A stretch of 64,000 bases of DNA from Cryomorphaceae bacterium (GTDB lineage: Bacteria > Bacteroidota > Bacteroidia > Flavobacteriales_D > Sanyastnellaceae). This document shows positions 1-64,000 of this stretch, piece after piece. Position 1 is the first letter of the stretch; each line of letters begins with the position of its first letter. Position numbers and translations under genes: made by a program. The notes below the pieces were generated by a model, which saw only the letters and a program-made list of their open reading frames with translations, was not told the origin of the DNA and searched no databases. Where the stretch lies: the NCBI GenBank assembly GCA_016124575.1, contig WGNM01000005.1, positions 20,118-84,117 on the forward strand, given 5' to 3'.

Positions 1-1
1 T

Positions 2-544
2 TCAGATTCTCGTCAGTTTGCGGTATTTCCAAATACAACATACCTCGTTGAACGCGATGGGTATATTGAATTGCCAGAAATAGGTGAGGTAATGGTGCTT
101 GATATGACGCTCAATGAAGCTGAACGTCACGTCGAATCGCTCTATGCAAACTTCTACAATGATCCGTTCGCTATTGTAGAAGTAGTAAACAAACGGGTCA
201 TCGTTTTTCCTGGCAATGGGGGGACGGCTGCTGTAGTGCCACTCACAAACAGAAACACCACTGTTATCGAATGTCTGGCCCAAGCCGGTGGCGTAACGCT
301 GAGAGGTAACGCCCGACGTGTAAAACTTATCCGAACAACGAATTTTAAGAATGAGGTCTACCTGATGGATCTATCTACAATAGAAGGTATCAAATACGCA
401 AATATGCTGGTGCAAGCGAACGATGTTATTTACGTCGAACCAGTGCCTGAAATCGCAGGAGAAATTCTCAAAGATGTGGCTCCCATTGTAACGTTGGTTT
501 CAGGTGTGGCTTTAATTTACGCTATTCTTATTGGTACCTTCTAA
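2..544 (+). CDS. Polysaccharide export protein (Wza/BexD family), C-terminal part; the 5' end lies upstream of the window
   Basis: The frame is open from nt 2 (SDSRQFAVFPNTTYLVERDGYIELPEIGEV...). It has a C-terminal hydrophobic helix and sits directly upstream of a Wzc-type kinase. Confidence 0.8.
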   Translation, partial: SDSRQFAVFPNTTYLVERDGYIELPEIGEVMVLDMTLNEAERHVESLYANFYNDPFAIVEVVNKRVIVFPGNGGTAAVVPLTNRNTTVIECLAQAGGVTLRGNARRVKLIRTTNFKNEVYLMDLSTIEGIKYANMLVQANDVIYVEPVPEIAGEILKDVAPIVTLVSGVALIYAILIGTF

Positions 545-547
545 CCT

Positions 548-2953
548 ATGAAGGAAAACATCAATAGCAACGACTACAAGGAAAGGCTAACGAACTTTTC
601 ACATGAGTTCGATCTCGGACTTTTCCTTCATATAGTGAGGAAATCGGTGTTGTGGATCGTATTTCTTGGTGTCGTTTCCGTTGCTGCTGCCTACCTTTAT
701 CTCAGATACACGCCCGAAGTTTTTGAAGCCCAGACAACGCTTCAACTCGGTGAAGACGATAGCGCAAATCGTGTCCTCAATGTCAACCAATTCGTTGGAG
801 ACAACTCCATTGAAGCGAAGGTAGAGCTGATAAGATCAAAACTTCTTATCGAAAGAACGCTCTCTCAAATCCCGGTGGAAATTAGCTACTCGGCAAAGGG
901 ACAGATACTAACAAATGATCACTACATCCTTTCGCCGTACCGCATAGAACTCGATACGCTGAAAAACAATCGGTTGCTCAATAAGCCGCTGATGCTCGAA
1001 TTCAATGAAGACCTTTCTTTTAATCTAACCGTGTTAGATAAAACATATCCCGGTCTTCAAGCAAACGAGTACATCGATCTTGAAGAAATGCGTTTCCGCT
1101 TGGTTATTATAAATGATCAAGATGTCCGCGGATTGATGAACGAATACGAGCTGTTCTTCCGAATCAATAACATGCAAACCCTTCCATCTAAATTTATACG
1201 TGGATTAGAAGTGCGGGTGCTCAACAATACCGCGAAAACAATACAAATACGTTTCAAAGATCACAACCCTTACCTGGCAAGAGATTTCGTGACGGCGCTC
1301 TCAAATGAGTTCATACATTTTGATCTCGAAAACAGACAGCGTAGCGATGAAAATATTCTCTCTTTTATTGATGCTCAAATCGATACGGTTTTCGAAAAAC
1401 TGCGAACGTCCGAAGTGTTGCTCAATGCCTACAAACAAGAGAATAAAATCAACGACCTTAAAGGAATTAGCGGGGTCTACTTGGATCGTCTCAATGATAT
1501 TGAAAACAGGGTGATTTCTCTTGAAGTTGAAGACAAAATCTTAAACGAGGTTAAGGAACTGGCGAAGAAAAGTGCCTCCGAAGTAGAGATATATAACCTG
1601 GTGCCTCTGGTGGCGGGCTCACAATACGAAGGGGCGCTAAGCGGTTTGCTCGGCACGCTGCAACGTCTGCTTCTCGAAAGGGAAGAAGCGTTGTACACTG
1701 TTACCCCCGATAACCATAAAATTCGGGGATTCGATTACCAAATCGGGGTGCAAAAGAAATTGATTGTAGAAACAATCCTGGCGCTTCAAGAAAAAATTGA
1801 AATTCGAAAGAAGGAAAACTACGCGAAACTAAATGAGGTAGAACAAATCTATTACGGTCTGCCAACAAAGGAACTCGAGTTCGCTCGACTTGAAAGGTTG
1901 TTCAATATCAATGAGAAATACTACACGATGCTCCTCGAAAAACGCATCGAATACCGGATATCAAAGGAGGGTTTCGTTAGCCAAAATCAAATCCTAGATG
2001 AAGCGCAGTTGCCTGCAGCACCAATAGCTCCTAAAAGAGACCTGATCGTAATTTCTTTCTTGCTGTCTGGAATTGTGCTGGGCTTTGTTTTGATATCAAT
2101 CCGATATTTACTTCACAATGAGATAACGACTTTGAATGAAATCGTTCGCCTGTCGAATGCTTCTATCTCTACGCTCGGAATAATCCCGCGAAACAAGGTC
2201 GAAATTGAAACGTCGACGCTCATCGTTAAGGAAAATTCAAAGTCGATGCTCGCTGAGGCGTTTCGGTCTATTCGGACAAATCTCCAATTCATCGATAACT
2301 CGGAGGGAAGCAAGATGGCTGCTGTAACGTCGACCATTTCTGGCGAAGGAAAAACTTTCGTCGCCATGAACCTAGCAGGGATATTCGCTTTCTCAGGCAA
2401 GAAGGTAGTTTTGGTGGATCTCGATATGAGAAAGCCGAAAGTGCACAAGGGCTTCAAAGTGGGCAACACGGTTGGTATGAGCACTTTGCTGATCGGTAAG
2501 TCTACCCTTGATGAATCAATTCATCACAGCGATATCGAAAACCTTGATTTCATTACTGCCGGTCCGGTGCCACCAAATCCAAGTGAGCTGATCATCGGCA
2601 AGGCAATGGAGGATCTTTTGGCCGAACTGAAAAAAAGATACGATTTGGTTGTGATCGATACTCCTCCTGTTGGACTGGTAACAGATGGTTTGCCGATTAT
2701 TCAAGATGCCGACTACCCACTCTATATCTTTAGAGCCGATTTTTCGAAAAAACAATTTATCCAAAATGCGGATAGATTGATCAATGAAAACCAAATCCGT
2801 AAACTGTCTGTCATACTAAATGGTATCGATCTGGAAAGAAGCCGTTACACAAATAGCTATGGATATGGTTACGGTTATGGCTATGGTTATCGATCGGCCT
2901 ATGGCGATGGATACTACAATGAACCGAAAAAATCAAGGAGGGAGAAAAAATGA
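548..2953 (+). CDS. Polysaccharide co-polymerase / tyrosine autokinase (Wzc-type, PCP2a)
   Basis: 801 aa with an N-terminal TM plus Wzz-like coiled region and a second TM. BY-kinase motifs are present: Walker A (SGEGKT), A' (VVLVDLDMRKP) and B (DLVVIDTPP). The C-terminal tail is Tyr-rich (YGYGYGYGYGYRSAYGDGYY). Confidence 0.92.
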   Translation: MKENINSNDYKERLTNFSHEFDLGLFLHIVRKSVLWIVFLGVVSVAAAYLYLRYTPEVFEAQTTLQLGEDDSANRVLNVNQFVGDNSIEAKVELIRSKLLIERTLSQIPVEISYSAKGQILTNDHYILSPYRIELDTLKNNRLLNKPLMLEFNEDLSFNLTVLDKTYPGLQANEYIDLEEMRFRLVIINDQDVRGLMNEYELFFRINNMQTLPSKFIRGLEVRVLNNTAKTIQIRFKDHNPYLARDFVTALSNEFIHFDLENRQRSDENILSFIDAQIDTVFEKLRTSEVLLNAYKQENKINDLKGISGVYLDRLNDIENRVISLEVEDKILNEVKELAKKSASEVEIYNLVPLVAGSQYEGALSGLLGTLQRLLLEREEALYTVTPDNHKIRGFDYQIGVQKKLIVETILALQEKIEIRKKENYAKLNEVEQIYYGLPTKELEFARLERLFNINEKYYTMLLEKRIEYRISKEGFVSQNQILDEAQLPAAPIAPKRDLIVISFLLSGIVLGFVLISIRYLLHNEITTLNEIVRLSNASISTLGIIPRNKVEIETSTLIVKENSKSMLAEAFRSIRTNLQFIDNSEGSKMAAVTSTISGEGKTFVAMNLAGIFAFSGKKVVLVDLDMRKPKVHKGFKVGNTVGMSTLLIGKSTLDESIHHSDIENLDFITAGPVPPNPSELIIGKAMEDLLAELKKRYDLVVIDTPPVGLVTDGLPIIQDADYPLYIFRADFSKKQFIQNADRLINENQIRKLSVILNGIDLERSRYTNSYGYGYGYGYGYRSAYGDGYYNEPKKSRREKK

Positions 2954-3516
2954 TCGTTTCTTCAACGGCAATGAGCGGACTGTTGGTCATCGAGCCAACG
3001 GTGTTTACTGATGATAGAGGGTATTTCTTTGAACCGTTCAATGAGGCGCGCTTTAAGGCTGAAACGGGACTGCGGATTAAGTTTGTTCAAGACAATGAAT
3101 CGCTGTCGGTAAAGCATGCGCTACGCGGACTTCATTTCCAAGTTCCGCCGTATGCTCAGGCGAAGCTGGTGCGGGTTGTGAAAGGAGCAGTGCTCGACAT
3201 AGCGGTAGATTTGAGGGTGGGTTCGCCAACTTTCGGACAACATGCGTCAATCGTTCTTTCTGAGGATAATAAACTGCAGTTTTTCATCCCCGAAGGGTTC
3301 GCGCATGGATTTTTAGTGCTCGAACCAAATACGGTGTTCAGCTACAAGTGCTCTGCGCCGTATAACAATGAAGCAGAAAGGTCGATCCGCTGGAACGATG
3401 CTGATTTGGGCATTCAATGGGGTCTCGATAATCCGATTTTATCGACGAAAGATGCCGCCGCTCCTTTGTTTAAAGATTTCAATTCTCCTTTCGAGTTCAC
3501 GGAGGAGAAGGCATGA
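2950..3516 (+). CDS. rfbC: dTDP-4-dehydrorhamnose 3,5-epimerase
   Basis: 188 aa with an RmlC cupin signature (LLVIEPTVFTDDRGYFFEPFN, RGLHFQ, AKLVRVVKGAVLDIAVDLR, IPEGFAHGF). An ATGA overlap joins it to the upstream gene. Confidence 0.93.
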   Translation: MIVSSTAMSGLLVIEPTVFTDDRGYFFEPFNEARFKAETGLRIKFVQDNESLSVKHALRGLHFQVPPYAQAKLVRVVKGAVLDIAVDLRVGSPTFGQHASIVLSEDNKLQFFIPEGFAHGFLVLEPNTVFSYKCSAPYNNEAERSIRWNDADLGIQWGLDNPILSTKDAAAPLFKDFNSPFEFTEEKA

Positions 3517-4559
3517 CTTTCCTGATCTTTTTTATTATCGCAATCATTGTTTGGGCGGTAAACCTGGTTTTTCTGAAGTTCTTGAAAACGCTAGGCACGA
3601 AAGATCAACAAGGAAAAATTCAAGTGCGCTGGAGTGCTCAAAGTAAACCTACAATAGGTGGTATCTCTTTTTTTATCGGCTTCCTCGTTCTGCTGGTCGT
3701 TGCGCTGATAACGCAAGGCAATCCGGGTGGATTACTCCCTCTGCTTTTGGCGGCGGTGGTAGCTTTTATTGCAGGTCTTCTCGATGATGCCTTCAATACA
3801 AACCCCCTCCAGAAATTCATGTTCCAACTGGTGTGTGCTGTTATCCTCATCGGCGGTGGTTATGTCATCAACCTCGATAATCAACTCTTTAGCATCGTTG
3901 TATCGGCGCTGTGGATCGTGGGACTCATGAATTCTATCAATATGCTTGATAACATGGATGGTATCTCAACCATTGCGAGCATGGGTGTGTTTCTCGGACT
4001 GTATTTTATAGCGCCAGAATCAATGTCGGGATACCTGGCGGGTGGCATGGTCTTCATCTTAGTAGGTTTCTTAATGGTGAATTGGCATCCGTCGAAGGTG
4101 TTCATGGGCGATTCCGGAAGCCAACTGCTCGGTCTCCTGCTCGCTGCTCTCAGTATTGCTGTATGGTGGAATCATGATGCGCTTATAAGCGGAAATGATG
4201 GGGTGAGATGGATTGGGGCTGTAACGCTCTTTTTTGTCCCTTTGTGTGATTCTACGCTTGTTTCAATCAATCGTTTGCGACACGGTCAATCGCCTTTCGT
4301 AGGCGGTAGAGACCATTCTACTCATAATTTAAGCTACCTCTCAATTTCCGATGGAAAAATCGCGTTGATCTATTCAGCATGGTCGTTGTTGATGACTTAC
4401 CTTGCGGTACGTTTGTTGATAACCTCTGTTGATGGATTTTGGAAATGGGAGGGTTTAACACTTGTGCTACTTCTTTCCATTTTTATATCTTTCTTCCAGA
4501 TTTCACGTAGAAATCTAAACCAAAGAAAATTTGAATACGGAACCAATGGAAAGCGCTAA
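3513..4559 (+). CDS. Glycosyltransferase family 4 (MraY/WecA-type undecaprenyl-phosphate sugar-1-phosphate transferase)
   Basis: 348-aa polytopic membrane protein with LDDAFN, NSINMLDNMDG and FMGDSGSQ motifs typical of the polyprenyl-phosphate hexosamine-1-P transferase family. Confidence 0.88.
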   Translation: MTFLIFFIIAIIVWAVNLVFLKFLKTLGTKDQQGKIQVRWSAQSKPTIGGISFFIGFLVLLVVALITQGNPGGLLPLLLAAVVAFIAGLLDDAFNTNPLQKFMFQLVCAVILIGGGYVINLDNQLFSIVVSALWIVGLMNSINMLDNMDGISTIASMGVFLGLYFIAPESMSGYLAGGMVFILVGFLMVNWHPSKVFMGDSGSQLLGLLLAALSIAVWWNHDALISGNDGVRWIGAVTLFFVPLCDSTLVSINRLRHGQSPFVGGRDHSTHNLSYLSISDGKIALIYSAWSLLMTYLAVRLLITSVDGFWKWEGLTLVLLLSIFISFFQISRRNLNQRKFEYGTNGKR

Positions 4560-5472
4560 AAAAATCTTGTGGCCAGTCTTACTGATATGTAATACTGGGG
4601 TGATGCTGTTGCTGTGGGGGTTCTCAGAACCAAAAGGCCCCGAACATGTCGATAAGTCGTATTCCGAACACATAGAAGACAATTACAAGGTTTTCTCACT
4701 AGCAACACCAGAAGTAGTGGTTTTCGCTGATGCTGATGTCCCGCTAGATAAATTTGGTGTCCGCGAAAAACTCGATCGCGAACTTCTCGTCAATACCTAT
4801 TGGCAAAGCAATACGTTCCTGCTCTTCAAAAGAGCCAACCGGTGGTTCCCTGTTATCGAACCTATCTTGGCTAAAAACAACATTCCCGATGATTTTAAAT
4901 ATCTGGCTGTAATCGAAAGTGGACTAACCAATGCGGTGTCTCACGCAGGTGCAACGGGTTTCTGGCAGTTTATGAAAGAAACAGGTATCAGCTACGGTTT
5001 GGAAATCAATGAAGAGGTTGATGAACGCTATGATGTAGTGAAATCTACTGAGGCGGCATGCAAATACCTCAACGATGGATACAAGCGCTTCGGTGATTGG
5101 TCGCTCGTAGCTGCGTCTTACAACATGGGCATGGGAGGCGTAAACAAGCAGCTCAACCGTCAACAAGTGAGCGAATACTGGGATCTCATGCTGAACGAAG
5201 AAACAAGTCGCTATGTGTACCGCATTCTTGCAGTTAAAGAAATCCTAAACAATGGAACAGCCTACGGATTTGTTATTCGCCCGAAAGACCTTTACGAACC
5301 ATACCAAACTCGCTCAACGGAGGTTAGTGGTAACATCGATGACCTTGCAGTATGGGCAAAAGAAAACGGCGCAAACTACAACATCGTCAAAACGTTAAAC
5401 CCTTGGATGCGTCAGACGTATTTGAAAAACTCGAAGAATAAAACGTACGAAATATTGCTTCCGAAAGAATAA
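4531..5472 (+). CDS. Lytic transglycosylase domain protein (SLT/MltD-like)
   Basis: N-terminal TM anchor. The SLT catalytic region reads AVIESGLTNAVSHAGATGFWQFM ... AASYNMG. Confidence 0.85.
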   Translation: MNTEPMESAKKILWPVLLICNTGVMLLLWGFSEPKGPEHVDKSYSEHIEDNYKVFSLATPEVVVFADADVPLDKFGVREKLDRELLVNTYWQSNTFLLFKRANRWFPVIEPILAKNNIPDDFKYLAVIESGLTNAVSHAGATGFWQFMKETGISYGLEINEEVDERYDVVKSTEAACKYLNDGYKRFGDWSLVAASYNMGMGGVNKQLNRQQVSEYWDLMLNEETSRYVYRILAVKEILNNGTAYGFVIRPKDLYEPYQTRSTEVSGNIDDLAVWAKENGANYNIVKTLNPWMRQTYLKNSKNKTYEILLPKE

Positions 5473-5478
5473 GAGAAA

Positions 5479-6555
5479 TCACTCTTTCCAATGAAAAGCT
5501 ACGCTGGCCATCCTACTTGTAGGGTGGCCTTCTGTTTTTTCATGTAGCACCATCTCCTTGCCAACGGTCGTTTCGCAAACTTCGCCTATGGTGCGTACGG
5601 CACCGATGGGGACTTGCGCTTTGTGACATTGCGCAAGTATTTCGCTGGAGTTAAATTTCTCAAATGCGCTTTGCAAGGTTTCACACAGGTGTTCTCTATT
5701 CACTACGCGGTGTGGATTGGAAGAAAGTCGACTGTCAGCGGCGACTTCGGCTATACCCAATAGCCTGCAAAGATCCATGAACTGTGCGTCGCTGCCCACG
5801 GCTGTCACCACCTGCACGCCGTCTTTACATATAAACAAGTCGCCGTATGGTGCGATGTTGGGATGCTTCGATCCTATTTGCTTGGCAACATGATTCACCA
5901 TGAGGTAGTTCGTCGCCTGATTCGACAGTGATGCTATGCCTGCTTCTTCTAAACTGGTTTTGATATACACGCCTTTTCCTGTCGCTTTTCTGCGATACAA
6001 TGCCAACAAAATGCCTTCTTTCATCTGGTGAGCTGCCAACATGTCGATAAAGGCCAAGGGCATCTTTGTAGGTGGATTGCCAGGTTGTCCGTTCATGCTC
6101 ATAAACCCGCCCTCTGCCTGCAACACAACGTCATAAGCAACGCGGTCTGTGTCGTGCGCGAATCCAGCTAAATGACAATGTATGAGTTGCGGAAATCTCT
6201 GGCGGATGGTGTCGGGGTCAACTCCAAATTTCTCTCGGTCTTTGTGCTTGAAGTTCTCGATCAATATGTCTGCAGTCGTCAACCATTGGTCTACGATTCT
6301 TCTATCGGCCTCTTCCCTTAAATCCAGGAGATATACTTCTTTGCCGTAATTTACTGAGGCGTAGTAGGCTGAAATAGACGAGTTTTGATCTTCACTGGCT
6401 AGCTTCCAACTGCGCGTAACATCTCCGCCAAACCTGCTGTTTTCAACTTTGATGACGCGCGCTCCGAGTTCTGCGAAGAAGGTTCCAACTGACGGACCTG
6501 CAAGAACGCTGGAGAGGTCGATAACGGTTATTTCTTTGAGCAAATCCATGCTCAA
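5479..6555 (-). CDS. CoA-transferase family III (CaiB/BaiF)
   Basis: 358 aa. The N-terminal VIDLSSVLAGPSVGTFFAELGARVIKVE motif and overall length fit family III CoA-transferases. Confidence 0.85.
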   Translation of the reverse strand: MSMDLLKEITVIDLSSVLAGPSVGTFFAELGARVIKVENSRFGGDVTRSWKLASEDQNSSISAYYASVNYGKEVYLLDLREEADRRIVDQWLTTADILIENFKHKDREKFGVDPDTIRQRFPQLIHCHLAGFAHDTDRVAYDVVLQAEGGFMSMNGQPGNPPTKMPLAFIDMLAAHQMKEGILLALYRRKATGKGVYIKTSLEEAGIASLSNQATNYLMVNHVAKQIGSKHPNIAPYGDLFICKDGVQVVTAVGSDAQFMDLCRLLGIAEVAADSRLSSNPHRVVNREHLCETLQSAFEKFNSSEILAQCHKAQVPIGAVRTIGEVCETTVGKEMVLHEKTEGHPTSRMASVAFHWKE

Positions 6556-6592
6556 AAGTACGCAGTTTTAAGTAGGTTTTGCGATGTCTACG

Positions 6593-7894
6593 CTATGCCA
6601 ATGCGGCTTTGTAGGTGTCGAGAGCACGTTGTCTGGCCATGGCATGATCAACCATTGGCTTCGCATACGCGCTGGTTCCCCATTCCGGAACCCATTTTTT
6701 AACGTAAATGTAGCTGGGGTCAAATTTCTCTTGCTGGCTGGCAGGTGAAAAAACGCGGAAATAAGGTGCTGCGTCGCATCCACTGCCTGCTGCCCACTGC
6801 CATCCTCCAACGTTGCTTGCTAGGTCGAAATCGAGCAACTTCTCGGCGAAGTATTGCTCCCCCCATCGCCAATCGATGAGTAGGTGCTTGGTTAAAAAAC
6901 TGGCCACCAACATCCGCACGCGGTTGTGCATAAATCCTGTTGCATTCAATTCTCGCATTCCAGCATCTACGAGTGGAAAACCGGTGGTTCCTTTGCACCA
7001 TTTATCAAAGTCGGCTTCGTCGTTCCTCCATGGAATTCGGTCGTATGCCGGTTTGAAAGATTTATCAACTGTATGCGGAAAATGATAAAGGATGCATTGA
7101 TAAAAATCTCTCCAAATGAGCTCGGTAAGCCATTTCGTAGCGCCCAATGATTGCGCTCGCAGAACCAAGTCGCGAATACTCACTGTCCCAAATCGCAAGT
7201 GTACACTCAATCTGCTGGTCCCGCGCACGGCGGGGATGTCACGGCGTTGCGCATACTGGGTAAGTATAATGTCGTCGATTTCTGTGGTGGGAAAGGATAC
7301 AGCTATGTCTTCAAAACCCATCTCTTTTAAGGAGGGCAATTTCGCGGGCTCTGTCTTTAAAAAAAGTGCAGAATTATCGTACTGATAGGTCGTAATGGGT
7401 TCTTTTTGAAGCCGTAACAACCATTTCTTGCTGTATGGTGTGAAAACGGTATAGGGCTTGCCATCGTCTTTCAAGACTTCGTCTTTTTCAAATATGACGT
7501 GGTCTTTAGCACCTACCATATTTATTCCTTGGCTCTCTAGAAATTTTGCTATGTCTTTGTCTCGCTGCAATGCATAGGGTTCATAGTCACGGCTGATATA
7601 AACGGTGTCGATGGCGAAGGTTGAGCAAAGTTGTTCAAATGCTTCTTTCGGTTTCCCGTAATAGGTCATCAAGGTCGATCCTTGCGCTTCAAGGGTGGCT
7701 TTCAAGTTGGATAGTTCTTGGTGTATGAAGGCAACACGCGCATCCGTCGTTTCAAGTCTGTCGAGTATGGATCTATCGAAAATAAACACGGGCAACACTT
7801 TGTTTGCACCTTTCGAAGCTTTAAACAAGGCCGCGTTGTCTGCTATGCGGATGTCGCGGCGCAACCACCAAATAGATACTTTTTCTTTTTTCAT
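6593..7894 (-). CDS. phrB: Deoxyribodipyrimidine photolyase (class I CPD photolyase/cryptochrome family)
   Basis: WWLRRDIRIADNAAL at the N-terminus and a FAD-binding C-terminus (WRDFY, GWQWAAGSGCDAAPYFRVFSP). I prefer the ATG at 7894 (MKKEKVSIWW) over the TTG at 7915 used by the ORF track. Confidence 0.9.
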   Translation of the reverse strand: MKKEKVSIWWLRRDIRIADNAALFKASKGANKVLPVFIFDRSILDRLETTDARVAFIHQELSNLKATLEAQGSTLMTYYGKPKEAFEQLCSTFAIDTVYISRDYEPYALQRDKDIAKFLESQGINMVGAKDHVIFEKDEVLKDDGKPYTVFTPYSKKWLLRLQKEPITTYQYDNSALFLKTEPAKLPSLKEMGFEDIAVSFPTTEIDDIILTQYAQRRDIPAVRGTSRLSVHLRFGTVSIRDLVLRAQSLGATKWLTELIWRDFYQCILYHFPHTVDKSFKPAYDRIPWRNDEADFDKWCKGTTGFPLVDAGMRELNATGFMHNRVRMLVASFLTKHLLIDWRWGEQYFAEKLLDFDLASNVGGWQWAAGSGCDAAPYFRVFSPASQQEKFDPSYIYVKKWVPEWGTSAYAKPMVDHAMARQRALDTYKAALA

Positions 7895-7906
7895 AGCAAC
7901 AAACAA

Positions 7907-7929
7907 ATGGCCCAACTAAGTCGGGCCAT
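7907..7929 (-). terminator. Candidate rho-independent terminator for the upstream minus-strand epimerase gene
   Basis: Perfect 7-bp stem ATGGCCC/GGGCCAT with a 9-nt loop. On the minus strand it is followed by TTGTTTGTT. Confidence 0.45.
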
Positions 7930-8028
7930 TCATCTAAATCAAAACTGATTTAACACCTTACGATCGATTGATGGAAAAACCATCATACATATAACTTCCA
8001 ATGAACCTACTTTGTTCATCCAAGTTAT

Positions 8029-8922
8029 TTATTTTCTGTAAATGGACTGCAAGGCTGAGTCGATGTCGGAATAGTTGTAGTCAAATCCTTGCTGTCTGAT
8101 CTTATCCGATCCTACGCGATTGGATGCTAAAGCGATAACCGACATCTCACCCAATACGAAACGCAAGACAAAAGCAGGCACCGCTGGTAGGATATACCAC
8201 CGTTTAAGGGCTTTTGCTAGAGATGCTCCGAAAATTTTGTTTGTAACCGGTTCAGGAGCTACAGCATTGTAAATTCCTGCCTTTGGGCTGGCAGCTAGGT
8301 AAACAAACATGCGGGCAAGATCTTCGATGTGTATCCAGCTTTGCCATTGCTGGCCTGTGCCGATAGGCGACCCAAAACCAAGTTTGAAAAGGGGTGTGAG
8401 CTTATCCAATGCGCCTCCTTTTGAAGAAAGCACCATCCCAATGCGGGGAATGATCAAGGTGTGGGTGGTGTTCAACTTCTTAGCTTCTCTTTCCCAAGCA
8501 ATGCAAACTTCTGCCAAAAATGAATCACCAACTTTGGTGTCTTCCAAAACCCATTGCTGTGTGTCGGGGTAAATGCCTATCGCACTCGCTGAGATGAAAA
8601 TTTTAGGTGCGGTGCAGCGATTTAGTCGGTCTACCAATGTGCGGGTGGCATGCACTCGGCTATCCATAATGCCCGCCTTCGCTGCTTTTGTCCACCGCTG
8701 GTTTACACTCTCTCCTGCCAGGTTGATAACGATATCTGCACGTTCCAAAATGGATTGGTCTATCTCTCCTTGTTTCGGATTCCACTTGGCGTAGGAAACA
8801 TTCGCAGTTCCTTTTTTTTCAGTCCTGCTTAAAATTATGAGATTCGCAGAATCACCAAAGCTGCGCACTATGGCATCGCCTATCAAGCCACTTCCTCCAG
8901 CTAAAATTATCGTTTGTTTCAT
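8029..8922 (-). CDS. TIGR01777/YfcH-type NAD-dependent epimerase family protein (SDR with a DUF1731 C-terminus)
   Basis: 297 aa with an ILAGGSGLIGDAI Rossmann motif and a YfcH-like C-terminal region (RVGSDKIRQQGFDYNY). Confidence 0.8.
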   Translation of the reverse strand: MKQTIILAGGSGLIGDAIVRSFGDSANLIILSRTEKKGTANVSYAKWNPKQGEIDQSILERADIVINLAGESVNQRWTKAAKAGIMDSRVHATRTLVDRLNRCTAPKIFISASAIGIYPDTQQWVLEDTKVGDSFLAEVCIAWEREAKKLNTTHTLIIPRIGMVLSSKGGALDKLTPLFKLGFGSPIGTGQQWQSWIHIEDLARMFVYLAASPKAGIYNAVAPEPVTNKIFGASLAKALKRWYILPAVPAFVLRFVLGEMSVIALASNRVGSDKIRQQGFDYNYSDIDSALQSIYRK

Positions 8923-9134
8923 GAAATCAGAACAGTTGCAGTGCTTTTAAGTTCCGAATCTAATACTTAAATTATTGTTATTTAAGAGTGACAAAGTCAT
9001 TCATGCTATGCACAAGTCTAAAGCACTATGCTTATCTTCACCACTCTAATTAATCGTATTGCCAATCATATTATTCGGCTCTTTCCAATGAAGACTAGCG
9101 AAGCTTTTGTACGTATTGTAAAAATTGAAAATCA

Positions 9135-10679
9135 ATGAGCTATCTGAAGGAGGAGTTGTATGCCCTCGTGAAAGAGGATGCTTTTATTTTTGATTTTATT
9201 CAAGAATCTGCTCTAGACGGTTTGTGGTATTGGGATCTGACAAATCCAGATGAGGAGTGGATGAATGCGCGGTTTTGGAAAACCTTGGGGTACGACCCAG
9301 ATAAGATGCCGCATAAAGTATCAGCTTGGCAAGACATCATCTTCCAAGAGGACTTGAAAGATGTGCAAGAAAGTGTCTCTAAACATTTCGCTGACCCCAA
9401 TTTTCCATATGATACTGTGGTGCGCTACAAACATGCCGATGGAAGAACGGTTTGGATAAGATGCAAAGGAATGGCCATCCGCGATGAAGCGGGAAAACCA
9501 ATTCGCATGCTGGGCGCTCATATCGATATATCAGCAGAAAAGGAAAACGAAGAACGTCTGAAAGAACGCATCGCGCGATATGACCATATTTTTAAGGGCA
9601 CAGACTTGGGCACTTGGGAGTGGGATATGATTTCAGGAGTATCAATTTTCAACGAGCGGTGGGCCAATATGATTGGTTATACGCTCGCTGAACTTGGTCC
9701 GCTTACCGAATCTACCTGGGCAAGTCTTGTGCATCCCGATGATATGAAATTGGCGAATGATGCGGTGCAAAGATATCTGGAAGGCAAAGCAGATATTTAT
9801 GAATGTGAGGTCAGGATGCGACATAAAAACGGAAGCTGGGTTTGGGTTTCTGTGAATGGAAGAGTTGTAAGCTCTACAGATGATGGTCGACCTGCCCTTA
9901 TGACGGGCTCTCACCAAGATATTACCCGAAGAAAAGAAAGTGAGCTGCTAGCTGCACAGTCTGAAGCCGAAATCAAATCGCTATTGGATGTTACCCAAGA
10001 GCAAAACGAACGCTTGCTGAGCTTCGCTCACATCGTATCTCACAATCTCCGCTCTCACACGGGTAACCTTACGATGATCATCGATCTCCTCAAAGAACAT
10101 GTTCCGGAAAGCACGCAAAATGAATTTTTCCCGATGATCGAAGCTGCGTGCGGAAATCTGTCTGAAACTGTAAAACATTTGAGCGATGTGGTTGTCCTCA
10201 ATACTTCTATGGCTGAAAACCTCGAACCTCTGCATTTGAGTTCGTTCGTTGAAAACGCCATTGCAACGCTAAAGGGTCTCGAGGTTTCGTTCGATTTTTC
10301 TATAGAGAACAAGGTTGATAAAAATCTGAATGTCTTAGCCGTACCTGCCTATCTCGATAGCATTGTCCTCAATCTGCTCACGAACGCAGTTAAATACCGA
10401 TCTGAAAAAAGAAACTTGTGCGTAAAAATTGAAACAGAAATTCAAGACGGTATGGCTGTGTTTAAGGTGAAAGACAACGGACTTGGGATTGATATGAAAT
10501 ACCACGGCGCGAAGATTTTCGGCATGTTCAAAACCTTTCACGGAAATCCTGATGCCAGAGGTGTTGGTTTGTTCCTGACGAAAAGCCAGGCGATGTCGAT
10601 GGGTGGAAGGGTAGAAGTGGAAAGCGAATTAGATAAGGGAAGTATTTTCTCCGTATACTTGAAACATGGCAAGAATTAA
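9135..10679 (+). CDS. Cytoplasmic PAS/PAC sensor histidine kinase
   Basis: Two PAS/PAC modules (W..RF...LGY, VRYKHADGRTVW; RMRHKNGSWVW), an H-box (FAHIVSHNLRSH) and HATPase N/G boxes (LLTNAVKY, DNGLGID, GVGLFL). No TM segment is visible. Confidence 0.9.
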   Translation: MSYLKEELYALVKEDAFIFDFIQESALDGLWYWDLTNPDEEWMNARFWKTLGYDPDKMPHKVSAWQDIIFQEDLKDVQESVSKHFADPNFPYDTVVRYKHADGRTVWIRCKGMAIRDEAGKPIRMLGAHIDISAEKENEERLKERIARYDHIFKGTDLGTWEWDMISGVSIFNERWANMIGYTLAELGPLTESTWASLVHPDDMKLANDAVQRYLEGKADIYECEVRMRHKNGSWVWVSVNGRVVSSTDDGRPALMTGSHQDITRRKESELLAAQSEAEIKSLLDVTQEQNERLLSFAHIVSHNLRSHTGNLTMIIDLLKEHVPESTQNEFFPMIEAACGNLSETVKHLSDVVVLNTSMAENLEPLHLSSFVENAIATLKGLEVSFDFSIENKVDKNLNVLAVPAYLDSIVLNLLTNAVKYRSEKRNLCVKIETEIQDGMAVFKVKDNGLGIDMKYHGAKIFGMFKTFHGNPDARGVGLFLTKSQAMSMGGRVEVESELDKGSIFSVYLKHGKN

Positions 10680-11061
10680 TAAGGCATGCATCATTGATGA
10701 CGATTCAATCTTTCTTTTCGGTGCCAAAAGAATGATCGAATCTACTTCTTTCTGCGATGAACTCTTGGTTTATAGAAATGGGAGGGAAGCGCTGGATTCC
10801 TTAAATGCAATGGCAAAAGAAGAAATAGAATTGCCTTCAGTAATTTTCCTAGACATCAATATGCCTGTCCTCGATGGTTGGCAATTTCTCGAAGAATTCG
10901 AGAAAATTATGAATGAGAAAATCATAAACATCTTTATCCTGTCTTCTTCTATCGATCCCCAAGATCTCAAGAAAGCCGAACTTTTTGAATCGATTCGTGA
11001 GTTTATTCACAAGCCTATTCGATATAGTGATCTGGCAAAGGTGAAAGAGATGGTGGACTAA
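10666..11061 (+). CDS. Stand-alone response-regulator receiver protein
   Basis: 131 aa with CheY-like motifs (IIDDD ... FLDINMP ... SSS ... KP). It overlaps the kinase gene by 14 nt. Confidence 0.88.
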   Translation: MARINKACIIDDDSIFLFGAKRMIESTSFCDELLVYRNGREALDSLNAMAKEEIELPSVIFLDINMPVLDGWQFLEEFEKIMNEKIINIFILSSSIDPQDLKKAELFESIREFIHKPIRYSDLAKVKEMVD

Positions 11062-11125
11062 TTTGCCGCGGTCTTACAGCTATTATTCTGGTTTTCCGTA
11101 TCTTTAGAGCTACCTAAATCAGATT

Positions 11126-13456
11126 ATGCGACCTTTTTACAAACTTCTAGCTACCCTTTTTCTCCTTTTCCCATTTATAGCTGATGCTCAATCTCCTTGT
11201 GTAGATGGGTTGGCAGCAGGTGTTTATCCTTGCGAAAATGTCGACATGTACGCATTTTTGGGGATACCTGACCTAGGCGGCGGAAACATCGAATTCAATG
11301 ATATTTGGGGGTGGACCGATCCGCTGGATGGCAAAGAATATGTCTTACTGGGAAAAACAAATGGGACGGCTTTTGTCGATATTTCTGATCCTTTAAACCC
11401 TGTTTATCTGGGTTCCCTACCAACACACACGGTAAGTAGCATCTGGCGCGATATTAAGGTGTATGGTAACTACGCTTTCATCGTTTCTGAAGCGTCAAAC
11501 CATGGTATGCAGGTGTTCGATCTAACACGTCTGCGAAACATTGCAGCGCCACCAGTGGCTTTTACAGAAGATGCTCACTATGCGGGATTCGGTAGAGCGC
11601 ACAACATTGTTATCAACGAGGCTGTTGGATTGGCTTACGGTGTGGGAACGAATACGTTCTCTGGTGGACTTCACATCGTAAATATTAGCAATCCGCTATT
11701 GCCCGCTTTTGCTGGTGATTTCGCTGCTGATGGTTATACGCACGATGCGCAAGTGGTAACTTACGCAGGTCCTGATGCTACCCACGTTGGAAAAGAAATC
11801 GCCTTTTGTAGCAACGAAAACACGCTGACTATTGTCGATGTAAATGATCCTACAGATTGTCAACAACTGTCGCGCATCGGTTATCCAAACGTAGCATACG
11901 CTCACCAAGGTTGGCTAACAGAAGATCAACAGTACTTTATACTGGGTGATGAAATCGATGAGACAAGTTCGGCATTCAACACACGATCGCTGATTTGGAA
12001 TGTGCAAGATCTTGATAATCCTGTTTTGATAGGTGAATACTTTTCTTCTATCGCTGCTATAGATCACAACATGTACACCAAAGGTAATTTGGTATATCAA
12101 TCAAACTACCGCGGAGGTTTGCGGATACTCGATGATCAAAATATTGCATCTGCTTCGCTGTCTGAAGTGGCCTATTTTGATGTCTACCCTGCAAGTAACT
12201 CTGCCGCTTACAACGGCAGCTGGTCAAACTACCCGTATTTCAGCTCGGGCATCGTTGCTGTGAGTCATATCGAAGAGGGCTTGTTCCTGCTCAAACCGCA
12301 ATTCATTAATGCGTCTTCAACGGCTCCTTTTTTCTGTGCGGATGCAACAGCAGTAGTGGATGTGACGGTAGAAGTTGGATTTGTTGGATCTGTAAACCTG
12401 TCGGTAGTAAGCGGTTTGCCCGCTGGAGCTGTGGCGTCATTCTCCCAAAACAATGTGAACCCTGGAACCTACCAATTGTCTATTTCTAACCTGCCAAATG
12501 TATCGCAAACGCTCTCGTTGATGATTGAAGGGGCAGGTGCGCTATACACTTACAGAAATTCGGTAGATGTCTTGATTCTGGATTGTGGGGTTGACCTTCC
12601 GGGTTGCACCGATGTCAATGCATCGAACTATGACCCTGCAGCAACCATCGACGATGGATCGTGTATTTTCCCGTGTATAGATATAACGCTCGAAATACTG
12701 ACCGACTGTTGGGGCGAAGAGGTTAGCTGGACGTTGACAGATGATCTTGGCACGGTGGTGGCCTCGGTGGCTGCTAATACACTGGCAGATCAAACGCTAT
12801 TTCAATGGTCTTACTGCCTCGAACCGGGCTGCTACAACTGGAACATTTCGGATGCTTTCGGTGATGGTCTATCTGGTATCGCATCGGGCTGCGCTATCGA
12901 CGGAAATTACCGTGTGTTTGATGCCAATGGTGTCGATATTGTCATCATGCCAACCGCGGCATACGGAACTGGTGTTGTTGAGCCTTTCTGCCTGACGCTG
13001 CCTGTCCTCGGTTGCACCGATGTTATAGCTTGTAACTATAACGCTGCCGCTGATACCGATGATGGCTCTTGTAATTTCGCGATTACGTATTACGCTGACG
13101 CGGATGGTGATGGTTTTGGTGATGCTGCAACTTCTTTGTCGCTGTGCACGCCAATTGCTGGATATGTGATGGATAACACAGATTGCGACGATTCCCGCGA
13201 TGATGTGTACCCTGGAGCTAACGGTACTCAAGAAGGTATAGACAACAACTGCGATGGGAACATCGTTGGCGATGAGTTAACATCTTGTCCGGGCGACTTC
13301 AATAGTGATGGTGTCCGAAATGTCGCCGATTTCCTGCAACTGCTTGGTGAATTTAGCTGCAACTCAGGTTGTACCACCGATTTGAATTCTGATGGCGTAG
13401 TAAACGCTACGGATGTGCTGGTTTTCTTAAGCTTCTTTGGTACGCCTTGTCCTTAA
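11126..13456 (+). CDS. Secreted choice-of-anchor-B / LVIVD-repeat protein with Cys-bounded repeat modules, a MopE-like metal-binding motif and a dockerin-like C-terminus
   Basis: It has a signal peptide. The N-terminal region (CVDGLAAGVYPCENVDMY ... NDIWGWTD ... WRDIKVY ... HGMQVFDL) is typical of the choice-of-anchor B family. Later come two GCTDV..NY..A..DDGSC modules, the motif DADGDGFGD...DCDD..DDVYPGA.E..DNNCDG, and two DxNxDGxxNxxD dockerin-like repeats. Confidence 0.8.
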   Translation: MRPFYKLLATLFLLFPFIADAQSPCVDGLAAGVYPCENVDMYAFLGIPDLGGGNIEFNDIWGWTDPLDGKEYVLLGKTNGTAFVDISDPLNPVYLGSLPTHTVSSIWRDIKVYGNYAFIVSEASNHGMQVFDLTRLRNIAAPPVAFTEDAHYAGFGRAHNIVINEAVGLAYGVGTNTFSGGLHIVNISNPLLPAFAGDFAADGYTHDAQVVTYAGPDATHVGKEIAFCSNENTLTIVDVNDPTDCQQLSRIGYPNVAYAHQGWLTEDQQYFILGDEIDETSSAFNTRSLIWNVQDLDNPVLIGEYFSSIAAIDHNMYTKGNLVYQSNYRGGLRILDDQNIASASLSEVAYFDVYPASNSAAYNGSWSNYPYFSSGIVAVSHIEEGLFLLKPQFINASSTAPFFCADATAVVDVTVEVGFVGSVNLSVVSGLPAGAVASFSQNNVNPGTYQLSISNLPNVSQTLSLMIEGAGALYTYRNSVDVLILDCGVDLPGCTDVNASNYDPAATIDDGSCIFPCIDITLEILTDCWGEEVSWTLTDDLGTVVASVAANTLADQTLFQWSYCLEPGCYNWNISDAFGDGLSGIASGCAIDGNYRVFDANGVDIVIMPTAAYGTGVVEPFCLTLPVLGCTDVIACNYNAAADTDDGSCNFAITYYADADGDGFGDAATSLSLCTPIAGYVMDNTDCDDSRDDVYPGANGTQEGIDNNCDGNIVGDELTSCPGDFNSDGVRNVADFLQLLGEFSCNSGCTTDLNSDGVVNATDVLVFLSFFGTPCP

Positions 13457-13469
13457 TGTCAATGGTGAA

Positions 13470-15356
13470 TCAAGGTTTACTTACCTCTTCTTCAAGCAGC
13501 TGCTTGTGATATAATTCGGCGTATGCACCACCAAGTTCTATGAGTTCTTGGTGTGTGCCTGCCTCCGATACCTTGCCCTGATCGATCATGATGATGTGGT
13601 CAGCATGCTTTATCGAGCTCACGCGGTGACTGATAATAAGCGAGGTGCGATTGGCCATGATACGCTTCAAATTGTTTAAAATGGCCTCTTCGGTTTCAGT
13701 ATCAACGGCTGATAAACAGTCGTCGAAAAGCAAAATCATCGGTTTCTTGATGATGGCGCGTGCAATCGAAATTCGCTGTTTTTGTCCGCCAGATAAATTG
13801 ATGCCTCGCTCACCCAATAGGGTGTCGTACTGCTTCGGAAACTGCATGATGTTGTCGTGAACACAGGCGTCTTTGGCAGCGGCATGAACTGTCTGGTCGT
13901 CAGCACTGTCTAAGCCAAAGGCTATGTTGTTTCGTATGCTCTCAGAAAATAAGAATACTTCTTGTGGAACGTAGCCAAGCTCTCTTCGAATCTGATACAA
14001 GTTGTGCTCTGGCAATGGCTTTCCGTCCAATAATATCTCTCCCTCTGTGGGGTCGTATTGCCGGGCAATGAGGTTGGCTATGGTCGACTTGCCACTGCCT
14101 GTGCGGCCAATAATGGCCATGGTTTTACCTGCTTCGAGGTCAAACGACAAGCCTTTCAAGGCCTGGATGCCCGAATCGGGATATCTAAAACCTACATTTC
14201 TGAATGAAAGCGCTCCACGTAACTCTTCTTCCTTGGGGTTGGTATTCTGTATCTCTGGCTCTTGACGTAAGAATTCGTTGATGCGCTCTTGGGAGGCTTC
14301 TGCTTTTTGGACAAGCGATGTGACCCAACCAACAGAGGCAAAGGGCCAGGTGAGGAGGTTGACGAAGAAAATGAACTCGAAAACTTGTCCGATATTCATC
14401 TCGCCAGATATCACCTTCATTCCTCCTATGTAGATGGTTAAAATGGTGCTCAATCCAACCAATAGAACAATTATTGGCATGAACAAGGCGTCAACTTTTA
14501 CTTGGGCCAGGGCTTTCTCTTTATATAGGTCCGACTCCGCACTGAAATTGTCCTGACTATACTGCTCGCGATGATAGGCTTTTAAAACGCGTATTCCCGA
14601 AATAGACTCTTGGACAAGGGTGCTCAAATGCGATTGCTGACGTTGTACTTCCTCACTGCGTTTGTTCATGAGGTTGCTGACGTAGTAGATGGAAACCGAC
14701 ATAAAGGGTAAAGGAAGGAGCACGTAAAGTGTGAGTTCAACATCTATGCGAAGCATGAAGATGACCACCAAGACGATCATTACAGCCAGGTTCAAGGTGT
14801 ACATAACGGCCGGACCCAAATACATGCGCACTTTGCTCACGTCTTCACTGATCCGGTTCATCAAATCACCGGTGTTGTTGCGCTTGTAAAAGGCCATGCT
14901 CAACCGCTGATAATGGTCGTAGATTTCGTTTTTTTGATCAAACTCGATGAGGCGCGACATGACGATGATGGTCTGCCGGGTCATAAACAAAAACACGCCT
15001 TTGATGAGGTAAATGATAATATACAACACGGCTAACACGATGGAAAGCATGATAACGGCTTTCGAAATCTGTTCGGGTGTTTGCAAATTCTGGGTCGATC
15101 GTATGTCGAACGCCAGATTCCGCGATATCCACTGAATACTTGCCGGCAAGGCGATGTCTTTGCCTACATAGGCTTCGGGGTCATCAATGTGCTGAAAATA
15201 GACTTCGTTGGCCTCATTTAACATGTTCACGCCTTCGCCAATAAGAACCGGTGAATACACTCCGAAAATATTGGTCAAAATAATGAAGACAATGCCGAGC
15301 AATAAGCGCCATCGGTACTTCCAGAAATATTTATTTAAACTGAATAATGCGCGCAT
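13470..15356 (-). CDS. ABC transporter, fused permease/ATP-binding exporter (MsbA/ABCB-like)
   Basis: 628 aa with a six-TM exporter domain, then Walker A (GRTGSGKST), the signature LSGGQKQR and Walker B (ILLFDD). Confidence 0.92.
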   Translation of the reverse strand: MRALFSLNKYFWKYRWRLLLGIVFIILTNIFGVYSPVLIGEGVNMLNEANEVYFQHIDDPEAYVGKDIALPASIQWISRNLAFDIRSTQNLQTPEQISKAVIMLSIVLAVLYIIIYLIKGVFLFMTRQTIIVMSRLIEFDQKNEIYDHYQRLSMAFYKRNNTGDLMNRISEDVSKVRMYLGPAVMYTLNLAVMIVLVVIFMLRIDVELTLYVLLPLPFMSVSIYYVSNLMNKRSEEVQRQQSHLSTLVQESISGIRVLKAYHREQYSQDNFSAESDLYKEKALAQVKVDALFMPIIVLLVGLSTILTIYIGGMKVISGEMNIGQVFEFIFFVNLLTWPFASVGWVTSLVQKAEASQERINEFLRQEPEIQNTNPKEEELRGALSFRNVGFRYPDSGIQALKGLSFDLEAGKTMAIIGRTGSGKSTIANLIARQYDPTEGEILLDGKPLPEHNLYQIRRELGYVPQEVFLFSESIRNNIAFGLDSADDQTVHAAAKDACVHDNIMQFPKQYDTLLGERGINLSGGQKQRISIARAIIKKPMILLFDDCLSAVDTETEEAILNNLKRIMANRTSLIISHRVSSIKHADHIIMIDQGKVSEAGTHQELIELGGAYAELYHKQLLEEEVSKP

Positions 15357-15357
15357 T

Positions 15358-17760
15358 CTAAAATTGGAAATTCCAGGTTATGGATGGTAAAATTGGAAAA
15401 AGACTCACTTGGTAAGCCTTTATCTGCAAGGTCCCTTCACTCAAGTTTCCAGAATTCCCGAAGTAAATGAAGTATGGATTTTTGCGGTTGTATAGGTTGT
15501 AAATTGAATATACCCAGTGATTGGTAATCTTACGCGATTTATCGCCTCTTCTGGCGGCTCGCGCTGCTGGCGGGTAGTAGGTCAATGCTATGTCGGCTCT
15601 GTGAAATGGGGCCATGCGGAAACTGTTGCGCTCGCCGTAGATGTCGACAACGCGGCCCTCATAAAAGTAACGTTCTACAGGTAAGGTAATGGCGTTGCCT
15701 GTGGCATATACAAAGGTGCCGCCCAAGGTGAATTTCTCTTTTATGTCGTAACTCAATACTACACTCAAATCATGTCGTCTGTCGAACTTGGCTGGGTAAG
15801 AATTGCCAAAATTCAAATCCTCAAAGGTGCGTGTGGTCTTGCTCCAGGTATAACCTATCCAGCCGTTGAACTTGCCTCTCGACTTCTTTAAGAAGAATTC
15901 TACTCCGTAAGATGTGCCATCCCCAAACACGAGTTGGTTGTCGGTGTTGTTGTTCAGATTGTTCTCAGGTGCTGCTCCTTCAGCATACTCAACGAGGTTG
16001 CGCATGTCTTTGTAGTACCCTTCAACCGATGCCTCATATTCACCTCCCAATATGTCTCTGAAATACCCGAGGTTGTATTGTATACCAAACTGTGGATTGA
16101 CACGGTCGGTGCTGGGCAACCATACATCTGTTGGCAATGATGTTTGCGACAACGATGCGAGGTGAACGTACTGGTAGTTATGGGTGTAACCTGCTTTTAA
16201 TGATGAGCGTTCGTTTAGTCGATAGCGCACATTAATTCGTGGCTCCCAACCTCCATATTGCTTTACTTTTTGTCCTTTGCTGTACGTTTTTGTCTCTGGC
16301 TCCGAGGCAGCACTCAATAAATCATCTTCCTCAAAAGTATATCTGGTAAACGGACCTACGTGTATGAATGTGGAATAGCGCAACCCTGCATTCACGCGCA
16401 ATTGATCGGTGATGTCGAATTGATCCATTATGTAAACTGCAACTTCGTGACTTAACAGGGGTGGCTCATTGCCCAAATCGAACTCGGTATCACCGCTGCT
16501 AGCGGTCGCCTGACTGGGTGAGAAGGTGTGGAAAATATATTCGGTGCCTCCCTGTACTTGATGTCTGTAGTTGGAGTACCATGAAAAACTTGTCTTGGCA
16601 CTCCAATCTTGGATGCCCGAATTCAACGCAAACGAAAACTGTTCTTGCGATCCCTCAAATGCAAAGCGATAGTCGGTGTATGAAACGGTGGTGTTCATGA
16701 ACAACTTATCCGAAAATAGGTGGTTCCAACGAAATGTGCCAATGGCATTTCCCCACGGTATCCTAGCACCAAAACCAACTGTTTTGCTCTGGAAGTTGAA
16801 AACGTCGCGGCCAAAATATCCGCTGACATACAACCTGTCTTTGTCTGAAATCCGATAGTTCAATTTCATGTTCAAGTCGTAAAAGAAATACGACGATCCT
16901 GAAAAATTCGATCCTTCGTTGACGAAGGGCTTCACCAAAACGTCGATGTACGTCCGCCTGAAACTGACAATAAAGCTAGAGGTGTCTTTTTTTATGGGGC
17001 CCTGTATGGTAAGTCTTGAACTGATCAAGCCAATGCCTCCGTCTACTTTAAACTCTTTGCTATTCCCTTCCTTCAAACTGATGTCGAGCACCGATGAAAC
17101 GCGTCCGCCAAAACTGGCGGGCATGCCGCCTTTGATAATCTCAACACCTTTTATGGCGTCGGCGTTGAAAACAGAGAAGAATCCAAAAAGGTGTGAGGCG
17201 TTGTAAACGGTGGTGTTGTCGAGCAAGATGAGGTTTTGGTCAGGACCGCCGCCGCGGACGTAAAATCCGGAGTTGCCTTCTCCGGCAGATTGTACACCGG
17301 GTAAAAATTGTATGGTTTTTAAAACGTCTATCTCGCCCAAAAATGCAGGTAAACTTTTTATGCTCTCTACCGATAAATCTACACGCCCCATGTTGGTGCT
17401 CTCAGTATTCTCACCCTTGGCCCCGATAATTTCAACCTCTGGACCCATGATGACGTTGGTCGACAACTCTACCGATAGGGAAAGATCGATGTTTAGTAAT
17501 ATGCTGTTTTTGTAAGTTTTATATCCTACCGATGTAATCTCCAGTGTGTATTCTCCTACAGGCGCCGTGAGCGAATAAAATCCTTGCGTATTGGTGGGTA
17601 CACCACGCATCAATTCTTTGATGACAACACTGGCTCCTACTATGTCTTCTCCAGTTTCAGCATCTCTCACATACCCACTCAAGGTGGCGTTTTGCCCGAA
17701 AGCAATTTGAGTTGCCGAAAAAAAGACAAGGAGTAACAGGTATTTCTGGTGTAAATTCAT
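15358..17760 (-). CDS. TonB-dependent receptor with an N-terminal CarboxypepD_reg domain
   Basis: Start chosen at MNLHQKYLLLLVFFSATQIAFGQ (signal peptide). A carboxypeptidase-regulatory fold (LSGYVRDAETGEDIVGASV) is followed by a plug and a beta-barrel ending in an aromatic residue (TWNFQF). Only 1 nt separates it from the downstream ABC gene. Confidence 0.88.
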   Translation of the reverse strand: MNLHQKYLLLLVFFSATQIAFGQNATLSGYVRDAETGEDIVGASVVIKELMRGVPTNTQGFYSLTAPVGEYTLEITSVGYKTYKNSILLNIDLSLSVELSTNVIMGPEVEIIGAKGENTESTNMGRVDLSVESIKSLPAFLGEIDVLKTIQFLPGVQSAGEGNSGFYVRGGGPDQNLILLDNTTVYNASHLFGFFSVFNADAIKGVEIIKGGMPASFGGRVSSVLDISLKEGNSKEFKVDGGIGLISSRLTIQGPIKKDTSSFIVSFRRTYIDVLVKPFVNEGSNFSGSSYFFYDLNMKLNYRISDKDRLYVSGYFGRDVFNFQSKTVGFGARIPWGNAIGTFRWNHLFSDKLFMNTTVSYTDYRFAFEGSQEQFSFALNSGIQDWSAKTSFSWYSNYRHQVQGGTEYIFHTFSPSQATASSGDTEFDLGNEPPLLSHEVAVYIMDQFDITDQLRVNAGLRYSTFIHVGPFTRYTFEEDDLLSAASEPETKTYSKGQKVKQYGGWEPRINVRYRLNERSSLKAGYTHNYQYVHLASLSQTSLPTDVWLPSTDRVNPQFGIQYNLGYFRDILGGEYEASVEGYYKDMRNLVEYAEGAAPENNLNNNTDNQLVFGDGTSYGVEFFLKKSRGKFNGWIGYTWSKTTRTFEDLNFGNSYPAKFDRRHDLSVVLSYDIKEKFTLGGTFVYATGNAITLPVERYFYEGRVVDIYGERNSFRMAPFHRADIALTYYPPAARAARRGDKSRKITNHWVYSIYNLYNRKNPYFIYFGNSGNLSEGTLQIKAYQVSLFPILPSITWNFQF

Positions 17761-17873
17761 GGCTGAAACGTGCACAAAGGTACTACTTGTTTCTGCGTCA
17801 CTTTGAAAAAAATCGTGAAGATGTAACCCAATTGAAAATTCTACGTATCGCATAACATTGAATACCGAAATCT

Positions 17874-18281
17874 ATGAAATACTTGGTCTTTAGTTTTATG
17901 ATGTTGTTAGGAGCTGTTGGTGTAGAGGCACAAGATGTTGCATATCTAAATGGTCAATTGCAGGAGGTGAAAAAACGCGAGGCTGAATTTATCCGCGAAC
18001 TCACTGAATTTGCTCCTGATAAATTCTCAGCACGGGTTGTCGATATGAAGGGCAAAGTGAAATTCGAGGGGATTTATAACATGATCGAAGGGAAGATGTA
18101 CGAACAAGGTGAGTTTATTTTCTATCACCCTAACGGAAAAATTGAATCGCGCGGTTTCTATGAATATGGCGTGAAAACAGGCACTTGGGAGAGGTATGAT
18201 GCTGTGGGCAATAAGAAAGCCGACAAATATTACAATCCTGAATCAGCCGCTCTCATCCGCTCTGCGATGAAAAAGCAGTAA
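17874..18281 (+). CDS. Secreted MORN-repeat-variant (YwqK-like) protein
   Basis: Signal peptide, then G..Y..G...G.W..Y type repeats (EGIYNMIEGKMYEQGEFIFYHPNGKIESRGFYEYGVKTGTWERYD). Confidence 0.55.
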   Translation: MKYLVFSFMMLLGAVGVEAQDVAYLNGQLQEVKKREAEFIRELTEFAPDKFSARVVDMKGKVKFEGIYNMIEGKMYEQGEFIFYHPNGKIESRGFYEYGVKTGTWERYDAVGNKKADKYYNPESAALIRSAMKKQ

Positions 18282-19919
18282 ATGCTATCTTCGCAGTCAA
18301 TGAAATACAGTTGGCTGCTTTTCTTGATTCTGGTTTTTACGCGTTGTTCCGACATCCATGATGATTCGGAAAAAGCTGTTTTTACCTACAATGAATCAAA
18401 TGGTATCACTTCGCTCGATCCGGCTTTTACCAGAAATCTGGAAAACATGTGGGCGGTCAATCAGTTGTTCGATGGTTTGGTTGAACTCGATGATGCGCTG
18501 CACATTCAGCCGCTTATCGCTCGCTCTTGGTCGATCTCAGACGATGGTCTGACGTATCTGTTCAATCTGCGGTCGGATGTCTTCTTTCACGATGATGCGT
18601 GCTTTGTAAACGGGGCCGGACGTCGACTTACAGCCCAAGATGTTGATTTTAGTTTCCGCCGTCTGCTCGATGATGGCTTGGCTTCTCCCGGACGTTGGAT
18701 TTTTGATCCTGTGGCAGAAAATGGTTTCGAGGTCGTCAATGATTCTACGTTTCAAATCCACCTGAATAGTCCGTTTCCTCCTTTCTTGGGTATGCTGACT
18801 ACGCAGTACGCGGGCGTGGTTCCGCATGAAGCCATAACCATGTACGGCGACGATTTTCGATCTCACCCTGTGGGCTCTGGTCCGTTCAAATTCGCTTTTT
18901 GGATGGAAGATGTGGCGCTGGTGTTTCACAAAAATCCGAATTTCTGGCAACGCGATGAACATGGCGCGCAACTGCCTTTCCTTGATGCAGTGAAAATTGA
19001 GTTTGTACGCGATATGAATGCGGAGTTTCTGGGCCTCCTGCAAGGACAATTCGATTTCATGTCGGGCATACATGCGGCATACAAAGATGAGCTGCTAACG
19101 CAGGATGGCGAACTTCAACCTGCCTACCAGGAGTTGGTTAATTTCCAACGTTCGCCGTTTATAAAGACTGATTACATTGGTGTGTTGGTCGACGATTCTC
19201 TGCCTTTTTCTGCCAATCATCCGCTAAACGATGTCCGCATTCGCCGTGCCCTCAACATGTCGGTAGATCGTGCGGCAATGGTCCGTTACCTGCGAAACAA
19301 TTCGGTGTACGAAGCGGTAAATGGTTTTGTCCCTCCGGGGATGGCGGGCTTCGAAAATCCTGAGGTGTTGGTAGAATACGATTTAGAATTGGCGCGCCAA
19401 TACATGGCGGATGCAGGGTTTCCAAATGGTGAAGGGCTGCCAGTAATTCCGCTCAGTACGACTTCCGACTATGTCGATATCATCGAATTTCTTCAACATC
19501 AATGGCGAAAAATTGGTATCGAAATCTCGGTGGATGTCCTCGCTGGGCCTGCCCAACGTGAGCAAGTCTCCTCTAGCAATGCTCTGCTCTTTAGAAAGTC
19601 GTGGCTCGCCGATTATGCGGATGCAGAAAACTTTTTAGGGACGTTCATATCCAAGAATTTTTGTCCAAATGGGGCCAATTACACCCACTACGGCAATGCC
19701 AAGTACGATGAACTGTACTCATCCGCCGCTCAGGCGAAAACAGATTCTGCACGTTTTGCGATTTACCGTGAAATGAACGGAATGATCGCCAACGATGTCC
19801 CTGTTATCCCTCTTTTTTACGACCAGGTGTCGCATTTTATTCGAAAAGATGTGTCGGATTTCTCGACGAATGCGATCAATATGCTCGATCTGAAGCGGAC
19901 AAAAAAAGGAGTGAAATAA
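18282..19919 (+). CDS. ABC transporter substrate-binding protein, family 5 (peptide/nickel, OppA/DppA-like), lipoprotein
   Basis: 545 aa with a lipobox-like FTRCSD and SBP_bac_5-type sequence (LDPAF...QLFDGLVELD...L.P.LA.SW). No cognate permease lies in the window. Confidence 0.82.
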   Translation: MLSSQSMKYSWLLFLILVFTRCSDIHDDSEKAVFTYNESNGITSLDPAFTRNLENMWAVNQLFDGLVELDDALHIQPLIARSWSISDDGLTYLFNLRSDVFFHDDACFVNGAGRRLTAQDVDFSFRRLLDDGLASPGRWIFDPVAENGFEVVNDSTFQIHLNSPFPPFLGMLTTQYAGVVPHEAITMYGDDFRSHPVGSGPFKFAFWMEDVALVFHKNPNFWQRDEHGAQLPFLDAVKIEFVRDMNAEFLGLLQGQFDFMSGIHAAYKDELLTQDGELQPAYQELVNFQRSPFIKTDYIGVLVDDSLPFSANHPLNDVRIRRALNMSVDRAAMVRYLRNNSVYEAVNGFVPPGMAGFENPEVLVEYDLELARQYMADAGFPNGEGLPVIPLSTTSDYVDIIEFLQHQWRKIGIEISVDVLAGPAQREQVSSSNALLFRKSWLADYADAENFLGTFISKNFCPNGANYTHYGNAKYDELYSSAAQAKTDSARFAIYREMNGMIANDVPVIPLFYDQVSHFIRKDVSDFSTNAINMLDLKRTKKGVK

Positions 19920-19954
19920 ATAAAACCTGTATTTTCGCCTAACAACTCGTTACG

Positions 19955-20962
19955 ATGCTCAAAATAGACATGCACACGCACATTCTTCCGGCCAACTTGC
20001 CACGCTGGTCGGAGAAATTCGGTTATGGCGACTTCATTCATTTGGAGCACCACCGCCAGGGTTTCGCACGGATGATGCAGGGTGATCGCTTTTTTCGTGA
20101 GATAAACGAAAACTGCTGGCATCCGGAATTGAGAATCGAGGAATATGCGAAATTCGGAACCCAAGTGCAGGTGGTATGCACCATTCCGGTGATGTTCAGC
20201 TACTGGGCTCGTCCGCATGATTGCCTAGAAGTGTCGAAGTTTTTAAACGATGACCTAGCTGAGTTGTGTGTGAAATACCCGAAAAACTACGTTGCGCTGG
20301 CTACGGTGCCTATGCAAGATACCGATCTGGCCATTCAAGAGCTCGAGCGCTGCAAAGCAATCGGATTAAAAGGAATACAAATCGGTAGCAACATCAATGA
20401 TCTGAATCTTTCTGAAGATCGTTTCTTCCCGATTTTTGAGGCTTGCGAAAAGTTGAACCTTGCAGTTATGGTGCACCCTTGGAACATGATGGGGTCAGCA
20501 AATATGACGAAATACTGGCTGCCTTGGCTAGTGGGTATGCCGGCTGAAACATCTCGCGCAGCCTGCTCGTTGATTTTTTCTGGGGTCCTCGAACGCTTGC
20601 CGAAACTGCGGGTGAACCTTTCTCATGCCAGTGGTTCTTTCCTCGCTACAATCGGCAGGGTAGAGCATGGCTTCAATTGCCGTCCCGACCTTGTTGCCAT
20701 CGATAACCCGATCAATCCACGTGATTACCTCGGCCGGTTTTGGGTAGATTCTATTACGCACGATGCGCGGATGTTGGAGTATGTCCTCGAAATGGTGGGC
20801 TCCAAACGTGTGTCGCTAGGTTCCGATTACCCTTTCCCTTTGGGCGACCTCGAAATCGGGAAGTACATCGAAGACATGAACCTTCCTGAAGATACGGTGA
20901 AGGATATTTTCTACCGCTCTACCCTCGAATGGCTCGATATGAAGGAGGAAGACTTCCTGTAA
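19955..20962 (+). CDS. Amidohydrolase-2 family decarboxylase, closely ACMSD-like (2-amino-3-carboxymuconate-6-semialdehyde decarboxylase)
   Basis: 335 aa. The blocks MLKIDMHTHILP, ENCWHPELRI, VPVMFSYWA, VHPWNM, KYWLPWLVGMPAETS and GSDYPFPLGDLE match, from memory, the conserved blocks of animal and bacterial ACMSD. Confidence 0.8.
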   Translation: MLKIDMHTHILPANLPRWSEKFGYGDFIHLEHHRQGFARMMQGDRFFREINENCWHPELRIEEYAKFGTQVQVVCTIPVMFSYWARPHDCLEVSKFLNDDLAELCVKYPKNYVALATVPMQDTDLAIQELERCKAIGLKGIQIGSNINDLNLSEDRFFPIFEACEKLNLAVMVHPWNMMGSANMTKYWLPWLVGMPAETSRAACSLIFSGVLERLPKLRVNLSHASGSFLATIGRVEHGFNCRPDLVAIDNPINPRDYLGRFWVDSITHDARMLEYVLEMVGSKRVSLGSDYPFPLGDLEIGKYIEDMNLPEDTVKDIFYRSTLEWLDMKEEDFL

Positions 20963-21132
20963 ATGGACAGGTATTATTTGTGTCAAGTGGCTGGTTATGA
21001 GTCTGATACTGTGGTAGGCAACCTTGTTTTTTTACAAATTCTGAATGGTAGGAATCTTTTGTTTCTTAAGCCGTTGTTAAACATGCGCTTTGGTGGCAAT
21101 CAATAGTAGTTCTTGCGGGTAACTTGGTTCTT

Positions 21133-22032
21133 ATGCGCATTCTATTGTCATTTTTTGCTCTTGTTTGTTCTGCATTGGCGTTTGCTCAAGAAGGTTTTTT
21201 AACAAAACAAGTTGTTAACCTGGCTGTAGAAAGCTGTTGGGATGGGATATCTGAAAACGGCGAACTGAATGAAGAGTTCAGGTATTTGGATGATGTGGTT
21301 ATTTATGAAATGACTTACTTGTCGCAAAATCATGTCGTTCGGGGATTTATCGTTGAACCCAAAGTGGTAGGGAAATACCCCGTTATTATTTTCAACCGGG
21401 GTGGTAACCGCGATTTTGCTAGCTTAGACGCTGCTACGATGATAAATTATACTTCAAAACTGGCTGCCGCTGGTTTTGTCATCATGGCAAGCAACCTCCG
21501 CAATGCCGATGAATATGGCGGAGAAGAATTGAACGATGTCCTTGCACTGTTTGATTTATCCAATGAAATTGAAAAAGCAGATACTTCGCAAATAGGCATG
21601 TTCGGCTGGTCACGGGGTGGTATGACGTCGTATCAGGCCATGGCGAAAACGAAACGGTTGAAAACAGTGGTGGTAGGCAATGGGGCTACTAACCTTTTTG
21701 ATACGCTGAAAGAACGACCTGGACTTGAGAAAACTGTGTTTAGTCAGTGTATCCCCGATTACGAAAAGGATAAAAAGAAGGCGCTTGAGAAACGGTCAGC
21801 GCTTTTTTGGACATCTTCGCTAAATCAGTCGACAAGCTTGCTAATTCTCGCTGGTGCGAACGATAAACGTGTTGATCACCACCAAGCCATCGAGTTCTCT
21901 GAAAAACTGAAGGAAACAGAAATACGGTTTGAATTGAAAATATTCGAAACAGATCACTTCTTTTCTGATCATAAAGATATTCTACATGATGAACTAATCA
22001 CTTGGTTCAATAATGAACTAAAAACGAAATAG
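21133..22032 (+). CDS. Secreted alpha/beta hydrolase (S9 prolyl-oligopeptidase / dienelactone-hydrolase-like)
   Basis: Signal peptide, nucleophile elbow GWSRGG, later GANDKRV and a C-terminal His region. The ATG at 21133 is preferred to the TTG at 21124. Confidence 0.75.
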   Translation: MRILLSFFALVCSALAFAQEGFLTKQVVNLAVESCWDGISENGELNEEFRYLDDVVIYEMTYLSQNHVVRGFIVEPKVVGKYPVIIFNRGGNRDFASLDAATMINYTSKLAAAGFVIMASNLRNADEYGGEELNDVLALFDLSNEIEKADTSQIGMFGWSRGGMTSYQAMAKTKRLKTVVVGNGATNLFDTLKERPGLEKTVFSQCIPDYEKDKKKALEKRSALFWTSSLNQSTSLLILAGANDKRVDHHQAIEFSEKLKETEIRFELKIFETDHFFSDHKDILHDELITWFNNELKTK

Positions 22033-22181
22033 CTCTTTGGTGTGCAGTCGGCTCCTCTTTTTTGATAAAACACGTGCGCGATTTTTTAAATGTCCATTAA
22101 CGCACGGTCGTTTTTTTGTTCTCTTTCCTTGCGTGCAACCATTTTCGCTACCTTGTAGTCTTATACTCAGATGACGTTCCA

Positions 22182-22745
22182 ATGAACGATTTACGAGAAG
22201 TCATAGAAGGTTGTAAACGCAACAGCGAGAAGTACCAGCACGAGCTGTACAAACGCTACTCACGCATGTTATTCGCGGTGAGTCTGCGCTACACGAACAG
22301 TAAGTTCGACGCTGAAGACGTCCTTCAAGAAGCTTTCGTAAAGATTTTTCAAAACATGCATACCTACTCTCAAGATAAATCGTTTGAGGGTTGGATCAGA
22401 AGGATCGTCATCAATACTGCGATTACCCATTATCGCCGCAACTTGAAACATGCCTACCAAGACGACGTAGACAATATGTTTCAACTGCAGCACAGCGATG
22501 AGCCATTCTCATCAGAATATACTGCAGAAGAGCTGATGAACGCCATCAGCACGCTGCCTGCAGGATACAAAATGGTCTTTAACATGTACGTTGTTGAAGG
22601 CTATAAACACCAAGAAATAGCCGAGAAACTCGGAATAGATATTAATACCTCGAAGTCGCAACTCTCACGTGCGAAGAAGTTTTTACAACGTGAGTTGCTT
22701 GAGATGAGCAAGGTAAATTTGGCAGGATATGACGAAGCACAATGA
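22182..22745 (+). CDS. ECF-type RNA polymerase sigma-70 factor
   Basis: Region 2 (EDVLQEAFVKIF, RIVINTAI) and region 4 (GYKHQEIAEKLGIDINTSKSQLSRAKKFL). Start chosen at MNDLREV. Confidence 0.9.
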   Translation: MNDLREVIEGCKRNSEKYQHELYKRYSRMLFAVSLRYTNSKFDAEDVLQEAFVKIFQNMHTYSQDKSFEGWIRRIVINTAITHYRRNLKHAYQDDVDNMFQLQHSDEPFSSEYTAEELMNAISTLPAGYKMVFNMYVVEGYKHQEIAEKLGIDINTSKSQLSRAKKFLQRELLEMSKVNLAGYDEAQ

Positions 22746-23346
22746 TCCTTTTTTCGAAATGTTCCGTGAAGGGCTGGCCAACCACGAAGTGGCGCCTTCT
22801 GGAGCTAGCTGGGATGCCATCCGATCTCAAACCACTCGCGGTGGTTTCTGGAGATTCGCATGGAATAGTTTGAACATTTTTTATGTGGTTGCAACAGCCG
22901 GTTTGCTGAGCGCAATAGCATTGTCGTCGTTCCAAGGAACGTCGCCCTCAGCCCGTATTCTCCGCGATACCAGCGAGTCAATTGATCTTAATCGCGCAGT
23001 AGCTGAAATGGTTGAGTCAAATGCAACTGAAAATGCTGTGACTACTGCAATGGTTGCATCATCCGCGAAGCGCCGAGCAAGCTCACAAAGACAAGTTCCT
23101 TCAGAGCCCATAATATTTGTGCAAACGCCGAGAGTATTTGTTTCAGCTCCTGTGCTTGAACCTGCAGAGGCAATTGAAGAAGGCATTTTAGCTGAAACAG
23201 CAACGCCTGAAGAAGTGTACATTCCTGTTTTCAACCCGCTCCAAGAGGTAAACGCAGACTTGAGTAATTTGAAGGATGCGCTGAAAGCCGATGGCGACAA
23301 GATGTATTTGAAAATCCCTGTGAAAGTGACGGTGGAAGATAAATGA
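22729..23346 (+). CDS. Putative anti-sigma factor / single-pass membrane protein
   Basis: It overlaps the ECF sigma gene by 17 nt. It has a short cytoplasmic N-terminus, one TM (IFYVVATAGLLSAIALSSF) and a low-complexity exterior. The call rests on position and architecture only. Confidence 0.55.
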   Translation: MTKHNDPFFEMFREGLANHEVAPSGASWDAIRSQTTRGGFWRFAWNSLNIFYVVATAGLLSAIALSSFQGTSPSARILRDTSESIDLNRAVAEMVESNATENAVTTAMVASSAKRRASSQRQVPSEPIIFVQTPRVFVSAPVLEPAEAIEEGILAETATPEEVYIPVFNPLQEVNADLSNLKDALKADGDKMYLKIPVKVTVEDK

Positions 23347-23383
23347 TAAAACTTATCTTCGGCCTTCCAGAGCCTTTCTAAGA

Positions 23384-24325
23384 GTGAGTCCAAACAACAC
23401 TGCATATATAAAAAGGAGCGCCTATCTGGGCTGGCTCCTTTTCTTTTTGATGCCGCTCGCTGCGCTGGCAAACACTGCCGTGCGCGATACGATCATCATC
23501 GATGGGAAATTGCTGATAGTAGAGCAGGAGGTAACCTACGATACCCTCCAACATCCAACTCCCGAAAAACCCAAAAAACGCAACTACGGAAATTGGCGCT
23601 TCGGCTGGCAGTTTGAAGGCGGCTCTGCTATGTCGAACCTGCAATTCGACTTCGATGGCTATGAATCTGTGAATGAATTCTCAGGAAATCCGACGCGATT
23701 CGGACCTGCAGCGGGTTTTTCAGTGCTTGCTGAGAAAAAACTGAGAAAGGGGTGGACCGTCAATGCTGCTACCGGTGTCGATCGCTGGTCGGCGCCAATT
23801 CGGACTTTTGATACCAACCAACTCGATGATAGTCTGTTTCGCTTTTATTCCCCAGAAAAAGGCCGCATCGATCAAATTACCTTGTACCGCTATGAGTTGG
23901 GCGAGGAATATGATACCCTGCAATTGAAGTTGTCTGAAAGTGCAGTAAACATCAATTTCTTTCACTTTCGCCTTCAAGCAGGTAAAGAGGTTCTTCTTCA
24001 AAAAGATCGGACTTTCCGCGTAGCTGCAGGCGCTGAGTTCTTGCTGGCGCTCTCGTCGAACAAGCCAGATATGATTTTTATTCCGAATCAAGGGTCCCAA
24101 ATTTTGTGGTATCAGGCTGAAAATACCTACGCCATCAAAAAATCTTTGGTCGTTCCTCGCCTCGAAATTGGCTACCGCCTGCGGATCGATAAATCCCTCT
24201 GGTTCGATGTCGGCCTCTTTTCGAAGCTGCTCATCCATCCCTTTGAACAAAATGAAATCCCAATTTCTCTCCAAGGTTCAACTTTTGGTGTCAGCCTCGC
24301 CGTGCTGCTGTACACCAATAAATAG
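23384..24325 (+). CDS. Hypothetical secreted protein, possibly an outer-membrane beta-barrel
   Basis: Signal peptide (LGWLLFFLMPLAALANTAV), alternating-hydrophobic strands and an aromatic-rich C-terminus. It is the third gene of the ECF module. Confidence 0.45.
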   Translation: MSPNNTAYIKRSAYLGWLLFFLMPLAALANTAVRDTIIIDGKLLIVEQEVTYDTLQHPTPEKPKKRNYGNWRFGWQFEGGSAMSNLQFDFDGYESVNEFSGNPTRFGPAAGFSVLAEKKLRKGWTVNAATGVDRWSAPIRTFDTNQLDDSLFRFYSPEKGRIDQITLYRYELGEEYDTLQLKLSESAVNINFFHFRLQAGKEVLLQKDRTFRVAAGAEFLLALSSNKPDMIFIPNQGSQILWYQAENTYAIKKSLVVPRLEIGYRLRIDKSLWFDVGLFSKLLIHPFEQNEIPISLQGSTFGVSLAVLLYTNK

Positions 24326-24336
24326 ACATCGCCCAC

Positions 24337-24448
24337 AGGCTGATGCAAGCGTCATCATGCGTAGGTTGATGCATGCGTCGTCATACGTAGGCTGAGGCAC
24401 GCGCCGGCTGAGGTTCTCGAAGCCGAAGCCGAAGCCGAAGCCGAAGCC
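24337..24448. repeat. Degenerate 26-bp tandem repeat running into (GAAGCC)x5, followed by T9
   Basis: AGGCTGATGCAAGCGTCATCATGCGT / AGGTTGATGCATGCGTCGTCATACGT / AGGCTGAGGCACGCGCCGG..., then GAAGCC five times (24419-24448), then TCC plus nine T. Confidence 0.85.
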
Positions 24449-24768
24449 TCCTTTTTTTTTACTTCCACACAACATTTTCATAACAATCAACATTATTATA
24501 TCAGAGAGTTTAGTCCCATTCTGCCAGAGTAACCCTGCAAGGTACCCGGATAGAATTACACTAAAGTTGTTTTGGTTAAGGTGAAAAAGGGTTCAACGGA
24601 GCCCTTTTTCTATGCACTAAACTTTCCAATAGCTGCAGGTTTTGTAGTGAATAAGTTGGTGTTTTTGTGCGTGTTTTGTTTTGAAATTCAAGGAAAATTC
24701 GTTACTTTACGGTGTTGTATGGAGGGCTGTTAAATCCTTCTGTGTTGCTAACCCAAAGTTGAACTTTC

Positions 24769-25806
24769 ATGCGTATCTTCCTCATAATTATTAGCATTTT
24801 CGTTCTCAACTCATATGCAGTTTCGCAAATTGTTAACGGTGGATTCGAAGCAAATTCGGGCATGCCGTCAACACTAGGTGAATGGACTTTGGTGAACGGG
24901 TGGGACAACGCTCAGAGTGCCACAGCATCTCCCGATTATTTTCATATCAATGGTTCTCTAGGTGGTGATCTGCCTGAAACCCCAATCGCAGTAGTCGTCC
25001 CTTTTGAAGGCAATGCAGTAATGGGATTCATTGCAGCAGGTGCGGAAGGGACGAACAAACGTGAATACCTCGTTAACCGCCTCGATGCTCCGCTAACCGT
25101 GGGCATGAAGTACATGGTGAGCTTCTACATCACCAATGGTGTTATAACAAACAATTCCCAAGGTGGACTGGCAACTAGCCACATCGGTGTGTGCTTCTCA
25201 ACAGGAGCGAGCTCACAAACCGATATGACACCACTCATCGTAGAACCTGAATTCTATAAAAGCACACCCGTGTACTCCCGCGAATGGATCGAAATGCGTT
25301 TCAACTTCACCGCCACAGAACCGTTCGAATACATGACCATTGGGGTGTTTAGAAACGATGCAGACATCTCGGTGGTCTACAAAGAAGGCAATAGTCCGCA
25401 AGTGGCCTACTACTTTGTTGATGATTTTCAAATGGAAGAACAACTGCAAGGTATTACCGATGGAAACGACAATGTAAAAGGTGATGATGAGGCAGTTGAC
25501 GAGCCAATGACCGTGGCACCAGGTCTATTTGTGCCGAACGCTTTTACACCAAATGGTGATGGCGAAAACGACATCTTCGTCCCTGTGTTGCCAGAAGTAA
25601 GCAAATTCAAAATGTCGATCTTCTCTCGTTGGGGAGATTTGGTGTATACGACGACTGTGCGAGATGCAGGGTGGTGCGGACATTCAATCTCAGGTGAGTT
25701 GCTGGATGTTGATGTCTACGTGTGGGAAATACAATACGAACTGGCCGAGGATCCCGATGATAAAGGAACGCAAACCTTACGCGGCACTGTTAACCTGATT
25801 CGCTAA
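24769..25806 (+). CDS. T9SS type-B C-terminal-domain protein (gliding-motility-associated CTD) with an N-terminal CBM-like module
   Basis: Signal peptide, an IVNGGFE motif, and the C-terminal FVPNAFTPNGDGENDIFVP ... RWGDLVY ... GVYVWEI signature. Confidence 0.85.
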   Translation: MRIFLIIISIFVLNSYAVSQIVNGGFEANSGMPSTLGEWTLVNGWDNAQSATASPDYFHINGSLGGDLPETPIAVVVPFEGNAVMGFIAAGAEGTNKREYLVNRLDAPLTVGMKYMVSFYITNGVITNNSQGGLATSHIGVCFSTGASSQTDMTPLIVEPEFYKSTPVYSREWIEMRFNFTATEPFEYMTIGVFRNDADISVVYKEGNSPQVAYYFVDDFQMEEQLQGITDGNDNVKGDDEAVDEPMTVAPGLFVPNAFTPNGDGENDIFVPVLPEVSKFKMSIFSRWGDLVYTTTVRDAGWCGHSISGELLDVDVYVWEIQYELAEDPDDKGTQTLRGTVNLIR

Positions 25807-25828
25807 AAAAGCACCTTATCTTTGCACC

Positions 25829-27373
25829 ATGCGTGCATCCCATCTTAGCTATTCGCAACATCAATTGTTACCCGATATCGTTGGGCGACACCTGGCTCAA
25901 ACCAACACGTGGTCGAAAGCAGTTGCATTTCCAACCACAGAAATCGTTGAAAAAAGAAACGTCAGCTCCAACATCCGCGATGTACTCGCGAATACCCTGC
26001 TGAATCAATACGGAAACCGCGCTGTTGGCAGCGTGCGTGAGAATATTGATGCGCTGAAAGAGGACAATACGCTCACTGTAACAACCGGACATCAGCTCAA
26101 TATCTTTACAGGGCCGGCTTTTTTCATCTACAAAATCAGTCATACCATCCGTCTCGCAGAAGCGCTGGCGAAGAAATATCCCGAAAAACGGTTCGTACCT
26201 GTTTATTGGATGGCAACCGAAGATCATGATTTTGAAGAGATCAACCATGTGCACGCCTACCGCGAAAAACTGGTGTGGGATGCCCCGTCAGGCGGACCCG
26301 TCGGTAGGATGAAGACAACTGGTTTGAGCGCCCTTGCCGAAGAATTCATTGCCCTCATCAAACCCGATGAGCGTGTGGCTGAAATGCTCAGAGAATATGC
26401 GAAACAAGGCGATTTAGCGTCCGCTACACGGTACTTGGTGCATGAACTGTTTGGTGAGTACGGACTGGTTGTGCTAGATGCTGATGCGCCCGAATTGAAG
26501 ACGTTTTTTGCCGATGAAATGGTGAACGATATCGTGCATGGCAGCGCCATGGATGTGGTAGCAGCCTTAAATGGTGAGATCACTGCAGCCGGATTGTCGG
26601 TGCAAGTCAACCCCCGCAGGGTGAATTTGTTCTATTTGTCTGACGGATTGCGTTTGCGTATCGATCGAGAAGGGGAGAAGCTCGTGGCTGGAAATTACCG
26701 GTGGACGGTGGAGGAAATCGCGGAAGAGATAAAACGAAGTCCCGAAAAATTCAGTCCGAACGTGATACTTCGTCCGCTCTACCAAGAAACACTACTTCCA
26801 AATGTCGCGGTCATTGGCGGACCCGGTGAGGTATCTTACTGGCTGCAGCTCGAAACCTTGTTCGCTGCGCGCAACATCGCATACCCCGCCATTGTGATGC
26901 GTGCAGGAGGCGTGTACATTCCTGCCAACCTCGCGGCCAAGATGGAAAAACTGAAACTTACTGTTGAAGATTTTTTACAACAGCCCGACGACATCATCCG
27001 CGCCTGGCTCATGCACAACGCCGCCCAATCTGTAACCTTCGATGCCGAAATTGCTCAGCTAACATTGCTTGCCGACACATTGAAAGAGCAAGTCATAAAC
27101 ATCGATAAAAGTCTAACGGGCAAAGCAGAAGCCATGAAAACAAAGTGGCTCACCGAACTCGATAACCTATCGAAAGCAGCAGTTAAAGCCGTAAAGCAAA
27201 GCGAAGAAGTCTCGGTAAACCAAATCCGACAAATACACGAAACCCTTTTCCCCGCAAACGCCCCGCAAGAGCGCAGTCGCAACATCTTCGCCCTCAACCC
27301 CGCCATCATCACCTTCTTCTTGCAACACATAAACGTCGAAACACCCAATTTGGTGGTGATGCATGAAGAGTGA
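25829..27373 (+). CDS. bshC: Bacillithiol biosynthesis cysteine-adding enzyme
   Basis: 514 aa. TTGHQLNIFTGPAFFIYKI ... VPVYWMATEDHDFEEINH matches the BshC/YllA signature (GQQ..L.TGP.Y...K; FW.A.EDHD..EIN). Confidence 0.85.
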   Translation: MRASHLSYSQHQLLPDIVGRHLAQTNTWSKAVAFPTTEIVEKRNVSSNIRDVLANTLLNQYGNRAVGSVRENIDALKEDNTLTVTTGHQLNIFTGPAFFIYKISHTIRLAEALAKKYPEKRFVPVYWMATEDHDFEEINHVHAYREKLVWDAPSGGPVGRMKTTGLSALAEEFIALIKPDERVAEMLREYAKQGDLASATRYLVHELFGEYGLVVLDADAPELKTFFADEMVNDIVHGSAMDVVAALNGEITAAGLSVQVNPRRVNLFYLSDGLRLRIDREGEKLVAGNYRWTVEEIAEEIKRSPEKFSPNVILRPLYQETLLPNVAVIGGPGEVSYWLQLETLFAARNIAYPAIVMRAGGVYIPANLAAKMEKLKLTVEDFLQQPDDIIRAWLMHNAAQSVTFDAEIAQLTLLADTLKEQVINIDKSLTGKAEAMKTKWLTELDNLSKAAVKAVKQSEEVSVNQIRQIHETLFPANAPQERSRNIFALNPAIITFFLQHINVETPNLVVMHEE

Positions 27374-27525
27374 GGGGGTTTTTATTTATATCTAGATTGT
27401 AAGCATCCAAGAATAAGTGAAATAGGTGTGGTTGGGGTTGTGTGTGCTTCGGTTTGCTTAAAAGATATTAGCATCCATCAGCGCACCCTAATATCGCACA
27501 TACTAATTTTATAGTGATGCGTTAT

Positions 27526-27543
27526 TGGTGTATATTTACACCA
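27526..27543. promoter_or_regulatory. Inverted repeat, candidate ParD operator
   Basis: TGGTGTA-tatt-TACACCA, ending 15 nt upstream of the parD ATG. Confidence 0.4.
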
Positions 27544-27557
27544 CAACACAAAACATC

Positions 27558-27797
27558 ATGAGAAGACAAAGTATTTCCTTTACTGAGCCAAATGATGAAT
27601 GGCTTAAAAGTCAAGTTGACAGTAAAGAATATTCAAGCAAGAGTGAATTAGTTAATGATTTAATTCGTCAGGCAAGAAGTCAACAAAAGCAAATTGATTT
27701 AATTCGATTGAAGTTAGATAAGGCTGAAAAATCGGGATTTACAACTGAATCCAAATCAGAAATTTTGAAGCAATCTAAAAGTATGCTTGATGAGTAA
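27558..27797 (+). CDS. parD: Type II antitoxin, ParD/CopG ribbon-helix-helix family
   Basis: MRRQSISFTEPNDEWLKSQVDSKEYSSKSELVNDLIRQA is a typical ParD (COG3609) N-terminus. It overlaps the toxin gene by 8 nt. Confidence 0.85.
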   Translation: MRRQSISFTEPNDEWLKSQVDSKEYSSKSELVNDLIRQARSQQKQIDLIRLKLDKAEKSGFTTESKSEILKQSKSMLDE

Positions 27798-28077
27798 ATA
27801 CAAATTAAGCACTGTTGCAAAGGAAGATTTGATCCGAATTCATCATTATGGCGTCAGGCAATTTGGAATGAAACAAGCAGACAGATACTTTGAGTCTTTC
27901 TTTGTCCACTTTGAACTTATTGCAAAGAATCCACAATCATTCGAATCTGTTGATTACATTAAACCAGGATATCGACGTTGTGTTTGTGGTGTAGATAGTA
28001 TATTTTTCAAAATGAATAAAGATGTAGTGGAAATAATGACGATTATTGGGAGACAAGATCTTAATCAATTGTTATGA
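27790..28077 (+). CDS. parE: Type II toxin, ParE family
   Basis: YKLSTVAKEDLIRIHHYGVRQFGMKQADRYFESFF..IAKNP ... GYRRCVCGVDSIFFKM..DVVEIMTIIGRQD follows the ParE pattern. Confidence 0.85.
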   Translation: MSKYKLSTVAKEDLIRIHHYGVRQFGMKQADRYFESFFVHFELIAKNPQSFESVDYIKPGYRRCVCGVDSIFFKMNKDVVEIMTIIGRQDLNQLL

Positions 28078-28213
28078 AAATTTATGGAGGCTAACCCCGA
28101 TAGAACTGCTGGCTGCTCCCCTTACTTCGAAAACGGATTTGATGAAAGAGAATAGTTTAACCCCGAATTTGGGTTTACATTAAAAAGTTCGTCACACCGC
28201 CATTCCCGAAACC

Positions 28214-28437
28214 GTCAACCTATCTAAACTCCCCCTTCCATTATTCATGTTTGAGTGTGCAGACAATCAAAAGCTTTTCTCAAACAATCCCCACCTTGGG
28301 TATCTTCAAGCAGACAATAATCGCTAGCAGCCAACCTCTTCATTTTCACAGCCTACAACCTCCGCTTGATATTCAATCTCCTACCACCACAAAAACTGAA
28401 AGCCTATTCAGCAGGCTTTTCATCGATTTCATGGGCA
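28214..28437 (+). repeat. Repeat family R2, copy 1 (block 1 at 28214-28248, block 2 at 28341-28437)
   Basis: Both blocks recur after the next TA pair (29230-29468). Block 2 ends in the hairpin AAAGCCT-attcagc-AGGCTTT. Confidence 0.85.
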
Positions 28438-28533
28438 TTTTTATCGTTTTTAGTTCCCGTTAAAGCACTTTTCGATAGTTTTTGGGGTGTATATGAAATT
28501 TTGTAAATTAGCAACAGAGCAAAAATTATATGT

Positions 28534-28764
28534 ATGACATCGACGGCGATAAAAAAACAAGTAGAAGATTACCTTCCCATGCTTTCAACTAAACAGCAGG
28601 TTCTTGTTCTTGAAATGATTAAAAGCCTATTGCACGTTGATAATGAGAGCAAACGAATTACCCGGAAACAATATAACAAAGAACTTGATGAAGCGGTCAA
28701 GAGAATCGAAAAAGGGAATTCAATTTCCCATAAAGACGCTCTGAAAGAAATTGCGAAATGGTAA
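28534..28764 (+). CDS. Putative antitoxin partner of a RelE/ParE-family toxin
   Basis: 76 aa, overlapping the toxin gene by 7 nt. The C-terminal ...KQYNKELDEAVKRIEKGNSISHKDALKEIAKW resembles Bacteroidota addiction-module antitoxins. Confidence 0.6.
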   Translation: MTSTAIKKQVEDYLPMLSTKQQVLVLEMIKSLLHVDNESKRITRKQYNKELDEAVKRIEKGNSISHKDALKEIAKW

Positions 28765-29072
28765 GGTCAAGTGCCTTTAGAATTGTTTGGGATACTGAAG
28801 CCTTAAATCAGTTTAAAGAGACCTTAGAATATTTAGAAGAGCAAAGCAGTCAAGCTCCACGAATTGTTAAAAAGGCAGTTCTTGATCAAATCGCACAAAT
28901 CAAAAAGAATCCTCTTATTTTTGAAGTCGATAAACTAAAATTACCTGAAGATAAGGACTTCAGGGCTTTTATTGTTTTCAACTACAGGATCACCTATCAA
29001 GTAAAAACTGACAAGGACCAAATTCGAATATTAAGATTCCGCCATACAAGCAGAGAACCACTTGGGTACTAA
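28758..29072 (+). CDS. Type II toxin, RelE/ParE superfamily
   Basis: 104 aa. FRAFIVFNYRITYQVKTDKDQIRILRFRHTSREP is the canonical RelE/ParE C-terminal pattern. Confidence 0.82.
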   Translation: MVRSSAFRIVWDTEALNQFKETLEYLEEQSSQAPRIVKKAVLDQIAQIKKNPLIFEVDKLKLPEDKDFRAFIVFNYRITYQVKTDKDQIRILRFRHTSREPLGY

Positions 29073-29229
29073 TAGGAATGAATTGTGGGCTCAGATAATA
29101 TGCTCTAATTATAAAACCCGCTTCACGCCAGCCTCACCTCTCTTATTCAAAAATATGTATATTATTGAATTACAGTTCTGCTCATCAAAGACAGTGTCAA
29201 AAACTCCCGCCCGCCGTGAAGCTGGAGAC

Positions 29230-29468
29230 GTCAACCTGTCTAAAAACCCCCATCCATACTTCATATTCGATAGTGTATAAAGTCAAATAGCCTTTGGTAT
29301 TAGATACACACATTGGTTATCTTTAGGTTTGAAATTCATTGCATGAAATGTTCGCCAGCCGATGCCCTCTCCATTTTCACAGCTTACAACCTCCGCCCGA
29401 TATTCAATCTCTTACCACCACAAAAACTAAAAGCCTCCCTAGTAGACTTTTTATCAAAATCATAGGCA
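29230..29468 (+). repeat. Repeat family R2, copy 2 (block 1 at 29230-29264, block 2 at 29372-29468)
   Basis: GTCAACCTGTCTAAAAACCCCCATCCATACTTCAT and CATTTTCACAGCTTACAACCTCCGCCCGATATTCAATCTCTTACCACCACAAAAACTAAAAGCCT... align with copy 1 with few substitutions. Confidence 0.85.
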
Positions 29469-29522
29469 GTCCAATTCTATTCCACCTAGAAAGAAAATAC
29501 AATACAGAATCGACTCGGCATT

Positions 29523-31196
29523 TCAGTGCTTTATAAAAGCCAGGTTCAAATTGCCCTTACTTAATTGGATTATATAGGTTCCTGCAGACAAATCCACAAT
29601 TGAAATTGAAGCATTCATGCTGGTGGTTCCTTGGGCAACAATTTTACCCAAATGATCGATAATTCGGTAAGTGGAAAGTTCATTCTCACCGCTGAGGTGA
29701 ATGAAATCAGATGATGGGTTGGGGTAAATGTTTATGAGTGCTTGCGGTTCGAGGAAGTCATTCACCCCAATTGAATTACCGAAGGTGTATTGAGCCAAAT
29801 AGAGGTCGGTTAAACCGGCAGGAGCAGGTGCGGGATCATCAAGGTTTTCAGGAGCAAAATCAAAATTCTCATCGTAATTGCCTGTGATAATTACCTTGTC
29901 GCCAGATACCGCCATGCTTTTATTGCTGATAAAGTCATCTTCCCATCCGCCTACAACGAAAGAGTTAACATAGTCGAGCGACTGAGAGTACTTCACAACA
30001 AATAAATCACGACCACCATAGTTGATGTGATTGGCAAGCGGACCAGGCGAGAAAGTGCCATTGAAAGATCCGCAAACAATAATATCGTTTGAGGCGTTGC
30101 TGTGTGCACTTTTTGGTCTGCAATCGCCCCCAGCTTCCAATATATCTCCGTTAACGTAATCGCCTTCAGAAGTTAGTCTGACGAGAAAACCATTGTAAGA
30201 AAAGTTGGTTGGAATTATTTCTTCAGCAGCACTCGGGTCGAGGTCAATGTCTCCATCAAAATTCCCGACGATAAGAATGTCGCCATTGGTCAGCAGCTCG
30301 AGACCTTCACAAATTTCATTGAATTCTCCATGAAATCCTTTTGACCAAACAAGAATTCCAGTGGAATTGTATTTGGCTATATAGCCATCCTGTGCGTCTT
30401 GAGCGAGAAGAGTGGAGATAGTTCCAAATGGATCCAGGTCAATGGAAACACTGAATGATCCTACTATGACAATGTTATCGTCATCATCAACTTCAATATC
30501 TTGAATAAAACTCAGGCCATCATTTGGATTCACCCAGGCCCATATGTACTCGCCCGATGGAGAATACTTGGCCATAAAAGGACCGGAAGGATCGCCTACA
30601 AGGTTCTGTGTATTTGCACTTGGATCGAAATCACATACATTGGTAAGCGATCCGCCTACGATAATATTGCCTTCATTGTCAAGTGCTAGGGTAGATGCAT
30701 CAGCATTGCCTTCACCATTTATTGAAAAAGCAAAGTCGAATGTCCCGTCTGATAAGTAGTGGGCAATGAGCGCATCGCCTGAAGATCCGCTCGTGAATTC
30801 TGCGAGACCTTCTGGATTGGCATTGATGGTTCCCGTAAAATAGATCAATACGTAAACTCCATCATCCGCATCTACTGCTAAGTCTCTCACGTCGCCTTGT
30901 GTGCTCAATGGAAGGATGAATGCCCAAAGGTGATTGCCTTGTGAATCGTATTTCGAAATAAAAGGAGCGCTGAACAGGGAAACGTCGGATTGCAGATTTT
31001 CCCCAATCCCAGGGTCAAAATCTACATTGTCAGATCGCGATTCACCGCCCATATAAATGTTTCCTTCGCTATCACCTAAGGTGACGAAACCAGTTTCGGA
31101 ATTAAGACCGTTTACGGTAATCCCCCAGTCATTGGAATTTTGAGCTTGGCTTGCACAAACAATCAAGAGCAGCGAAAAGATTGAAAGAGATTTCAT
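29523..31196 (-). CDS. Secreted SBBP/beta-propeller-repeat protein with a T9SS type-A C-terminal sorting domain
   Basis: Signal peptide, repeated ...D..GN.Y..G.F.G..DFDP... units, and a C-terminal IYPNPSSDFIHL ... GTYIIQL sorting domain. It is the only minus-strand gene in the array. Confidence 0.85.
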   Translation of the reverse strand: MKSLSIFSLLLIVCASQAQNSNDWGITVNGLNSETGFVTLGDSEGNIYMGGESRSDNVDFDPGIGENLQSDVSLFSAPFISKYDSQGNHLWAFILPLSTQGDVRDLAVDADDGVYVLIYFTGTINANPEGLAEFTSGSSGDALIAHYLSDGTFDFAFSINGEGNADASTLALDNEGNIIVGGSLTNVCDFDPSANTQNLVGDPSGPFMAKYSPSGEYIWAWVNPNDGLSFIQDIEVDDDDNIVIVGSFSVSIDLDPFGTISTLLAQDAQDGYIAKYNSTGILVWSKGFHGEFNEICEGLELLTNGDILIVGNFDGDIDLDPSAAEEIIPTNFSYNGFLVRLTSEGDYVNGDILEAGGDCRPKSAHSNASNDIIVCGSFNGTFSPGPLANHINYGGRDLFVVKYSQSLDYVNSFVVGGWEDDFISNKSMAVSGDKVIITGNYDENFDFAPENLDDPAPAPAGLTDLYLAQYTFGNSIGVNDFLEPQALINIYPNPSSDFIHLSGENELSTYRIIDHLGKIVAQGTTSMNASISIVDLSAGTYIIQLSKGNLNLAFIKH

Positions 31197-31585
31197 GATT
31201 TGATTTGTTAACTAATTCATTTTTTGCAAGATAAGACTTTCTGCTCTTGATGCCAAATACGCCACTTTAGCAAGGCCCTGCATCACATGAGCCTTATTGT
31301 CGGTGCGTGAGTGAACTTCCCAGTGAGTGAATCCGATCTGATGAGGCGAAATTCCAGGTTTACGATTCAGACATAAATATCTTTCCTATCAACCCCTAAA
31401 TTGAAGGTGATTCCCTTGTTCCTACTTGGGCTTTTCAAATCCAAGTATACCGATCTTGTGTGCTAAACATTCGGTAGGTATTTCTTGGATCACATCCCAA
31501 TTGGGGTCTTCCCTGAAATTAGCTACTCTTAAAAAACCTTCTCAATATTTTGTTCCAAGGAAAATTGTGCTGATTCATCTGTAAT

Positions 31586-31639
31586 ACACCTTCGCAATCG
31601 CCCGGCATTCAAATCAATTGATTATTTTCATGGAAAATT
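31586..31639 (+). repeat. Repeat family R1, copy a
   Basis: The core TCAATTGATTATTTTCATGGAAAATT (31614-31639) is preceded by ACACCTTCGCAATCGCCC. Confidence 0.8.
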
Positions 31640-31740
31640 AGGGGAGTGATGGGGCATTAGACAGACATCCTTTGAGCGGAATAATGATACAATCTATTGA
31701 TTGTAAGTATTGTGTGGGCAGAAATTCGTAATTTTGTTTT

Positions 31741-31902
31741 ATGAGAACCAAACAAGAAATACTGATTTATTTGTCAGAGCTTAAAGAGCGAATAGCTCAC
31801 GAAATGCCAAAAGTTCGCAAAGAAATTCGCTTGTATGAGGAAAAGAAAGCAAATGGGCAACTAACTGAAAAACCAGTTTCTGGGCCTCAGTTTAATGTCT
31901 AA
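31741..31902 (+). CDS. Small ORF (53 aa) not in the supplied track; putative antitoxin/partner of the zeta-like ATPase
   Basis: ATG at 31741, translation MRTKQEILIYLSELKERIAHEMPKVRKEIRLYEEKKANGQLTEKPVSGPQFNV, stop at 31900-31902. It overlaps the downstream ATG (31895) by 8 nt. A TAATTTTG motif (31729-31736) lies just upstream. Confidence 0.5.
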   Translation: MRTKQEILIYLSELKERIAHEMPKVRKEIRLYEEKKANGQLTEKPVSGPQFNV

Positions 31903-32497
31903 ACCAGTATTGTTAGTTGTTGCTGGCTGCAATGGCTCGGGCAAATCTTCTTTCTCCAAGGCTTTCTCTCCAAATGATGTTGTTCCCTATGACTACGATT
32001 TAGTTTTTCTTGATTTTTACAAATCACTCATTGACAATGAACTGAGAGAGCGGATGGCTCACAATTTGTCGATTGAAGATTTACGAATCAGCATTGAATC
32101 TGCAAGATCCCAAGAGAAGAATTTCTGTTATGAAACAAATTTCAATTCTACTCCGCTATATTGGCCGACAGTTTTTAAGCGCGACGATTACCGTTTAGAG
32201 CTTGCTTTCTTCTGTTTAGATTCCATTGATAAAGCAAAAGAACGTGTTAGAATAAGAGTTGAGAATGGCGGACATTTTGTGCCTGACGCTGAAATTGAAA
32301 AGCGATATGTGTTAGGTTACAAGCATTTAAATGAATATTGGGAATTCTTTGATGCAGTGCACTTATTCGAAACCAGCGAATATGATTGCGAACCCAAACA
32401 CCTGCTGACAATTGAGCAGAATGTCCTCGTGATACTTGAAGATTTTCCGGACTATTTGATTTCTTTGATCCCGAATATTGCAGACAGATTGAAATAA
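31895..32497 (+). CDS. Zeta-toxin / COG4185-type P-loop ATPase
   Basis: 200 aa with Walker A VVAGCNGSGKSSF and the size and layout of the zeta-toxin/PezT-like 'predicted ABC-type ATPase' family. Confidence 0.7.
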   Translation: MSKPVLLVVAGCNGSGKSSFSKAFSPNDVVPYDYDLVFLDFYKSLIDNELRERMAHNLSIEDLRISIESARSQEKNFCYETNFNSTPLYWPTVFKRDDYRLELAFFCLDSIDKAKERVRIRVENGGHFVPDAEIEKRYVLGYKHLNEYWEFFDAVHLFETSEYDCEPKHLLTIEQNVLVILEDFPDYLISLIPNIADRLK

Positions 32498-32738
32498 AAT
32501 TTAGGTAACACTGCATAGGCGTCGCGAGGGTTTCTGCTTCGAAAATACACTCTCAATTCGGTAAATCTTGTCGGACATACTTGAATGAAAAATTCGCTAT
32601 GAATTGCTCGTTGTCTAGCTTTAAACTCAAAGCCTAGCTGGAAGTCTATTAATTAATTTCATGCGTTTTTTTCCTGATTTTGGGGCTTTTGAAAACATTT
32701 TTTGATATTTCCTGCAAATTAAAGTGTATTTGATAACA

Positions 32739-32807
32739 CCAAATCACCTCCAAATCACCTCCAAATCACCCAGTGTTCAGTTCAATTGATTATTTTCAGT
32801 GAAAATT
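32739..32807 (+). repeat. Repeat family R1, copy b, including three tandem 11-bp units
   Basis: CCAAATCACCT x2 plus CCAAATCACCC (32739-32771), then the core TCAATTGATTATTTTCAGTGAAAATT (32782-32807). The core contains the palindromes TCAATTGA and ATTTTCA-g-TGAAAAT. Confidence 0.85.
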
Positions 32808-32865
32808 TTAACAGCAGGTAGATGATATAACAGATTGCCTTTGGCTGAAATTTAAAACAATACAA

Positions 32866-33408
32866 ATGAGTAAAAAATTAACACTAGTATTCTTTCTAAT
32901 TCAATCATTTACTATGAATGCTCAAGAAAAAGACCCATGGACAGTCTATATGACACCTTCTTCAGTTCATGAATTGTTTTCAAGGTACGAAGGGGAGTTT
33001 CAAATGGAAATGGAAATGAATGGACTAAAAGAACCTGTTCTAATTGGTTCTTCTCACAAAATGATCTTAGGTGGTCGATTCCTAGAATTAAAACAAAAAG
33101 GTAACATGATTGGTATGGAATACGAATCCATTTATACCGTTGGATTTAATACTATTGATAGCACCATTTCAATGACTACGATCACAAATATGGGGACAGG
33201 GACTTTAGCCCTTCACGGGGAATGGAACGAAAGCACAAAGACCGCAACACTTCATGGGAAACTAACTAATCCTGTTTCTAAACAAAGCATTTACGTTAGA
33301 CAGACTCTCGAGTTTGTCGATGACAATACGATTCTTATTCAAAGCTTTGACCATGAAGAAGATAAACAGGAAAAGAAAACTGTGGAATATAAATTTGTTA
33401 GACTATAG
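32866..33408 (+). CDS. Secreted DUF1579-like protein
   Basis: 180 aa with a signal peptide. The pattern ...HELFSRYEGEF... GGRFLEL ... G.W is reminiscent of DUF1579. Recognised from memory only. Confidence 0.45.
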   Translation: MSKKLTLVFFLIQSFTMNAQEKDPWTVYMTPSSVHELFSRYEGEFQMEMEMNGLKEPVLIGSSHKMILGGRFLELKQKGNMIGMEYESIYTVGFNTIDSTISMTTITNMGTGTLALHGEWNESTKTATLHGKLTNPVSKQSIYVRQTLEFVDDNTILIQSFDHEEDKQEKKTVEYKFVRL

Positions 33409-33580
33409 AAATACCCATTGCCTAATAGAGCCTAAAAAACATTGAGCAATCAGTGCTTTGATAGAGTTTTCTTTTTTTATCAAACTTTGTCTCGAAGGAC
33501 AATTTTGTAGCGTCAAAATGTCCTCCGTTTCAACCTAAGCTCGCTAGCTGCCATTTTAACTTAAACGTGCGACAAAATCA

Positions 33581-33594
33581 GCGATTTGTGTTAA
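33581..33594. promoter_or_regulatory. Direct repeat GCGATTTGTGTTAA, candidate AraC-family operator (copy 1, upstream of the AraC gene)
   Basis: The same 12-14-mer recurs at 34583-34597 upstream of the SDR genes. Confidence 0.3.
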
Positions 33595-33636
33595 TGAACT
33601 TCAGAAAGACAAAGTAATTTTGTGGAAAGAACACGC

Positions 33637-34545
33637 ATGAGCGAGGAGATTATTCATTCGAGATCAATTACTGAAATCAGGGCTGTCTTTGGTTTGGACA
33701 AGCCAACACACCCCTTAATTACAATACTTGATACACAAAAACTCGCTTATGGGGAAGAAACTGTTGGTAAACGATTCGCCTCTGATCTATACTGCATCGC
33801 TCTAAAGGATTCAAGTTGCGGAATTGAATACGGACGAAACTCGTATGACTTTGATGACGGAGTTTTAATTTTTACCGCACCTAAGCAGGTAATTACAGTG
33901 AAGAAACCCCAAGCACTGAATCAAATAAAAGGTTGGATGTTATATTTTCATCCCGACCTTTTTAGGAATACTCCCCTTGGTTCAAAAATTGATTCCTACA
34001 ATTTTTTTAACTACGAAGTGCATGAAGCTTTGCACCTGTCTATTCATGAACAAAATACCCTCAATCAAATTGTTCAGCTCATTCAAGATGAAATCAGAGA
34101 GCGAATAGATAATCATAGTCAGCAAGTATTGGTTTCGAATATTGAGTTGTTACTCAATTACAGCAAACGATTTTACGAAAGACAATTCAATACTCGCTCC
34201 GCGAGCCACACGGATATTGTTTCCAAAGTTGAAGTGCTGCTAAAAGAATATTATACAGCCAACAAGCTCATCGAAAAAGGACAACCCACTATCCAATATT
34301 TAGCAGAAAACTGCCATTTATCAGCAAGTTATTTGAGTGATCTTTTGAGCAAAGAAACAGGTCGTTCTGCTAAAGACCACATCAATGATTTTATTATCGA
34401 CAAAGCAAAACACTTGTTACTCGGATCTACCCATTCGATTAGTGAAATAGCTTATACTTTAGGCTTCAATTACCCCCATTATTTTGGTAGGCTGTTCAAG
34501 CTCAAAACAGGAAAAACACCCCAAGAATACAGGCAGTTGAATTAA
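33637..34545 (+). CDS. AraC-family transcriptional regulator
   Basis: C-terminal double HTH (IQYLAENCHLSASYLSDLLSKETG ... ISEIAYTLGFNYPHYFGRLFKLKTGKTPQEYR). Confidence 0.9.
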   Translation: MSEEIIHSRSITEIRAVFGLDKPTHPLITILDTQKLAYGEETVGKRFASDLYCIALKDSSCGIEYGRNSYDFDDGVLIFTAPKQVITVKKPQALNQIKGWMLYFHPDLFRNTPLGSKIDSYNFFNYEVHEALHLSIHEQNTLNQIVQLIQDEIRERIDNHSQQVLVSNIELLLNYSKRFYERQFNTRSASHTDIVSKVEVLLKEYYTANKLIEKGQPTIQYLAENCHLSASYLSDLLSKETGRSAKDHINDFIIDKAKHLLLGSTHSISEIAYTLGFNYPHYFGRLFKLKTGKTPQEYRQLN

Positions 34546-34550
34546 ATCGA

Positions 34551-34580
34551 AGGAAGCAAATGAAGCTTCCTTTCGCTTTT
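34551..34580 (+). terminator. Rho-independent terminator after the AraC gene
   Basis: Stem AGGAAGC/GCTTCCT with a 7-nt loop, followed by TTCGCTTTTC. Confidence 0.6.
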
Positions 34581-34582
34581 CT

Positions 34583-34597
34583 GCGATTTGTGTTTAA
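34583..34597. promoter_or_regulatory. Direct repeat GCGATTTGTGTTTAA (copy 2, upstream of the SDR pair)
   Basis: Matches 33581-33594 apart from one extra T. Confidence 0.3.
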
Positions 34598-34670
34598 CCT
34601 TTCTTTTTTCGTGTTACTCCGCTCACTCGTTCAGTCGGATATTTGATTTCATCAAAGCATTATAAAAAAG

Positions 34671-35546
34671 ATGGAACATAAAATTTTAGTAACAGGTGCA
34701 AGTGGAGCTTTTGGAAGTTTAACTTGTATTCAATTAGCGGAAAACGGTCATAAAGTGGTCGGGACATTGCGTTCATTAAAAGGGAAAAACGAAGCCATCG
34801 CAAATGAGCTAAAAGCAAAAGGTGTAGCATTGGTTGAAATGGATGTGACCAATGAAGAAAGTGTAAATGCAGGAGTAAATTCAGCCATAGAACAGATGGA
34901 TGGATTAGATACTGTTTTCAACAATGCAGGAATTGGAGCTAATGGAATTCTTGAATGCTTTACCGTAGGTGATATCCAAAAAATGTTTGACGTAAATGTT
35001 TTTGGAGTTCAACGAGTATTGAGAGCTGTTTTACCTTTTTTGAGACAACAAGGAAGGGGAACGATCATTCACACTTCAAGTTGTATCGGTAGAGTAACCA
35101 CACCATTCTTGGCTTCATACTCGGCTTCAAAATACGCTTTAGAGTCTTTGGCGGAAGGCTACCGTGCAGAACTTTCAGGATTTGGAATTGAATCGTGTAT
35201 AATAGAACCAGGCGGATATCCAACGGGTTTTATGAGTGGAATGATAACGCCAAGCGATAACGAAAGGATGAAGCAGTATGGCGAAATGGCAAGCCTTCCT
35301 GAAACCTCAATTGATGGATACGTTGCTTATGTGGAATCAATCCCCGAACAAAGACCTGAGCGAGTTGCTGAAGCCTTAGTCAATCTGGTAAATACACCTT
35401 TTGGTGAAAAACCCTTTAGAACCGTTGTTGATTTTTCTGGGTTAAAACAACCAATAGAAAACTATAATCAACTGTTGAACGAGACTACAAAAGCAATTTA
35501 CACTGCAAATGGTGTGGCTAATTTACTAAACCTAAACAAAGACTAA
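34671..35546 (+). CDS. SDR-family oxidoreductase
   Basis: Contains TGASGAFG, NNAG and the catalytic YSASK. Confidence 0.88.
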   Translation: MEHKILVTGASGAFGSLTCIQLAENGHKVVGTLRSLKGKNEAIANELKAKGVALVEMDVTNEESVNAGVNSAIEQMDGLDTVFNNAGIGANGILECFTVGDIQKMFDVNVFGVQRVLRAVLPFLRQQGRGTIIHTSSCIGRVTTPFLASYSASKYALESLAEGYRAELSGFGIESCIIEPGGYPTGFMSGMITPSDNERMKQYGEMASLPETSIDGYVAYVESIPEQRPERVAEALVNLVNTPFGEKPFRTVVDFSGLKQPIENYNQLLNETTKAIYTANGVANLLNLNKD

Positions 35547-35548
35547 AA

Positions 35549-36361
35549 ATGAGCAAAACCGTATTAATTACAGGAGCAAGCAGTGGCATCGGAAAAGCAA
35601 CTGCTATTCATTTTCAACAACAAGGATGGAACGTAATTGCGACAATGCGTTCCCCTGAGAAAGACACGGAATTAAACAAGTTGGAAAACCTACAACTTGA
35701 AAAGTTAGATGTCCTTGATGTATCAAGCATTGAACAAGCTATCCTTAACGGCATTGCAAAATTTGGCAAAATTGATGCCTTGGTTAACAACGCAGGTTAT
35801 GGTGCTTATGGTCCTTTGGAATCTTTTCCAAGAGAAAATATCATCAGACAATTCAACACGAATGTTATCGGCTTAATGGATGTTACCAAAACCATTATCC
35901 CACATTTCAGACAAAATAAAGACGGTGTTATTGTCAATATTTCTTCCATCGGTGGTCAAATGACTTTTGCATTGGGTTCTCTTTATCACGGAACCAAGTT
36001 CGCCGTTGAGGGGATTTCAGAATCTTTACACTTTGAAATGAAAGAGATAGGTGTGAAAGTTAAAATTGTAGAACCCGGATTTATTGCCACTGATTTTGGT
36101 AGTCGTTCTTTCGATTTTCAAGCAGGAAATATTGAAGATTATCAACCATTGATCGGAGCATTAATGAAACAATGGCAAAATCCGAATAACATTGTTTCGC
36201 AGCCAAGTTTAGTGGCTGAAGTAATTTTTAATGCAGTAACTGACGGCACGAACCAACTGAGATACCGAGCAGGAGAAGATGCAGATTTCTTACTCGACAG
36301 TAGAAAAAAAATGACAGACACCGCGTTTTTTGAAATGATGAATAAGCAATTGGGGAATTAA
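35549..36361 (+). CDS. SDR-family oxidoreductase
   Basis: Contains TGASSGIG, NNAG and YHGTK. It starts 2 nt after the previous SDR gene. Confidence 0.9.
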   Translation: MSKTVLITGASSGIGKATAIHFQQQGWNVIATMRSPEKDTELNKLENLQLEKLDVLDVSSIEQAILNGIAKFGKIDALVNNAGYGAYGPLESFPRENIIRQFNTNVIGLMDVTKTIIPHFRQNKDGVIVNISSIGGQMTFALGSLYHGTKFAVEGISESLHFEMKEIGVKVKIVEPGFIATDFGSRSFDFQAGNIEDYQPLIGALMKQWQNPNNIVSQPSLVAEVIFNAVTDGTNQLRYRAGEDADFLLDSRKKMTDTAFFEMMNKQLGN

Positions 36362-36480
36362 AAACGGTACCTAGCTGCAAAGCTTCCTTGCGGCTCGCAA
36401 CCCCCACCAAAAACGCATGCTGAATGAAAACAATCGCTGCAGCGAACTATGAGGTTTTAATAAGTAATTTTTGTATTGCA

Positions 36481-36510
36481 CAGCAGCTATCTCGGCTGCT
36501 GTCTTTCTTG
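36481..36510 (+). terminator. Rho-independent terminator after the SDR pair
   Basis: Stem CAGCAGC/GCTGCTG with a 7-nt loop, followed by TCTTTCTT. Confidence 0.6.
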
Positions 36511-36568
36511 ACTGTTTTTGGAGATGCAACAGCACTGTTTGCGTTTGAAAGTATATAGGGTGCTTTTT

Positions 36569-36632
36569 CACCTCCAAATCACCGTTTTAATCACCCTACC
36601 TTCATCTCAATTGATCATTTTCATTGCAAAAA
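36569..36632 (+). repeat. Repeat family R1, copy c
   Basis: CACCTCCAAATCACC..TTAATCACCC, then the core TCAATTGATCATTTTCATTGCAAAAA (36607-36632). Confidence 0.75.
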
Positions 36633-36890
36633 GACGCTCTTTCACAACCTATATAATTTCGGTAAATGCCTACCCAATGCACCCGCGAAAATGCTATTTT
36701 CATTGCTAACAGGATATCGATATCGAATTTATTGAGCCTTCGTTTTTAGCTTTCTCGGTGGCGTTTTTCATGCAGTGAAAATAGATATCTAAAGTTTCAA
36801 TTTTAAGGGTTCATGGTGACCTAATATCAATGTTTTGGATCATGTATCTTTGAACCAAAGTAATTTGATCCTTCAATCCATCGCTGAATC

Positions 36891-37964
36891 ATGGCCTCTG
36901 TCAAACCATTGATCTTTTTAGTAATCCTCTTAAATCTGTCGGTTTCCTGCGCGCAATCTACATCCAACAAGGAGGGGAGCACTGTTGCTGAAACAAGAAG
37001 CATTGCGAAGTCAGGGGCGGTATCCGATACGCTGAAGTTCACCTCAGACATCCGTTCCATATTTCAAGATAGCAAAGGGAATTATTGGTTGGGCAGCCAC
37101 CAAGAAGGGGTGTGCATGTTCGATGGTACATCATTCAGATACTTCACAGTAAACGAGGGTTTGACAGACCAACAGGTGCGTGCAATTCAAGAAGATGCTT
37201 TTGGAAACATGTGGTTCGACACAGCCAATGGTGCAAGCATGTACGATGGTGCAAAGTTTACGAACTATCCGTCCGACGCGAATAACCCTCAATCGGAGTG
37301 GAAGGTAAGTGCCGAAAACTTGTGGTTCAATGCGGGCGTGAATGAAGGGGTTCGTGTGTTCGATGGTGAGCGAATGAACTACTTTTCTTTCTCGAAAACA
37401 GCGAGTGTTGAACCGTTTTCGGCTCATCAGGTAACCGGTATTTCAAAAGGGGTTGATGGAAAAGTATGGATAGCAACATACGATGATTTGTTCTGCTTCG
37501 ATGGGGAGAAACTTTCCATGCTCGATGGACTTTCTGCGGTATTTCTAGAAGGTGATTATTTGCACATTCGCAGTGTGCTGGCTGATTCAAAAGGCAGGTT
37601 GTGGATTGGGAACAATGGAATTGGTGTTCTCCTTCATTATGGGGAGAAAACGGTTAACTTTTCTGATGAAATGGGATTGATTGATGCTGAGAGCAAGCGA
37701 GATGGCGACAAATCTCCAAGTGGAACGTTAGAACATGTCTTTGCAATTCATGAAGATGCAGTAGGTAACATCTGGTTTTCCGATAGAGATACAGGTGTTT
37801 GGAGGTTTGATGGTGAAAAGATGTCCAACTACACAATTAGCGCACAGACTTCAAATCCAATGGTGTGGTGCATCTATTCCGACAGCAATGGCAATTTGCT
37901 TTTCGGCGCAGCAGATGGAAATGTATACAAATTCAATGGTGATTCGTTCAGTGTGTTTTTCTGA
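36891..37964 (+). CDS. Lipoprotein with two-component-regulator propeller (Reg_prop) repeats
   Basis: Lipobox LSVSCAQ and repeated D..GN.W.G...G...FDG units. It is a paralogue of 40678..41766. Confidence 0.75.
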   Translation: MASVKPLIFLVILLNLSVSCAQSTSNKEGSTVAETRSIAKSGAVSDTLKFTSDIRSIFQDSKGNYWLGSHQEGVCMFDGTSFRYFTVNEGLTDQQVRAIQEDAFGNMWFDTANGASMYDGAKFTNYPSDANNPQSEWKVSAENLWFNAGVNEGVRVFDGERMNYFSFSKTASVEPFSAHQVTGISKGVDGKVWIATYDDLFCFDGEKLSMLDGLSAVFLEGDYLHIRSVLADSKGRLWIGNNGIGVLLHYGEKTVNFSDEMGLIDAESKRDGDKSPSGTLEHVFAIHEDAVGNIWFSDRDTGVWRFDGEKMSNYTISAQTSNPMVWCIYSDSNGNLLFGAADGNVYKFNGDSFSVFF

Positions 37965-38137
37965 ATCGTTGAACGACTGAATTGGCTTTTTTCGAGTTGT
38001 TGCGGTGATAAGTTGAAGAGTTGGTTTGCTTCGCTGTGGTTCGTTTTAAACCTTTTCTAAGTTCTTGGGTCAATATTTAAATAACAATGTATTTTCATTC
38101 CGTATGACAAATCAAAAATCACTCACTGTCGCGTCTT

Positions 38138-39283
38138 TTGTGCCTCAGTATCTTTTCGTGTTCAAAAAATGAAGCGGTTGATCCTGCCGAATGCGCTGCA
38201 GACCGAGTTTTGAACTTGCCTGAATCACCTTATGATTATGCAAATCTTGATTTGCCGGAGTATTTTACAACAAATGTCGTCGGACAACCACTGCCGACGT
38301 CTGTTGAAGGAATCGACAATACACCTTTTGACAACCCCATTACCAATGAAGGGGCTACTCTCGGGAGGGTTTTGTTTTACGATAACTTGCTGAGCGCTAA
38401 TGGAACGGTGTCTTGTTCATCGTGCCACAGACAAGAAAAAAGTTTTTCTGATGACGCGATCTTGAGTTTTGGGTTCGAAGGCGGAACAACCGGCAGGCAT
38501 TCAATGACGCTGATCAATGCGCGTTATTATCAACGTGGAAGGTTTTTTTGGGATGAGCGAGCTGCTACCTTGGAAGAGCAGGTGTTGATGCCGTTTCAAG
38601 ACCCTGTGGAGATGGGGATGACGCTGGATCAGGTGGTAAGTAAAGCACAAGGACAATCTTTTTATCCCGCGTTGTTTCAAGCAGCGTTCGGAACCGAAGA
38701 AATCACATCGGAAAAAATAGCAAAAGCGTTGGCGCAGTTTGTCCGCAGCATTGTCAGCTTCTCAAGCAAATATGATGAGGGGAGGGCCCTTGCACCAAAC
38801 CCCGGTGCTGATTTCGCAAACTTCACATCGGAGGAGAATCTAGGTAAAACTTTGTTCTTTCAACCCATCGCTAACGGCGGGGGAGGGTGTTTCGGATGCC
38901 ATACTACAGAAGCATTTGTGAGCGCCAATCCGGGGCCACAAAACAACGGACTCGATGAGAGTACAACCGATGTGGGGGCTGGTGCGGTATTTCCAAATCC
39001 CATTTTCGAAGGGCGTTTTAAGACATCGACATTGCGAAACATCGAACTAACAGCTCCTTTTATGCACGATGGCAGATTTGCTACTTTAGAGGAGGTGGTT
39101 GAACATTACAATAGCGGAATTCAAGCGCATCCAACCCTTTCTCCTGCGTTAGCAGATGAATTCGGCAATCCGATTCAAATGAATTTCGACGATTCTGAAA
39201 AGGCGGCTTTGGTAGCTTTTATGAAAACACTCACCGACCAGACCATAAGCACCGATGTAAGATGGAGCAATCCGTTTGAGTGA
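38138..39283 (+). CDS. Di-haem cytochrome c peroxidase (CCP/MauG family); the 5' end is uncertain
   Basis: Two CxxCH motifs (CSSCH, CFGCH) plus the conserved blocks FYDNLLS, FWDERA, PF.DP.EMG, TLRN and PFMHDG. See the finding on the start region. Confidence 0.88.
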   Translation: MCLSIFSCSKNEAVDPAECAADRVLNLPESPYDYANLDLPEYFTTNVVGQPLPTSVEGIDNTPFDNPITNEGATLGRVLFYDNLLSANGTVSCSSCHRQEKSFSDDAILSFGFEGGTTGRHSMTLINARYYQRGRFFWDERAATLEEQVLMPFQDPVEMGMTLDQVVSKAQGQSFYPALFQAAFGTEEITSEKIAKALAQFVRSIVSFSSKYDEGRALAPNPGADFANFTSEENLGKTLFFQPIANGGGGCFGCHTTEAFVSANPGPQNNGLDESTTDVGAGAVFPNPIFEGRFKTSTLRNIELTAPFMHDGRFATLEEVVEHYNSGIQAHPTLSPALADEFGNPIQMNFDDSEKAALVAFMKTLTDQTISTDVRWSNPFE

Positions 39284-39497
39284 GAATATGACTGATTCTT
39301 CCGAACCCATTTCTCAAGGCACTCTGCATTTAATGCACAATCTGGGATGAGAGTCCCCAAAAGAAAAAACTACTTCGTTTCAAATTATTCACTTCGAATT
39401 ACGTTACAGAAAGTCTAATTTTCCGAATTTGATTGCTGATTTATATGCATACGGAAGAAATAATAGTGCGCATATTTGTGGCTCAATTCTTTAACCA

Positions 39498-39913
39498 ATG
39501 GACACTTCAAAAATCACGGTAAGAGCAACCATCTGCGCTGATGCGCAAAAAGTGTGGGACAGCTACACAAACCCTGAACACATCATAAATTGGAACTTCG
39601 CTGACGCTAGCTGGCATTGTCCACATGCTGAAAACGACATGCGGATAGGCGGCGTTTACAATGCCCGAATGGAAGCCAAAGACGGTAGCTTCGGCTTCAA
39701 TTTCGAAGCGGTATATACGAAATCAAAGTAGGAGAGAGCTTTGCGTATGAATTTGGCGGACGAGGAGCTGTTGTTCAATTCAATAAAATAGGAGAGCATA
39801 CAGAAGTTGTCGTTTCTTTCGATCCGGAACATGAAAATCCGCTTGAAATGCAGCAAGCTGGATGGCAGGCTATTTTGAACAATTTCAAGCAGTACACAGA
39901 ATCTCTTGCTTAA
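39498..39913 (+). pseudogene. SRPBCC/AHSA1-family gene interrupted by a 1-nt frameshift near 39719
   Basis: Frame 1 (39498-39731) encodes the N-terminal half and stops at TAG. The next frame continues without a stop from about 39719 to the TAA at 39911-39913, reading EIKVGESFAYEFGGRGAVVQFNKIGEHTEVVVSFDPEHENPLEMQQAGWQAILNNFKQYTESLA, a typical AHSA1-domain C-terminus. Confidence 0.8.
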
Positions 39914-39967
39914 CAAATGCTCCGCATGGTATCTTCTGTGAATGATTGTCTATAAAATTAAAGATCG

Positions 39968-40390
39968 ATGAAGAATCAAATCTATCCTTGTCTGTGGTTC
40001 GACGGACAAGCCAAAGCTGCCGCTGAGTTCTACTGCTCGGTATTTAAAAATGCTAAAATCATCGACGAAAATCCGATGGTGGTGCGGTGGGAGATCAACG
40101 GACAGGTGTTTATGGGGCTAAATGGTGGTCCAATGTTCAAGTTCTCTCCGGCCAATTCCTACGTAATTGAATGCGACACCCAAGAGGAGATTGACCATTA
40201 TTGGGATCAACTCGGCAGTGGTGGTGCGCACGGTCAATGCGGTTGGCTTGACGATCAGTTCGGCGTTTCGTGGCAAATCATTCCGAGGATATTGGGGCAG
40301 CTTGTTGCTGATCCAGAGCGCGGACAACGGGTGGTAGCAGCTTTTATGAAAATGAAAAAATTCGATATCGAAACGCTTTTGAACGCTTAG
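39968..40390 (+). CDS. VOC-superfamily protein (PhnB / 3-demethylubiquinone-9 3-methyltransferase-domain type)
   Basis: IYPCLWFDGQAKAAAEFYCSVFKNAKI ... GWLDDQFGVSWQI is typical of PF06983-type VOC proteins. Confidence 0.8.
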   Translation: MKNQIYPCLWFDGQAKAAAEFYCSVFKNAKIIDENPMVVRWEINGQVFMGLNGGPMFKFSPANSYVIECDTQEEIDHYWDQLGSGGAHGQCGWLDDQFGVSWQIIPRILGQLVADPERGQRVVAAFMKMKKFDIETLLNA

Positions 40391-40677
40391 CGGATGTCGA
40401 CAGGCTTAAGCCTTACTGACTGTTTATTGTTGTAATAGGATTAAATATTTGAATATCAATTAGATGTGACTAATTAATTCACTTTTCGTGATTTGATATT
40501 GGACCCTTCTTGAGCTACAATGACAAGTAGAAGTCCTCGTCCGACAAAAGTGAAATTCATGAGATGCAGCATCGCAAACTGTTGTTTGCAGGATTTAACG
40601 TTTGATGAATACGACACGAGCCAGACAATCGCTACTTTCCCTCTTGCTACCTAACAACATCCTAAACCACATTTCTT

Positions 40678-41766
40678 ATGAGCGTAAAAATCTGCTTGTT
40701 TTTTAGTCTGCTAGCCATTCTTTCGTCGTGCAAAAGTCAACCCGTAAACAACGGAGGTAATACCGATGAAAAGGGGGCGCAAGTGGCTTTTGGCGACACC
40801 GTAAATCAACTGAGTGATCAGCTCTGGTATGCGTTTCAAGATTCCCGAAACAATTACTGGTTTGGCAGCAACGGAGAAGGGGTGTATTGTTACGATGGCC
40901 AAGCAATTTTGAACTTCACAACAAAACATGGACTATCGAACGACACCATACGACAGATCCAAGAGGATAAAAAGGGAAACATGTTCTTCTCAACGATGCA
41001 GGGGGTGAGCAAATATGACGGACAAAAATTCACCGACCTGCAGGCGATAGAAAGCACAGATTGGAAGCTGGAAGACGATGATTTGTGGTTCTTTATCTTA
41101 GGCAAAAGTCACGAACAAGGAACTTATCGTTATGACGGAGAAAATCTATACCATTTGCAGTTTCCCAAGCATTACCTTCATGAGGAGCTTATGGAGCGGG
41201 TTGCTGGTACTTTTTTTAGTCCGTACGAAGTTTATAGCATTTACAAAGATCGCACGGGTGCAATGTGGTTCGGCACCTCCTTTTTTGGAGCTTGCAGGTT
41301 CGATGGACAATCCATTAAATGGATGTACGAAAACGATTTAACGATTACACCGCATGGTGGCACCTTTGGCATTCGCTCGGTCTTTGAAGACAGAGAAGGG
41401 TCATTCTGGATTTGCAACACCTTGAATCGCTATGTGTTCGACTTTGAAAAAACCCAGGAGAGCGACAGATTGCAATATGAAAAGATCAAAGGAATTGGAA
41501 ATGCGGAGCTTTTAGATGGTGAAGATTACATCTACTATTCGCACATTCTAGAAGATAGTGAAGGCAGTATTTGGCTAACAACCTGGCAACTTGGTGTCTA
41601 TAAATTCGATGGTGTCAACATCACGAATTATAAAGTGAAAGATAATGGGGTCGATGTAAATCTAGTCTCGATGCACAAAGACAAAAATGGCAACCTTTGG
41701 CTAGGCACTCCGAACAATGGTGTCTTTAAGTTCAACGGCGCTTCATTTGAGAGATTTGTCCCATAA
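40678..41766 (+). CDS. Lipoprotein with two-component-regulator propeller (Reg_prop) repeats
   Basis: Lipobox LSSCKS. It aligns by eye with 36891..37964 (NYWFGSNGEGVYCYDG / NYWLGSHQEGVCMFDG; IRQIQEDKKGNMFF / VRAIQEDAFGNMWF). Confidence 0.75.
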   Translation: MSVKICLFFSLLAILSSCKSQPVNNGGNTDEKGAQVAFGDTVNQLSDQLWYAFQDSRNNYWFGSNGEGVYCYDGQAILNFTTKHGLSNDTIRQIQEDKKGNMFFSTMQGVSKYDGQKFTDLQAIESTDWKLEDDDLWFFILGKSHEQGTYRYDGENLYHLQFPKHYLHEELMERVAGTFFSPYEVYSIYKDRTGAMWFGTSFFGACRFDGQSIKWMYENDLTITPHGGTFGIRSVFEDREGSFWICNTLNRYVFDFEKTQESDRLQYEKIKGIGNAELLDGEDYIYYSHILEDSEGSIWLTTWQLGVYKFDGVNITNYKVKDNGVDVNLVSMHKDKNGNLWLGTPNNGVFKFNGASFERFVP

Positions 41767-41921
41767 ACCAACCTCAATGTTCTTTCGTAATAAGAAATAA
41801 TCCATTCAACTGAGTGTTACCTGCAAGCTTAACGATACTCAATAAAATTAAATCGACCGAAGATGTCCTATTTCTTTGACGTCAATCGTCATAGGTTTAT
41901 CACAATTAAAAAATAGAATTT

Positions 41922-42266
41922 ATGAGAGAATTTATGATGATTTTCAGAAATGAAAAAAACGACCAACCAATGCCATCGCCTGAACAAATGCAGCAAATGG
42001 TAAAACAGTGGAATGATTGGATTGGTGGTATTGCAGCACAAGGAAAATTTGTAGCTACTAATGCTTTAGGTTATGAAGGGCAAACAGTTTCCTCAAATGG
42101 TGTGATAAGTGATGGGCCTTATGCAGAAGTGAAAGAAATTGTAGGTGGTTACATCATCGTAAAAGCCGACAACCTAAAAGATGCCGTAAAATTAAGTGAA
42201 GGTTGCCCAACACTTGCAACAGGTGGAAAAGTTGAAATTCGTGATATAATGGTTTTTAATATGTAA
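41922..42266 (+). CDS. YciI-family (DGPF-domain) protein
   Basis: MIFRNEK...PSPEQMQQMVKQWNDWIGGI...DGPYAEVKEIVGGYIIVKADNLKDAVKLSEGCP...GGKVEIRDI. Confidence 0.85.
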   Translation: MREFMMIFRNEKNDQPMPSPEQMQQMVKQWNDWIGGIAAQGKFVATNALGYEGQTVSSNGVISDGPYAEVKEIVGGYIIVKADNLKDAVKLSEGCPTLATGGKVEIRDIMVFNM

Positions 42267-42276
42267 TCGCTGAGAG

Positions 42277-42780
42277 ATGACAAAACTATTAAGTCCAAAA
42301 CAACTCGACCAGAGTGTAGTCATTAATGTGCCAAGCGAAAAAGCTTGGCATATTTTTAACGACCTATCCTTACGTCCAAAATGGACGTGTGACGTTCAAA
42401 AAATTCATTTTTCAAATCAAATGACTACTGTTGGCGACGTGGCTGTTACTGAATGCATTGTAAATGGCAAATCGGGTAAGTTGACAACCCGTTGTGTTGA
42501 TTTAAAGCCACCATACCGAGGAGAATTTATTGTTGAAAAAGAAACTTTTGGTTTCAGCAAAATGCTCAAGGATATAAGTTTTGCAGTTGATTTTAAATCC
42601 TTGGGCGAAAACAAAACCCAAATCACTATGCAATCTCACTACCAACCGAAAAACTCCCTTGTAAAACTAATGAACAGATTCATTCAAAAGAAAATGGGCA
42701 AGGAAGTGGATTTGATGATGAATGGTCTGAAAGTGTTTATGGAGACAGGTCAGGCAAATCCGTTAAACCCTATCAACTGA
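42277..42780 (+). CDS. SRPBCC-family (polyketide cyclase/START-like) protein
   Basis: 167 aa with the helix-grip pattern (VINVPSEKAWHIFNDLSLRPKW...). It starts 10 nt after the YciI gene. Confidence 0.7.
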   Translation: MTKLLSPKQLDQSVVINVPSEKAWHIFNDLSLRPKWTCDVQKIHFSNQMTTVGDVAVTECIVNGKSGKLTTRCVDLKPPYRGEFIVEKETFGFSKMLKDISFAVDFKSLGENKTQITMQSHYQPKNSLVKLMNRFIQKKMGKEVDLMMNGLKVFMETGQANPLNPIN

Positions 42781-42787
42781 TAACTTG

Positions 42788-43510
42788 ATGAACTATTTTA
42801 CGCAAAACAGCATCGATTTTTTCAATGAACTTGAGAAAAATAATTCCAAAGAATGGTTCGATGAAAATAGAAAACGCTTTGAAACCTCAATACGAAAACC
42901 AATGCTAAATTTGGTCGAAGATGTAATTAAGGAAATGAAAAAACACGACTCGGAATTTGACCAAGATGCCAAAAAATGTCTTGGTCGCATCAATAGAGAT
43001 ATTCGGTTTTCAGATGACAAAACACCTTACAACACCCACTTTTTTGCCAATATTAGCAAAGGCACAAAAGAAAACCCTATTGCAGGCATCGCCTTTCGAA
43101 TTGGTGGACAAGATTTCGGAATTATGTCAGGCTATTATCAGCCTTCAAAAGAAAAACATGCAGATATCCGAGAAAAAATAATAGATAATCTACCTGAATT
43201 CCAATTATTGAAATCGGACAAAGCCTTCGTTGAAAAATTCGATACTATTCAAGGCGTGGCATACAAAAGAATTCCACCAGAATTACAATATACATTTGAA
43301 AAAGAAGTGTTGATTGCCAATAAACAATTTTACTATGTTGCAGAAAAAGACAAAAAATTTGTGTTATCAGAAAATCTTAAAGAACACATTATCCCATATT
43401 GGCTTGCTGCAAAACCTTTGAACGATTTTTTTGATTTATGTCTAGATGGGAATAGAGGAAATACAAGACCATATCAAAACAGTTCTATCAGAAAAGCAAG
43501 TGTCCTTTGA
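42788..43510 (+). CDS. DUF2461 (TIGR02453) family protein
   Basis: FFNELEKNNSKEWFDENRKRFE ... RINRDIRFSDDKTPYNTHF is the signature of this family. Confidence 0.82.
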   Translation: MNYFTQNSIDFFNELEKNNSKEWFDENRKRFETSIRKPMLNLVEDVIKEMKKHDSEFDQDAKKCLGRINRDIRFSDDKTPYNTHFFANISKGTKENPIAGIAFRIGGQDFGIMSGYYQPSKEKHADIREKIIDNLPEFQLLKSDKAFVEKFDTIQGVAYKRIPPELQYTFEKEVLIANKQFYYVAEKDKKFVLSENLKEHIIPYWLAAKPLNDFFDLCLDGNRGNTRPYQNSSIRKASVL

Positions 43511-43793
43511 AATCAAGAAAATGTTCGGAGGGCATTGTTTTATGGTTGGTAACAAGATGTGCGTTGGCGTTTACAAACCAAAGAAAGCAATGCAACCAAG
43601 GTTAATTGCCCGAATTGGCGAACACTTTTATGAAACAGCTTTGAAGCAACCCTTTTGCTCGGCATTTGACCTTACAGGAAAGCAAATGAAAGGTTTTGTA
43701 TTCATCGAAAATGATGGTTTTGAAAACCCGAAAGATTTGGTTTTTTGGATAGAAAAATGCCTTAATTTCAATCTAATATTAAAAAGTGAATAA
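43446..43793 (+). CDS. TfoX/Sxy N-terminal-domain protein
   Basis: KKMFGGHCFMVGNKMCVGVY is the core TfoX_N motif. The annotated ATG overlaps the DUF2461 gene by 65 nt. Confidence 0.75.
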   Translation: MGIEEIQDHIKTVLSEKQVSFEIKKMFGGHCFMVGNKMCVGVYKPKKAMQPRLIARIGEHFYETALKQPFCSAFDLTGKQMKGFVFIENDGFENPKDLVFWIEKCLNFNLILKSE

Positions 43794-43810
43794 ATAAGAA
43801 AGCACTTCAA

Positions 43811-45043
43811 TTGGACAAAAATGAACTCATACCGAATTTATTCAGAATTGAATACAGCAAAATTGTTGCGGTACTTTGCAAGCGGTATGGATTGGCAAGT
43901 ATTGAACTTGCGGAAGATTTTGTAAGTGATTCTTTCTTGAAAGCTGCTGAAACTTGGAAATTAAAAGGAATACCAGACAATCCATCGGCTTGGTTGTATA
44001 CTGTTTCAAAAAACAATGCAAAGGATTATTTTAAGAGGAATGACCATTTTCATTCCCAAATCGCTATGGAACTAAGTCGCCAAATCGAATTTGAAATTTT
44101 TGAAATCGACCTTTCTGAAGATAACATTCAGGATAGCCAATTGAAAATGTTGTTTGCAGTTTGCAACCCAATAAACACCAATGAATCGCAAATTACACTT
44201 GCACTAAGGATACTATGCGGATTTGGCATTGAGGAAATTGCCAATGCACTTTTAACTAATAAACAAACTATCAATAAAAGGATTTCTCGAGCAAAAGAAA
44301 GGTTAAGGACTGGTAAAATTGAAATATTGTTTCCATCGAGTAATGAATTAAGTGAAAGATTAGACAATGTACTACACATTCTTTATTTGCTTTTTAACGA
44401 AGGCTATTATTCTTCCACGGCTTCAACAACGGTTAGTAAAGATTTATGTTTCGAGGCAATGCGAATGCTTTACATTTTAACCAAAAACGACAAAACAAAT
44501 CTGCCCAAAACAAATGCATTGATGGCATTGTTCTGTTTTCATACTTCAAGATTTGATGCACGGATAGACCAATTTGGTCAACAGATTTTATACGACAATC
44601 AAGACAGGACAAAATGGAATTTCGAACTTATCGCAAAAGGTGAATGCTATCTTGAAAAGTCTGCATGTGGAAATCAAATTACCAAATATCATTTGGAAAC
44701 TTTGATATCATTTTGGCACACTCGAATTGAATTTGACCCAAAAGTAAAATGGGATAGCATACTGCAATTGTACAACAGACTTTTGCAAATCGAGTATTCT
44801 CCTGTTACAGCACTTAACAGAACGTATGCTTTGTCAATGGCACAAGGAAAAGAAATAGCGTTAAAAGAGGCGTTAAAAATTGAATTGAGCAACAATCATC
44901 TTTATCATTCATTGTTGGCAGAATTGTTTAATGGTTTAAATCAGAAAAAGCAAATTAAGCATCTTAAAATCGCATTGACACTAACGAATAATGAAAACGA
45001 CAAGAGTATATTAAACGACAGACTAACAAAAGCCAGCAGGTAA
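43811..45043 (+). CDS. ECF-like sigma factor with a long C-terminal domain (COG4941 / SigJ-like type)
   Basis: 410 aa. A sigma-2-like region (NPSAWLYTVSKNNAKDYFKR) and a region 4 HTH (GFGIEEIANALLTNKQTINKRISRAKERL) are followed by about 230 aa of helical extension. The YciI-family neighbour is typical for this class. The start codon is TTG. Confidence 0.78.
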   Translation: MDKNELIPNLFRIEYSKIVAVLCKRYGLASIELAEDFVSDSFLKAAETWKLKGIPDNPSAWLYTVSKNNAKDYFKRNDHFHSQIAMELSRQIEFEIFEIDLSEDNIQDSQLKMLFAVCNPINTNESQITLALRILCGFGIEEIANALLTNKQTINKRISRAKERLRTGKIEILFPSSNELSERLDNVLHILYLLFNEGYYSSTASTTVSKDLCFEAMRMLYILTKNDKTNLPKTNALMALFCFHTSRFDARIDQFGQQILYDNQDRTKWNFELIAKGECYLEKSACGNQITKYHLETLISFWHTRIEFDPKVKWDSILQLYNRLLQIEYSPVTALNRTYALSMAQGKEIALKEALKIELSNNHLYHSLLAELFNGLNQKKQIKHLKIALTLTNNENDKSILNDRLTKASR

Positions 45044-45479
45044 CAGCAGTTGCAAGAAATGCCGAAAAAAGTTCAAAGTTCACGTTTATCTTTCGCAAGA
45101 CATTTTTTTTTACCAGAAAATATTCAGTTCCGAAGTTCGCCACTTCTTGTAGCTGCGACACGTTGGTTTGTTGTCATTGGCGGTGAGATTCAAGTAAAGT
45201 ACAACTCCTAAGTTCAGAAAGGAACGCAAAGATCATCGCTGTCGTTCTTCCCTGTAAAGCAATCGGGAAGTCGATTTTGGCCTTTTGCTCACTCCTGCTT
45301 CCTTGCTGCGGCAAGTGCCCATTGAATGGGTAAATGGTTTTGGTGGTTTTTCTATCGCCTGAGTTGAATTCAACCATCTATTCACAATCAACTTTCCCTT
45401 CAATCTAACTATCTTTCATTCAAGGTGGCTGAATTATTGTTGTAGAAGCAGCTAAATCAATCATCTTGATGTTGTCCAA

Positions 45480-46136
45480 ATGAGCACAAAACAAGCACTT
45501 CGTCATCTACACGAACTCATTCTGCTGGGGTATCGGGTTGGTCATTCCTTTTGTCTGACCCTTTTGCTATTGGCCTTCTATCCCGCCAACTCCCAAGTGG
45601 ATGATGATGCTTTATTGAATAACATGCAACCCACGGATACCATTCTTTCTGAAATCCAATTAACCGATACCATCGATTTGACGCGTGCAGGTCTGTGGCA
45701 AATAGATGACTACAAAATATACGTCGAACTAAAATCCATTGAGGAGTATTTGACGCTGAACTACGAATCAATGATTAGAAACAATGAAACGACGGTGTTT
45801 ACAGACTCTGTGTACCAAAAACGTTGCGTTCAATATGCGGAACTTCACAAAACAGCCCTCGATCAAGTTCAACAGGCGGAGAATGGATTCGACCTGAGAA
45901 ATTTGAAGTTGTATTTTTGGATGGATAAAGTGGATTCGAAAACTCAATCGCATGACATTGAAATGGTTGTGCGGCAGGCGGTTCTGAGCGGACAAGCAGC
46001 AGTGATCTATCAGGATAAGCGGATTTTTAAACTCAAAACATTGGTGGTCGCTGACTATGTTATGTCGTGCATTGCGATTTATGCTGATCATCAAGATTAC
46101 CCCATGTATAAGTATATAGGTCACATACATTGGTAA
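45480..46136 (+). CDS. Hypothetical protein with an N-terminal signal/anchor
   Basis: 218-aa ORF with a hydrophobic N-terminus (FCLTLLLLAFYPANSQ). No family recognised. Confidence 0.4.
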   Translation: MSTKQALRHLHELILLGYRVGHSFCLTLLLLAFYPANSQVDDDALLNNMQPTDTILSEIQLTDTIDLTRAGLWQIDDYKIYVELKSIEEYLTLNYESMIRNNETTVFTDSVYQKRCVQYAELHKTALDQVQQAENGFDLRNLKLYFWMDKVDSKTQSHDIEMVVRQAVLSGQAAVIYQDKRIFKLKTLVVADYVMSCIAIYADHQDYPMYKYIGHIHW

Positions 46137-46236
46137 TGGTTGAGAATTTAGCCAACCATTGGTAACAGGGATTATTTTTATAAGGTCAGTCTACTCATTT
46201 TCCCATTTCAACTACTTTTACCGCAAACGTTGTCCT

Positions 46237-47286
46237 ATGTACGTCCAAAGACGGTTTCCCTTCAAAAGTGTTTTGATGTGGACCAAAAGAGAGATTATCT
46301 TCTTCACCATTCTTTCTGCGGTCTTCACAATTGCCTTTGAGCTGCTGAATATCAAATGGTTACAGGTTCCTCTCGCTCCGGTAGGGTTGATAGGCACTGC
46401 TGTAGCATTTATGGTGGGTTTTCAAAACAACGCAGCGTACGACCGCATTTGGGAGGCCAGAAAGGTTTGGGGCGGCATCGTCAATACCTCACGATCGTTT
46501 GTGATTACGGTGAAAGACAGTTTTTATATCCACAATGCTGCCGCGGCAAATGATGAAACGGAAACGTTGAAAATCATTACACACCGACATGTGGCGTGGC
46601 TAACAGCGCTGCGGTATGCGTTGCGGACAAAAAAATCGTGGGAAACGTCGTATGAGGATATGCATGCGAAAGTTTCGTTTGCCTACAACGTCCCAGAATT
46701 TACCTCTTCCCTCGAAACCGAACTGGCGCCCCACCTTTCCAAAGAAGAATTTGACTATGTCATGTCGATGGAGAATAAACCGAATGCCATCATTAGCCTA
46801 CAATCCAAGCATCTTCGCCAGCTAACCGATGAGAAAAAGATATGGGATTTCTCCCTGCTCAATCTCCAGCAAATGCTGAAAGAGCTTACCGAGCAACAGG
46901 GCAAGGCTGAACGCATCAAGAACTTCCCGTACCCCAAGCAATACGGGAGCATCGGTTATCACTTCGTACATATTTTTATGTGGCTTATTCCCATGGCCAT
47001 TATTCCGTCTTTCTCTGAAATGGGTGCTTCCATTGCGCAAACGCATCCACTTGTGGGTAATTATTTTATTTGGATGAGCATTCCTTTTGCTACCATCGTT
47101 ATCTGGGTCTTCAATACCATGCTACGCATCGGTTTGGCGGGAGAAAATCCGTTTGAAGGTTCTCCCAACGATATTCCAATTTCGAATATTTCTAGAGGTA
47201 TCACGCGCGATATCCTCCAGCTGATCAATGAAGATCCTGCGAAAATCCCTCCACCTTTCGAAAATATCAACCACATCCAAATGTAA
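46237..47286 (+). CDS. Bestrophin/UPF0187 (YneE-like) membrane channel family protein
   Basis: TM helices at the N-terminus and near residue 260, plus a C-terminal GENPFEGSPNDIP motif resembling the bestrophin-family E.PFG...NDLP. Start chosen at MYVQRRFPF. Confidence 0.6.
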   Translation: MYVQRRFPFKSVLMWTKREIIFFTILSAVFTIAFELLNIKWLQVPLAPVGLIGTAVAFMVGFQNNAAYDRIWEARKVWGGIVNTSRSFVITVKDSFYIHNAAAANDETETLKIITHRHVAWLTALRYALRTKKSWETSYEDMHAKVSFAYNVPEFTSSLETELAPHLSKEEFDYVMSMENKPNAIISLQSKHLRQLTDEKKIWDFSLLNLQQMLKELTEQQGKAERIKNFPYPKQYGSIGYHFVHIFMWLIPMAIIPSFSEMGASIAQTHPLVGNYFIWMSIPFATIVIWVFNTMLRIGLAGENPFEGSPNDIPISNISRGITRDILQLINEDPAKIPPPFENINHIQM

Positions 47287-47353
47287 CTCCAACTTCTGTC
47301 TGCTCTAAACATGTAGCACTGTTGTTTGTCAGATTTGATGGTCTTTTTATGCT

Positions 47354-47830
47354 GTGCTTCAATCTATTTCCTACCTTAGTGTCGAAAATACACTTACCGA
47401 CAAATTGGAAAAGAAAGCACTCAAAAACGCAGTCGATGCGAACGGAAATGCGGCGTCGCCCGTATTGGCCGATGGGGTTAAAAACTACCTTATCGACATC
47501 GATGGCACCATCACAGAGGATGTCCCTAACGAACAACCTGAGCGCATGGCACTGGTCGAACCTTTTCCCGATGCCCTCGAAATTCTGAACAAATGGTACG
47601 ATGAAGGCCACATCATCTTTTTCTTTACATCGCGCACCGAAGCACACCGCGAAATAACCGAAACGTGGCTCAACAAGCACGGCTTCAAGTACCACGGCAT
47701 GGTGATGGGCAAACCCCGCGGCGGCAACTACCACTGGATAGACAACCACCTCGTTCGCGCTACCCGTTTTGAAGGCAAATTCACTGATTTGGTGGTCGAA
47801 AAACACGAAATTGAGGTGTTTAAGAAGTAA
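47354..47830 (+). CDS. HAD-superfamily phosphatase-like protein
   Basis: Motif I LIDIDGT, motif II FFFTSR, then GKPRGG ... WIDN. Confidence 0.65.
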   Translation: MLQSISYLSVENTLTDKLEKKALKNAVDANGNAASPVLADGVKNYLIDIDGTITEDVPNEQPERMALVEPFPDALEILNKWYDEGHIIFFFTSRTEAHREITETWLNKHGFKYHGMVMGKPRGGNYHWIDNHLVRATRFEGKFTDLVVEKHEIEVFKK

Positions 47831-47851
47831 AATCTGCTGCTTTTCTAAGCT

Positions 47852-47888
47852 CTTCTTCTTCGTGCGCGCGGCACGGATGTAGATGTCC
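47852..47888. repeat. Repeat family R3, copy a
   Basis: CTTCTTCTTCGTGCGCGCGGCACGGATGT followed by AGATGTCC. It matches 52541-52569 at 28 of 29 positions. Confidence 0.8.
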
Positions 47889-48166
47889 TGCACCCAATCA
47901 TGTGGCTGCTTTTTGAAAAACATCGATTTCCCGACATTTTTTGTTGAAGCATGATAGCTTGGGTTATTCATTTTAGAAAGAGGCAATGAATAAACTTTTT
48001 ATGGATCAGTTTCAAATCATCTTCACCACCGTCTCTCATTCAACGTTTTGGATGGATTTTAGAAAGTATTGAATCGATCTGAAGGTTTGAAACGATCGCT
48101 TCTGATCTACGTTATTTTTGGCCACTATGAATGATTGAACTATCTTTAAAGGTTGATCTATTGCTT

Positions 48167-48586
48167 ATGCAACAACGAATCGCACACATCGCCCTGGTAG
48201 TAAAAGACTACGATGAAGCCATTGAGTTTTACACTCAAAAGTTGGATTTTGTGTTGGTTGAAGACACCAAAATCGATGAACATAAACGATGGGTGATGGT
48301 GGCCCCACATGGGGCAAAAGAATGCTGTTTGCTGTTGGCAAAAGCCTCCAATGAACAACAACTGCAAAGTGTGGGAAATCAAACGGGTGGAAGAGTTGGA
48401 TTCTTTCTCTTTACCGATGATTTTTGGAGAGACTATCACAAAATGATCGAACGAGAAATCAACTTCGTACGTCCTCCCACCGAATTCAACTACGGCACCG
48501 TCGCTGTTTTCGAAGATTTATATGGAAATATGTGGGATTTTATCGAACCAAATGAAAATAACAAGGGGTTGATGGCTAAGTTTTAA
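48167..48586 (+). CDS. VOC-family protein (glyoxalase/bleomycin-resistance fold)
   Basis: IAHIALVVKDYDEAIEFYTQKLDF ... FEDLYGNMWDF. Confidence 0.82.
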   Translation: MQQRIAHIALVVKDYDEAIEFYTQKLDFVLVEDTKIDEHKRWVMVAPHGAKECCLLLAKASNEQQLQSVGNQTGGRVGFFLFTDDFWRDYHKMIEREINFVRPPTEFNYGTVAVFEDLYGNMWDFIEPNENNKGLMAKF

Positions 48587-48715
48587 TGCTGAGATGGTGT
48601 TTTTCTGAGGCTTTAAAATGCGAACGTTCCCAGCTAGTTTCTATCAAGTTGCAGTCTTTCTTTATAGCTTTGAGGGATATATATTGGAACAAATCGTTGT
48701 AATTGCCCACCGCAC

Positions 48716-49894
48716 ATGCAATCCGTACTTTCATTTTTGCTCATCGTCCTGATTTCTTCATTTGCTTTACATTCGAAGGCTCAGGAAGTTATTTTTGGAA
48801 CCAACAATTACATCGAATACCAAGTCGGAACCCTTCCGCTGGTGATCTCTGTTCCGCACGGAGGCGATTTAGATCCTGCAAGCATTCCTGACAGAACATG
48901 CAACGACCCTGTGTATGCCACGGATGCTTTTACCATAGAAACAGCTCTAGAGATTAAAAATGCCCTGTTTTCAGCTACTGGATGCTATCCCCATATCGTG
49001 ATTTCGCATTTGGAACGAGCGAAATTGGATCCAAACCGGAATGTTGCTGACGGTGCTTGCGAAAACCCAGAGGCCATGGCAGCATGGACAGAGTTTCATG
49101 GTTTTATAGCAGATGCCCGCGAGGCAGTGAATCAACAATACGATAGTCAAACTTTTTTTGTCGATTTACACGGACATGGCAATCCCATTCAGCGAATCGA
49201 GTTGGGGTACCTGTTGTACGATGATGAGTTGGAACTGTCAGACAATACCTTGAATACCGCCCAATATATCAACTACAGCTCTATCCAAAATTTAGCGCTC
49301 AACAATGTGAACAATTACACCCACGCTCAATTGCTGCGCGGACCCTTTGCTTTTGGTACTTTTTTATCGAATCTCAATTACCCTGCTGTACCCAGTGAGA
49401 GCATACCATCGCCAGGAACCACCACAAATTACTTCAGCGGAGGCTACATTACTGCCAATCATACCTGTTACAATCCATCGGCTCCCATAAACGGTTTGCA
49501 GATGGAGTTGAACTATGGCAACGTGAGAGACACTCCCGCCAATAGATCAGCTTTTGCACTTGCATTCACACAATCGGTCATCGGTTATATGGACAAACAT
49601 TTTAACCTCAGTTGGGGAGCTTGTGAGCCCGTTTCGGTTAACGAGTCTGCGAATAGTGAAAGGAATTTGGTTTACCCCAATCCAGCAACCAAGGGCAGTT
49701 TGATTCATTTTGATTTACCAAGTGACAGCAGCTATCTTTACCGCATTGTCAATGTTTTCGGACAATCGGTATCGTCCGGCGAGTTGAATGCACAACATAC
49801 CCTGCAGTCAGAAGCCTTCCCTTCGGGTGTCTACATTGTAGAAATTGTCAATGAAAGTCAAGTTGTTTCAACTAAAAAATTAGTTATTGAGTAA
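48716..49894 (+). CDS. Secreted N-formylglutamate-amidohydrolase-like (FGase-fold) protein with a T9SS type-A sorting domain
   Basis: Signal peptide. VISVPHGG ... FFVDLHGHG resembles the PF05013 metal-site motifs. The C-terminus reads VYPNPATKGSLIHF...GVYIVEIV. Confidence 0.6.
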   Translation: MQSVLSFLLIVLISSFALHSKAQEVIFGTNNYIEYQVGTLPLVISVPHGGDLDPASIPDRTCNDPVYATDAFTIETALEIKNALFSATGCYPHIVISHLERAKLDPNRNVADGACENPEAMAAWTEFHGFIADAREAVNQQYDSQTFFVDLHGHGNPIQRIELGYLLYDDELELSDNTLNTAQYINYSSIQNLALNNVNNYTHAQLLRGPFAFGTFLSNLNYPAVPSESIPSPGTTTNYFSGGYITANHTCYNPSAPINGLQMELNYGNVRDTPANRSAFALAFTQSVIGYMDKHFNLSWGACEPVSVNESANSERNLVYPNPATKGSLIHFDLPSDSSYLYRIVNVFGQSVSSGELNAQHTLQSEAFPSGVYIVEIVNESQVVSTKKLVIE

Positions 49895-50015
49895 TGTCCG
49901 ATTAAATGCGGTTAAAACATAAAGATAAGTAACTGATATTTAATATGATAATTCAATTATGTCGTTAGGGTTTTCAGCGTTTCAGCTGTAGTACATATCA
50001 AATGATCTTCAACCG

Positions 50016-52508
50016 ATGTCTGCAAAATACGCCCTACTAATTTGCATGCTTCTTATTTTTACCCAATCTACTGTCTGTCAGGAGGTTTCGGTGTTGAACT
50101 ACTCGGTAGATAGTAACGGGCAGGTTTTGCTTGAAGTAGATGCAGATTTGGGCAGGTATTATCTTTTGCAGGTGCGGCATCATCCAGATTCGCTTTTTGA
50201 GCAATTTACGTCTATGACTTTGGGGCAGGAAGGCACCACCACGCTTACAGAACCCTTGCGAGCTTATCCCGAAAATCATTACCGTGTGCTTTCCTTTCCC
50301 CTGAGCAATCCTACCGATTCCGACAACGATGGAATCGATGATTTAGTTGAATTTCAAATGGTGCCTGGCACCGCACCGTTCAATGCAGCACCATCAGTTT
50401 TGTTGGAACAGGGAATGGTCATCTTGAATGAGGAGTCAGACTTTCATACAGTGGCTATCACAGAGAACAACACTCCATGGGTGGGGTACTTAGACGATGT
50501 AGAATTTACCAAATTCATCATCGAAGATTTCGATACGAATTCCCCTAAATTATACTTCATGAATTGCAATACGTTTCCGCTTCACTCGTCGTTTGCAAGT
50601 TTCATGGGAATTGATCACACAGCACCATCGGTGAAGAAAGGACAGATCATGTACAATCCATCGGCGTTAGCCAACAACGGAACACTTGGTGCGTATACAT
50701 TCAACTTTAGCAGCAATGGATTGGTAGAAGAGTTTGATGTAATTCAGCGTACACATGAACTGTTGGCTGCCAATATGCCCTTTGTCATCAACAACTTATC
50801 GTACCTGCTTACTGAGAATGATGAAGACTATTATTTCGAACATGAGACGCTTTTCTTTGAATCACGCGTTCCGGTCCTCTTCGATTCAGACGCCTACGCA
50901 GGAATAAACTATTGGGGTTTAAATCAGGCCGAGGGCTATGGCTTTTTCCGCCTCATGGCGCCTGGAGAAGTTCCAAATCCAAAAGACATTGTACTCTATG
51001 AGTCTATTCCCAACGTTTTGCCTCATGTCGGTGGAATACTCACTTCCATCATTCAAACACCCCTGTCGCATGTCAATTTAAGAGCTATTCAAGACCATAT
51101 ACCGAATGCTTATATCCGCGATCCGCTTGAGGAAGAAGAGATTTCGGAACTTATTGGACATTACATTTACTTCAAGGCAGGACAAAGCAGTTATGAGATC
51201 CGCGAGGCTACACTTGAAGAGGTGAATGCCTGGTACGAGAGCATCCGTCCGAACAATGAGCAAATACCATTGCTTGATTTATCGCACACATCCATTCTGC
51301 CGCTTGATGAAATCAACTTCAACATGCACGGTGGATTTGGAGCGAAAACGGCGAATGTGGCTACTATGCGGACGTTCGGATTTGCCCCAGGGACCATTCC
51401 GAATGGATTTGGAATCCCATTTTACTACTACCAGCAGTTTATGGAATACAATGCGTTTTTCGATGAGGTTGATGAAATGCTAGTTGATACACTTTTTTAT
51501 GCAGATCGAAACATTCGTGCATACCGATTGGCGCAGTTTCGGAATCAAATTGAAGCAGGTGAAATGCCTCAATGGATGCTAGATTCTTTATCGCAAATGC
51601 ACAGCTCTTTTCCTCTTGGAACCTCTGTTCGCTGTCGATCAAGCACCAACAATGAAGATCTGCCTGAGTTTAGCGGTGCAGGACTATATGATTCCAAAAC
51701 ACATCACCCCAATGAAGGACATATATCCAAAACTATCAAAGAAATTTTCGCGAGTTTGTGGAATTTACGGGCTTTCGATGAACGAGAGTTTTACCGCATC
51801 AACCACTATCAATCATCCATGGGTGTCTTGTGTCACCCTAACTTCGAAGATGAACTCGTGAATGGGGTAGGGGTGAGCACCGATCCCTTTTATACCACTG
51901 AAAGCACGTTTTACTTGAATTCGCAGCTTGGTGAAGATCTCATAACCAATCCTGGAACTACCTTCCCCGAAGAAATGCTCGTCAACCGCTATGCAAGCGA
52001 GGTTGGCGACTATGCCATCATCCAGTATTCCAGTCTTATTGAAGAAGATACCTTGCTCATGAGCTTCATTCAACTTGATCTCCTGCGCCAGTATTTGTCG
52101 AGAATACATGATGAATTTGCAGTGCTATACAACGCTCAAAACAACAGCACTTTCGCCATGGATATTGAGTTTAAAATCACAAGTGAAAACAAGTTAATCA
52201 TCAAACAAGCACGGCCATGGGTCACGTTCAAACCTTCACCTACAGTAATTTTCCCTGTGAATGATTGCGGTGCGTATCTATTTCCCAATCCAGCAACAGA
52301 CATACTCAACATTGTCTCCCAAACAAGCGAGAAAACAACTATCCGGATTTACAATCTCAACGGCGTCCTCATGCGCGAGCAAATAGCCAATTCGCTCAAT
52401 ATCATGCCCTTTCAAATAGATATCCGCTCTTTCCCTCAGGGAGTTTACTTCGTTACCGGCTTATCGTCACAAGGTCACTGCAACACGATGAAATTCATCA
52501 AGCAATAA
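50016..52508 (+). CDS. Secreted PEP/pyruvate-binding (PPDK_N ATP-grasp) domain protein with a T9SS type-A sorting domain
   Basis: Signal peptide and about 430 aa of unassigned N-terminal region. PPDK_N-type blocks follow (FGAKTANVATM, RSSTNNEDLPEFSGAGLYDS, ASLWNLRAF, MGVLCHPNF...NGVGVSTDP, LIIKQARPW). The C-terminus reads LFPNPATDILNI...GVYFVTG. Confidence 0.75.
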   Translation: MSAKYALLICMLLIFTQSTVCQEVSVLNYSVDSNGQVLLEVDADLGRYYLLQVRHHPDSLFEQFTSMTLGQEGTTTLTEPLRAYPENHYRVLSFPLSNPTDSDNDGIDDLVEFQMVPGTAPFNAAPSVLLEQGMVILNEESDFHTVAITENNTPWVGYLDDVEFTKFIIEDFDTNSPKLYFMNCNTFPLHSSFASFMGIDHTAPSVKKGQIMYNPSALANNGTLGAYTFNFSSNGLVEEFDVIQRTHELLAANMPFVINNLSYLLTENDEDYYFEHETLFFESRVPVLFDSDAYAGINYWGLNQAEGYGFFRLMAPGEVPNPKDIVLYESIPNVLPHVGGILTSIIQTPLSHVNLRAIQDHIPNAYIRDPLEEEEISELIGHYIYFKAGQSSYEIREATLEEVNAWYESIRPNNEQIPLLDLSHTSILPLDEINFNMHGGFGAKTANVATMRTFGFAPGTIPNGFGIPFYYYQQFMEYNAFFDEVDEMLVDTLFYADRNIRAYRLAQFRNQIEAGEMPQWMLDSLSQMHSSFPLGTSVRCRSSTNNEDLPEFSGAGLYDSKTHHPNEGHISKTIKEIFASLWNLRAFDEREFYRINHYQSSMGVLCHPNFEDELVNGVGVSTDPFYTTESTFYLNSQLGEDLITNPGTTFPEEMLVNRYASEVGDYAIIQYSSLIEEDTLLMSFIQLDLLRQYLSRIHDEFAVLYNAQNNSTFAMDIEFKITSENKLIIKQARPWVTFKPSPTVIFPVNDCGAYLFPNPATDILNIVSQTSEKTTIRIYNLNGVLMREQIANSLNIMPFQIDIRSFPQGVYFVTGLSSQGHCNTMKFIKQ

Positions 52509-52540
52509 AGGTGGTGTTTTCGGTCTAAAACGTCTTTTTC

Positions 52541-52613
52541 CTTCTTCTTCGTGCGCACGGCACGGATGTGGAAGATTTCTTTCATCTGGCACGAGAACCA
52601 GCAATAGATGTCC
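52541..52613. repeat. Repeat family R3, copy b
   Basis: CTTCTTCTTCGTGCGCACGGCACGGATGT (52541-52569), with the AGATGTCC word displaced 36 nt downstream (52606-52613). Confidence 0.8.
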
Positions 52614-52888
52614 CTGGTTTTAAGGCAAAGATCCATTCAAAAGAAAGCTACCGAAAGCCAATCCTCACCACTTTTTTTCGATATCACTCGCGGTTACCTT
52701 CCCTCACTTCCAAAACAAGCATTTAGATGCAATGGTATTCTATATTGCTCCGTAATTATATCCGAACCAGGCTCAACCATGAAAGTGAAGGTTCTTTTAG
52801 AATTTTGGTTGCAGGCAGGTGAAAGGCTGTAGAATGATGTGAATAAACACAAAAATCCCAATCTATTAAGGAGATATGCCTAGATTAG

Positions 52889-53515
52889 ATGGAAATGAAG
52901 AAGGATAGGGAGATTGGAATAAACGCTATTTACCAAATGAGACAAATTTTGATTGTAAGCTTGTTGCTGTCGTCCATTTCAATGATCGGACAAGTTGTAT
53001 TGAGCAATCCAGATTACTATGTCTGCAACAGCGGATTGGATACCCTGTTTTTGAAAAATCTTGATTTTAGAAAAAACCAACCTTTTGGGTTTAGGCCAGC
53101 AAATACAACCAGCATAGTGGATACCATTCAACTAGATGGGAAGGGGGCGAAAGAAATTGTTTTTGAAAGAACCTACAGTGGAGTATCAGAAATAATTATG
53201 CAAGCGCATCAGTCGAAGGAGGAGACCATCATTCACAAATATGAAATATGGAATATCGATACCAAAACCCTCTTGTTTGAGTCCGTTGCATCTTATCACT
53301 TTCGCTTTGAGTATTGGAGCCTTTTGTCCGATAATTTTCCAGAAAACAATGGTTGGACAACCGGCTTTTGTGGGTATGACTATCCCTTTTCCATTGATAG
53401 CACGGGGAGAATTGAAATAGGCAAAGCGACAACAATTAGCACACAAGACGGTTGCACTCCCGACAAAGAAGAAGGCTTCTACATATTTACAGATGGACAA
53501 TACCGGAAAGAGTAG
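52889..53515 (+). CDS. Hypothetical secreted/anchored protein
   Basis: ORF with a hydrophobic N-terminus (MRQILIVSLLLSSISMIGQ, alternative start 52937). No family recognised. Confidence 0.4.
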   Translation: MEMKKDREIGINAIYQMRQILIVSLLLSSISMIGQVVLSNPDYYVCNSGLDTLFLKNLDFRKNQPFGFRPANTTSIVDTIQLDGKGAKEIVFERTYSGVSEIIMQAHQSKEETIIHKYEIWNIDTKTLLFESVASYHFRFEYWSLLSDNFPENNGWTTGFCGYDYPFSIDSTGRIEIGKATTISTQDGCTPDKEEGFYIFTDGQYRKE

Positions 53516-53800
53516 CAATAGCATTTTTTGACATTGGTTTTGCGCTTGTCGAGATGATTAAATCAATTCATAGATTCGTTCTTCAATAGTGTTTTGTTGG
53601 GTGAGGTTTTTGTGTTTTGAACACCACGACCCTTCCGCCTCCTTCACCCAGACTAGATGCTTGTACTATATCGTTTCAGGTTTTTTGATTTTTTTTTTTT
53701 ATTTTGAGATTGTTGGGGTTGGCGAGAGGTGGTGGAAGCAGAGCAGAAGAGAAGCATTTCTAGCTTTTAGGCAGTGATGGGGTACTTTTATAAGACGCAT

Positions 53801-53817
53801 TGATTGCAGTGCAATCA
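53801..53817. promoter_or_regulatory. Perfect palindrome TGATTGCA-g-TGCAATCA upstream of a sigma-factor gene
   Basis: 8-bp arms, located 35 nt upstream of the ATG at 53852. Confidence 0.35.
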
Positions 53818-53851
53818 GAGAAAATCCACTCAATTATAAAATTGAATAAAA

Positions 53852-54649
53852 ATGACCAACGAACAATTTACGACCGAGTTTGAAAAGACGAGACCGCAAT
53901 TAAAATCATACATCTTGCGGATAACAGCAAGTGTTCAAGATTCTGAGGACATTGTTCAGGATACATATGTAAAGGCTTCCATGAAAATCGAAGAATTTCG
54001 TGGCGAAAGTTCGCTTAGAACATGGATTTTCGCAATTGCATCGAATCTTGCGAAGGACAATCTCCGAGTGAAAAAACGTTGGACTGAAGATGTAACCGAC
54101 ATTTGTCGAGAGAAGGCATTGTCGAATCCGAATTATTTTCCAGAAATAATGCAGATTCAACAATCATCGGATCATGCAAACTTCGAGGTGAAAGAACATA
54201 TCAACTTTTGTCTGACATGCATTTCAAAATCGCTACCTCTCGAGCAACAGATCTGCATTCTCTTAAAGGAAGTTCACCAATTCAAAGTTTCAGAAATTAC
54301 CGAGATATTGGACATTACCGAAGCGATGGTAAAATATTATCTGCATACGGCAAGGCAGAAAATGGTGAGTATTTTTGAAGGTCGCTGTGCCTTAATCAAT
54401 AAAAATGGGACATGTCACCAATGCTCGGAACTGAATGGTATTTTTAATCCCAAACAACGTTTCGAAGAAGAGAAGAATAAAATTGAATTTGCAAAGAAAG
54501 CTGACCACCCAGACAGACAGTACTTATTGGATTTGCGACTTGAAATAGTTCGAGGTATAGATCCCTTCAACTCAGTTGGTTCGGATCTGCAACTGCACCA
54601 TTTAGAGCACAATAGAAAGGTAATGGAAAATTTTCTGGATAAAAAATGA
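53852..54649 (+). CDS. ECF-type sigma factor with a Cys-containing C-terminal extension
   Basis: Region 2 (EDIVQDTYVKA, RTWIFAIASNLAKD) and region 4 (VSEITEILDITEAMVKYYLHTARQKM). An extension of about 95 aa follows, with C-x9-C-x2-C (CALINKNGTCHQC); there is also an inter-region CLTC. Confidence 0.82.
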   Translation: MTNEQFTTEFEKTRPQLKSYILRITASVQDSEDIVQDTYVKASMKIEEFRGESSLRTWIFAIASNLAKDNLRVKKRWTEDVTDICREKALSNPNYFPEIMQIQQSSDHANFEVKEHINFCLTCISKSLPLEQQICILLKEVHQFKVSEITEILDITEAMVKYYLHTARQKMVSIFEGRCALINKNGTCHQCSELNGIFNPKQRFEEEKNKIEFAKKADHPDRQYLLDLRLEIVRGIDPFNSVGSDLQLHHLEHNRKVMENFLDKK

Positions 54650-54714
54650 CCAATTCCCTATCGTTTTGTTCGCTCAAAACGTCAAAAGTATACGAACAAA
54701 ACAAAAGCACTATT

Positions 54715-55182
54715 ATGACAAACGTAGCGTCTAACGGAAAAGCCATAACAACGAAGAAAACCTTTAGCCGAGAAACAGCGATCAGCATCGATATTCAAGC
54801 TGACAAGCACATCATTTGGGCATTGTTGTCTAATGCTAGCGACTACCCTCGGTGGAATTCAACAATAATTTCAATTGAGGGGAATATCGAAAAAGGCGAG
54901 AAAATCAGGCTTAAATCTACCCTTGACCCCAAACGGGTTTTTAAACTTTCGGTAAAGGAGTTTGAACCTGGCAGTCGATTGGTATGGGGAGATGCGATGG
55001 GAAAGCGGATTTATACCCTTCAAACAAACAGCATTGGCACAACCAACTTTTCAATGAACGAAAAAATCGGAGGTCCGATGTTTCCTTTGTTTTCTAAATT
55101 GATACCACCATTTGACCAGTCGTTCGAAAAGTTCGCAAACGACCTAAAATCTGAAGCAGAATCTATTCAAAACTCTAAATAA
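54715..55182 (+). CDS. SRPBCC-family protein
   Basis: ISIDIQADKHIIWALLSNASDYPRWNS... shows the helix-grip pattern. The ORF is open from 54646 (ATGA overlap with the sigma gene), so the start is uncertain. Confidence 0.7.
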   Translation: MTNVASNGKAITTKKTFSRETAISIDIQADKHIIWALLSNASDYPRWNSTIISIEGNIEKGEKIRLKSTLDPKRVFKLSVKEFEPGSRLVWGDAMGKRIYTLQTNSIGTTNFSMNEKIGGPMFPLFSKLIPPFDQSFEKFANDLKSEAESIQNSK

Positions 55183-55189
55183 GAACGCG

Positions 55190-55603
55190 ATGAGTTACAA
55201 AGAAACAATCGGAACAAAGGAAAATCCCTTGGTACTAAAAACACCGCCTCTGTCGTCGGAATATACAATGCACGTAGACGAAAAAGACGGAAAGCAAGTT
55301 TTGGTATGTACGGTTGGAAAAACCGTTTTATTATACGACATAAATTGTCTAGATGATTTACACCAAATGCTAAAGAAACAGGGCGATTGGGTAGAGCTTG
55401 GCAGTGCAGACGAACAAAAACCTGCCAAGGTTGGAACAGTTGAGGCTTGGGGTCGTTCGGAGAGTAATCCAGTTGGGGGTTGGTACGGACTTAAAAAAGG
55501 ACTTCGTGGCAGATTTGGGATGTATATTCCACCATTAATGGAACATCTTGGACTTGCAGAAGTAACTCACCAGAAGCAAGGGAACGCCATGAAAGCGAAG
55601 TAA
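55190..55603 (+). CDS. Hypothetical conserved-looking protein
   Basis: 137-aa ORF starting 7 nt after the SRPBCC gene. No family assigned confidently (C-terminal GGWYGLKKGLRGRFGMYIPPLMEHLGLAEV). Confidence 0.45.
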   Translation: MSYKETIGTKENPLVLKTPPLSSEYTMHVDEKDGKQVLVCTVGKTVLLYDINCLDDLHQMLKKQGDWVELGSADEQKPAKVGTVEAWGRSESNPVGGWYGLKKGLRGRFGMYIPPLMEHLGLAEVTHQKQGNAMKAK

Positions 55604-56044
55604 GCACCAAACTTCAAGGTGCATTAGTTTGAGTGATGTCTGTAACAATTTGAAACGTAATGAGTATTTTTTTTGTCTATGATCACTCATTTTCGAGAAC
55701 ATTCACAGCTCCGAAACACCGTAAAAATACCCGTCGTGATTCTAAATCCTTTCTTTATTTTGGTGGTGAGAACATCACGACGCCTCAGAATTGAATATCA
55801 ACTTCAACCTCAGCAATGATTTTGAAGATTTGAATGATGATTGGTACTTCGTTTCACCATCAGAAACCAAGATTGAACTGATTGATGTGAGCGGCGGAAA
55901 TGGTGGGACAGATTATTTGACGTTTGTGAAGAATTAGTCGTTGAGATTTCAATAGAACTAGGAAAGATGCGCCAAAATATCGGTGGACTATTTTGTTTGT
56001 TTATCTTTTTATTGTGAGATTGGCATACATTAACATTAAATGCC

Positions 56045-56986
56045 ATGAAAAATCTAGTTTTCCTTCTATTCTGCTCCTTCACCACAGTCATACATGCTCA
56101 AATTGCAGATATGTTTGATACATTGGATTTTGAATCGCCGTATGAGTACATATTACTTAATAGCGATAGTGCGAACTTATGGCAAATAGGTACTCCGCAG
56201 AAGACTTGGTTGAATGACGCAACATCTGGTGTAAATGGGATTATAACCGATACTGTTGCACTTTATCCTAGCAACAATCACTCGTATTTTGACCTTCAAA
56301 TAGGCTATTTTAATAATCCAGTATTTGACTTCAATTGTTTCGTGATGTTCTCGCATAAAATGGATTCCGATACATTGCATGATGGGGGTTACCTCACAAC
56401 TTCTATGGATGGCGGTGAGACATGGAATGATGTTTTTACTCCCTTAGACTTTGGAGCCTATCAGTTAGATAATATCGATCATGAAGGAAATTTCTATTAT
56501 CAGAATTACGATACACTTTGCAATGGTGAGTCCGGGTTTTCAGGGAGACGAAATTGGGAAACGACTTTTATAGGTTGGACGGTGTATTTGGTTGAGCCAC
56601 CTACGTTAAACCCTCCCGTTATCGACACTCTTTTGGTTCGTTTTAATTTTATTTCAGATAGCCTTGATAACCAAAGAGAGGGTTGGCTGATTGACGATAT
56701 CGTACTTTGTACTATTCGTAATTCATCAATAGGTGAAAATGAACCTTTTGTAAAGTCTGTTTACCCCAACCCATCCATTTCAGGTGTCACGATTGCTTTT
56801 CTTGCCATTGAACCAGATGTCGCCCTGGAAGTGTATTCGAATGATGGTCGCCTTGTATTCACAGAAGAGTACAATGCTGTCCAGCAAATCGAATATCCCA
56901 ATGCATTTTTGGTTCCGGGCGTCTATCAGTTTGTGGTCAAAACTAAGAATGCCAGCGAAGTGCACCAAGTGGTGGTGCAGCGGTGA
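56045..56986 (+). CDS. Secreted protein with a T9SS type-A sorting domain
   Basis: Signal peptide (LLFCSFTTVIHAQ) and a C-terminal VYPNPSISGVTIAF...GVYQFVV. Confidence 0.75.
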   Translation: MKNLVFLLFCSFTTVIHAQIADMFDTLDFESPYEYILLNSDSANLWQIGTPQKTWLNDATSGVNGIITDTVALYPSNNHSYFDLQIGYFNNPVFDFNCFVMFSHKMDSDTLHDGGYLTTSMDGGETWNDVFTPLDFGAYQLDNIDHEGNFYYQNYDTLCNGESGFSGRRNWETTFIGWTVYLVEPPTLNPPVIDTLLVRFNFISDSLDNQREGWLIDDIVLCTIRNSSIGENEPFVKSVYPNPSISGVTIAFLAIEPDVALEVYSNDGRLVFTEEYNAVQQIEYPNAFLVPGVYQFVVKTKNASEVHQVVVQR

Positions 56987-57047
56987 GACACAATAATTGG
57001 CTGTTTTTTTACGTGAAATGCTAAGCTTTAAGCGTAGATTTCATCTC

Positions 57048-57668
57048 ATGAAAGTGACTCATACCTGTAAAATTGCATTCCTTATTTCGTTTTGCCTATC
57101 GGTGACGCAACTTCTTCAAGCCCAAGATTGGTTGGCTTGGAGTTTTCAATACGATTTCAAGATTGAGAGCAACAAACGCGGTGAGTACCTTTTTGAAAGC
57201 ATGGAGCTCTCCATCAATGAGCCTTTTCGTTCCGATTGGCTGATAGGTAGTGTCTTGAACTATGACGATAACACATCTGTATATTCGTTGATCTTGTCTT
57301 ATGGATGCGTGAGTTGCGGCTTCAGCGGCATGCACTTTCCGCCAGGTGTTTTTTTACGTCTATACCTGTTCGATTCCTTTGGAAAGCAACACTTCTCCAT
57401 TGTTGTTCCTATCGTGTTTGATACCATTTCTGATCCCGATAGGTTTCAGAAGATGGACACAAATGCTCAGCGAATTAACAATGGAGCGATTTATTTTGAC
57501 TTGAAAACAATCGTGTTCGAAGATTTCATGTTTTTCAATCCGAACTATATAAGATACGAAGGTATCCGCATCAACTCAGATGGCGAAGTTCACCTCTACA
57601 CTCCCGGAGAATTTGATTTTCCTCGGCCAGAGAAGCTGCGGGTGGTGGGTTTGAATGATGCACATTAA
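57048..57668 (+). CDS. Hypothetical secreted protein
   Basis: Signal peptide MKVTHTCKIAFLISFCLSVTQLLQAQ. No family recognised. Confidence 0.4.
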   Translation: MKVTHTCKIAFLISFCLSVTQLLQAQDWLAWSFQYDFKIESNKRGEYLFESMELSINEPFRSDWLIGSVLNYDDNTSVYSLILSYGCVSCGFSGMHFPPGVFLRLYLFDSFGKQHFSIVVPIVFDTISDPDRFQKMDTNAQRINNGAIYFDLKTIVFEDFMFFNPNYIRYEGIRINSDGEVHLYTPGEFDFPRPEKLRVVGLNDAH

Positions 57669-57768
57669 AGGGTACATCAGACTAGATTCGGATGAATGAA
57701 AGGCAAGAGGATGGGGTTTCAATCTATCTAGTCTGCTTTGAAGCCGTGAGTCCATCGCAAACTAAGCG

Positions 57769-58176
57769 CTAAACGACTCCCATCCACCGCTGCAAGATAA
57801 TCGTAGCACTCACCATATCGAGGTTTTTCTTGTCTCTTCGGTCTGCTTTTTTCATGCCGCCCATCACCATGGCGCTCATGGCTTCGCGGCTGCTATATGA
57901 TTCATCGACTCTGTGGACGGGGATCTGCGGGTAGCGTTTTTGCAATTCAGCAATGAATTTGGCTATCGGGGTGTCGCTATGGGCGGTGCCACCGTACATG
58001 CTGGGGTCGCCGACAACGAAATCGGTGTATTTGCCGGTGGCGATGAGGCGTTCTATAACCGTCCACAGCGTGGAGGTTTCTACGCCCTCAAGTGGACACG
58101 CGATGATTTGTAGTTCGTCGGTTTCGGCCAGTCCGGTGCGCTTTACACCGTAGTCGAAGGCTAACACTTTTCCCAT
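57769..58176 (-). CDS. ruvX: Holliday-junction resolvase-like protein RuvX (YqgF)
   Basis: 135 aa with VLAFDYGVKRTGLAETD at the N-terminus and VHRVDESYSS. Confidence 0.9.
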   Translation of the reverse strand: MGKVLAFDYGVKRTGLAETDELQIIACPLEGVETSTLWTVIERLIATGKYTDFVVGDPSMYGGTAHSDTPIAKFIAELQKRYPQIPVHRVDESYSSREAMSAMVMGGMKKADRRDKKNLDMVSATIILQRWMGVV

Positions 58177-58240
58177 TTTTCAAAGGTATGCTTTTCGTTG
58201 TTTCGCTTTGAGGGGTCTTTTTATCTTTGTCGCAAAGTAT

Positions 58241-59065
58241 ATGCTCATGATGAATGTCCGTGAAACCATTGAACACGTTTGGGAAAACAGAGAACTGCTA
58301 AAGGGAGACGAAGCCCAAAACGCCATTCGGTGGTGTATTGAAGAACTCGATAAGGGGCGTTTGCGTGTGGCAGAGCCCGATGCGGCCGGCGGCTGGCAGG
58401 TGAACGAATGGGTGAAGAAGGCCGTGGTAATGTATTTCCCTATTCAGGGGATGGAGACCTTGCATGCTGGACCCATGGAGTTTCACGATAAAATGAAGTT
58501 GAAATCGAACTACGCTGATTTGGGGGTGCGCGTTGTGCCGCATGCTGTTGCACGCTACGGTGCTTTTTTGGCGCCCGGCGTCATCATGATGCCATCGTAT
58601 GTCAACATCGGTGCGTATGTGGATAGCGGAACCATGGTAGATACCTGGGCCACCGTTGGCTCATGCGCTCAGATCGGAAAAAACGTTCACCTCAGCGGTG
58701 GCGTCGGCATAGGAGGGGTGCTCGAACCCCTGCAAGCAGCTCCGGTAGTTATTGAAGACAATTGCTTCATCGGGTCGCGCAGCATTGTGGTTGAAGGTGT
58801 CCGCATTCGCAAAGAAGCAGTTCTCGGTGCCAATGTGGTGCTCACAGCAAGTACGAAGATTATCGATGTGTCTGGGCAGTCGCCAGTTGAGCTAAAAGGT
58901 GAAATTCCAGAACGTTCGGTAGTAATACCGGGAAGCTATACGAAGTCGTTTCCGGCGGGAGATTACAATGTGAATTGTGCTCTCATCATCGGGAAACGCA
59001 AGCCTAGCACAGATTTGAAGACATCTTTGAACGATGCTTTAAGAGAGTTTCAGGTTTCTGTATGA
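58241..59065 (+). CDS. dapD: 2,3,4,5-tetrahydropyridine-2,6-dicarboxylate N-succinyltransferase
   Basis: Left-handed beta-helix hexapeptide repeats (GAYVDSGTMVDTWATVGSCAQIGKNVHLSGGVGIGGVLEP) preceded by the DapD N-terminal domain. The start is ambiguous among 58241, 58247 and 58250. Confidence 0.88.
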   Translation: MLMMNVRETIEHVWENRELLKGDEAQNAIRWCIEELDKGRLRVAEPDAAGGWQVNEWVKKAVVMYFPIQGMETLHAGPMEFHDKMKLKSNYADLGVRVVPHAVARYGAFLAPGVIMMPSYVNIGAYVDSGTMVDTWATVGSCAQIGKNVHLSGGVGIGGVLEPLQAAPVVIEDNCFIGSRSIVVEGVRIRKEAVLGANVVLTASTKIIDVSGQSPVELKGEIPERSVVIPGSYTKSFPAGDYNVNCALIIGKRKPSTDLKTSLNDALREFQVSV

Positions 59066-59117
59066 TGCACTTGAACTAAAAGAATGACAATAGTATCTTT
59101 GCCAAAACGAATAAACC

Positions 59118-59828
59118 ATGGGAAGAGCGTTTGAATACCGCCGCGCTGCGAAAGAAAAGCGTTGGGATAAGATGTCGAAATTGTTTCCGAAACTCGGAAA
59201 AGCAATCACTGTAGCCGCAAAAGAAGGCGGACCAGATCCAGAGATGAATGGTAAACTGCGGACAGCGATCTTAAACGCCAAGGCAGAGAACATGCCGAAA
59301 GACAACATCGAAGCGGCTATCAAGCGCGCCTCGGGTAAAGACGGTGCTGTGTATGATGAAACGGTGTTCGAAGGCAAAGGACCGCATGGTGTGCTGGTGA
59401 TGGTAGAATGTGCTACCGATAATAACAACCGGACCGTTGCGAACATCAAATCTTATTTCAATAAAGCGGGTGGTGGCATCGTGCCTACCGGTTCTCTTGA
59501 GTTTATGTTCAACCGTAAAGCAGTTTTTGAGTTGAATAAAACAGAGGGCTTGGATGTGGAATCGCTGGAGTTGGAATTGATTGATGCCGGACTTGAAGAG
59601 ATTGAAGCCACAGAAGATATGGTGTTCTTGTACGCCGACTACACCGATTTTGGTACGATGTCGAAGGCAGTTGAAGAACAAGGTTTGTCTGTGCACAAAT
59701 CTACCCTGCAACGCATACCAACCTCGCCGGTAGAGTTTACTGAAGAGCAACTGGTAGACATCGAAAAGATGATCGATAAGATTGAAGACGACGACGATGT
59801 GCAGGCGGTGTATACTAACATTGCTTGA
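59118..59828 (+). CDS. YebC/PmpR-family DNA-binding transcriptional regulator
   Basis: [21 protein letters not shown]... and the C-terminal [11 protein letters not shown] are diagnostic. Confidence 0.93.
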
Positions 59829-59840
59829 TACACATCGCTG

Positions 59841-60827
59841 TTGAATAAAATCCTCATCATTCAAACAGCCTTTATTGGCGATGTCGTGCTGGCAACTGCC
59901 ATGCTCGAGTCGCTTCATGTTCATGCGCCGCACGCCAGTATGCATCTAGCTGTTCGAAAAGGCAATGAGTCGCTGTTCTCAAACCATCCTTTCGTGGAGA
60001 AAGTGGTTGTTTGGGATAAGAAAGGAGGGAAGTATAAAGCGTTGTTGCAGACATTGGGAAAAATCAGAAACGAGCGATACGACCTGGTTTTGAATCTGCA
60101 GCGTTATGCTTCAAGTGGATTGTTAACCGCTTTTAGCGGGGCAAAGCAGACCCGTGGGTTTTCCAAAAATCCGCTTTCGATTTTTTTCTCAAAGCGCTAC
60201 GAACACAATCTAGGCAAGGCGGGAGATGAGGTGTATGCGCACGAAATTGATCGAAACCATCGGTTGATTGTCGACTTCGCTGGAGAAAAAGCCATGATGC
60301 CCCGCATCTATCCTCCGAAAGTTGAGCTTCCAGCATCGCCATATGTGGTCATCGCTCCTGCCTCGGTGTGGTACACAAAGCAGTTTCCTGCTGAGCGGTG
60401 GGTGGAGTTGGTTGATGCGTTGACCGATTACCACGTGGTATTTGTAGGCGCTTCTGGCGATCGCGATTTGGTTGATTCCATTGTTTCACAAAGTGTGCAT
60501 GCCGATACTGCAAACCGCTGCGGAGAGCTGACGATGCTTGAAAGTGCGGCCCTCATGCGCGATGCAGCGATGACCTATTGCAACGACTCAGCGCCGCTCC
60601 ATTTCTGCTCGGCTGTGAATGCGCCGGTTACCGCCATTTTCTGTTCAACAATTCCTGAATTTGGCTTTGGTCCGCTAGGTGAAAAAGCCCATGTGGTGCA
60701 AACTCCCGAAAACCTGGCTTGTAGACCCTGCGGTGTGCATGGCTACAAAGCTTGTCCGCAAAAACACTTCGCCTGCGCCAAAGGCATCCTCATTCGCGAT
60801 TTGCTAGTCCCCTTGAACCATGGATGA
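59841..60827 (+). CDS. Glycosyltransferase family 9 (heptosyltransferase-like)
   Basis: ILIIQTAFIGDVVLATAMLESL at the N-terminus and NDSAPLHF near the C-terminus. The start codon is TTG. Confidence 0.85.
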   Translation: MNKILIIQTAFIGDVVLATAMLESLHVHAPHASMHLAVRKGNESLFSNHPFVEKVVVWDKKGGKYKALLQTLGKIRNERYDLVLNLQRYASSGLLTAFSGAKQTRGFSKNPLSIFFSKRYEHNLGKAGDEVYAHEIDRNHRLIVDFAGEKAMMPRIYPPKVELPASPYVVIAPASVWYTKQFPAERWVELVDALTDYHVVFVGASGDRDLVDSIVSQSVHADTANRCGELTMLESAALMRDAAMTYCNDSAPLHFCSAVNAPVTAIFCSTIPEFGFGPLGEKAHVVQTPENLACRPCGVHGYKACPQKHFACAKGILIRDLLVPLNHG

Positions 60828-61743
60828 GTTTCGTATAAAAACCGAAATTCCGAGCATTGATGTAGCGCTCAACCACAAAACAGTTGTGGGCTGTGTGGGT
60901 TCGTGTTTTGCGCAAGAAATAGGCACGCGATTGCGCGACAGTGGCTTCGAAGCGGCGGTCAATCCGCACGGTATATTGTTCAACCCCATCTCCATTTTAC
61001 ATTATTTCCAAATGCTTTCTGGCGTGCGTACAGCACGGATGTTGAAGTCTGCGAAGGGATGGGTGTCGCTCGATCACCACGGCATGTTGGCCAGTGAAAG
61101 CGAGGCTGATTTGTATGCGAAAATTGAAGGACTAAACGCGAACGCGAATGCCATTTTTTCTCGTTCAGATGTCTTTTGCATTACCCTTGGAACTGCGCAT
61201 GTTTGGCAGTGGAATGACGACAGCGAAGTTGTGGCCAACTGCCATAAAATACCTGCGAATTGCTTTACACGGCGGTTGGCATCGATAGAAGAAATAGTAT
61301 CTGCGATGAAGGGCTGTATGGACTTGTTTCCGGGTGCGAAGTTTGTCTTCACCGTTAGTCCGATTCGCTACACCCGCGACACCCTCGTTGGCAGCAACCG
61401 ATCGAAAGCCAGGCTTTTAGAGGCCGTGCACACGCTTGTTGAAACCACGTCGCAAGCTTTTTACTTTCCGGCGTATGAAATCGTGGTTGATGAGTTGAGA
61501 GACTATCGTTTTTACAAAGACGACATGGTGCATCCCACAGATCTGGCTGTGGAGTATGTCTTTCAGCAATTTTTATCAGCCGTGTGTGATGTCCAAACAG
61601 TAGGTGTTGCCTCCGACATCCGACGTTTAAGTCGCGCATTGCATCACAGAGCATTGACTAGTTCAACATCCGCCGCTGAGGCGCAAGAAAAAGCGAAATT
61701 GGAGATTGCACAGAAAGTAGAAGAGGAGAGGAGCAAGCGTTAG
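60820..61743 (+). CDS. GSCFA-domain protein
   Basis: Contains the eponymous GSCFA motif (VGCVGSCFAQEIG). It overlaps the GT9 gene by 8 nt. Confidence 0.85.
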   Translation: MDEFRIKTEIPSIDVALNHKTVVGCVGSCFAQEIGTRLRDSGFEAAVNPHGILFNPISILHYFQMLSGVRTARMLKSAKGWVSLDHHGMLASESEADLYAKIEGLNANANAIFSRSDVFCITLGTAHVWQWNDDSEVVANCHKIPANCFTRRLASIEEIVSAMKGCMDLFPGAKFVFTVSPIRYTRDTLVGSNRSKARLLEAVHTLVETTSQAFYFPAYEIVVDELRDYRFYKDDMVHPTDLAVEYVFQQFLSAVCDVQTVGVASDIRRLSRALHHRALTSSTSAAEAQEKAKLEIAQKVEEERSKR

Positions 61744-61744
61744 G

Positions 61745-61769
61745 ATAAAAAAAAGGGCCCGGAGGCCCT
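61745..61769 (-). terminator. Rho-independent terminator (best on the minus strand, possibly bidirectional)
   Basis: Stem AGGGCC/GGCCCT (61754-61769) with loop CGGA. The run of nine A at 61746-61754 upstream gives a T-run after the hairpin on the minus strand. Confidence 0.7.
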
Positions 61770-61789
61770 CTTAATATGGGGAATGTTTT

Positions 61790-62134
61790 TTATTCGCAGT
61801 TCAGACCAACGCAGATTTCTCCGTTTTGGCGGTTGCTAACCATTTTGATTGATTGATCAGCTTGCAGAGGCGATGCGTGGTATTCGCCAATGTTTCCTGC
61901 ATCGTTTTTCGCAATGAAATTGATAGAGATCAACTTGTTGTTGCTGTCCCATTTGATATCTGTGTATCGAATCTCAACTCCAGCAGCAATCAATTCAACT
62001 CGCATATTAGCTAACTCCATGCGCGTTGTTTCTGGAGTAATGGTGGCAGCAATTTTTTCATCTGTGATAGAAACTTGTGCCGATGCGCCCATTCCAATTA
62101 GGGCAAAGAATGCGAAAGTAAGTAAGTGCTTCAT
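61790..62134 (-). CDS. Small hypothetical secreted protein
   Basis: Start chosen at MKHLLTFAFFALIGMGASAQ (signal peptide). No family recognised. Confidence 0.5.
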   Translation of the reverse strand: MKHLLTFAFFALIGMGASAQVSITDEKIAATITPETTRMELANMRVELIAAGVEIRYTDIKWDSNNKLISINFIAKNDAGNIGEYHASPLQADQSIKMVSNRQNGEICVGLNCE

Positions 62135-62328
62135 GAATGGGTATTTTGATGCAATATAATGAAACGGTTTAGAACGCTCCAAATATTAGATGCAATATGC
62201 AGGAAAAAGGTTGCTTCTTGAATTTTGAAAAGCGATTTAAACGTTTAAGTTCGTAAAAAAGCAGGCAATGCTTTCATCCATCCTTATGTAAAGCATATAT
62301 TTGTCGCACTTTTAAACGATTGTGCACC

Positions 62329-63456
62329 ATGAAATTCGTCGTTGCAAGCGATAAACTCTACAAACATCTGCAAGTATTAAGCGGTGTGTTAAACAATAAC
62401 AACACCTTGCCGATACTTGACAACTTCCTTTTTGAGCTGGAAGCAGGAAAAGCTACAATTTCAGCATCTGACCTGGAGACTACCATGACTACGAGTTTGG
62501 AGGTTCTAACAGAAGATGCAGGCAGCATTGCTATACCTGCGCGTATTTTGCTCGACACCTTGAAATCGTTCGGTAGTTCGTCTATCCCTTTGAACTTTAA
62601 AGTGGAAGAGAAGACGTTGGCCGTTGAGGTAACAAGCGAACAAGGAAAGTACAAATTGTCGGGAGCCAATGGTTCTGAATTCCCAAAGGCGCCACCTATA
62701 GAAGGTGAAAAGTCTTTTGAAATCGACGGCTACATACTCTCTACAGCTATCAACCGCACGCTTTTCGCTGCTGGTAACGACGATCTTCGTCCGGTTATGA
62801 GTGGTTTGTTCTTCGAAATTCACGAAGACAGTTTGCATTTTGTGGCTACCGATGCGCATCGTTTGGTGCGATACTCGCGCGCAGATGTGAAGGCAGGTGA
62901 GGCTGGATCATGCATCATACCGCGCAAACCGTTGAACTTGTTGAAAGGCATTACAACGTCGGCAGAGAGTTTGGTTGAGGTGAAATACACCGAGAGCAAC
63001 ATTCACTTTGCATTCGACAACATCCGTTTGATGTGTCGTTTGATCGACGGAAAATACCCGAACTACGAAGCGGTTATTCCAAAAGAGAATCCAAATAAGC
63101 TTACCGTGAATCGCGAGCAATTGCTACAGTCGATTCGCCGTGTGAGCATCTTCGCAAATAAAACAACCCACCAGGTTCGATTGAAGATAGCGGGCAGTGA
63201 ACTGCATGTTTCTGCTGAAGACTTAGATTTTTCGAACTCAGCGATTGAGCGTATGTCGTGTTCTTATGTTGGAGACGATATGGAGATAGGGTTTAACAGT
63301 CGTTTTTTGATGGACATGCTTTCGAACCTCGATGGTTCAGAAGTAGTGATTGAGATGAGCGCTCCTAACAGAGCTGGAATCCTTGTCCCAGCCGAGAAAA
63401 CCGATGATGCAGAAGATATCTTGATGCTTGTGATGCCAGTGATGCTGAACAACTAA
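62329..63456 (+). CDS. dnaN: DNA polymerase III beta sliding clamp
   Basis: 375 aa. MKFVVASDKLYKHLQVLSGVLNNNNTLPILDNFLFEL..., LVATDAHRL-like (FVATDAHRLVRY), and C-terminal LVMPVML. Confidence 0.95.
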   Translation: MKFVVASDKLYKHLQVLSGVLNNNNTLPILDNFLFELEAGKATISASDLETTMTTSLEVLTEDAGSIAIPARILLDTLKSFGSSSIPLNFKVEEKTLAVEVTSEQGKYKLSGANGSEFPKAPPIEGEKSFEIDGYILSTAINRTLFAAGNDDLRPVMSGLFFEIHEDSLHFVATDAHRLVRYSRADVKAGEAGSCIIPRKPLNLLKGITTSAESLVEVKYTESNIHFAFDNIRLMCRLIDGKYPNYEAVIPKENPNKLTVNREQLLQSIRRVSIFANKTTHQVRLKIAGSELHVSAEDLDFSNSAIERMSCSYVGDDMEIGFNSRFLMDMLSNLDGSEVVIEMSAPNRAGILVPAEKTDDAEDILMLVMPVMLNN

Positions 63457-63458
63457 GA

Positions 63459-64000
63459 TTATTTATCCCATTTGAACGACCCGTCGGTGCTGGTGCTTTG
63501 CCAGGTCGACGGGTTTTTCTTTTCTTCTCCGCCCTCAACTCCCTGTAATTCTTGTCCGCCCACAAGTTCAGTATACTCCACTTCGAACTCATCGTCGTTC
63601 AGCGGGTCGCTTTCCCAATCGTATACCTTGCGCTGTGGACCTTTGTTTTTGAAAGCAAGCGCCAACACCAAGCCCATTACACCACCCGCTAAGTGTCCTT
63701 CCCACGATATGTGCTTATCGATAGGCAACACCCACCATACCATGCTACCGTACAAAAAGGCCACGGCAAGGGCTACACGCAGCAGAGCAGGATTCTTTCT
63801 TATCAAGCCGCTGAAAAAGATAAATGCTGCGATGCCGTAAATGACACCCGAGGCGCCGATGTGGTTTCCGCCGCGGCCCCAAAGCCATAGCAATATGCCG
63901 GAGCCGATGTAGAGAAAGGCCAGCACGCGAAAAGCGATTTGGCGGTAGAAGAAGATGAGAAATGCTGAGAGGACAAAAAACGACATCGAGTTACTGCGGA
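63459..64000 (-). CDS. Rhomboid-family intramembrane serine protease, C-terminal part; the 5' end probably lies beyond the window
   Basis: GASGVIYG (GxSG catalytic Ser) and a later HLAG (catalytic His) within TM helices. The frame stays open from 63986 to the window edge. Confidence 0.75.
   Translation of the reverse strand, partial: RSNSMSFFVLSAFLIFFYRQIAFRVLAFLYIGSGILLWLWGRGGNHIGASGVIYGIAAFIFFSGLIRKNPALLRVALAVAFLYGSMVWWVLPIDKHISWEGHLAGGVMGLVLALAFKNKGPQRKVYDWESDPLNDDEFEVEYTELVGGQELQGVEGGEEKKNPSTWQSTSTDGSFKWDK

Follow-up and report, generated by a model that had tools for sequence, protein, structure and literature searches.

The DNA analysed here (the window) is a stretch of 64,000 nucleotides from a 229-kb contig of Cryomorphaceae bacterium. 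ORF listing combined with Pfam annotation identified 33 genes at 27374-57768, between bshC on the left (25829..27373, + strand; Rossmann-like_BshC, 3.8e-99) and ruvX on the right (57769..58176, − strand), which serve as core anchors. Beyond ruvX lie dapD, a YebC-family gene, GT9, GSCFA and dnaN. The core-gene flanks reported in the first-pass annotation (bshC; ruvX, dapD, the YebC-family gene and dnaN) were recovered, as was its finding that 32 of the 33 genes are on the + strand, the sole exception being a T9SS gene. Gene orientation is already 73% + strand in the flanks; against this bias the co-orientation gave a binomial p of 5e-4 when counted per gene, and only about 0.04 per transcription unit by a hand estimate. 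Coding density is 78% in the region compared with 95% in both flanks, and the 23 spacers total about 6.0 kb.

The features that follow are on the + strand unless stated otherwise. Toxin–antitoxin (TA) pair 1 (27558..28077), a CopG/ParD-like antitoxin with a ParE toxin, has a GC3 of 0.23-0.27. It is followed by repeat A1 (28182..28437), which is non-coding and does not fold, the TA pair 2 unit (28481..29106), with a 76-aa antitoxin and ParE (pair at 28534-29072), and repeat A2 (29199..29468), detected by self-BLAST. A1 and A2 are 69% identical with a core of 92%. No kinship was found between the two ParE proteins or between the two antitoxins, which are mutually unrelated. A 557-aa T9SS cargo protein is then encoded on the − strand (29523..31196; Por_Secre_tail, 1.7e-10), ahead of repeat B1 (31567..31693), which includes the 12-nt palindrome AATCAATTGATT. 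A 53-aa ORF and a zeta-toxin-like P-loop protein form a putative, weakly supported third TA pair (31741..32497); the latter has a Walker A motif and matches Zeta_toxin at E=7.9e-4, below the Pfam cut-off. Two ParE-type pairs thus remain of the three TA pairs listed earlier, the third being weak. Repeat B2 (32744..32861; self-BLAST), a DUF1579 gene with low GC3 (32914..33408), an AraC-SDR-SDR unit with a TAGCT-type short motif at both ends (33540..36373) and repeat B3 (36560..36630) complete this part.

To the right of B3, a segment with native-like GC3 (36891..41766) encodes a Reg_prop protein, a di-haem cytochrome c peroxidase, a VOC protein and a second Reg_prop paralogue, together with an AHSA1/SRPBCC pseudogene (39498-39967) that bears out the earlier mention of at least one frameshifted gene. 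A YciI-SRPBCC-DUF2461-TfoX-ECF sigma (DUF6596) operon (41863..45043) is followed by a 218-aa orphan secreted protein and a bestrophin-family channel (45480..47286), and then by a HAD/LNS2 phosphatase gene (47354..47830). At these last coordinates the Logan gene call is an antisense ORF in place of HAD. Repeat C1 (47852..47883) begins 22 nt past the HAD stop, and C2 (52541..52572), 94% identical to it, lies on the far side of a glyoxalase/VOC gene and two T9SS cargo genes (392 aa and 820-830 aa; 48131..52508). The remainder (52937..57668) holds an orphan secreted protein, an ECF sigma-SRPBCC-DUF6855 unit (53852-55603) and a T9SS cargo gene with an orphan secreted protein (56045-57668). Pfam confirmed the two sigma factors (43811 and 53852) and four T9SS C-terminal-domain proteins (29523, 48716, 50046 and 56045) noted previously, as well as DUF1579, DUF2461, TfoX, YciI and HAD, and revealed three SRPBCC genes rather than four and two VOC genes rather than three.

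The G+C content of the region is 40.4%, compared with 45.6% in the left flank and 47.9% in the right, in keeping with the lower value estimated at first, and mean GC3 is 0.394 versus 0.497 in the flanks (Mann-Whitney p=1.5e-5). GC3 fell below the flank mean minus 2 sd in 16 of the 33 genes, 15 of which are in three blocks (27.5-29.1, 31.7-36.4 and 41.9-45.0 kb), the sixteenth being the DUF6855 gene (55190-55603). About half of the genes, at 36.9-41.8 and 45.5-52.5 kb, have native-like GC3. Three blocks are foreign in composition, and the drop is a mosaic, not a region-wide one.

Self-BLAST showed exactly three intergenic repeat families, A, B and C. Direct repeats flank four modules, in the arrangement A1-[TA2]-A2, B1-[zeta]-B2-[DUF1579 and AraC unit]-B3 and C1-[VOC and two T9SS]-C2, and the remaining modules have none. 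B1 and B3 coincide with the left and right edges of the second low-GC3 block, and no flanking repeat was found at the third. All-against-all BLAST of the spacers placed repeats in 7 of 23, from three unrelated families, and 16 of 23 have no repeat. The three families first reported are therefore real and some modules are bracketed by them, with no boundary element common to the array. The three families showed no relation among themselves, with a tRNA or tmRNA, or with the outer borders of the region, where no repeats were found either.

The region had been proposed to be an integron-like or otherwise cassette-built array. [quoted passage not shown] 2016, PMC4889954), and we looked for attC sites as imperfect R''-L''...L'-R' hairpins of 57-141 nt, at least two of them within 4 kb on one strand. 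A strict RYYYAAC...GTTRRRY scan of 128 kb (both strands) gave 8 R''...R' pairs versus 15 in shuffles, none with paired arms, and a relaxed AAC...GTT scan with arm alignment gave one match (27292-27437), which is shuffle level. Inverted repeats and terminator-like sites were not enriched, and repeats A, B and C did not fold as hairpins (z-scores −1.8 to +1.5). No recombinase or transposase domain, including PF00589, was found in any ORF of the 64-kb window, which confirms for the window the earlier report of no visible integrase. Moreover, an integron cassette is for the most part a lone ORF with no promoter and a site of its own, and the units here that recur elsewhere are multi-gene operons. 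With no attC-like site, recombinase or shared boundary element found in the 64 kb, the region was rejected as an integron, CALIN or common-boundary cassette array. It is most improbable that it is instead a degenerate CALIN or rAID-1-like array with decayed or non-canonical sites. Co-orientation, low G+C, TA pairs, small orphan genes and long spacers would fit such an array, and are traits of rAID-1 arrays in Bacteroidales (10.1101/471110); against it stand the scans and folding scores above, the position of bshC rather than an integrase at the 5' end, the mostly multi-gene modules, several with their own regulators, and the lack of immunity-type families, none of which was found in the region.

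Comparison across related genomes, which the first-pass annotation had called for, revealed that the bshC-ruvX interval is not conserved gene-for-gene in the relatives compared. Distant relatives within the Flavobacteriales have bshC, a small HAD gene and ruvX-dapD as direct neighbours. The order is bshC-HAD-ruvX in one (L001; HAD 75% identical in aa) and bshC-ruvX-dapD-GT9-GSCFA in another (L153); bshC adjoins an inverted GT9-dapD|ruvX block in a third (L035) and HAD in Parvicella (L166). Among complete syntenies, the informative ones are all from distant relatives (BshC 38-42%). This adjacency marks HAD, whose conservation is 75-89% across Flavobacteriales and Saprospiraceae, as a conserved core gene within the array and not, as listed before, one of the accessory genes, and the region therefore consists of two insertion zones, one of 20 kb and the other of 10 kb. 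Relatives at the genus level have only bshC and HAD in common with the window, and their flanks, to the left and right of HAD as well as after bshC, differ from it. In L163 (78% nt identity), blastn homology covers 24452-27419 and ends 46 nt after the bshC stop, which puts the left breakpoint at 27419; L165 (HAD 89% aa) has only 47366-47830 in common with the window, and L164 carries a beta-lactamase gene after bshC. All of the informative close relatives are known only as fragments of contigs, 2-4 kb long and possibly from different organisms.

The same comparison bears on whether the 30 kb could be ancestral and deleted in the compared relatives, as streamlined marine or freshwater organisms. 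The native-like GC3 of about half of the genes is compatible with such a history, as is the restriction of complete syntenies to distant relatives. However, what adjoins bshC and HAD in near relatives is other sequence and not a deletion, three blocks are compositionally foreign with closest homologues in other families or classes at identities far above those of core genes, and the pseudogenes and 22% non-coding DNA suggest flux. We regard differential loss as very unlikely.

Three modules recur elsewhere with sharp end points: two low-GC3 blocks and one TA pair are found whole, each in contexts unrelated to this one. The AraC-SDR-SDR unit is present at 78-80% nt identity, with identical end points, in Pareuzebyella (L179) and marine contigs (L181-L188), and AraC homologues of 84-90% aa identity span Bacteroidota classes (Cyclobacteriaceae, Lewinella, Chitinophagales and Flavobacteriaceae). 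The YciI-to-ECF-sigma operon matches a five-gene operon of low-GC contigs (L173-L178) at 78% nt over 3.2 kb, and Pricia (L171) has a three-gene version; its YciI and sigma proteins are 90-93% and 80-83% identical to those of Pricia and of contigs with 33-34% G+C. BshC is only 36-42% identical to that of the groups sharing YciI, sigma or AraC homologues. In every context the end points are constant (33540-36373 and 41863-45035), and the recurring units are operons of 3-5 genes, a regulator among them, together with the 59-97 nt that precede them. The TA pair 2 unit recurs in another metagenome (L168/L169) in a different context at 77-83% nt identity, with a 93% identical antitoxin (aa) and a partly deleted ParE; the shared unit is the segment between A1 and A2, the A repeats lying outside it.

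Direct repeats around co-oriented modules are known from tandem islands at tRNA or tmRNA genes and from cis-mobilisable elements, and tandem accretion of the CIME type would place copies of a single att sequence around every module. Serial accretion of small integrase-less elements, all in the same orientation, by a recombinase whose gene lies elsewhere and which duplicates the attachment site at each insertion, would likewise leave A, B and C as att scars. The four repeat-flanked modules, the match of B1 and B3 to block edges and the identity of the recurrent TA pair 2 unit with the A1-A2 interval favour such a process, and precedents exist: in L181-L187 the island that holds the AraC unit has copies of the tmRNA 3' end (GTGGAGCCGGAGGG) at its borders, L186 carries three of them and each is followed by a co-oriented module, and in L174 a tyrosine integrase is directly upstream of the YciI operon. 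We nevertheless consider it unlikely. The repeat families are unrelated mutually, to RNA genes and to the outer borders, they occupy a minority of the spacers and leave the third low-GC block bare, in other genomes neither the AraC unit nor the YciI unit is flanked by a B-like or any other common sequence, and the 64 kb contain no recombinase. Nor does the region resemble a classical genomic island: no tRNA or tmRNA (and no Rfam match), integrase or outer-border repeat was found in the window.

Collectively, the region is probably a chromosomal hotspot (plasticity zone) for horizontal transfer of self-contained modules in an uncultured Cryomorphaceae-like Flavobacteriales, and on our best reading an ordinary one without a mobility gene. 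The interval is inserted relative to relatives: in four of them little or nothing separates the core genes that flank it, the content beside these genes differs in the three short contigs of near relatives, and its mosaic composition includes foreign genes. An accessory, recombination-built interval, as first supposed, agrees with these findings. The ancestral order would have been bshC - HAD - ruvX(−) - dapD, with about 20 kb since gained on the bshC side of HAD and about 10 kb on its ruvX side. The modules probably arrived piecemeal: the two unrelated ParE-type pairs, the zeta-like pair, DUF1579, the AraC-SDR-SDR unit, the YciI-to-ECF42-like-sigma operon, the second sigma-SRPBCC-DUF6855 unit and the T9SS cargo genes. 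Several have their own regulator and upstream region and are therefore independent stress, xenobiotic or surface-protein units, not promoterless cassettes served by a single promoter. DNA could have been brought in through double homologous recombination at the conserved flanks and/or on elements that have lost their mobility genes or rely on such genes in trans, and repeats A, B and C may be scars of insertion, or of duplication. Co-orientation would reflect selection for agreement with the direction of the flanking genes and with the G-rich strand, presumed to be the leading one, and the TA pairs could help to retain the region. Some observations fit this hotspot less closely. Per-gene co-orientation exceeds the flank bias and is not strictly predicted, three independent direct-repeat families exceed the needs of pure homologous recombination, and the syntenies come from short fragments of near relatives and complete loci of distant ones. 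The recombinase and repeat search covered 64 kb of the 229-kb contig, and a trans-acting recombinase or further A, B or C copies may lie in the remainder of the contig or of the MAG.

Among known systems, integrons and CALINs resemble the region in their co-oriented accessory genes, TA pairs and many small or orphan genes, and CALINs also in having no integrase; the units here are of 0.6-3.2 kb and mostly multi-gene, and the spacers have no common structure or sequence. [quoted passage not shown] 2019, 10.1101/471110). The present region, also from Bacteroidota, shares the orientation, the G+C and some repetitive intergenic sequence, but has bshC upstream, no immunity-gene content and repeats in a minority of spacers. 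With tandem tRNA/tmRNA islands it shares one-orientation modules, direct repeats and the AraC-SDR-SDR unit, whereas its repeats are not derived from RNA genes. In the ECF42 group of sigma factors, a YCII-domain neighbour is a conserved pairing (PMC8999054), and the 410-aa ECF42-like sigma with its long C-terminal extension (DUF6596) and the YciI gene ahead matches it, a correspondence that applies to only one 3.2-kb module. The definition of hotspots without mobility genes drew on numerous genomes within a single species (Oliveira, Touchon, Cury & Rocha 2017, PMC5635113), whereas the near relatives here are known from fragments only, and neither the strong co-orientation nor the three families of flanking repeats is a generic feature of hotspots. 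The region agrees with these hotspots in its position between conserved core genes, its variable content, its foreign composition, the lack of an integrase or transposase, and a recombination/repair gene, ruvX, at one flank.

An ORF listing, scans against Pfam and the gene calls of the collection itself all gave 33 genes in the array at 27374-57768, between the core genes bshC on the left and ruvX (−) on the right, and 32 of them lie on the + strand, confirming both the co-orientation and the gene content described in the first-pass annotation. Two of the three toxin-antitoxin pairs reported there were verified as ParE-type pairs, but the third, a zeta-like pair, was weak; the reported frameshift was found in an AHSA1/SRPBCC gene. 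The regulators comprise an AraC protein with two SDRs, a 410-aa sigma factor with DUF6596 and a second sigma factor with SRPBCC and DUF6855. The content also includes DUF1579, VOC proteins and four T9SS cargo proteins, a bestrophin, a HAD phosphatase, and two Reg_prop proteins surrounding a cytochrome c peroxidase. The Reg_prop paralogues (36891-37964 and 40678-41766; 63% nucleotide identity over 200 nt) stand on either side of the peroxidase, the SRPBCC pseudogene and a VOC gene, and possibly arose by an old duplication, now enclosing a segment of native G+C.

Coding sequence occupies 78% of the array compared with 95% of each flank, G+C is 40.4% compared with 45.6% and 47.9%, and mean GC3 is 0.394 compared with 0.497 (p=1.5e-5). 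The composition is deviant, as claimed, but the deviation is confined to three low-GC3 blocks (27.5-29.1, 31.7-36.4 and 41.9-45.0 kb) and the single DUF6855 gene, the remainder being native-looking. Flank genes are already 73% on the + strand, on which G exceeds C over most of the window, and the excess of co-orientation over the flanks reached p=5e-4 per gene and, by a hand estimate, about 0.04 per transcription unit. Strand selection may have brought about the co-orientation. In the left flank, the gene for a 776-aa LVIVD-repeat protein contains an internal 89-nt repeat (12602-12690 and 13010-13096, 71% identity).

A tblastn search with every window protein covered 162 bshC loci, drawn from both genomes and metagenomes, and ORF maps were then made. 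No strain-level relative was present in the collections searched; one BshC homologue was 80% and another 83% (partial) identical, both on 2-4 kb contigs, and otherwise none exceeded 49%, the genus-level relatives being fragmentary contigs. We found that the bshC-ruvX interval is not conserved gene for gene in the relatives compared. The order in a Flavobacteriales MAG (L001) is sigma factor, two genes, CHU_C, bshC, HAD, ruvX (−), with a HAD 75% identical to that of the window (47354-47830, +), and only 4 nt separate bshC and HAD in Parvicella tangerina. One locus (L153) reads bshC, ruvX (−), dapD, GT9, GSCFA, with zero genes separating bshC from ruvX, and in another (L035) an inverted GT9-dapD|ruvX block abuts bshC. 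The 49% relative (L164) retains nine left-flank genes in the same order and has a beta-lactamase gene after bshC. A genus-level relative (L163, 78% nucleotide identity) is collinear with the window to 27419, 46 nt past the bshC stop, and different beyond. A further fragment (L165), whose HAD is 89% identical in amino acids, shares only 47366-47830 with the window; the roughly 200 nt before its HAD and the 1.5 kb after it have no counterpart in the window. These comparisons reveal insertion and turnover at this locus. Conservation of the HAD protein across Flavobacteriales and Saprospiraceae is 75-89%, and the gene belongs to the core and is not cargo. Because it is conserved and lies next to bshC and ruvX in relatives, the array consists of two insertion zones, bshC|~20 kb|HAD and HAD|~10 kb|ruvX. 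This pinpoints, for an uncultured lineage, a site of flexible-gene accumulation on both sides of the conserved HAD gene and adjoining ruvX. The public Logan gene call at the HAD locus is a 218-aa antisense ORF (47267-47923, −) instead of the conserved HAD/LNS2 phosphatase. An assembly chimera was considered and is unlikely, as the window's gene order recurs on a Logan contig (run SRR10063240) starting near window 24.4 kb, which was probably assembled from the MAG's own reads and so is not independent confirmation.

The first-pass proposal of an integron-like array, possibly with non-canonical boundary sites, was not borne out, since there were no attC-like sites, no recombinase in the 64 kb and few spacers with repeats. 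A strict scan for RYYYAAC...GTTRRRY, 50-150 nt apart on both strands of the window, gave 8 pairs compared with 15 in shuffled sequences, and none had complementary arms. A relaxed AAC...GTT scan in which the arms were aligned with gaps matched only at 27292-27437 (score 13.5; shuffles up to 14.5); this weak 146-nt imperfect palindrome, scoring within the shuffle range, covers both the bshC stop and the left breakpoint at 27419. The window showed no enrichment of inverted repeats at short range or of sites resembling terminators or promoters. No ORF within the 64 kb matched a recombinase or transposase family, and three orphan proteins are unlikely to be recombinases because of their signal-like N-terminal segments; orphan proteins had no matches in NCBIfam, PHROGs or PDB sequences. 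Rfam at gathering and E<=1 thresholds returned nothing relevant, its sole match, CRISPR-DR32 inside a sigma gene, being dismissed as chance, and ARAGORN detected neither tRNA nor tmRNA genes in the window. Site-specific machinery is absent from the 64 kb. Co-orientation, toxin-antitoxin pairs, small orphan genes and repeats are thus insufficient for an integron-like call, and synteny with relatives together with per-module tracing gave a simpler answer. The first-pass interpretation is partly supported: the region is accessory, recombination-built and modular, but not integron-like.

Cluster look-ups at 90% identity for 30 array proteins yielded near-identical relatives elsewhere for only two, YciI and the antitoxin of the second ParE-type pair (TA2). 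AraC homologues at 84-90% identity were found in Cyclobacteriaceae, Cytophagales, Chitinophagales, Lewinella, Aureispira, Roseivirga and Flavobacteriaceae, in contrast to BshC, which is only 36-42% identical to that of such taxa. The whole AraC-SDR-SDR unit recurs in 9 further contigs, its genes having the same lengths throughout, and homology always covers window 33540-36373, starting 97 nt before AraC and ending 12 nt beyond the last stop (7910-10751 in L179, 88-2933 in L181). A short motif stands in inverted form at its ends, reading GTTAGCTACC ... GGTAGCTAAC in L181 and, in the window, CTAGCTGC at each end; these ends resemble the terminal repeats of a non-autonomous mobile cassette. An identical 12-nt sequence, part of GCGATTTGTGTT, lies upstream of AraC (33581-33592) and of the first SDR (34583-34594), is also kept upstream of AraC in L179 and L181, and is probably the regulator's operator. 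In marine low-GC contigs (L181-L187) the unit resides in an island at a tmRNA gene (L181 6861-7256, −), the left end of which repeats the last 14 nt of that gene (GTGGAGCCGGAGGG). Three copies of the tmRNA 3′ end (GTGGAGCCGGAGGG...) in L186, at 107-200, 637-730 and 1801-1894, each precede a co-oriented module; the tmRNA-linked island was also noted at L187 1273-1417. The unit is 100% identical at the nucleotide level in L184, L186 and L187, yet its upstream neighbours differ. A 131-nt imperfect palindrome after the unit in L181-L187 was tried as an attC candidate and rejected, as neither L179 nor the window has it conserved alongside the unit, and no further sites of this kind were found in L181-L187.

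The second recurring unit is a five-gene operon, YciI-SRPBCC-DUF2461-TfoX-sigma, which in the window ends with the 410-aa sigma factor and is present with equal gene lengths in contigs (L173-L178; G+C 0.33-0.34) that are 78% nucleotide identical to the window over 41863-45035; Pricia has a three-gene version. Homology begins 59 nt upstream of YciI in all contexts. A YCII neighbour is a hallmark of ECF42-group sigma factors (PMC8999054). The window DUF2461 (42788-43510) has 240 aa and a 65-nt overlap with TfoX (43446-43793), that of L173-L178 has 216 aa and ends 10 nt ahead of TfoX, and the window gene seems to have lost its original stop. A 381-aa tyrosine integrase (674-1819) lies directly upstream of the operon in L174, in the same orientation. 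The near-identical L173 parts ways with L174 42 nt from its end (L173 1-43), at L174 position 1890, which points to a recombination junction some 240 nt ahead of YciI.

The G+C of contigs carrying the AraC and YciI units matches the low-GC blocks of the window, and the array is of mosaic foreign origin. The recurring units are of operon size, carry their own regulator and upstream region and were acquired en bloc. PLSDB plasmids held neither unit whole, with only partial SDR or sigma gene matches. In every other context retrieved (L179 1-13000, L173, L184, L186), 5-12 heterogeneous neighbours share the strand of the AraC or YciI unit. Both the AraC-SDR-SDR unit (84-90% amino acid identity across classes) and the YciI/ECF-sigma operon are widely exchanged among Bacteroidota, and these promiscuous operons merit testing as transferable modules for stress or xenobiotics.

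Self-BLAST revealed three intergenic repeat families in the array, A (~270 nt, n=2), B (70-120 nt, n=3) and C (32 nt, n=2). The earlier claim that repeats bracket modules held in that direct repeats do flank modules, but they do so at a minority of junctions and the families are unrelated; all-against-all comparison found a repeat in 7 of 23 spacers. A1 and A2 enclose TA2, B1 and B2 the zeta-like pair, B2 and B3 the DUF1579 and AraC unit, and C1 and C2 a VOC gene with two T9SS genes. The edges of one low-GC3 block coincide with B1 and B3. Two contigs (L168, L169) share 28481-29106, the segment between A1 and A2, in another context downstream of an ARPP-1 gene, and no A-like sequence was found around the unit there. 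The ParE pairs ahead of A1 and of A2 are unrelated proteins, and therefore duplication of a gene pair does not by itself account for A. Six-frame translation of A gave no conserved ORF, folding of A, B and C on either strand gave no stable structure (z-scores −1.8 to +1.5), and the A and B core sequences were absent from IMG/VR and all fetched loci save the window's own contig. Neither the outer borders nor the surroundings of the 41.9-45.0 kb block yielded short direct repeats when searched for them. Campbell-type insertion, whether at a short stretch of homology or at a short att sequence, would leave such a repeat pattern.

Such bracketing, with the tmRNA-end copies preceding modules in the L181-L187 island as precedent, could also reflect accretion by a trans-acting recombinase, which might apply to some modules inside an otherwise ordinary hotspot. 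We consider this a minority explanation, and an unlikely one, because A, B and C are unrelated to one another and to any RNA gene, are absent from homologous units elsewhere and occur at few junctions. If it were right, the repeats would mark a new trans-mobilized cassette mechanism. A more specific version, which we regard as quite improbable, is that a recombinase encoded elsewhere captured operon-size units lacking an integrase one after another and in a specific orientation, with A, B, C and the TAGCT-type inverted AraC-unit ends as short core sites; such an accretion mechanism of Bacteroidota would be related to the builder of the tmRNA-linked co-oriented arrays of L186 and the integrase-headed array of L174. 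Under serial capture, the AraC-SDR-SDR and YciI-sigma operons would be true mobile cassettes moving between Bacteroidota classes.

The best explanation is that the array is a horizontal-transfer hotspot without mobility genes. We infer the route by which its DNA entered; the repeats may be scars, and the toxin-antitoxin pairs may stabilize the region. The array differs from a CALIN, defined by at least two attC sites (PMC4889954), and from rAID-1, defined by a 5′ XerD-like recombinase (10.1101/471110), as it has neither feature. It is of the same kind as the hotspots of Oliveira et al., 27% of which are without integrases and transposases, and which combine rapid turnover with an excess of homologous recombination in their flanking core genes, often repair genes (PMC5635113).

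Follow-up and report, generated by a model that had tools for sequence, protein, structure and literature searches.

The window (the whole stretch of 64 kb that was analysed) contains an island of low GC content after the bshC gene, at positions 27420-36900, with 33-42% GC against 45-51% outside it. DNA homology to the contig of a BshC relative that is 80% identical (L082) is lost at 27419, and that contig stops 168 nt past bshC; in genome_contigs, the closest relatives of BshC are at most 42% identical. Three toxin-antitoxin (TA) pairs have been identified in the island, designated TA1, TA2 and TA3, and a copy of a non-coding repeat, designated R2, lies downstream of each of them, as a partial copy in the case of TA3. 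The genes and cassettes are the following:

27473-28214, plus strand: TA1 (parDE) gene cassette, with Pfam matches to ParD and ParE and with relatives in metagenomes
27558-27797, plus strand: parD (Pfam)
27787-28077, plus strand: parE (Pfam)
28086-28214, plus strand: attC-like site of TA1, decayed, with an inverse-core-like box GGCTAAC and the 3' end ...CCCGAAACCG
28479-29230 (start possibly 28460), plus strand: TA2 cassette, with relatives L085-L090
28534-28764, plus strand: TA2 antitoxin of 76 amino acids
28758-29072, plus strand: TA2 ParE/RelE toxin of 104 amino acids
29104-29230, plus strand: attC-like site of TA2, which aligns with two sites flanking the cassette in L089 and L090
29523-31196, minus strand: gene for a T9SS-sorted SBBP-repeat protein (Pfam Por_Secre_tail), with 73 nt between its stop codon and the R2 copy 2 hairpin
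31741-32497: TA3 pair, zeta-toxin-like, with the third R2 copy downstream

For TA1, 80 relatives were found in metagenomes, with amino acid identities of up to 88%, most of which share the segment 27505-28075. The cassettes of these relatives start at G↓TTAGCAACC (the arrow marks the junction), behind attC-like 3' ends that vary, whereas the window has A↓TTAGCATCC between 27472 and 27473. At ten of the loci, the upstream junctions read ...CG↓TTAGYAACC and follow varied palindromes. On the 3' side, the homology of one relative (L100) to the window spans 27520-28215 and stops at the start of R2 copy 1. In two other loci (L099 and L101), the 3' element of TA1 is located next to other cassettes, and all sequences in alignment A5 diverge after ...GAAACCGT. 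The TA1 site of the window obtains 8.3 bits under the covariance model of its family and does not fold.

The toxin of TA2 has relatives with 72-79% amino acid identity. On the nucleotide level, L085-L090 are 78-80% identical to the window from 28481 or 28488 onwards, and the homology extends to 29071, or to 29231 in L089 and L090. In the latter two, homologous sites of about 130 nt, organized as TTATAAC-TCCCGCTTCACGTCAGGCGGGA...TCCCGCCCGCCGCGAAGCTGGGGAC-GTTATAA, lie on either side of the cassette. The three aligned TA2-type sites, including the one at 29104-29230 in the window, have a long imperfect stem in common and diverge after GACGT. The window TA2 site reaches 134 bits under the covariance model, and its bottom-strand fold has a z-score of -3.3. 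By reading of the sequence, a promoter-like motif, TTTG...TAAATTAG, precedes TA2 downstream of R2.

Five sites of the attC-like family were compared, and of the 26 base pairs in their common structure, nine show compensatory changes. The covariation score was matched by one of 500 shuffles, and pairing was 77% compared to 27-43% in a control in which the partners were slid. RNAalifold gave no structure for a mixed attC alignment, and gave one when a subfamily was split off. The covariance models used were home-made from three and five sites and are not the published attC model; with the one from these five sites, 35 sites at E <= 0.01 were identified in 84 loci, with up to three per locus and all on the gene strand. 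TA1 and TA2 thus are discrete mobile cassettes ending in attC-like folded sites: their flanks are folded and bounded by TAAC/GTTA boxes, their homology breaks at G↓TT, and they occur in co-oriented arrays.

A search with Pfam identified no tyrosine recombinase in the 27 window ORFs scanned, which included all those of 250-450 amino acids, and none was present among the 25 families listed of the 84 that Pfam assigned to neighbours of the TA1 relatives. Clusters of attC sites without an integrase are known as CALINs, and the arrays of the Vibrio superintegron are rich in TA cassettes. Since a recombinase is absent from the scanned ORFs of the window, the array does not qualify as a complete integron, and only the integrase-less (CALIN-like) category fits. 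The island also carries another private repeat family, designated R1; in an all-against-all comparison of the intergenic regions of the island, R1 and R2 were the sole repeats, and no similarity between the two was detected.

The R2 copies and their parts were delimited as follows:

28215-28478 (right end uncertain, at 28459, about 28470 or 28478), plus strand: R2 copy 1, a non-coding unit, the left edge of which is the end of the TA1-cassette homology
28215-28248: block 1 of copy 1
28249-28340: diverged middle of copy 1
28341-28406: C-rich core of copy 1
28399-28419: hairpin of copy 1
28385-28489 (105 nt), no strand assigned: 3' dyad of copy 1, with strong dyad symmetry, overlapping the start of the TA2 cassette
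29231 to about 29475, plus strand: R2 copy 2, the left edge of which is the end of the L089/L090 homology at 29231
29231-29264: block 1 of copy 2
29372-29437: core of copy 2
29430-29450: mismatched hairpin of copy 2
32622-32732, plus strand: third R2 copy, partial and decayed, consisting of the 3' part only, downstream of the zeta-toxin-like TA3 pair

The unit has a length of about 250 bases, and two full copies are present in the window. The first-pass annotation had described two conserved blocks following the first two TA pairs, and both were recovered at these positions, far above chance: each block pattern has exactly two matches in the 64 kb, where shuffles expect 0. In a repeat scan, the R2 pair was the top direct repeat of the window (family D1, spacing 1031 nt). 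Besides each following a TA pair, the two copies form direct repeats that bracket TA2. In a pairwise alignment they are 74% identical overall, with 83% in block 1, 91% in the 66-nt core (28341-28406) and 63% in the middle, which contains one 14-nt indel. The 90-110 nt between the blocks had been taken for unrelated sequence; since the middle is 63% identical between the copies, it is diverged homologous DNA instead, and it also aligns to a stretch on another contig, L130. Beyond the hairpin the identity is 62% and drops to about 46%, which is background; the homology of copy 2 to copy 1 fades near 29475, leaving 48 nt to the stop codon of the T9SS gene on the minus strand. Conservation of the core exceeds that of the remainder of R2 (Fisher p = 1e-4). 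This uneven conservation (91% in the core versus 63%) hints at selection on the core or at a gene-conversion tract and is not explained by a cassette alone.

The third copy, which is recognizable from AAACTNAAAGCCT onward, was identified by nhmmer with E-values of 0.009 and 0.0017 and by a local alignment with z = 6.2, for which none of 500 shuffles was as good (p < 0.002). A fragment of the start of block 2 that had been noted at about 33541-33560 is present as a 19-mer, but only at chance level (E of about 4). The metagenome run holding this contig contained no further R2 copies that are at least 80% alike, and the core pattern had no matches in genome_contigs, metagenome_contigs or viral_contigs. 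The region is covered by DNA runs, all of which come from one study, and a search for RNA runs returned none. For the block-1 pattern, 29 matches were obtained in viral sequences; these were all attributed to chance, and nhmmer gave no extension of them.

The position of R2 relative to the cassette junctions is exact. The left junctions read ...GAAACCG↓TCAACCTATC in copy 1 and ...GGAGACG↓TCAACCTGTC in copy 2, so that both copies begin exactly at the crossover of two different attC-like families (CG↓TCAACCT). The junction in both window copies is G↓TC, as compared to the canonical G↓TT. In L130, positions 1392-1514 are homologous to block 1 and the middle of R2 (nhmmer E = 0.0014), with block 1 being 78% identical to that of copy 2. 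This R2-like stretch lies directly 3' of a third, short attC-like site, TCATAAC...GCAAACC↓TTCAATCTGTCTAAAAAC, and is followed about 280 nt further by a junction to a TA1-type cassette, ...CTGCCG↓TTAGCAACC, with no ORF between. The R2-like unit of L130 is devoid of the C-rich core.

The presence of one R2 5' end after three different sites is as expected of a separately mobilised unit. Since the TA1 and TA2 relatives lose their homology at 28215 and 29231, respectively, and the 5' module of R2 recurs in L130, R2 constitutes a unit of its own that is joined to the cassettes at the crossover. R2 is missing from the other TA1 and TA2 relatives and is therefore not part of those cassettes. The proposal that it travels with TA cassettes accordingly did not hold, since close relatives of both TA1 and TA2 occur elsewhere without it; R2 was also not found downstream of an orthologue of the T9SS gene with 58% identity (L084). 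R2 thus has the 5' boundary of a cassette. Of the earlier suggestion that the element is a cassette boundary or recombination site, the first part is close to correct, as the copies start at junctions, and the second does not hold, as the attC-like palindromes lie immediately upstream. Consistent with the latter, R2 matched neither attC-like family by alignment or covariance model, and the inverse core GGTTGAC, the reverse complement of its first bases, is absent from it. By eye, an arm of the TA2-type attC had seemed similar to R2 block 2 and to the 3' flank of TA1, but shuffle tests placed these likenesses at chance level.

At its 3' end, R2 copy 1 shows a dyad in which a closing stem, CACC-A-CAAAAACT / AGTTTTTG-G-GGTG, encloses the AAAGCCT/AGGCTTT hairpin. 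When folded as single-stranded DNA, this dyad has z = -5.1 for the plus and z = -3.7 for the minus strand, and none of 200 shuffles was as stable. It may be a recombination-type site of R2's own. The fold is not kept in R2 copy 2 or in the copy flanking TA3, and copy 2 lacks the dyad's right arm; the dyad is thus seen in one copy only, where it overlaps sequence common to the TA2 relatives. From the latter, two candidate right ends of copy 1 were obtained, located between 28459 and 28460 (CCCG↓TTAAAGC) or between 28478 and 28479 (G↓TTTTTGG). The first of these aligns to the cassette start TTATAATTAAAGC in L089.

The hairpins of block 2 are as they were first described, with a perfect 7-bp stem (AAAGCCT/AGGCTTT) in copy 1 and one mismatch in copy 2. 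By reading, this mismatch would be a C-A pair in plus-strand RNA and a G-U wobble in minus-strand RNA. The hairpin is intact in one of the three R2 copies and broken in the other two, and the middle base of its 3' arm is G, A or T across the three copies without compensation. In a terminator scan, the hairpin of copy 1 was flagged as terminator-like on the minus strand only; its plus-strand tail is TTTTCATCG, a poor T-tail. The copy 2 hairpin, read on the minus strand, precedes a T-run and is terminator-like, and it could serve as the terminator of the minus-strand T9SS gene.

Taken as a whole, R2 is best described as an ORF-less cassette, or as a spacer between cassettes, in a decayed integron-like array lacking an integrase, a reading to which we give somewhat better than an even chance. 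The array would have been inserted downstream of bshC in this hot-spring Bacteroidota genome, and R2 would owe its position to the site-specific recombination that also moves the cassettes. The two full copies may have arisen by duplication of the cassette or by its re-capture, and would since have diverged to about 74% identity. At present, the array would be frozen and subject to decay, as is suggested by the shared GTC instead of the canonical GTT, by the erosion of the TA1 attC and by the lack of a recombinase among the scanned ORFs. The hairpin would then be part of the dyad site of R2, or an incidental terminator, and not an sRNA 3' end.

Integrons have been reported in Bacteroidota; TA systems rank with the commonest functions of integron cassettes, and ORF-less cassettes are known (PMC8618304). 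Complete or classical IntI integrons are rare in this phylum (PMC9024848). Like the ORF-less or duplicated cassettes of sedentary chromosomal integrons and CALINs, R2 starts at the G↓T crossover closing the previous site, and its 5' end recurs behind different sites. It is also short, devoid of an ORF and represented by more than a single, diverged copy among self-promoted TA cassettes, with no integrase nearby. The sites upstream of R2 resemble integron attC sites and VCRs in their TAAC/GTTA terminal boxes, their long imperfect stem with compensatory changes, their length of about 58-150 nt, their co-orientation with the genes and the breaks in homology at G↓TT. In contrast to attC sites and VCRs, R2 itself gives no match by sequence or covariance model, its palindrome is non-canonical and confined to copy 1, and no IntI was found. 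In addition, the host belongs to the Bacteroidota, and the array is eroded and mixed with private R1 repeats, unlike typical integrons and CALINs.

Two features of its sequence set R2 apart from integron cassettes and speak against the cassette reading: it begins with TCAACC rather than TTRRRY, and it resembles neither attC-like family, with no recognizable attC of its own that has a matching inverse core. Furthermore, the 3' dyad occurs in one copy alone and overlaps sequence of the TA2 cassette, two full copies were found in all DNA searched, and mobility is read from three junctions. Recombinase-associated arrays of Bacteroidales, designated rAID-1, are reportedly integron-like and consist of small cassettes separated by repeats. 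Small cassettes and repeats would be shared with the array described here, whereas no recombinase or immunity genes were seen in this case.

The direct repeats around TA2 could also have been generated by homologous recombination, which likewise speaks against the cassette reading. In that case, R2 would be non-mobile and would represent backbone at the edge of the array, duplicated when TA2 was acquired by homologous recombination (of the Campbell type, or unequal) between two R2-bearing molecules, so that the repeats are a scar. This explanation, which we consider unlikely, accounts for two direct repeats bracketing exactly one cassette at a spacing of 1031 nt and for R2 being private to this genome in the pattern scans and in the source metagenome; the 91% identity of the core is possibly a conversion or crossover tract. 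However, both left edges lie base-exact at the crossover of two attC-like families, which is not expected from homologous recombination, and the 5' module of R2 follows a third attC-like site in the unrelated contig L130. The partial copy after TA3, which has no matching partner, also does not fit a scar.

A second explanation concerns transcription. R2 might act as a terminator or insulator between self-promoted TA cassettes, in which a rut-like C-rich stretch is followed by a hairpin pause or stop, and this could be the cargo of an ORF-less unit; we regard it as unlikely. Like Rho-dependent rut regions, R2 presents a stretch of extreme C over G on the sense strand past an operon, unstructured and followed by a hairpin. 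The core windows are the second and third most C-over-G-rich 80-mers in the 64 kb, with C/G counts of 32/6 and 29/5 in the cores, which is at least the 99.9th percentile; the cores are located on the sense strand 260-300 nt past the stop codons of TA1 and TA2, and plus-strand R2 RNA showed no structure in a fold test. The promoter-like motif of TA2 (TAAATTAG) downstream of R2 would also agree with this role. Unlike in rut regions, the core is highly conserved, and 91% sequence conservation is neither necessary nor expected for a rut site; the likeness is one of composition alone. In addition, the T-tail of the hairpin is poor on the plus strand, the scan flags it on the minus strand only, copies 2 and 3 have it in broken form, and the C-rich core is lacking in the R2-like unit of L130.

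Mobility and a role in transcription can also be joined in one proposal. R2 would then be a mobile ORF-less module in which the C-rich core and the hairpin act as a cis transcriptional insulator (Rho-loading and stop) or as the source of a regulatory RNA, and which is shuffled by Bacteroidota arrays, keeping self-promoted TA cassettes transcriptionally independent. We see this as a speculative extension with a rather small chance of being correct.

That R2 is a small regulatory RNA, encoded on either strand and ending at the hairpin, is considered highly improbable. The conserved 66-nt core adjoins the hairpin, and the mismatch of copy 2 is a G-U wobble on the minus strand with a T-run next to it, as would be expected of such an RNA. 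However, an Rfam scan, which had been proposed in the first-pass annotation, matched no family to R2, and the fold z-scores, which lie between -1.6 and +1.8 for either half on either strand, are no different from shuffles. No promoter of the TAnnTTTG type of Bacteroidota was seen by eye upstream on either strand, the middle base of the stem is G, A or T in the three copies without compensation, and all copies are within one genome. Together with a hairpin that is intact in one of three copies, these results argue against the structured sRNA 3' end that had been suggested.

A small protein gene, relic or live, has a negligible chance of explaining R2: copy 1 is open for 82 codons in one frame (28215-28460), and in another frame three of four core codon changes are synonymous by reading, but the long frame is shut after 19 codons in copy 2 and L130 and has no homologues among 1.84 billion representative proteins, nearly all changes outside 21 core codons are non-synonymous, and stop codons are scarce in G-poor sequence by composition alone. 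The earlier view that coding selection is not evident in R2 was thus borne out, with no frame open in both copies, and the two ORF calls over the element (28251..28463 and 29339..29536) should be removed from the annotation.

Alone, R2 is a minor element, and its value is that of a marker. It yields cassette junctions that are precise to the base, and it is a documented case of an ORF-less unit that adjoins three recombination-type sites, all of them different. Together with the TA relatives, the left edges of R2 mark the low-GC island as an integron-like array in a phylum in which classical integrons are rare. If the cis-regulatory function proved to be true, R2 would be a case in which a cassette array carries non-coding cargo.

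At the left edge of the low-GC island downstream of bshC, homology to a BshC relative ends at 27419. The parDE cassette TA1 begins at 27473, with the junction A|TTAGCATCC, and the following feature lies in between:

27420-27472, strand not given: 53-nt stretch inside a strongly G-rich region, between the end of homology to the BshC relative and the start of the TA1 cassette

The 80-mer 27367-27446, which encloses part of this region, ranks fourth in the window for G-over-C excess. The stretch might be a leftover of the entry site of the array. The nearest two relatives, whose BshC proteins show 80-83% identity, have contigs (L082:3766-3884 and L083) that end inside bshC or about 170 nt past it, which suggests that the corresponding region of these genomes is variable or repeat-rich.

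The motif GGTGTATAT was identified in both TA promoter regions, at 27525-27545 for TA1 and at 28484-28495 for the ParE/RelE-type cassette TA2. In TA1 it belongs to the palindrome GGTGTATATTTACACC, which is kept in about 80 relatives and is probably the ParD operator. A similar motif, GTGTATTTG, forms the 3' end of the partial copy of the non-coding repeat R2 flanking the zeta-toxin-like pair TA3. The R2 core shares its extreme C-over-G richness with copy c of R1, the other private repeat family of the island (36569-36648; C/G counts 26/5, rank 6 among such 80-mers of the window); however, the two families show no sequence similarity.

For the T9SS SBBP gene (29523-31196), the closest homologue is that of contig L084 (58% identical), where it is followed by a co-directional propeller lipoprotein gene resembling 40678-41766. 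The gene of the window is inverted and sits within the island, so that a breakpoint of a rearrangement is probable near 29476-29522.

Beyond the island, directly 3' of an ECF-sigma/DUF6596 gene (43811-45043), one isolated site was identified:

45035-45170, + strand: attC-like site, scored at 26.9 bits (E = 4.6e-4) by the TA1-type and at E = 0.023 by the TA2-type site model, home-made from 5 and 3 sites, respectively

Its boxes read GGTAAC...CGTTGG. The site may represent a further cassette junction.

TA1-type parDE cassettes were also found within multi-cassette arrays on the metagenome contigs L095, L100, L101, L103, L131 and L164, with 2 or 3 co-oriented attC-like sites (~135 nt each) per 3-4 kb. 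The adjoining genes include those for T9SS/CHU_C proteins, which suggests that the hosts of these arrays are Bacteroidota.

Follow-up and report, generated by a model that had tools for sequence, protein, structure and literature searches.

Integrase-less elements can accrete in tandem at the att sites of tyrosine recombinases, as in the CIME-ICE elements of streptococci, and near-identical, array-specific families of attC sites occur in chromosomal integrons, such as the VCRs of Vibrio. The omega repressor of the omega-epsilon-zeta system of pSM19035 recognizes contiguous WATCACW heptads 7 bp apart, ParR binds 11-bp repeats in parC, and both proteins are ribbon-helix-helix regulators. Clusters of attC sites can lack an integrase (CALINs; PMC4889954, PMC9024848), and integrons have been reported to be rare in Bacteroidota (PMC9024848, PMC8618304).

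Three copies of the repeat considered here (R1a, R1b and R1c) lie in a 64-kb window, the whole stretch of DNA analysed (Table 1), within a low-GC island that begins directly after bshC; they are confined to 5 kb of this island, and the contig of the nearest relative stops 168 nt past bshC. As in CIME-ICE accretion, these direct repeats share a core, possess seemingly hybrid arms and bracket successive modules, and, as in att sites of the lambda type, short direct repeats stand beside the core in the manner of arm-type sites. Unlike tyrosine-recombinase accretion, however, the locus has no cognate integrase, with no integrase (including the Phage_integrase type), transposase or other recombinase encoded in approximately 83 kb (the window and 19 kb beyond), and the left arm of R1a is still related to those of the other copies. 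R1 also resembles the repeats of sedentary integron arrays and CALINs in being co-oriented, lineage-specific and located between small accessory or toxin-antitoxin modules, with no integrase nearby and with one bracketed module that is demonstrably a former cassette; it differs from integron attC sites in possessing neither an R''/R' pair nor an imperfect hairpin, and the real attC of the zeta cassette is a separate sequence. On balance, we tentatively propose, with somewhat less than even confidence, that the R1 copies are joint repeats produced by stepwise accretion of modules in a now-decayed cassette island, and we infer that recombination took place at R1.

Table 1. Features of the R1 locus (window positions, except for the source stretch, which is given in contig positions)
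Feature	Position	Strand	Remark
Source stretch, Cryomorphaceae bacterium GCA_016124575.1, WGNM01000005.1	20,118-84,117	+	64-kb window
SnoaL-like C-terminal remnant	31437-31505	-	~22 aa + stop, of a 259-aa gene
R1 copy a	31564-31640	+	core TCAATTGATTATTTTCA at 31614-31630
Right arm of R1a	31641-31693	+	common to R1b only
Fossil integron-type cassette	31671-32632	+	antitoxin, zeta toxin and decayed attC
53-aa antitoxin	31741-31902	+	inside fossil zeta cassette
Zeta-family toxin	31895-32497	+	inside fossil zeta cassette
Decayed attC of zeta cassette	32503-32632	+	
Weak match to R2 3' tail	32623-32707	+	between zeta attC relic and R1b
R1 copy b	32732-32808	+	core at 32782-32798
Tandem 11-mers in R1b	32739-32770	+	CCAAATCACCT, 2.9 copies, exact
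Right arm of R1b	32809-32861	+	homologous to R1a right arm
DUF1579 gene	32866-33408	+	
AraC-SDR-SDR block	33544-36373	+	conserved at DNA level in other Bacteroidota, horizontally shared
AraC operators GCGATTTGTGTT	33578-33596 and 34580-34598		within AraC-SDR-SDR block
Terminator-like hairpin	36480-36502	+	after second SDR gene, 5' of R1c
R1 copy c	36557-36633	+	core TCAATTGATCATTTTCA at 36607-36623
Extra perfect TTTTCA-N5-TGAAAA dyad	36765-36781	+	3' of R1c

All three cores are found on the + strand where the original prediction had placed them. The repeat that it described as a core of about 26 nt does exist, but its extent is larger, with a segment of 17-23 nt common to the three copies and a three-way similarity of about 75 nt that runs from approximately -50 to +25 relative to the core. 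Within the 64 kb, the 17-mer TCAATTGATYATTTTCA is matched perfectly at three places and no others, and the number of matches rises to four, compared with 1.45 expected, when up to three mismatches are allowed; core identity amounts to 17/17 in R1a and R1b and 16/17 in R1c. In the consensus of approximately 23 bp (TTCA-NN-TCAATTGAT-Y-ATTTTCA), 20 of 23 columns are invariant, and the flanks next to the core differ at about 25-45% of aligned positions; this conservation of the core above its flanks has a permutation p of 0.004 over all columns and is marginal (p = 0.06) when the permutation is limited to the homologous block. Homology of the left arms extends to all three copies (z = 4.8 for b-c and 3.3 for a-c), with an exact 16-mer, TCACCTCCAAATCACC, common to R1b and R1c, whereas the right arms are similar only between R1a and R1b (z = 3.1), the right flank of R1c being unrelated to either. 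The alignment of R1a with R1b covers approximately 86 nt (31608-31693 versus 32776-32861; score 47 versus 17 +/- 3 under the null), so that the right arm of R1a spans the left boundary of the zeta cassette (31670|31671), and that of R1b stops just short of the DUF1579 start codon at 32866. Because their flanks are mutually homologous, R1a and R1b are not independent insertions. A MITE or other dispersed repeat was also rejected, as only three copies are present in approximately 83 kb, all within 5 kb.

The perfect inverted repeat predicted for R1b, ATTTTCA-g-TGAAAAT, is present, as are three exact tandem 11-mers starting at 32739, 32750 and 32761 (TRF period 11, 2.9 copies, 100% match). The only other exact occurrence of CCAAATCACC in the window is at 36574. 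The iteron-like array proposed for the family as a whole is therefore exact in R1b but not elsewhere: R1c has two to three boxes, and the left side of R1a has degenerate AATCACC-type boxes, CATCTGTAATACACC and CAATCGCCC. The exact array of R1b may be a product of slippage. Like plasmid iterons, R1b combines short exact direct repeats at helical phasing with adjacent AT-rich DNA; unlike them, R1 is chromosomal, lacks a rep gene or a plasmid or ICE backbone, and has only 2.9 x 11 bp. An iteron or parC identity was discarded, since no rep, parA or parM-parR genes occur in the window and the exact array is restricted to one copy. R1 was likewise dismissed as a structured or known RNA, as Rfam gave no match in the window at the gathering threshold, a permissive search returned only sub-threshold eukaryotic families, and single-stranded folds computed with DNA parameters were ordinary.

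The gene content described for both R1-bracketed modules is correct, and cross-genome comparison bears out that they are successive, separate units, the zeta pair and the AraC-SDR-SDR genes being independently mobile. Elsewhere, the antitoxin/zeta pair forms an integron-type cassette with a validated attC of about 128 nt, and such cassettes with their own attC occur in at least three contexts, with divergence exactly at G|TT. In the copy studied here, the attC relic has retained its R'' box (GGTAAC), its R' box has changed from GTTA to TCAA, and the hairpin is lost; the toxin-antitoxin pair carries its own Bacteroidota-type promoter. The AraC-SDR-SDR genes share 85-90% protein identity across Bacteroidota orders in unrelated contexts, and DUF1579 does not belong to the conserved AraC unit of other genomes. 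Contrary to the original prediction, R1 does not coincide with the borders of these units as cross-genome comparison defines them, since the borders of the mobile units (31680-32559 and 33544-36373) lie 40-790 nt inside R1. Nor do recombinase sites at R1 agree with the comparison, in which the zeta unit has its own, different site (attC) and no homologous module carries R1. A profile of the three copies recovered only R1a, R1b and R1c in the 64-kb window (next-best match E = 0.3), no further copy was present in the 19 kb past the window edges, and searches of GTDB representative genomes, JGI metagenomes, IMG/VR and the homologous zeta and AraC modules of other genomes returned no R1; the mobility of R1-bounded units is therefore unobserved. 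Beyond the modules, the SnoaL-like remnant ends roughly 60 nt left of R1a (measured to the start of three-way similarity at 31564), and in L015 the AraC unit has an intact homologue of the SnoaL-like gene linked to it. The island also contains a second repeat family, R2, with mosaic R2 fragments, and other attC-like relics at 45038-45170 and as a hairpin after ParE2. A ParD-type RHH antitoxin is encoded at 27525-27797.

In the proposed accretion at R1, successive integrase-less modules would have been joined one by one at R1 or its remnant sequence, with a circular or incoming segment bearing one R1 recombining with a resident R1 (Campbell-type). The agent would be either a site-specific enzyme encoded elsewhere or short-homology recombination, and each event would leave a direct repeat on either side of the new module. 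The conserved core is a candidate crossover or protein-binding segment, and the AATCACC boxes at 11-bp spacing are candidate accessory binding sites, possibly expanded by slippage in R1b. The arm mosaic speaks for this proposal because it resembles the attL / attP-like / attR pattern that successive integrations at a single site would leave. Further support comes from the confinement of the co-oriented copies to 5 kb of the island, the separate histories of the modules between the copies, the broken SnoaL-like gene next to R1a, the conservation of the core above its flanks, a placement of R1 unlike that of a promoter or operator, and the other attC-like relics in the island. On the other side, a simple attL would not have a left arm related to those of R1b and R1c, as R1a has, and R1 fails every attC test. 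The site-specific insertion originally envisaged thus survives in part: the arm mosaic and the truncated gene beside R1a fit joining at R1, but no recombinase is encoded in the approximately 83 kb. A bolder version, in which an unlinked recombinase would link integrase-less modules in a chromosome of the Bacteroidota by way of R1, acting on it as a double-stranded site that forms no hairpin and consists of a palindromic core and arm-type boxes of 11 bp, appears very improbable.

Two other readings of R1 concern the origin of the repeats. Their position recalls attC sites, as R1a and R1b stand where intact arrays have the preceding attC, the L020 cassette is preceded by GCGTAGCTGTGAGCC|GTTACC, with which the right arm of R1a (GCATTAGACAGACATCC|TTTGAG) aligns, and GATAAC|AC before R1b resembles the R'' box of the validated attC family. 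R1 could accordingly be a strongly diverged native attC of a private family, for which the Vibrio VCRs offer a precedent, with its hairpin lost after integrase loss; we regard this as highly doubtful. An attC identity as such was rejected, because R1 has no inverted R''(RYYYAAC)/R'(GTTRRRY) pair, and R1a and R1b end in CC|TTTG, not G|TT; an AAC box (GATAAC) stands left of R1b only, without a complementary GTT partner. Single-stranded hairpins are unremarkable in the three copies on both strands (z from -1.0 to +1.4), and bona fide attC sites in L020 and L021 have bottom-strand folds with z = -2.3 and -1.2, compensatory changes and pairing in 89% of cells. A generic R''/R' and L-box scan found nothing at R1 above background, a family-specific HMM and covariance model (15 sites from one attC family) did not match R1 even with thresholds relaxed to E < 10-50, and searching in the reciprocal direction likewise gave nothing. 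As for placement, R1a stands directly before the zeta cassette boundary, but the cassette's own attC lies between the toxin gene and R1b, so that R1b as an attC would need a 208-nt cassette without an ORF. A complete integron or CALIN was also dismissed for the region, with no IntI in the window and 19 kb beyond and with attC-like sites that are 12 kb apart and partly decayed. Alternatively, R1 may be a functionless remnant, left as a fast-rearranging island underwent deletion and local duplication (segmental or tandem); gene conversion or chance would then account for the seemingly conserved core, and replication slippage for the 11-mers. The similarity between R1a and R1b reaches 23 nt into the zeta cassette, which is easier to reconcile with segmental duplication than with a clean site-specific crossover; the R2 family with its mosaic fragments, the marginal core-versus-flank result in the homologous block and the lack of detectable R1 relatives in all collections searched agree with this. 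However, 17 identical bases in R1a and R1b, all but one kept in R1c, lie beside diverged flanks, orientation and intergenic position are maintained in all three copies, and the arm mosaic is non-random; we consider this reading unlikely.

A regulatory role of R1 must also be weighed. Each copy has a + strand gene of the same orientation on its 3' side, R1c comes after a terminator-like hairpin and would thus open a transcription unit, and the core is conserved above its flanks. Dyad symmetry and direct repeats phased at 11 bp are typical of bound DNA, and TTTTCA-N0-8-TGAAAA dyads number 17 versus approximately 3 expected, including the extra perfect one 3' of R1c. R1 may be a shared cis-regulatory module in which the three downstream units would be under common control of an unlinked transcription factor; its targets would be the dyads (TCAATTGA; TTTTCA..TGAAAA) and perhaps also the AATCACC boxes with their 11-bp phasing, duplication would have multiplied the copies, and selection would have preserved the core. 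By analogy, the box AATCACC resembles WATCACW and a zeta-family toxin adjoins R1a, as for omega operators, and the 11-bp phasing of R1b recalls parC; nevertheless, the R1b boxes are 11 rather than 7 bp apart, the exact array is confined to one copy, and no omega-like or ParR-like gene adjoins R1. A Bacteroidota core promoter was excluded, since no -7 box (TAnnTTTG) lies within R1 and box distances vary: canonical boxes at 31729 (antitoxin) and 36845 (Reg_prop) are 93 and 216 nt downstream of the R1 core, and DUF1579 has no canonical box but a near-box, TGCCTTTG, 34 nt downstream. An AraC operator was excluded as well: the well-conserved operator of the AraC regulator, GCGATTTGTGTT(A/T)A, is a different sequence, and its matrix gives approximately 30 bits at 33578 and at 34580 but only -3 to -5 for the best positions in R1, which rank below 350. 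The 53-aa antitoxin is predicted to be a single helix rather than a DNA-binding fold and was rejected as a ribbon-helix-helix R1 binder. These two candidate binders failed, and the shared operator first suggested is considered here as the target of an unlinked regulator; the absence of an evident functional link among the three downstream units, the absence of R1 from homologous modules and the lack of a further copy in the surrounding DNA also weigh against it, and we consider it somewhat unlikely.

The finding would be an ordinary one if R1 turned out to be no more than a regulator site or duplication scar. Integrons being reportedly rare in Bacteroidota, the attC arrays found in tracing the zeta module would be useful examples, provided that they do come from this phylum, as is presumed. 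If the R1 copies are true joints, the island would record the assembly of accessory genes from cassettes of mixed origin without a linked integrase, in a poorly sampled Bacteroidota lineage, and a classical integron cassette such as the zeta toxin-antitoxin pair could become fixed and lose its attC. Should R1 prove to be a double-stranded recombination site, cassettes would accrete here by a system other than the integron, and this system would have captured cassettes that once belonged to integrons.

The three R1 cores described in the original prediction were all recovered, each on the + strand, and its account of the family was confirmed overall: the 17-mer TCAATTGATYATTTTCA has three perfect matches and no more in the 64-kb window, and CCAAATCACC occurs there exactly at 32739, 32750, 32761, and 36574 only. 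The tandem 11-mers claimed for copy b were reproduced by Tandem Repeats Finder (period 11, 2.9 copies, 100% match). Searching the window with a profile of the three copies revealed no fourth (next-best match E = 0.3), a candidate second partial copy 3' of c was rejected (p = 0.27), and no extra copy was present in ~19 kb outside the window edges. The core stood as described, but the true repeat proved longer: in-register identity extends the three-way similarity from approximately -50 to +25 around the core, and copies a and b align over 31608-31693 and 32776-32861 (score 47, null 17 +/- 3). The core is conserved better than its flanks: 20 of 23 columns are invariant, and permutation gives p = 0.004 when all columns are used and 0.06 when only the homologous block is. 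Perfect TTTTCA-N4/5-TGAAAA dyads also occur outside R1, and the window contains 17 dyads of the TTTTCA/TGAAAA type (at most one mismatch, spacer 0-8) versus ~3 in block shuffles.

Features of the R1 island, in window coordinates
Feature	Position	Strand	Setting
Two ParDE modules	3' of the synteny break		each followed by a ~400-nt R2 repeat
R2 copies (~400 nt)	28101-28477; 29111-29519		one after each ParDE module
AttC-like hairpin	29118-29225		3' of ParE2
T9SS-tailed gene	between the ParDE/R2 stretch and R1a	-	
SnoaL-like remnant	31437-31505	-	last 22 codons of a 259-aa gene
R1a	31564-31640	+	followed by 53-aa antitoxin and zeta-family toxin
Diverged attC	32503-32632		
Weak recurrence of R2 3' tail	32623-32707		just left of R1b (E = 0.002)
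R1b	32732-32808	+	followed by DUF1579, AraC, and two SDR genes
Tandem 11-mers of R1b	32739-32770		
Rejected attC candidate	33420-33561		
AraC-SDR-SDR unit	33544-36373		
Putative operators GCGATTTGTGTT(A/T)A	33578-33596; 34580-34598		before araC; before first SDR gene
R1c	36557-36633	+	followed by Reg_prop, cytochrome c peroxidase, a run of small stress-type genes, and, last, an ECF-type sigma factor
Perfect dyads outside R1	36765-36781; 41941-41956		
Plausible attC-like site	45038-45170	+	from stop codon of ECF-sigma/DUF6596 gene

Across 28-46 kb of the window, GC falls from ~0.45 to 0.36-0.42, and synteny with the sole relative stops at ~27420, directly past bshC. The two R2 copies, which share a 122-nt core of 80% identity and both start at GTCAACCT(A/G)TCTAAA, could represent ORF-less cassettes that were duplicated. 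The host genome is a MAG assigned to Cryomorphaceae, and the region is present in only one other assembly, with identical sequence. The closest sampled relative (BshC 80% identical) is represented by a 3.9-kb contig that ends 168 nt past bshC. On this contig (L019), the only one from a relative, a TCAATTGA palindrome (3873-3880) lies 157 nt 3' of the gene and 4 nt before the contig end; a repeat at this point may have interrupted the assembly.

Beyond this lineage, R1 was not found in GTDB species representatives, JGI metagenomes, or IMG/VR. A 23-nt pattern satisfied by all three copies matched twice in the GTDB representatives and seven times in the JGI metagenomes, in every case the core alone with the upstream boxes absent, while two scans of IMG/VR returned 81 and 15 matches, and the sole partial match to the R1 profile there lay within a phage gene. 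Because these matches are core-only or fall within coding sequence, all are regarded as chance.

The module between R1a and R1b can be traced through its zeta-family toxin, whose homologues show 72-86% identity and of which one identical protein occurs in at least three different contexts. DNA similarity of the zeta unit to the window runs from 31680/31719 to 32510/32559, and no R1 accompanies the unit at its loci elsewhere. In other contigs, the zeta contexts converge upstream and diverge downstream exactly at the junction of ...GCRTAGC-N6-7-C with GTTR. The ~128 nt following the toxin gene start with YTAAC and end with GTTR; in the metagenomic contig L020, this element recurs after three different genes, and L020 has at least 10 co-oriented copies. 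An alignment of 15 sites shows 89% pairing across R''/R', L''/L', and the central stem, compared with 24-33% for slid partners, with compensatory changes at three pairs, and bottom-strand folds of these integron cassette recombination sites (attC) outside the window give z = -2.3 and -1.2. The zeta module in other contigs is thus an integron-type cassette. True arrays of co-oriented ~128-nt attC sites occupy L020 2204-11774 and the metagenomic contigs L021-L026, presumed to be from Bacteroidota, where integrons have been reported as rare (PMC9024848, PMC8618304); the antitoxin/zeta cassette in those contigs bears its own canonical Bacteroidota -7 box (TACATTTG). In L027 (4617-5276 and 6121-6779), and likewise in L028, ~660-nt direct repeats of 91-96% identity bracket the zeta cassette at a spacing of 1,504 nt and end exactly at the border of GTTAG; their sequence is unrelated to R1, for which kinship with them was rejected (no significant similarity). 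The zeta cassette may in general be bracketed by repeats peculiar to each genome. A non-coding stretch of L027 (477-516) also holds four exact tandem copies of the 10-mer ATATCACGTG.

In the window itself, a diverged attC follows the zeta toxin, scoring 24.8 bits with a 6-site profile and 14.7 bits with the covariance model; it carries TCAA in place of GTTA and has lost its hairpin (z = +0.8, +1.2). The antitoxin/zeta module here is a fossil integron cassette. A further stretch after the ECF-sigma/DUF6596 gene runs from GGTAAC to GTTGGT with a 13-bp L-box stem (covariance model 17.7 bits, E ~0.02) and is plausibly an intact attC-like site. The hairpin 3' of ParE2 is long and imperfect (bottom strand -18.5 kcal/mol, z = -2.45) and stops just before GTCAACC, making it attC-like although of a separate sequence family; 3' of ParE1, the corresponding stretch does not fold. 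The candidate overlapping the start of the AraC unit was rejected, as its covariance-model match is marginal (E = 2.5) and it folds as an internal terminator. A sequence-independent attC scan of the window yielded 19 candidates versus 7-14 in shuffles, a background level, with none at R1 or R2. Taken together, the attC relics and the background-level generic scan indicate an island that has cassette heritage and is no longer an intact array.

The module between R1b and R1c has a different history. Proteins of Cyclobacteriaceae, Flavobacteriaceae, Chitinophagales, Lewinella, and Aureispira share 85-90% identity with its AraC; the unit conserved in those genomes is AraC-SDR-SDR, amid unrelated surroundings. 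The unit as a whole keeps 85-90% protein identity over several Bacteroidota orders, and in some genomes other genes sit between araC and the SDR genes. Its putative operator is strictly conserved: four genomes carry it ahead of both araC and the leading SDR gene. DNA similarity is confined to the unit itself, well short of R1b and R1c, and its homologous loci elsewhere lack R1. The AraC-SDR-SDR unit is horizontally shared among Bacteroidota, and both R1-bracketed modules are independently mobile. The SnoaL-like remnant breaks just left of R1a. A Chitinophagales MAG carries its intact homologue ~0.9 kb 5' of the same AraC unit, an arrangement suggesting that an older SnoaL...AraC block had its interior replaced by the zeta and DUF1579 segments.

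For R1 itself, the reading ranked first, tentatively and somewhat short of even likelihood, is that the copies would be joint repeats marking where modules were joined in a decayed cassette island. When the core is left out of the comparison, all three copies share homology in the left arm (-60 to -7; z = 4.8 for b-c, 3.3 for a-c, and 1.6 for a-b), and only a and b do so in the right arm (+26 to +85; z = 3.1, p = 0.002), c being unrelated to both, a pattern predicted by serial integration at one site. This pattern, the gene broken beside R1a, and the better-conserved core partly support the module-joining interpretation originally proposed. Against it stand the absence of R1 elsewhere and of a recombinase nearby (neither the window nor ~19 kb of extra flanks encodes an integrase, transposase, or serine recombinase), as well as the left arm of copy a, which retains its relationship to the left arms of b and c. 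The idea that R1 sits at the borders of mobile units was not borne out, since these borders fall inside the R1 copies rather than at them. Moreover, a-b similarity crosses the zeta cassette boundary and continues for 23 nt, which resembles segmental duplication more than a clean crossover; this overrun favors neutral duplication, which is nevertheless considered unlikely and ranked third. A MITE was rejected, as a and b have flanks that are homologous to each other.

A shared regulator-binding module, ranked second, is doubtful. R1 is not a core promoter, as canonical -7 boxes (TAnnTTTG) sit elsewhere, 4-43 nt before ~10 of the window's start codons. The antitoxin has its box at 31729, 93 nt 3' of the R1 core, and Reg_prop has its box at 36845, 216 nt 3' of the core; DUF1579 has only a near-box (TGCCTTTG) ~34 nt 3' of the core. 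Sigma-70-type promoter and terminator scans gave background counts. By eye, R1 resembles GCGATTTGTGTT in reverse complement, but the AraC operator weight matrix rejected this likeness, scoring ~30 bits at two real sites and -3 to -5 at the best R1 positions. The adjacent 53-aa antitoxin, rejected as a ribbon-helix-helix binder given its predicted single long helix (pLDDT 85) and lack of family matches, is not likely to bind R1. A strongly diverged, array-native attC family, ranked fourth, is improbable: the profile and covariance model of the one attC family traced here find no match to R1 in either direction, R1 has no R''/R' pair, and its folds are unremarkable on both strands (z -1.0 to +1.4). 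The by-eye resemblance (AAATCtATT..CTTCGGAAAA versus the R1 core; GATAAC before b) was unsupported by HMM, covariance model, reciprocal search, generic scan, or folding. No known RNA family matched at the Rfam gathering threshold.

The most useful outcome is collateral to R1: one of the bracketed modules is a fossil integron cassette, and the other contains a unit horizontally shared among Bacteroidota.
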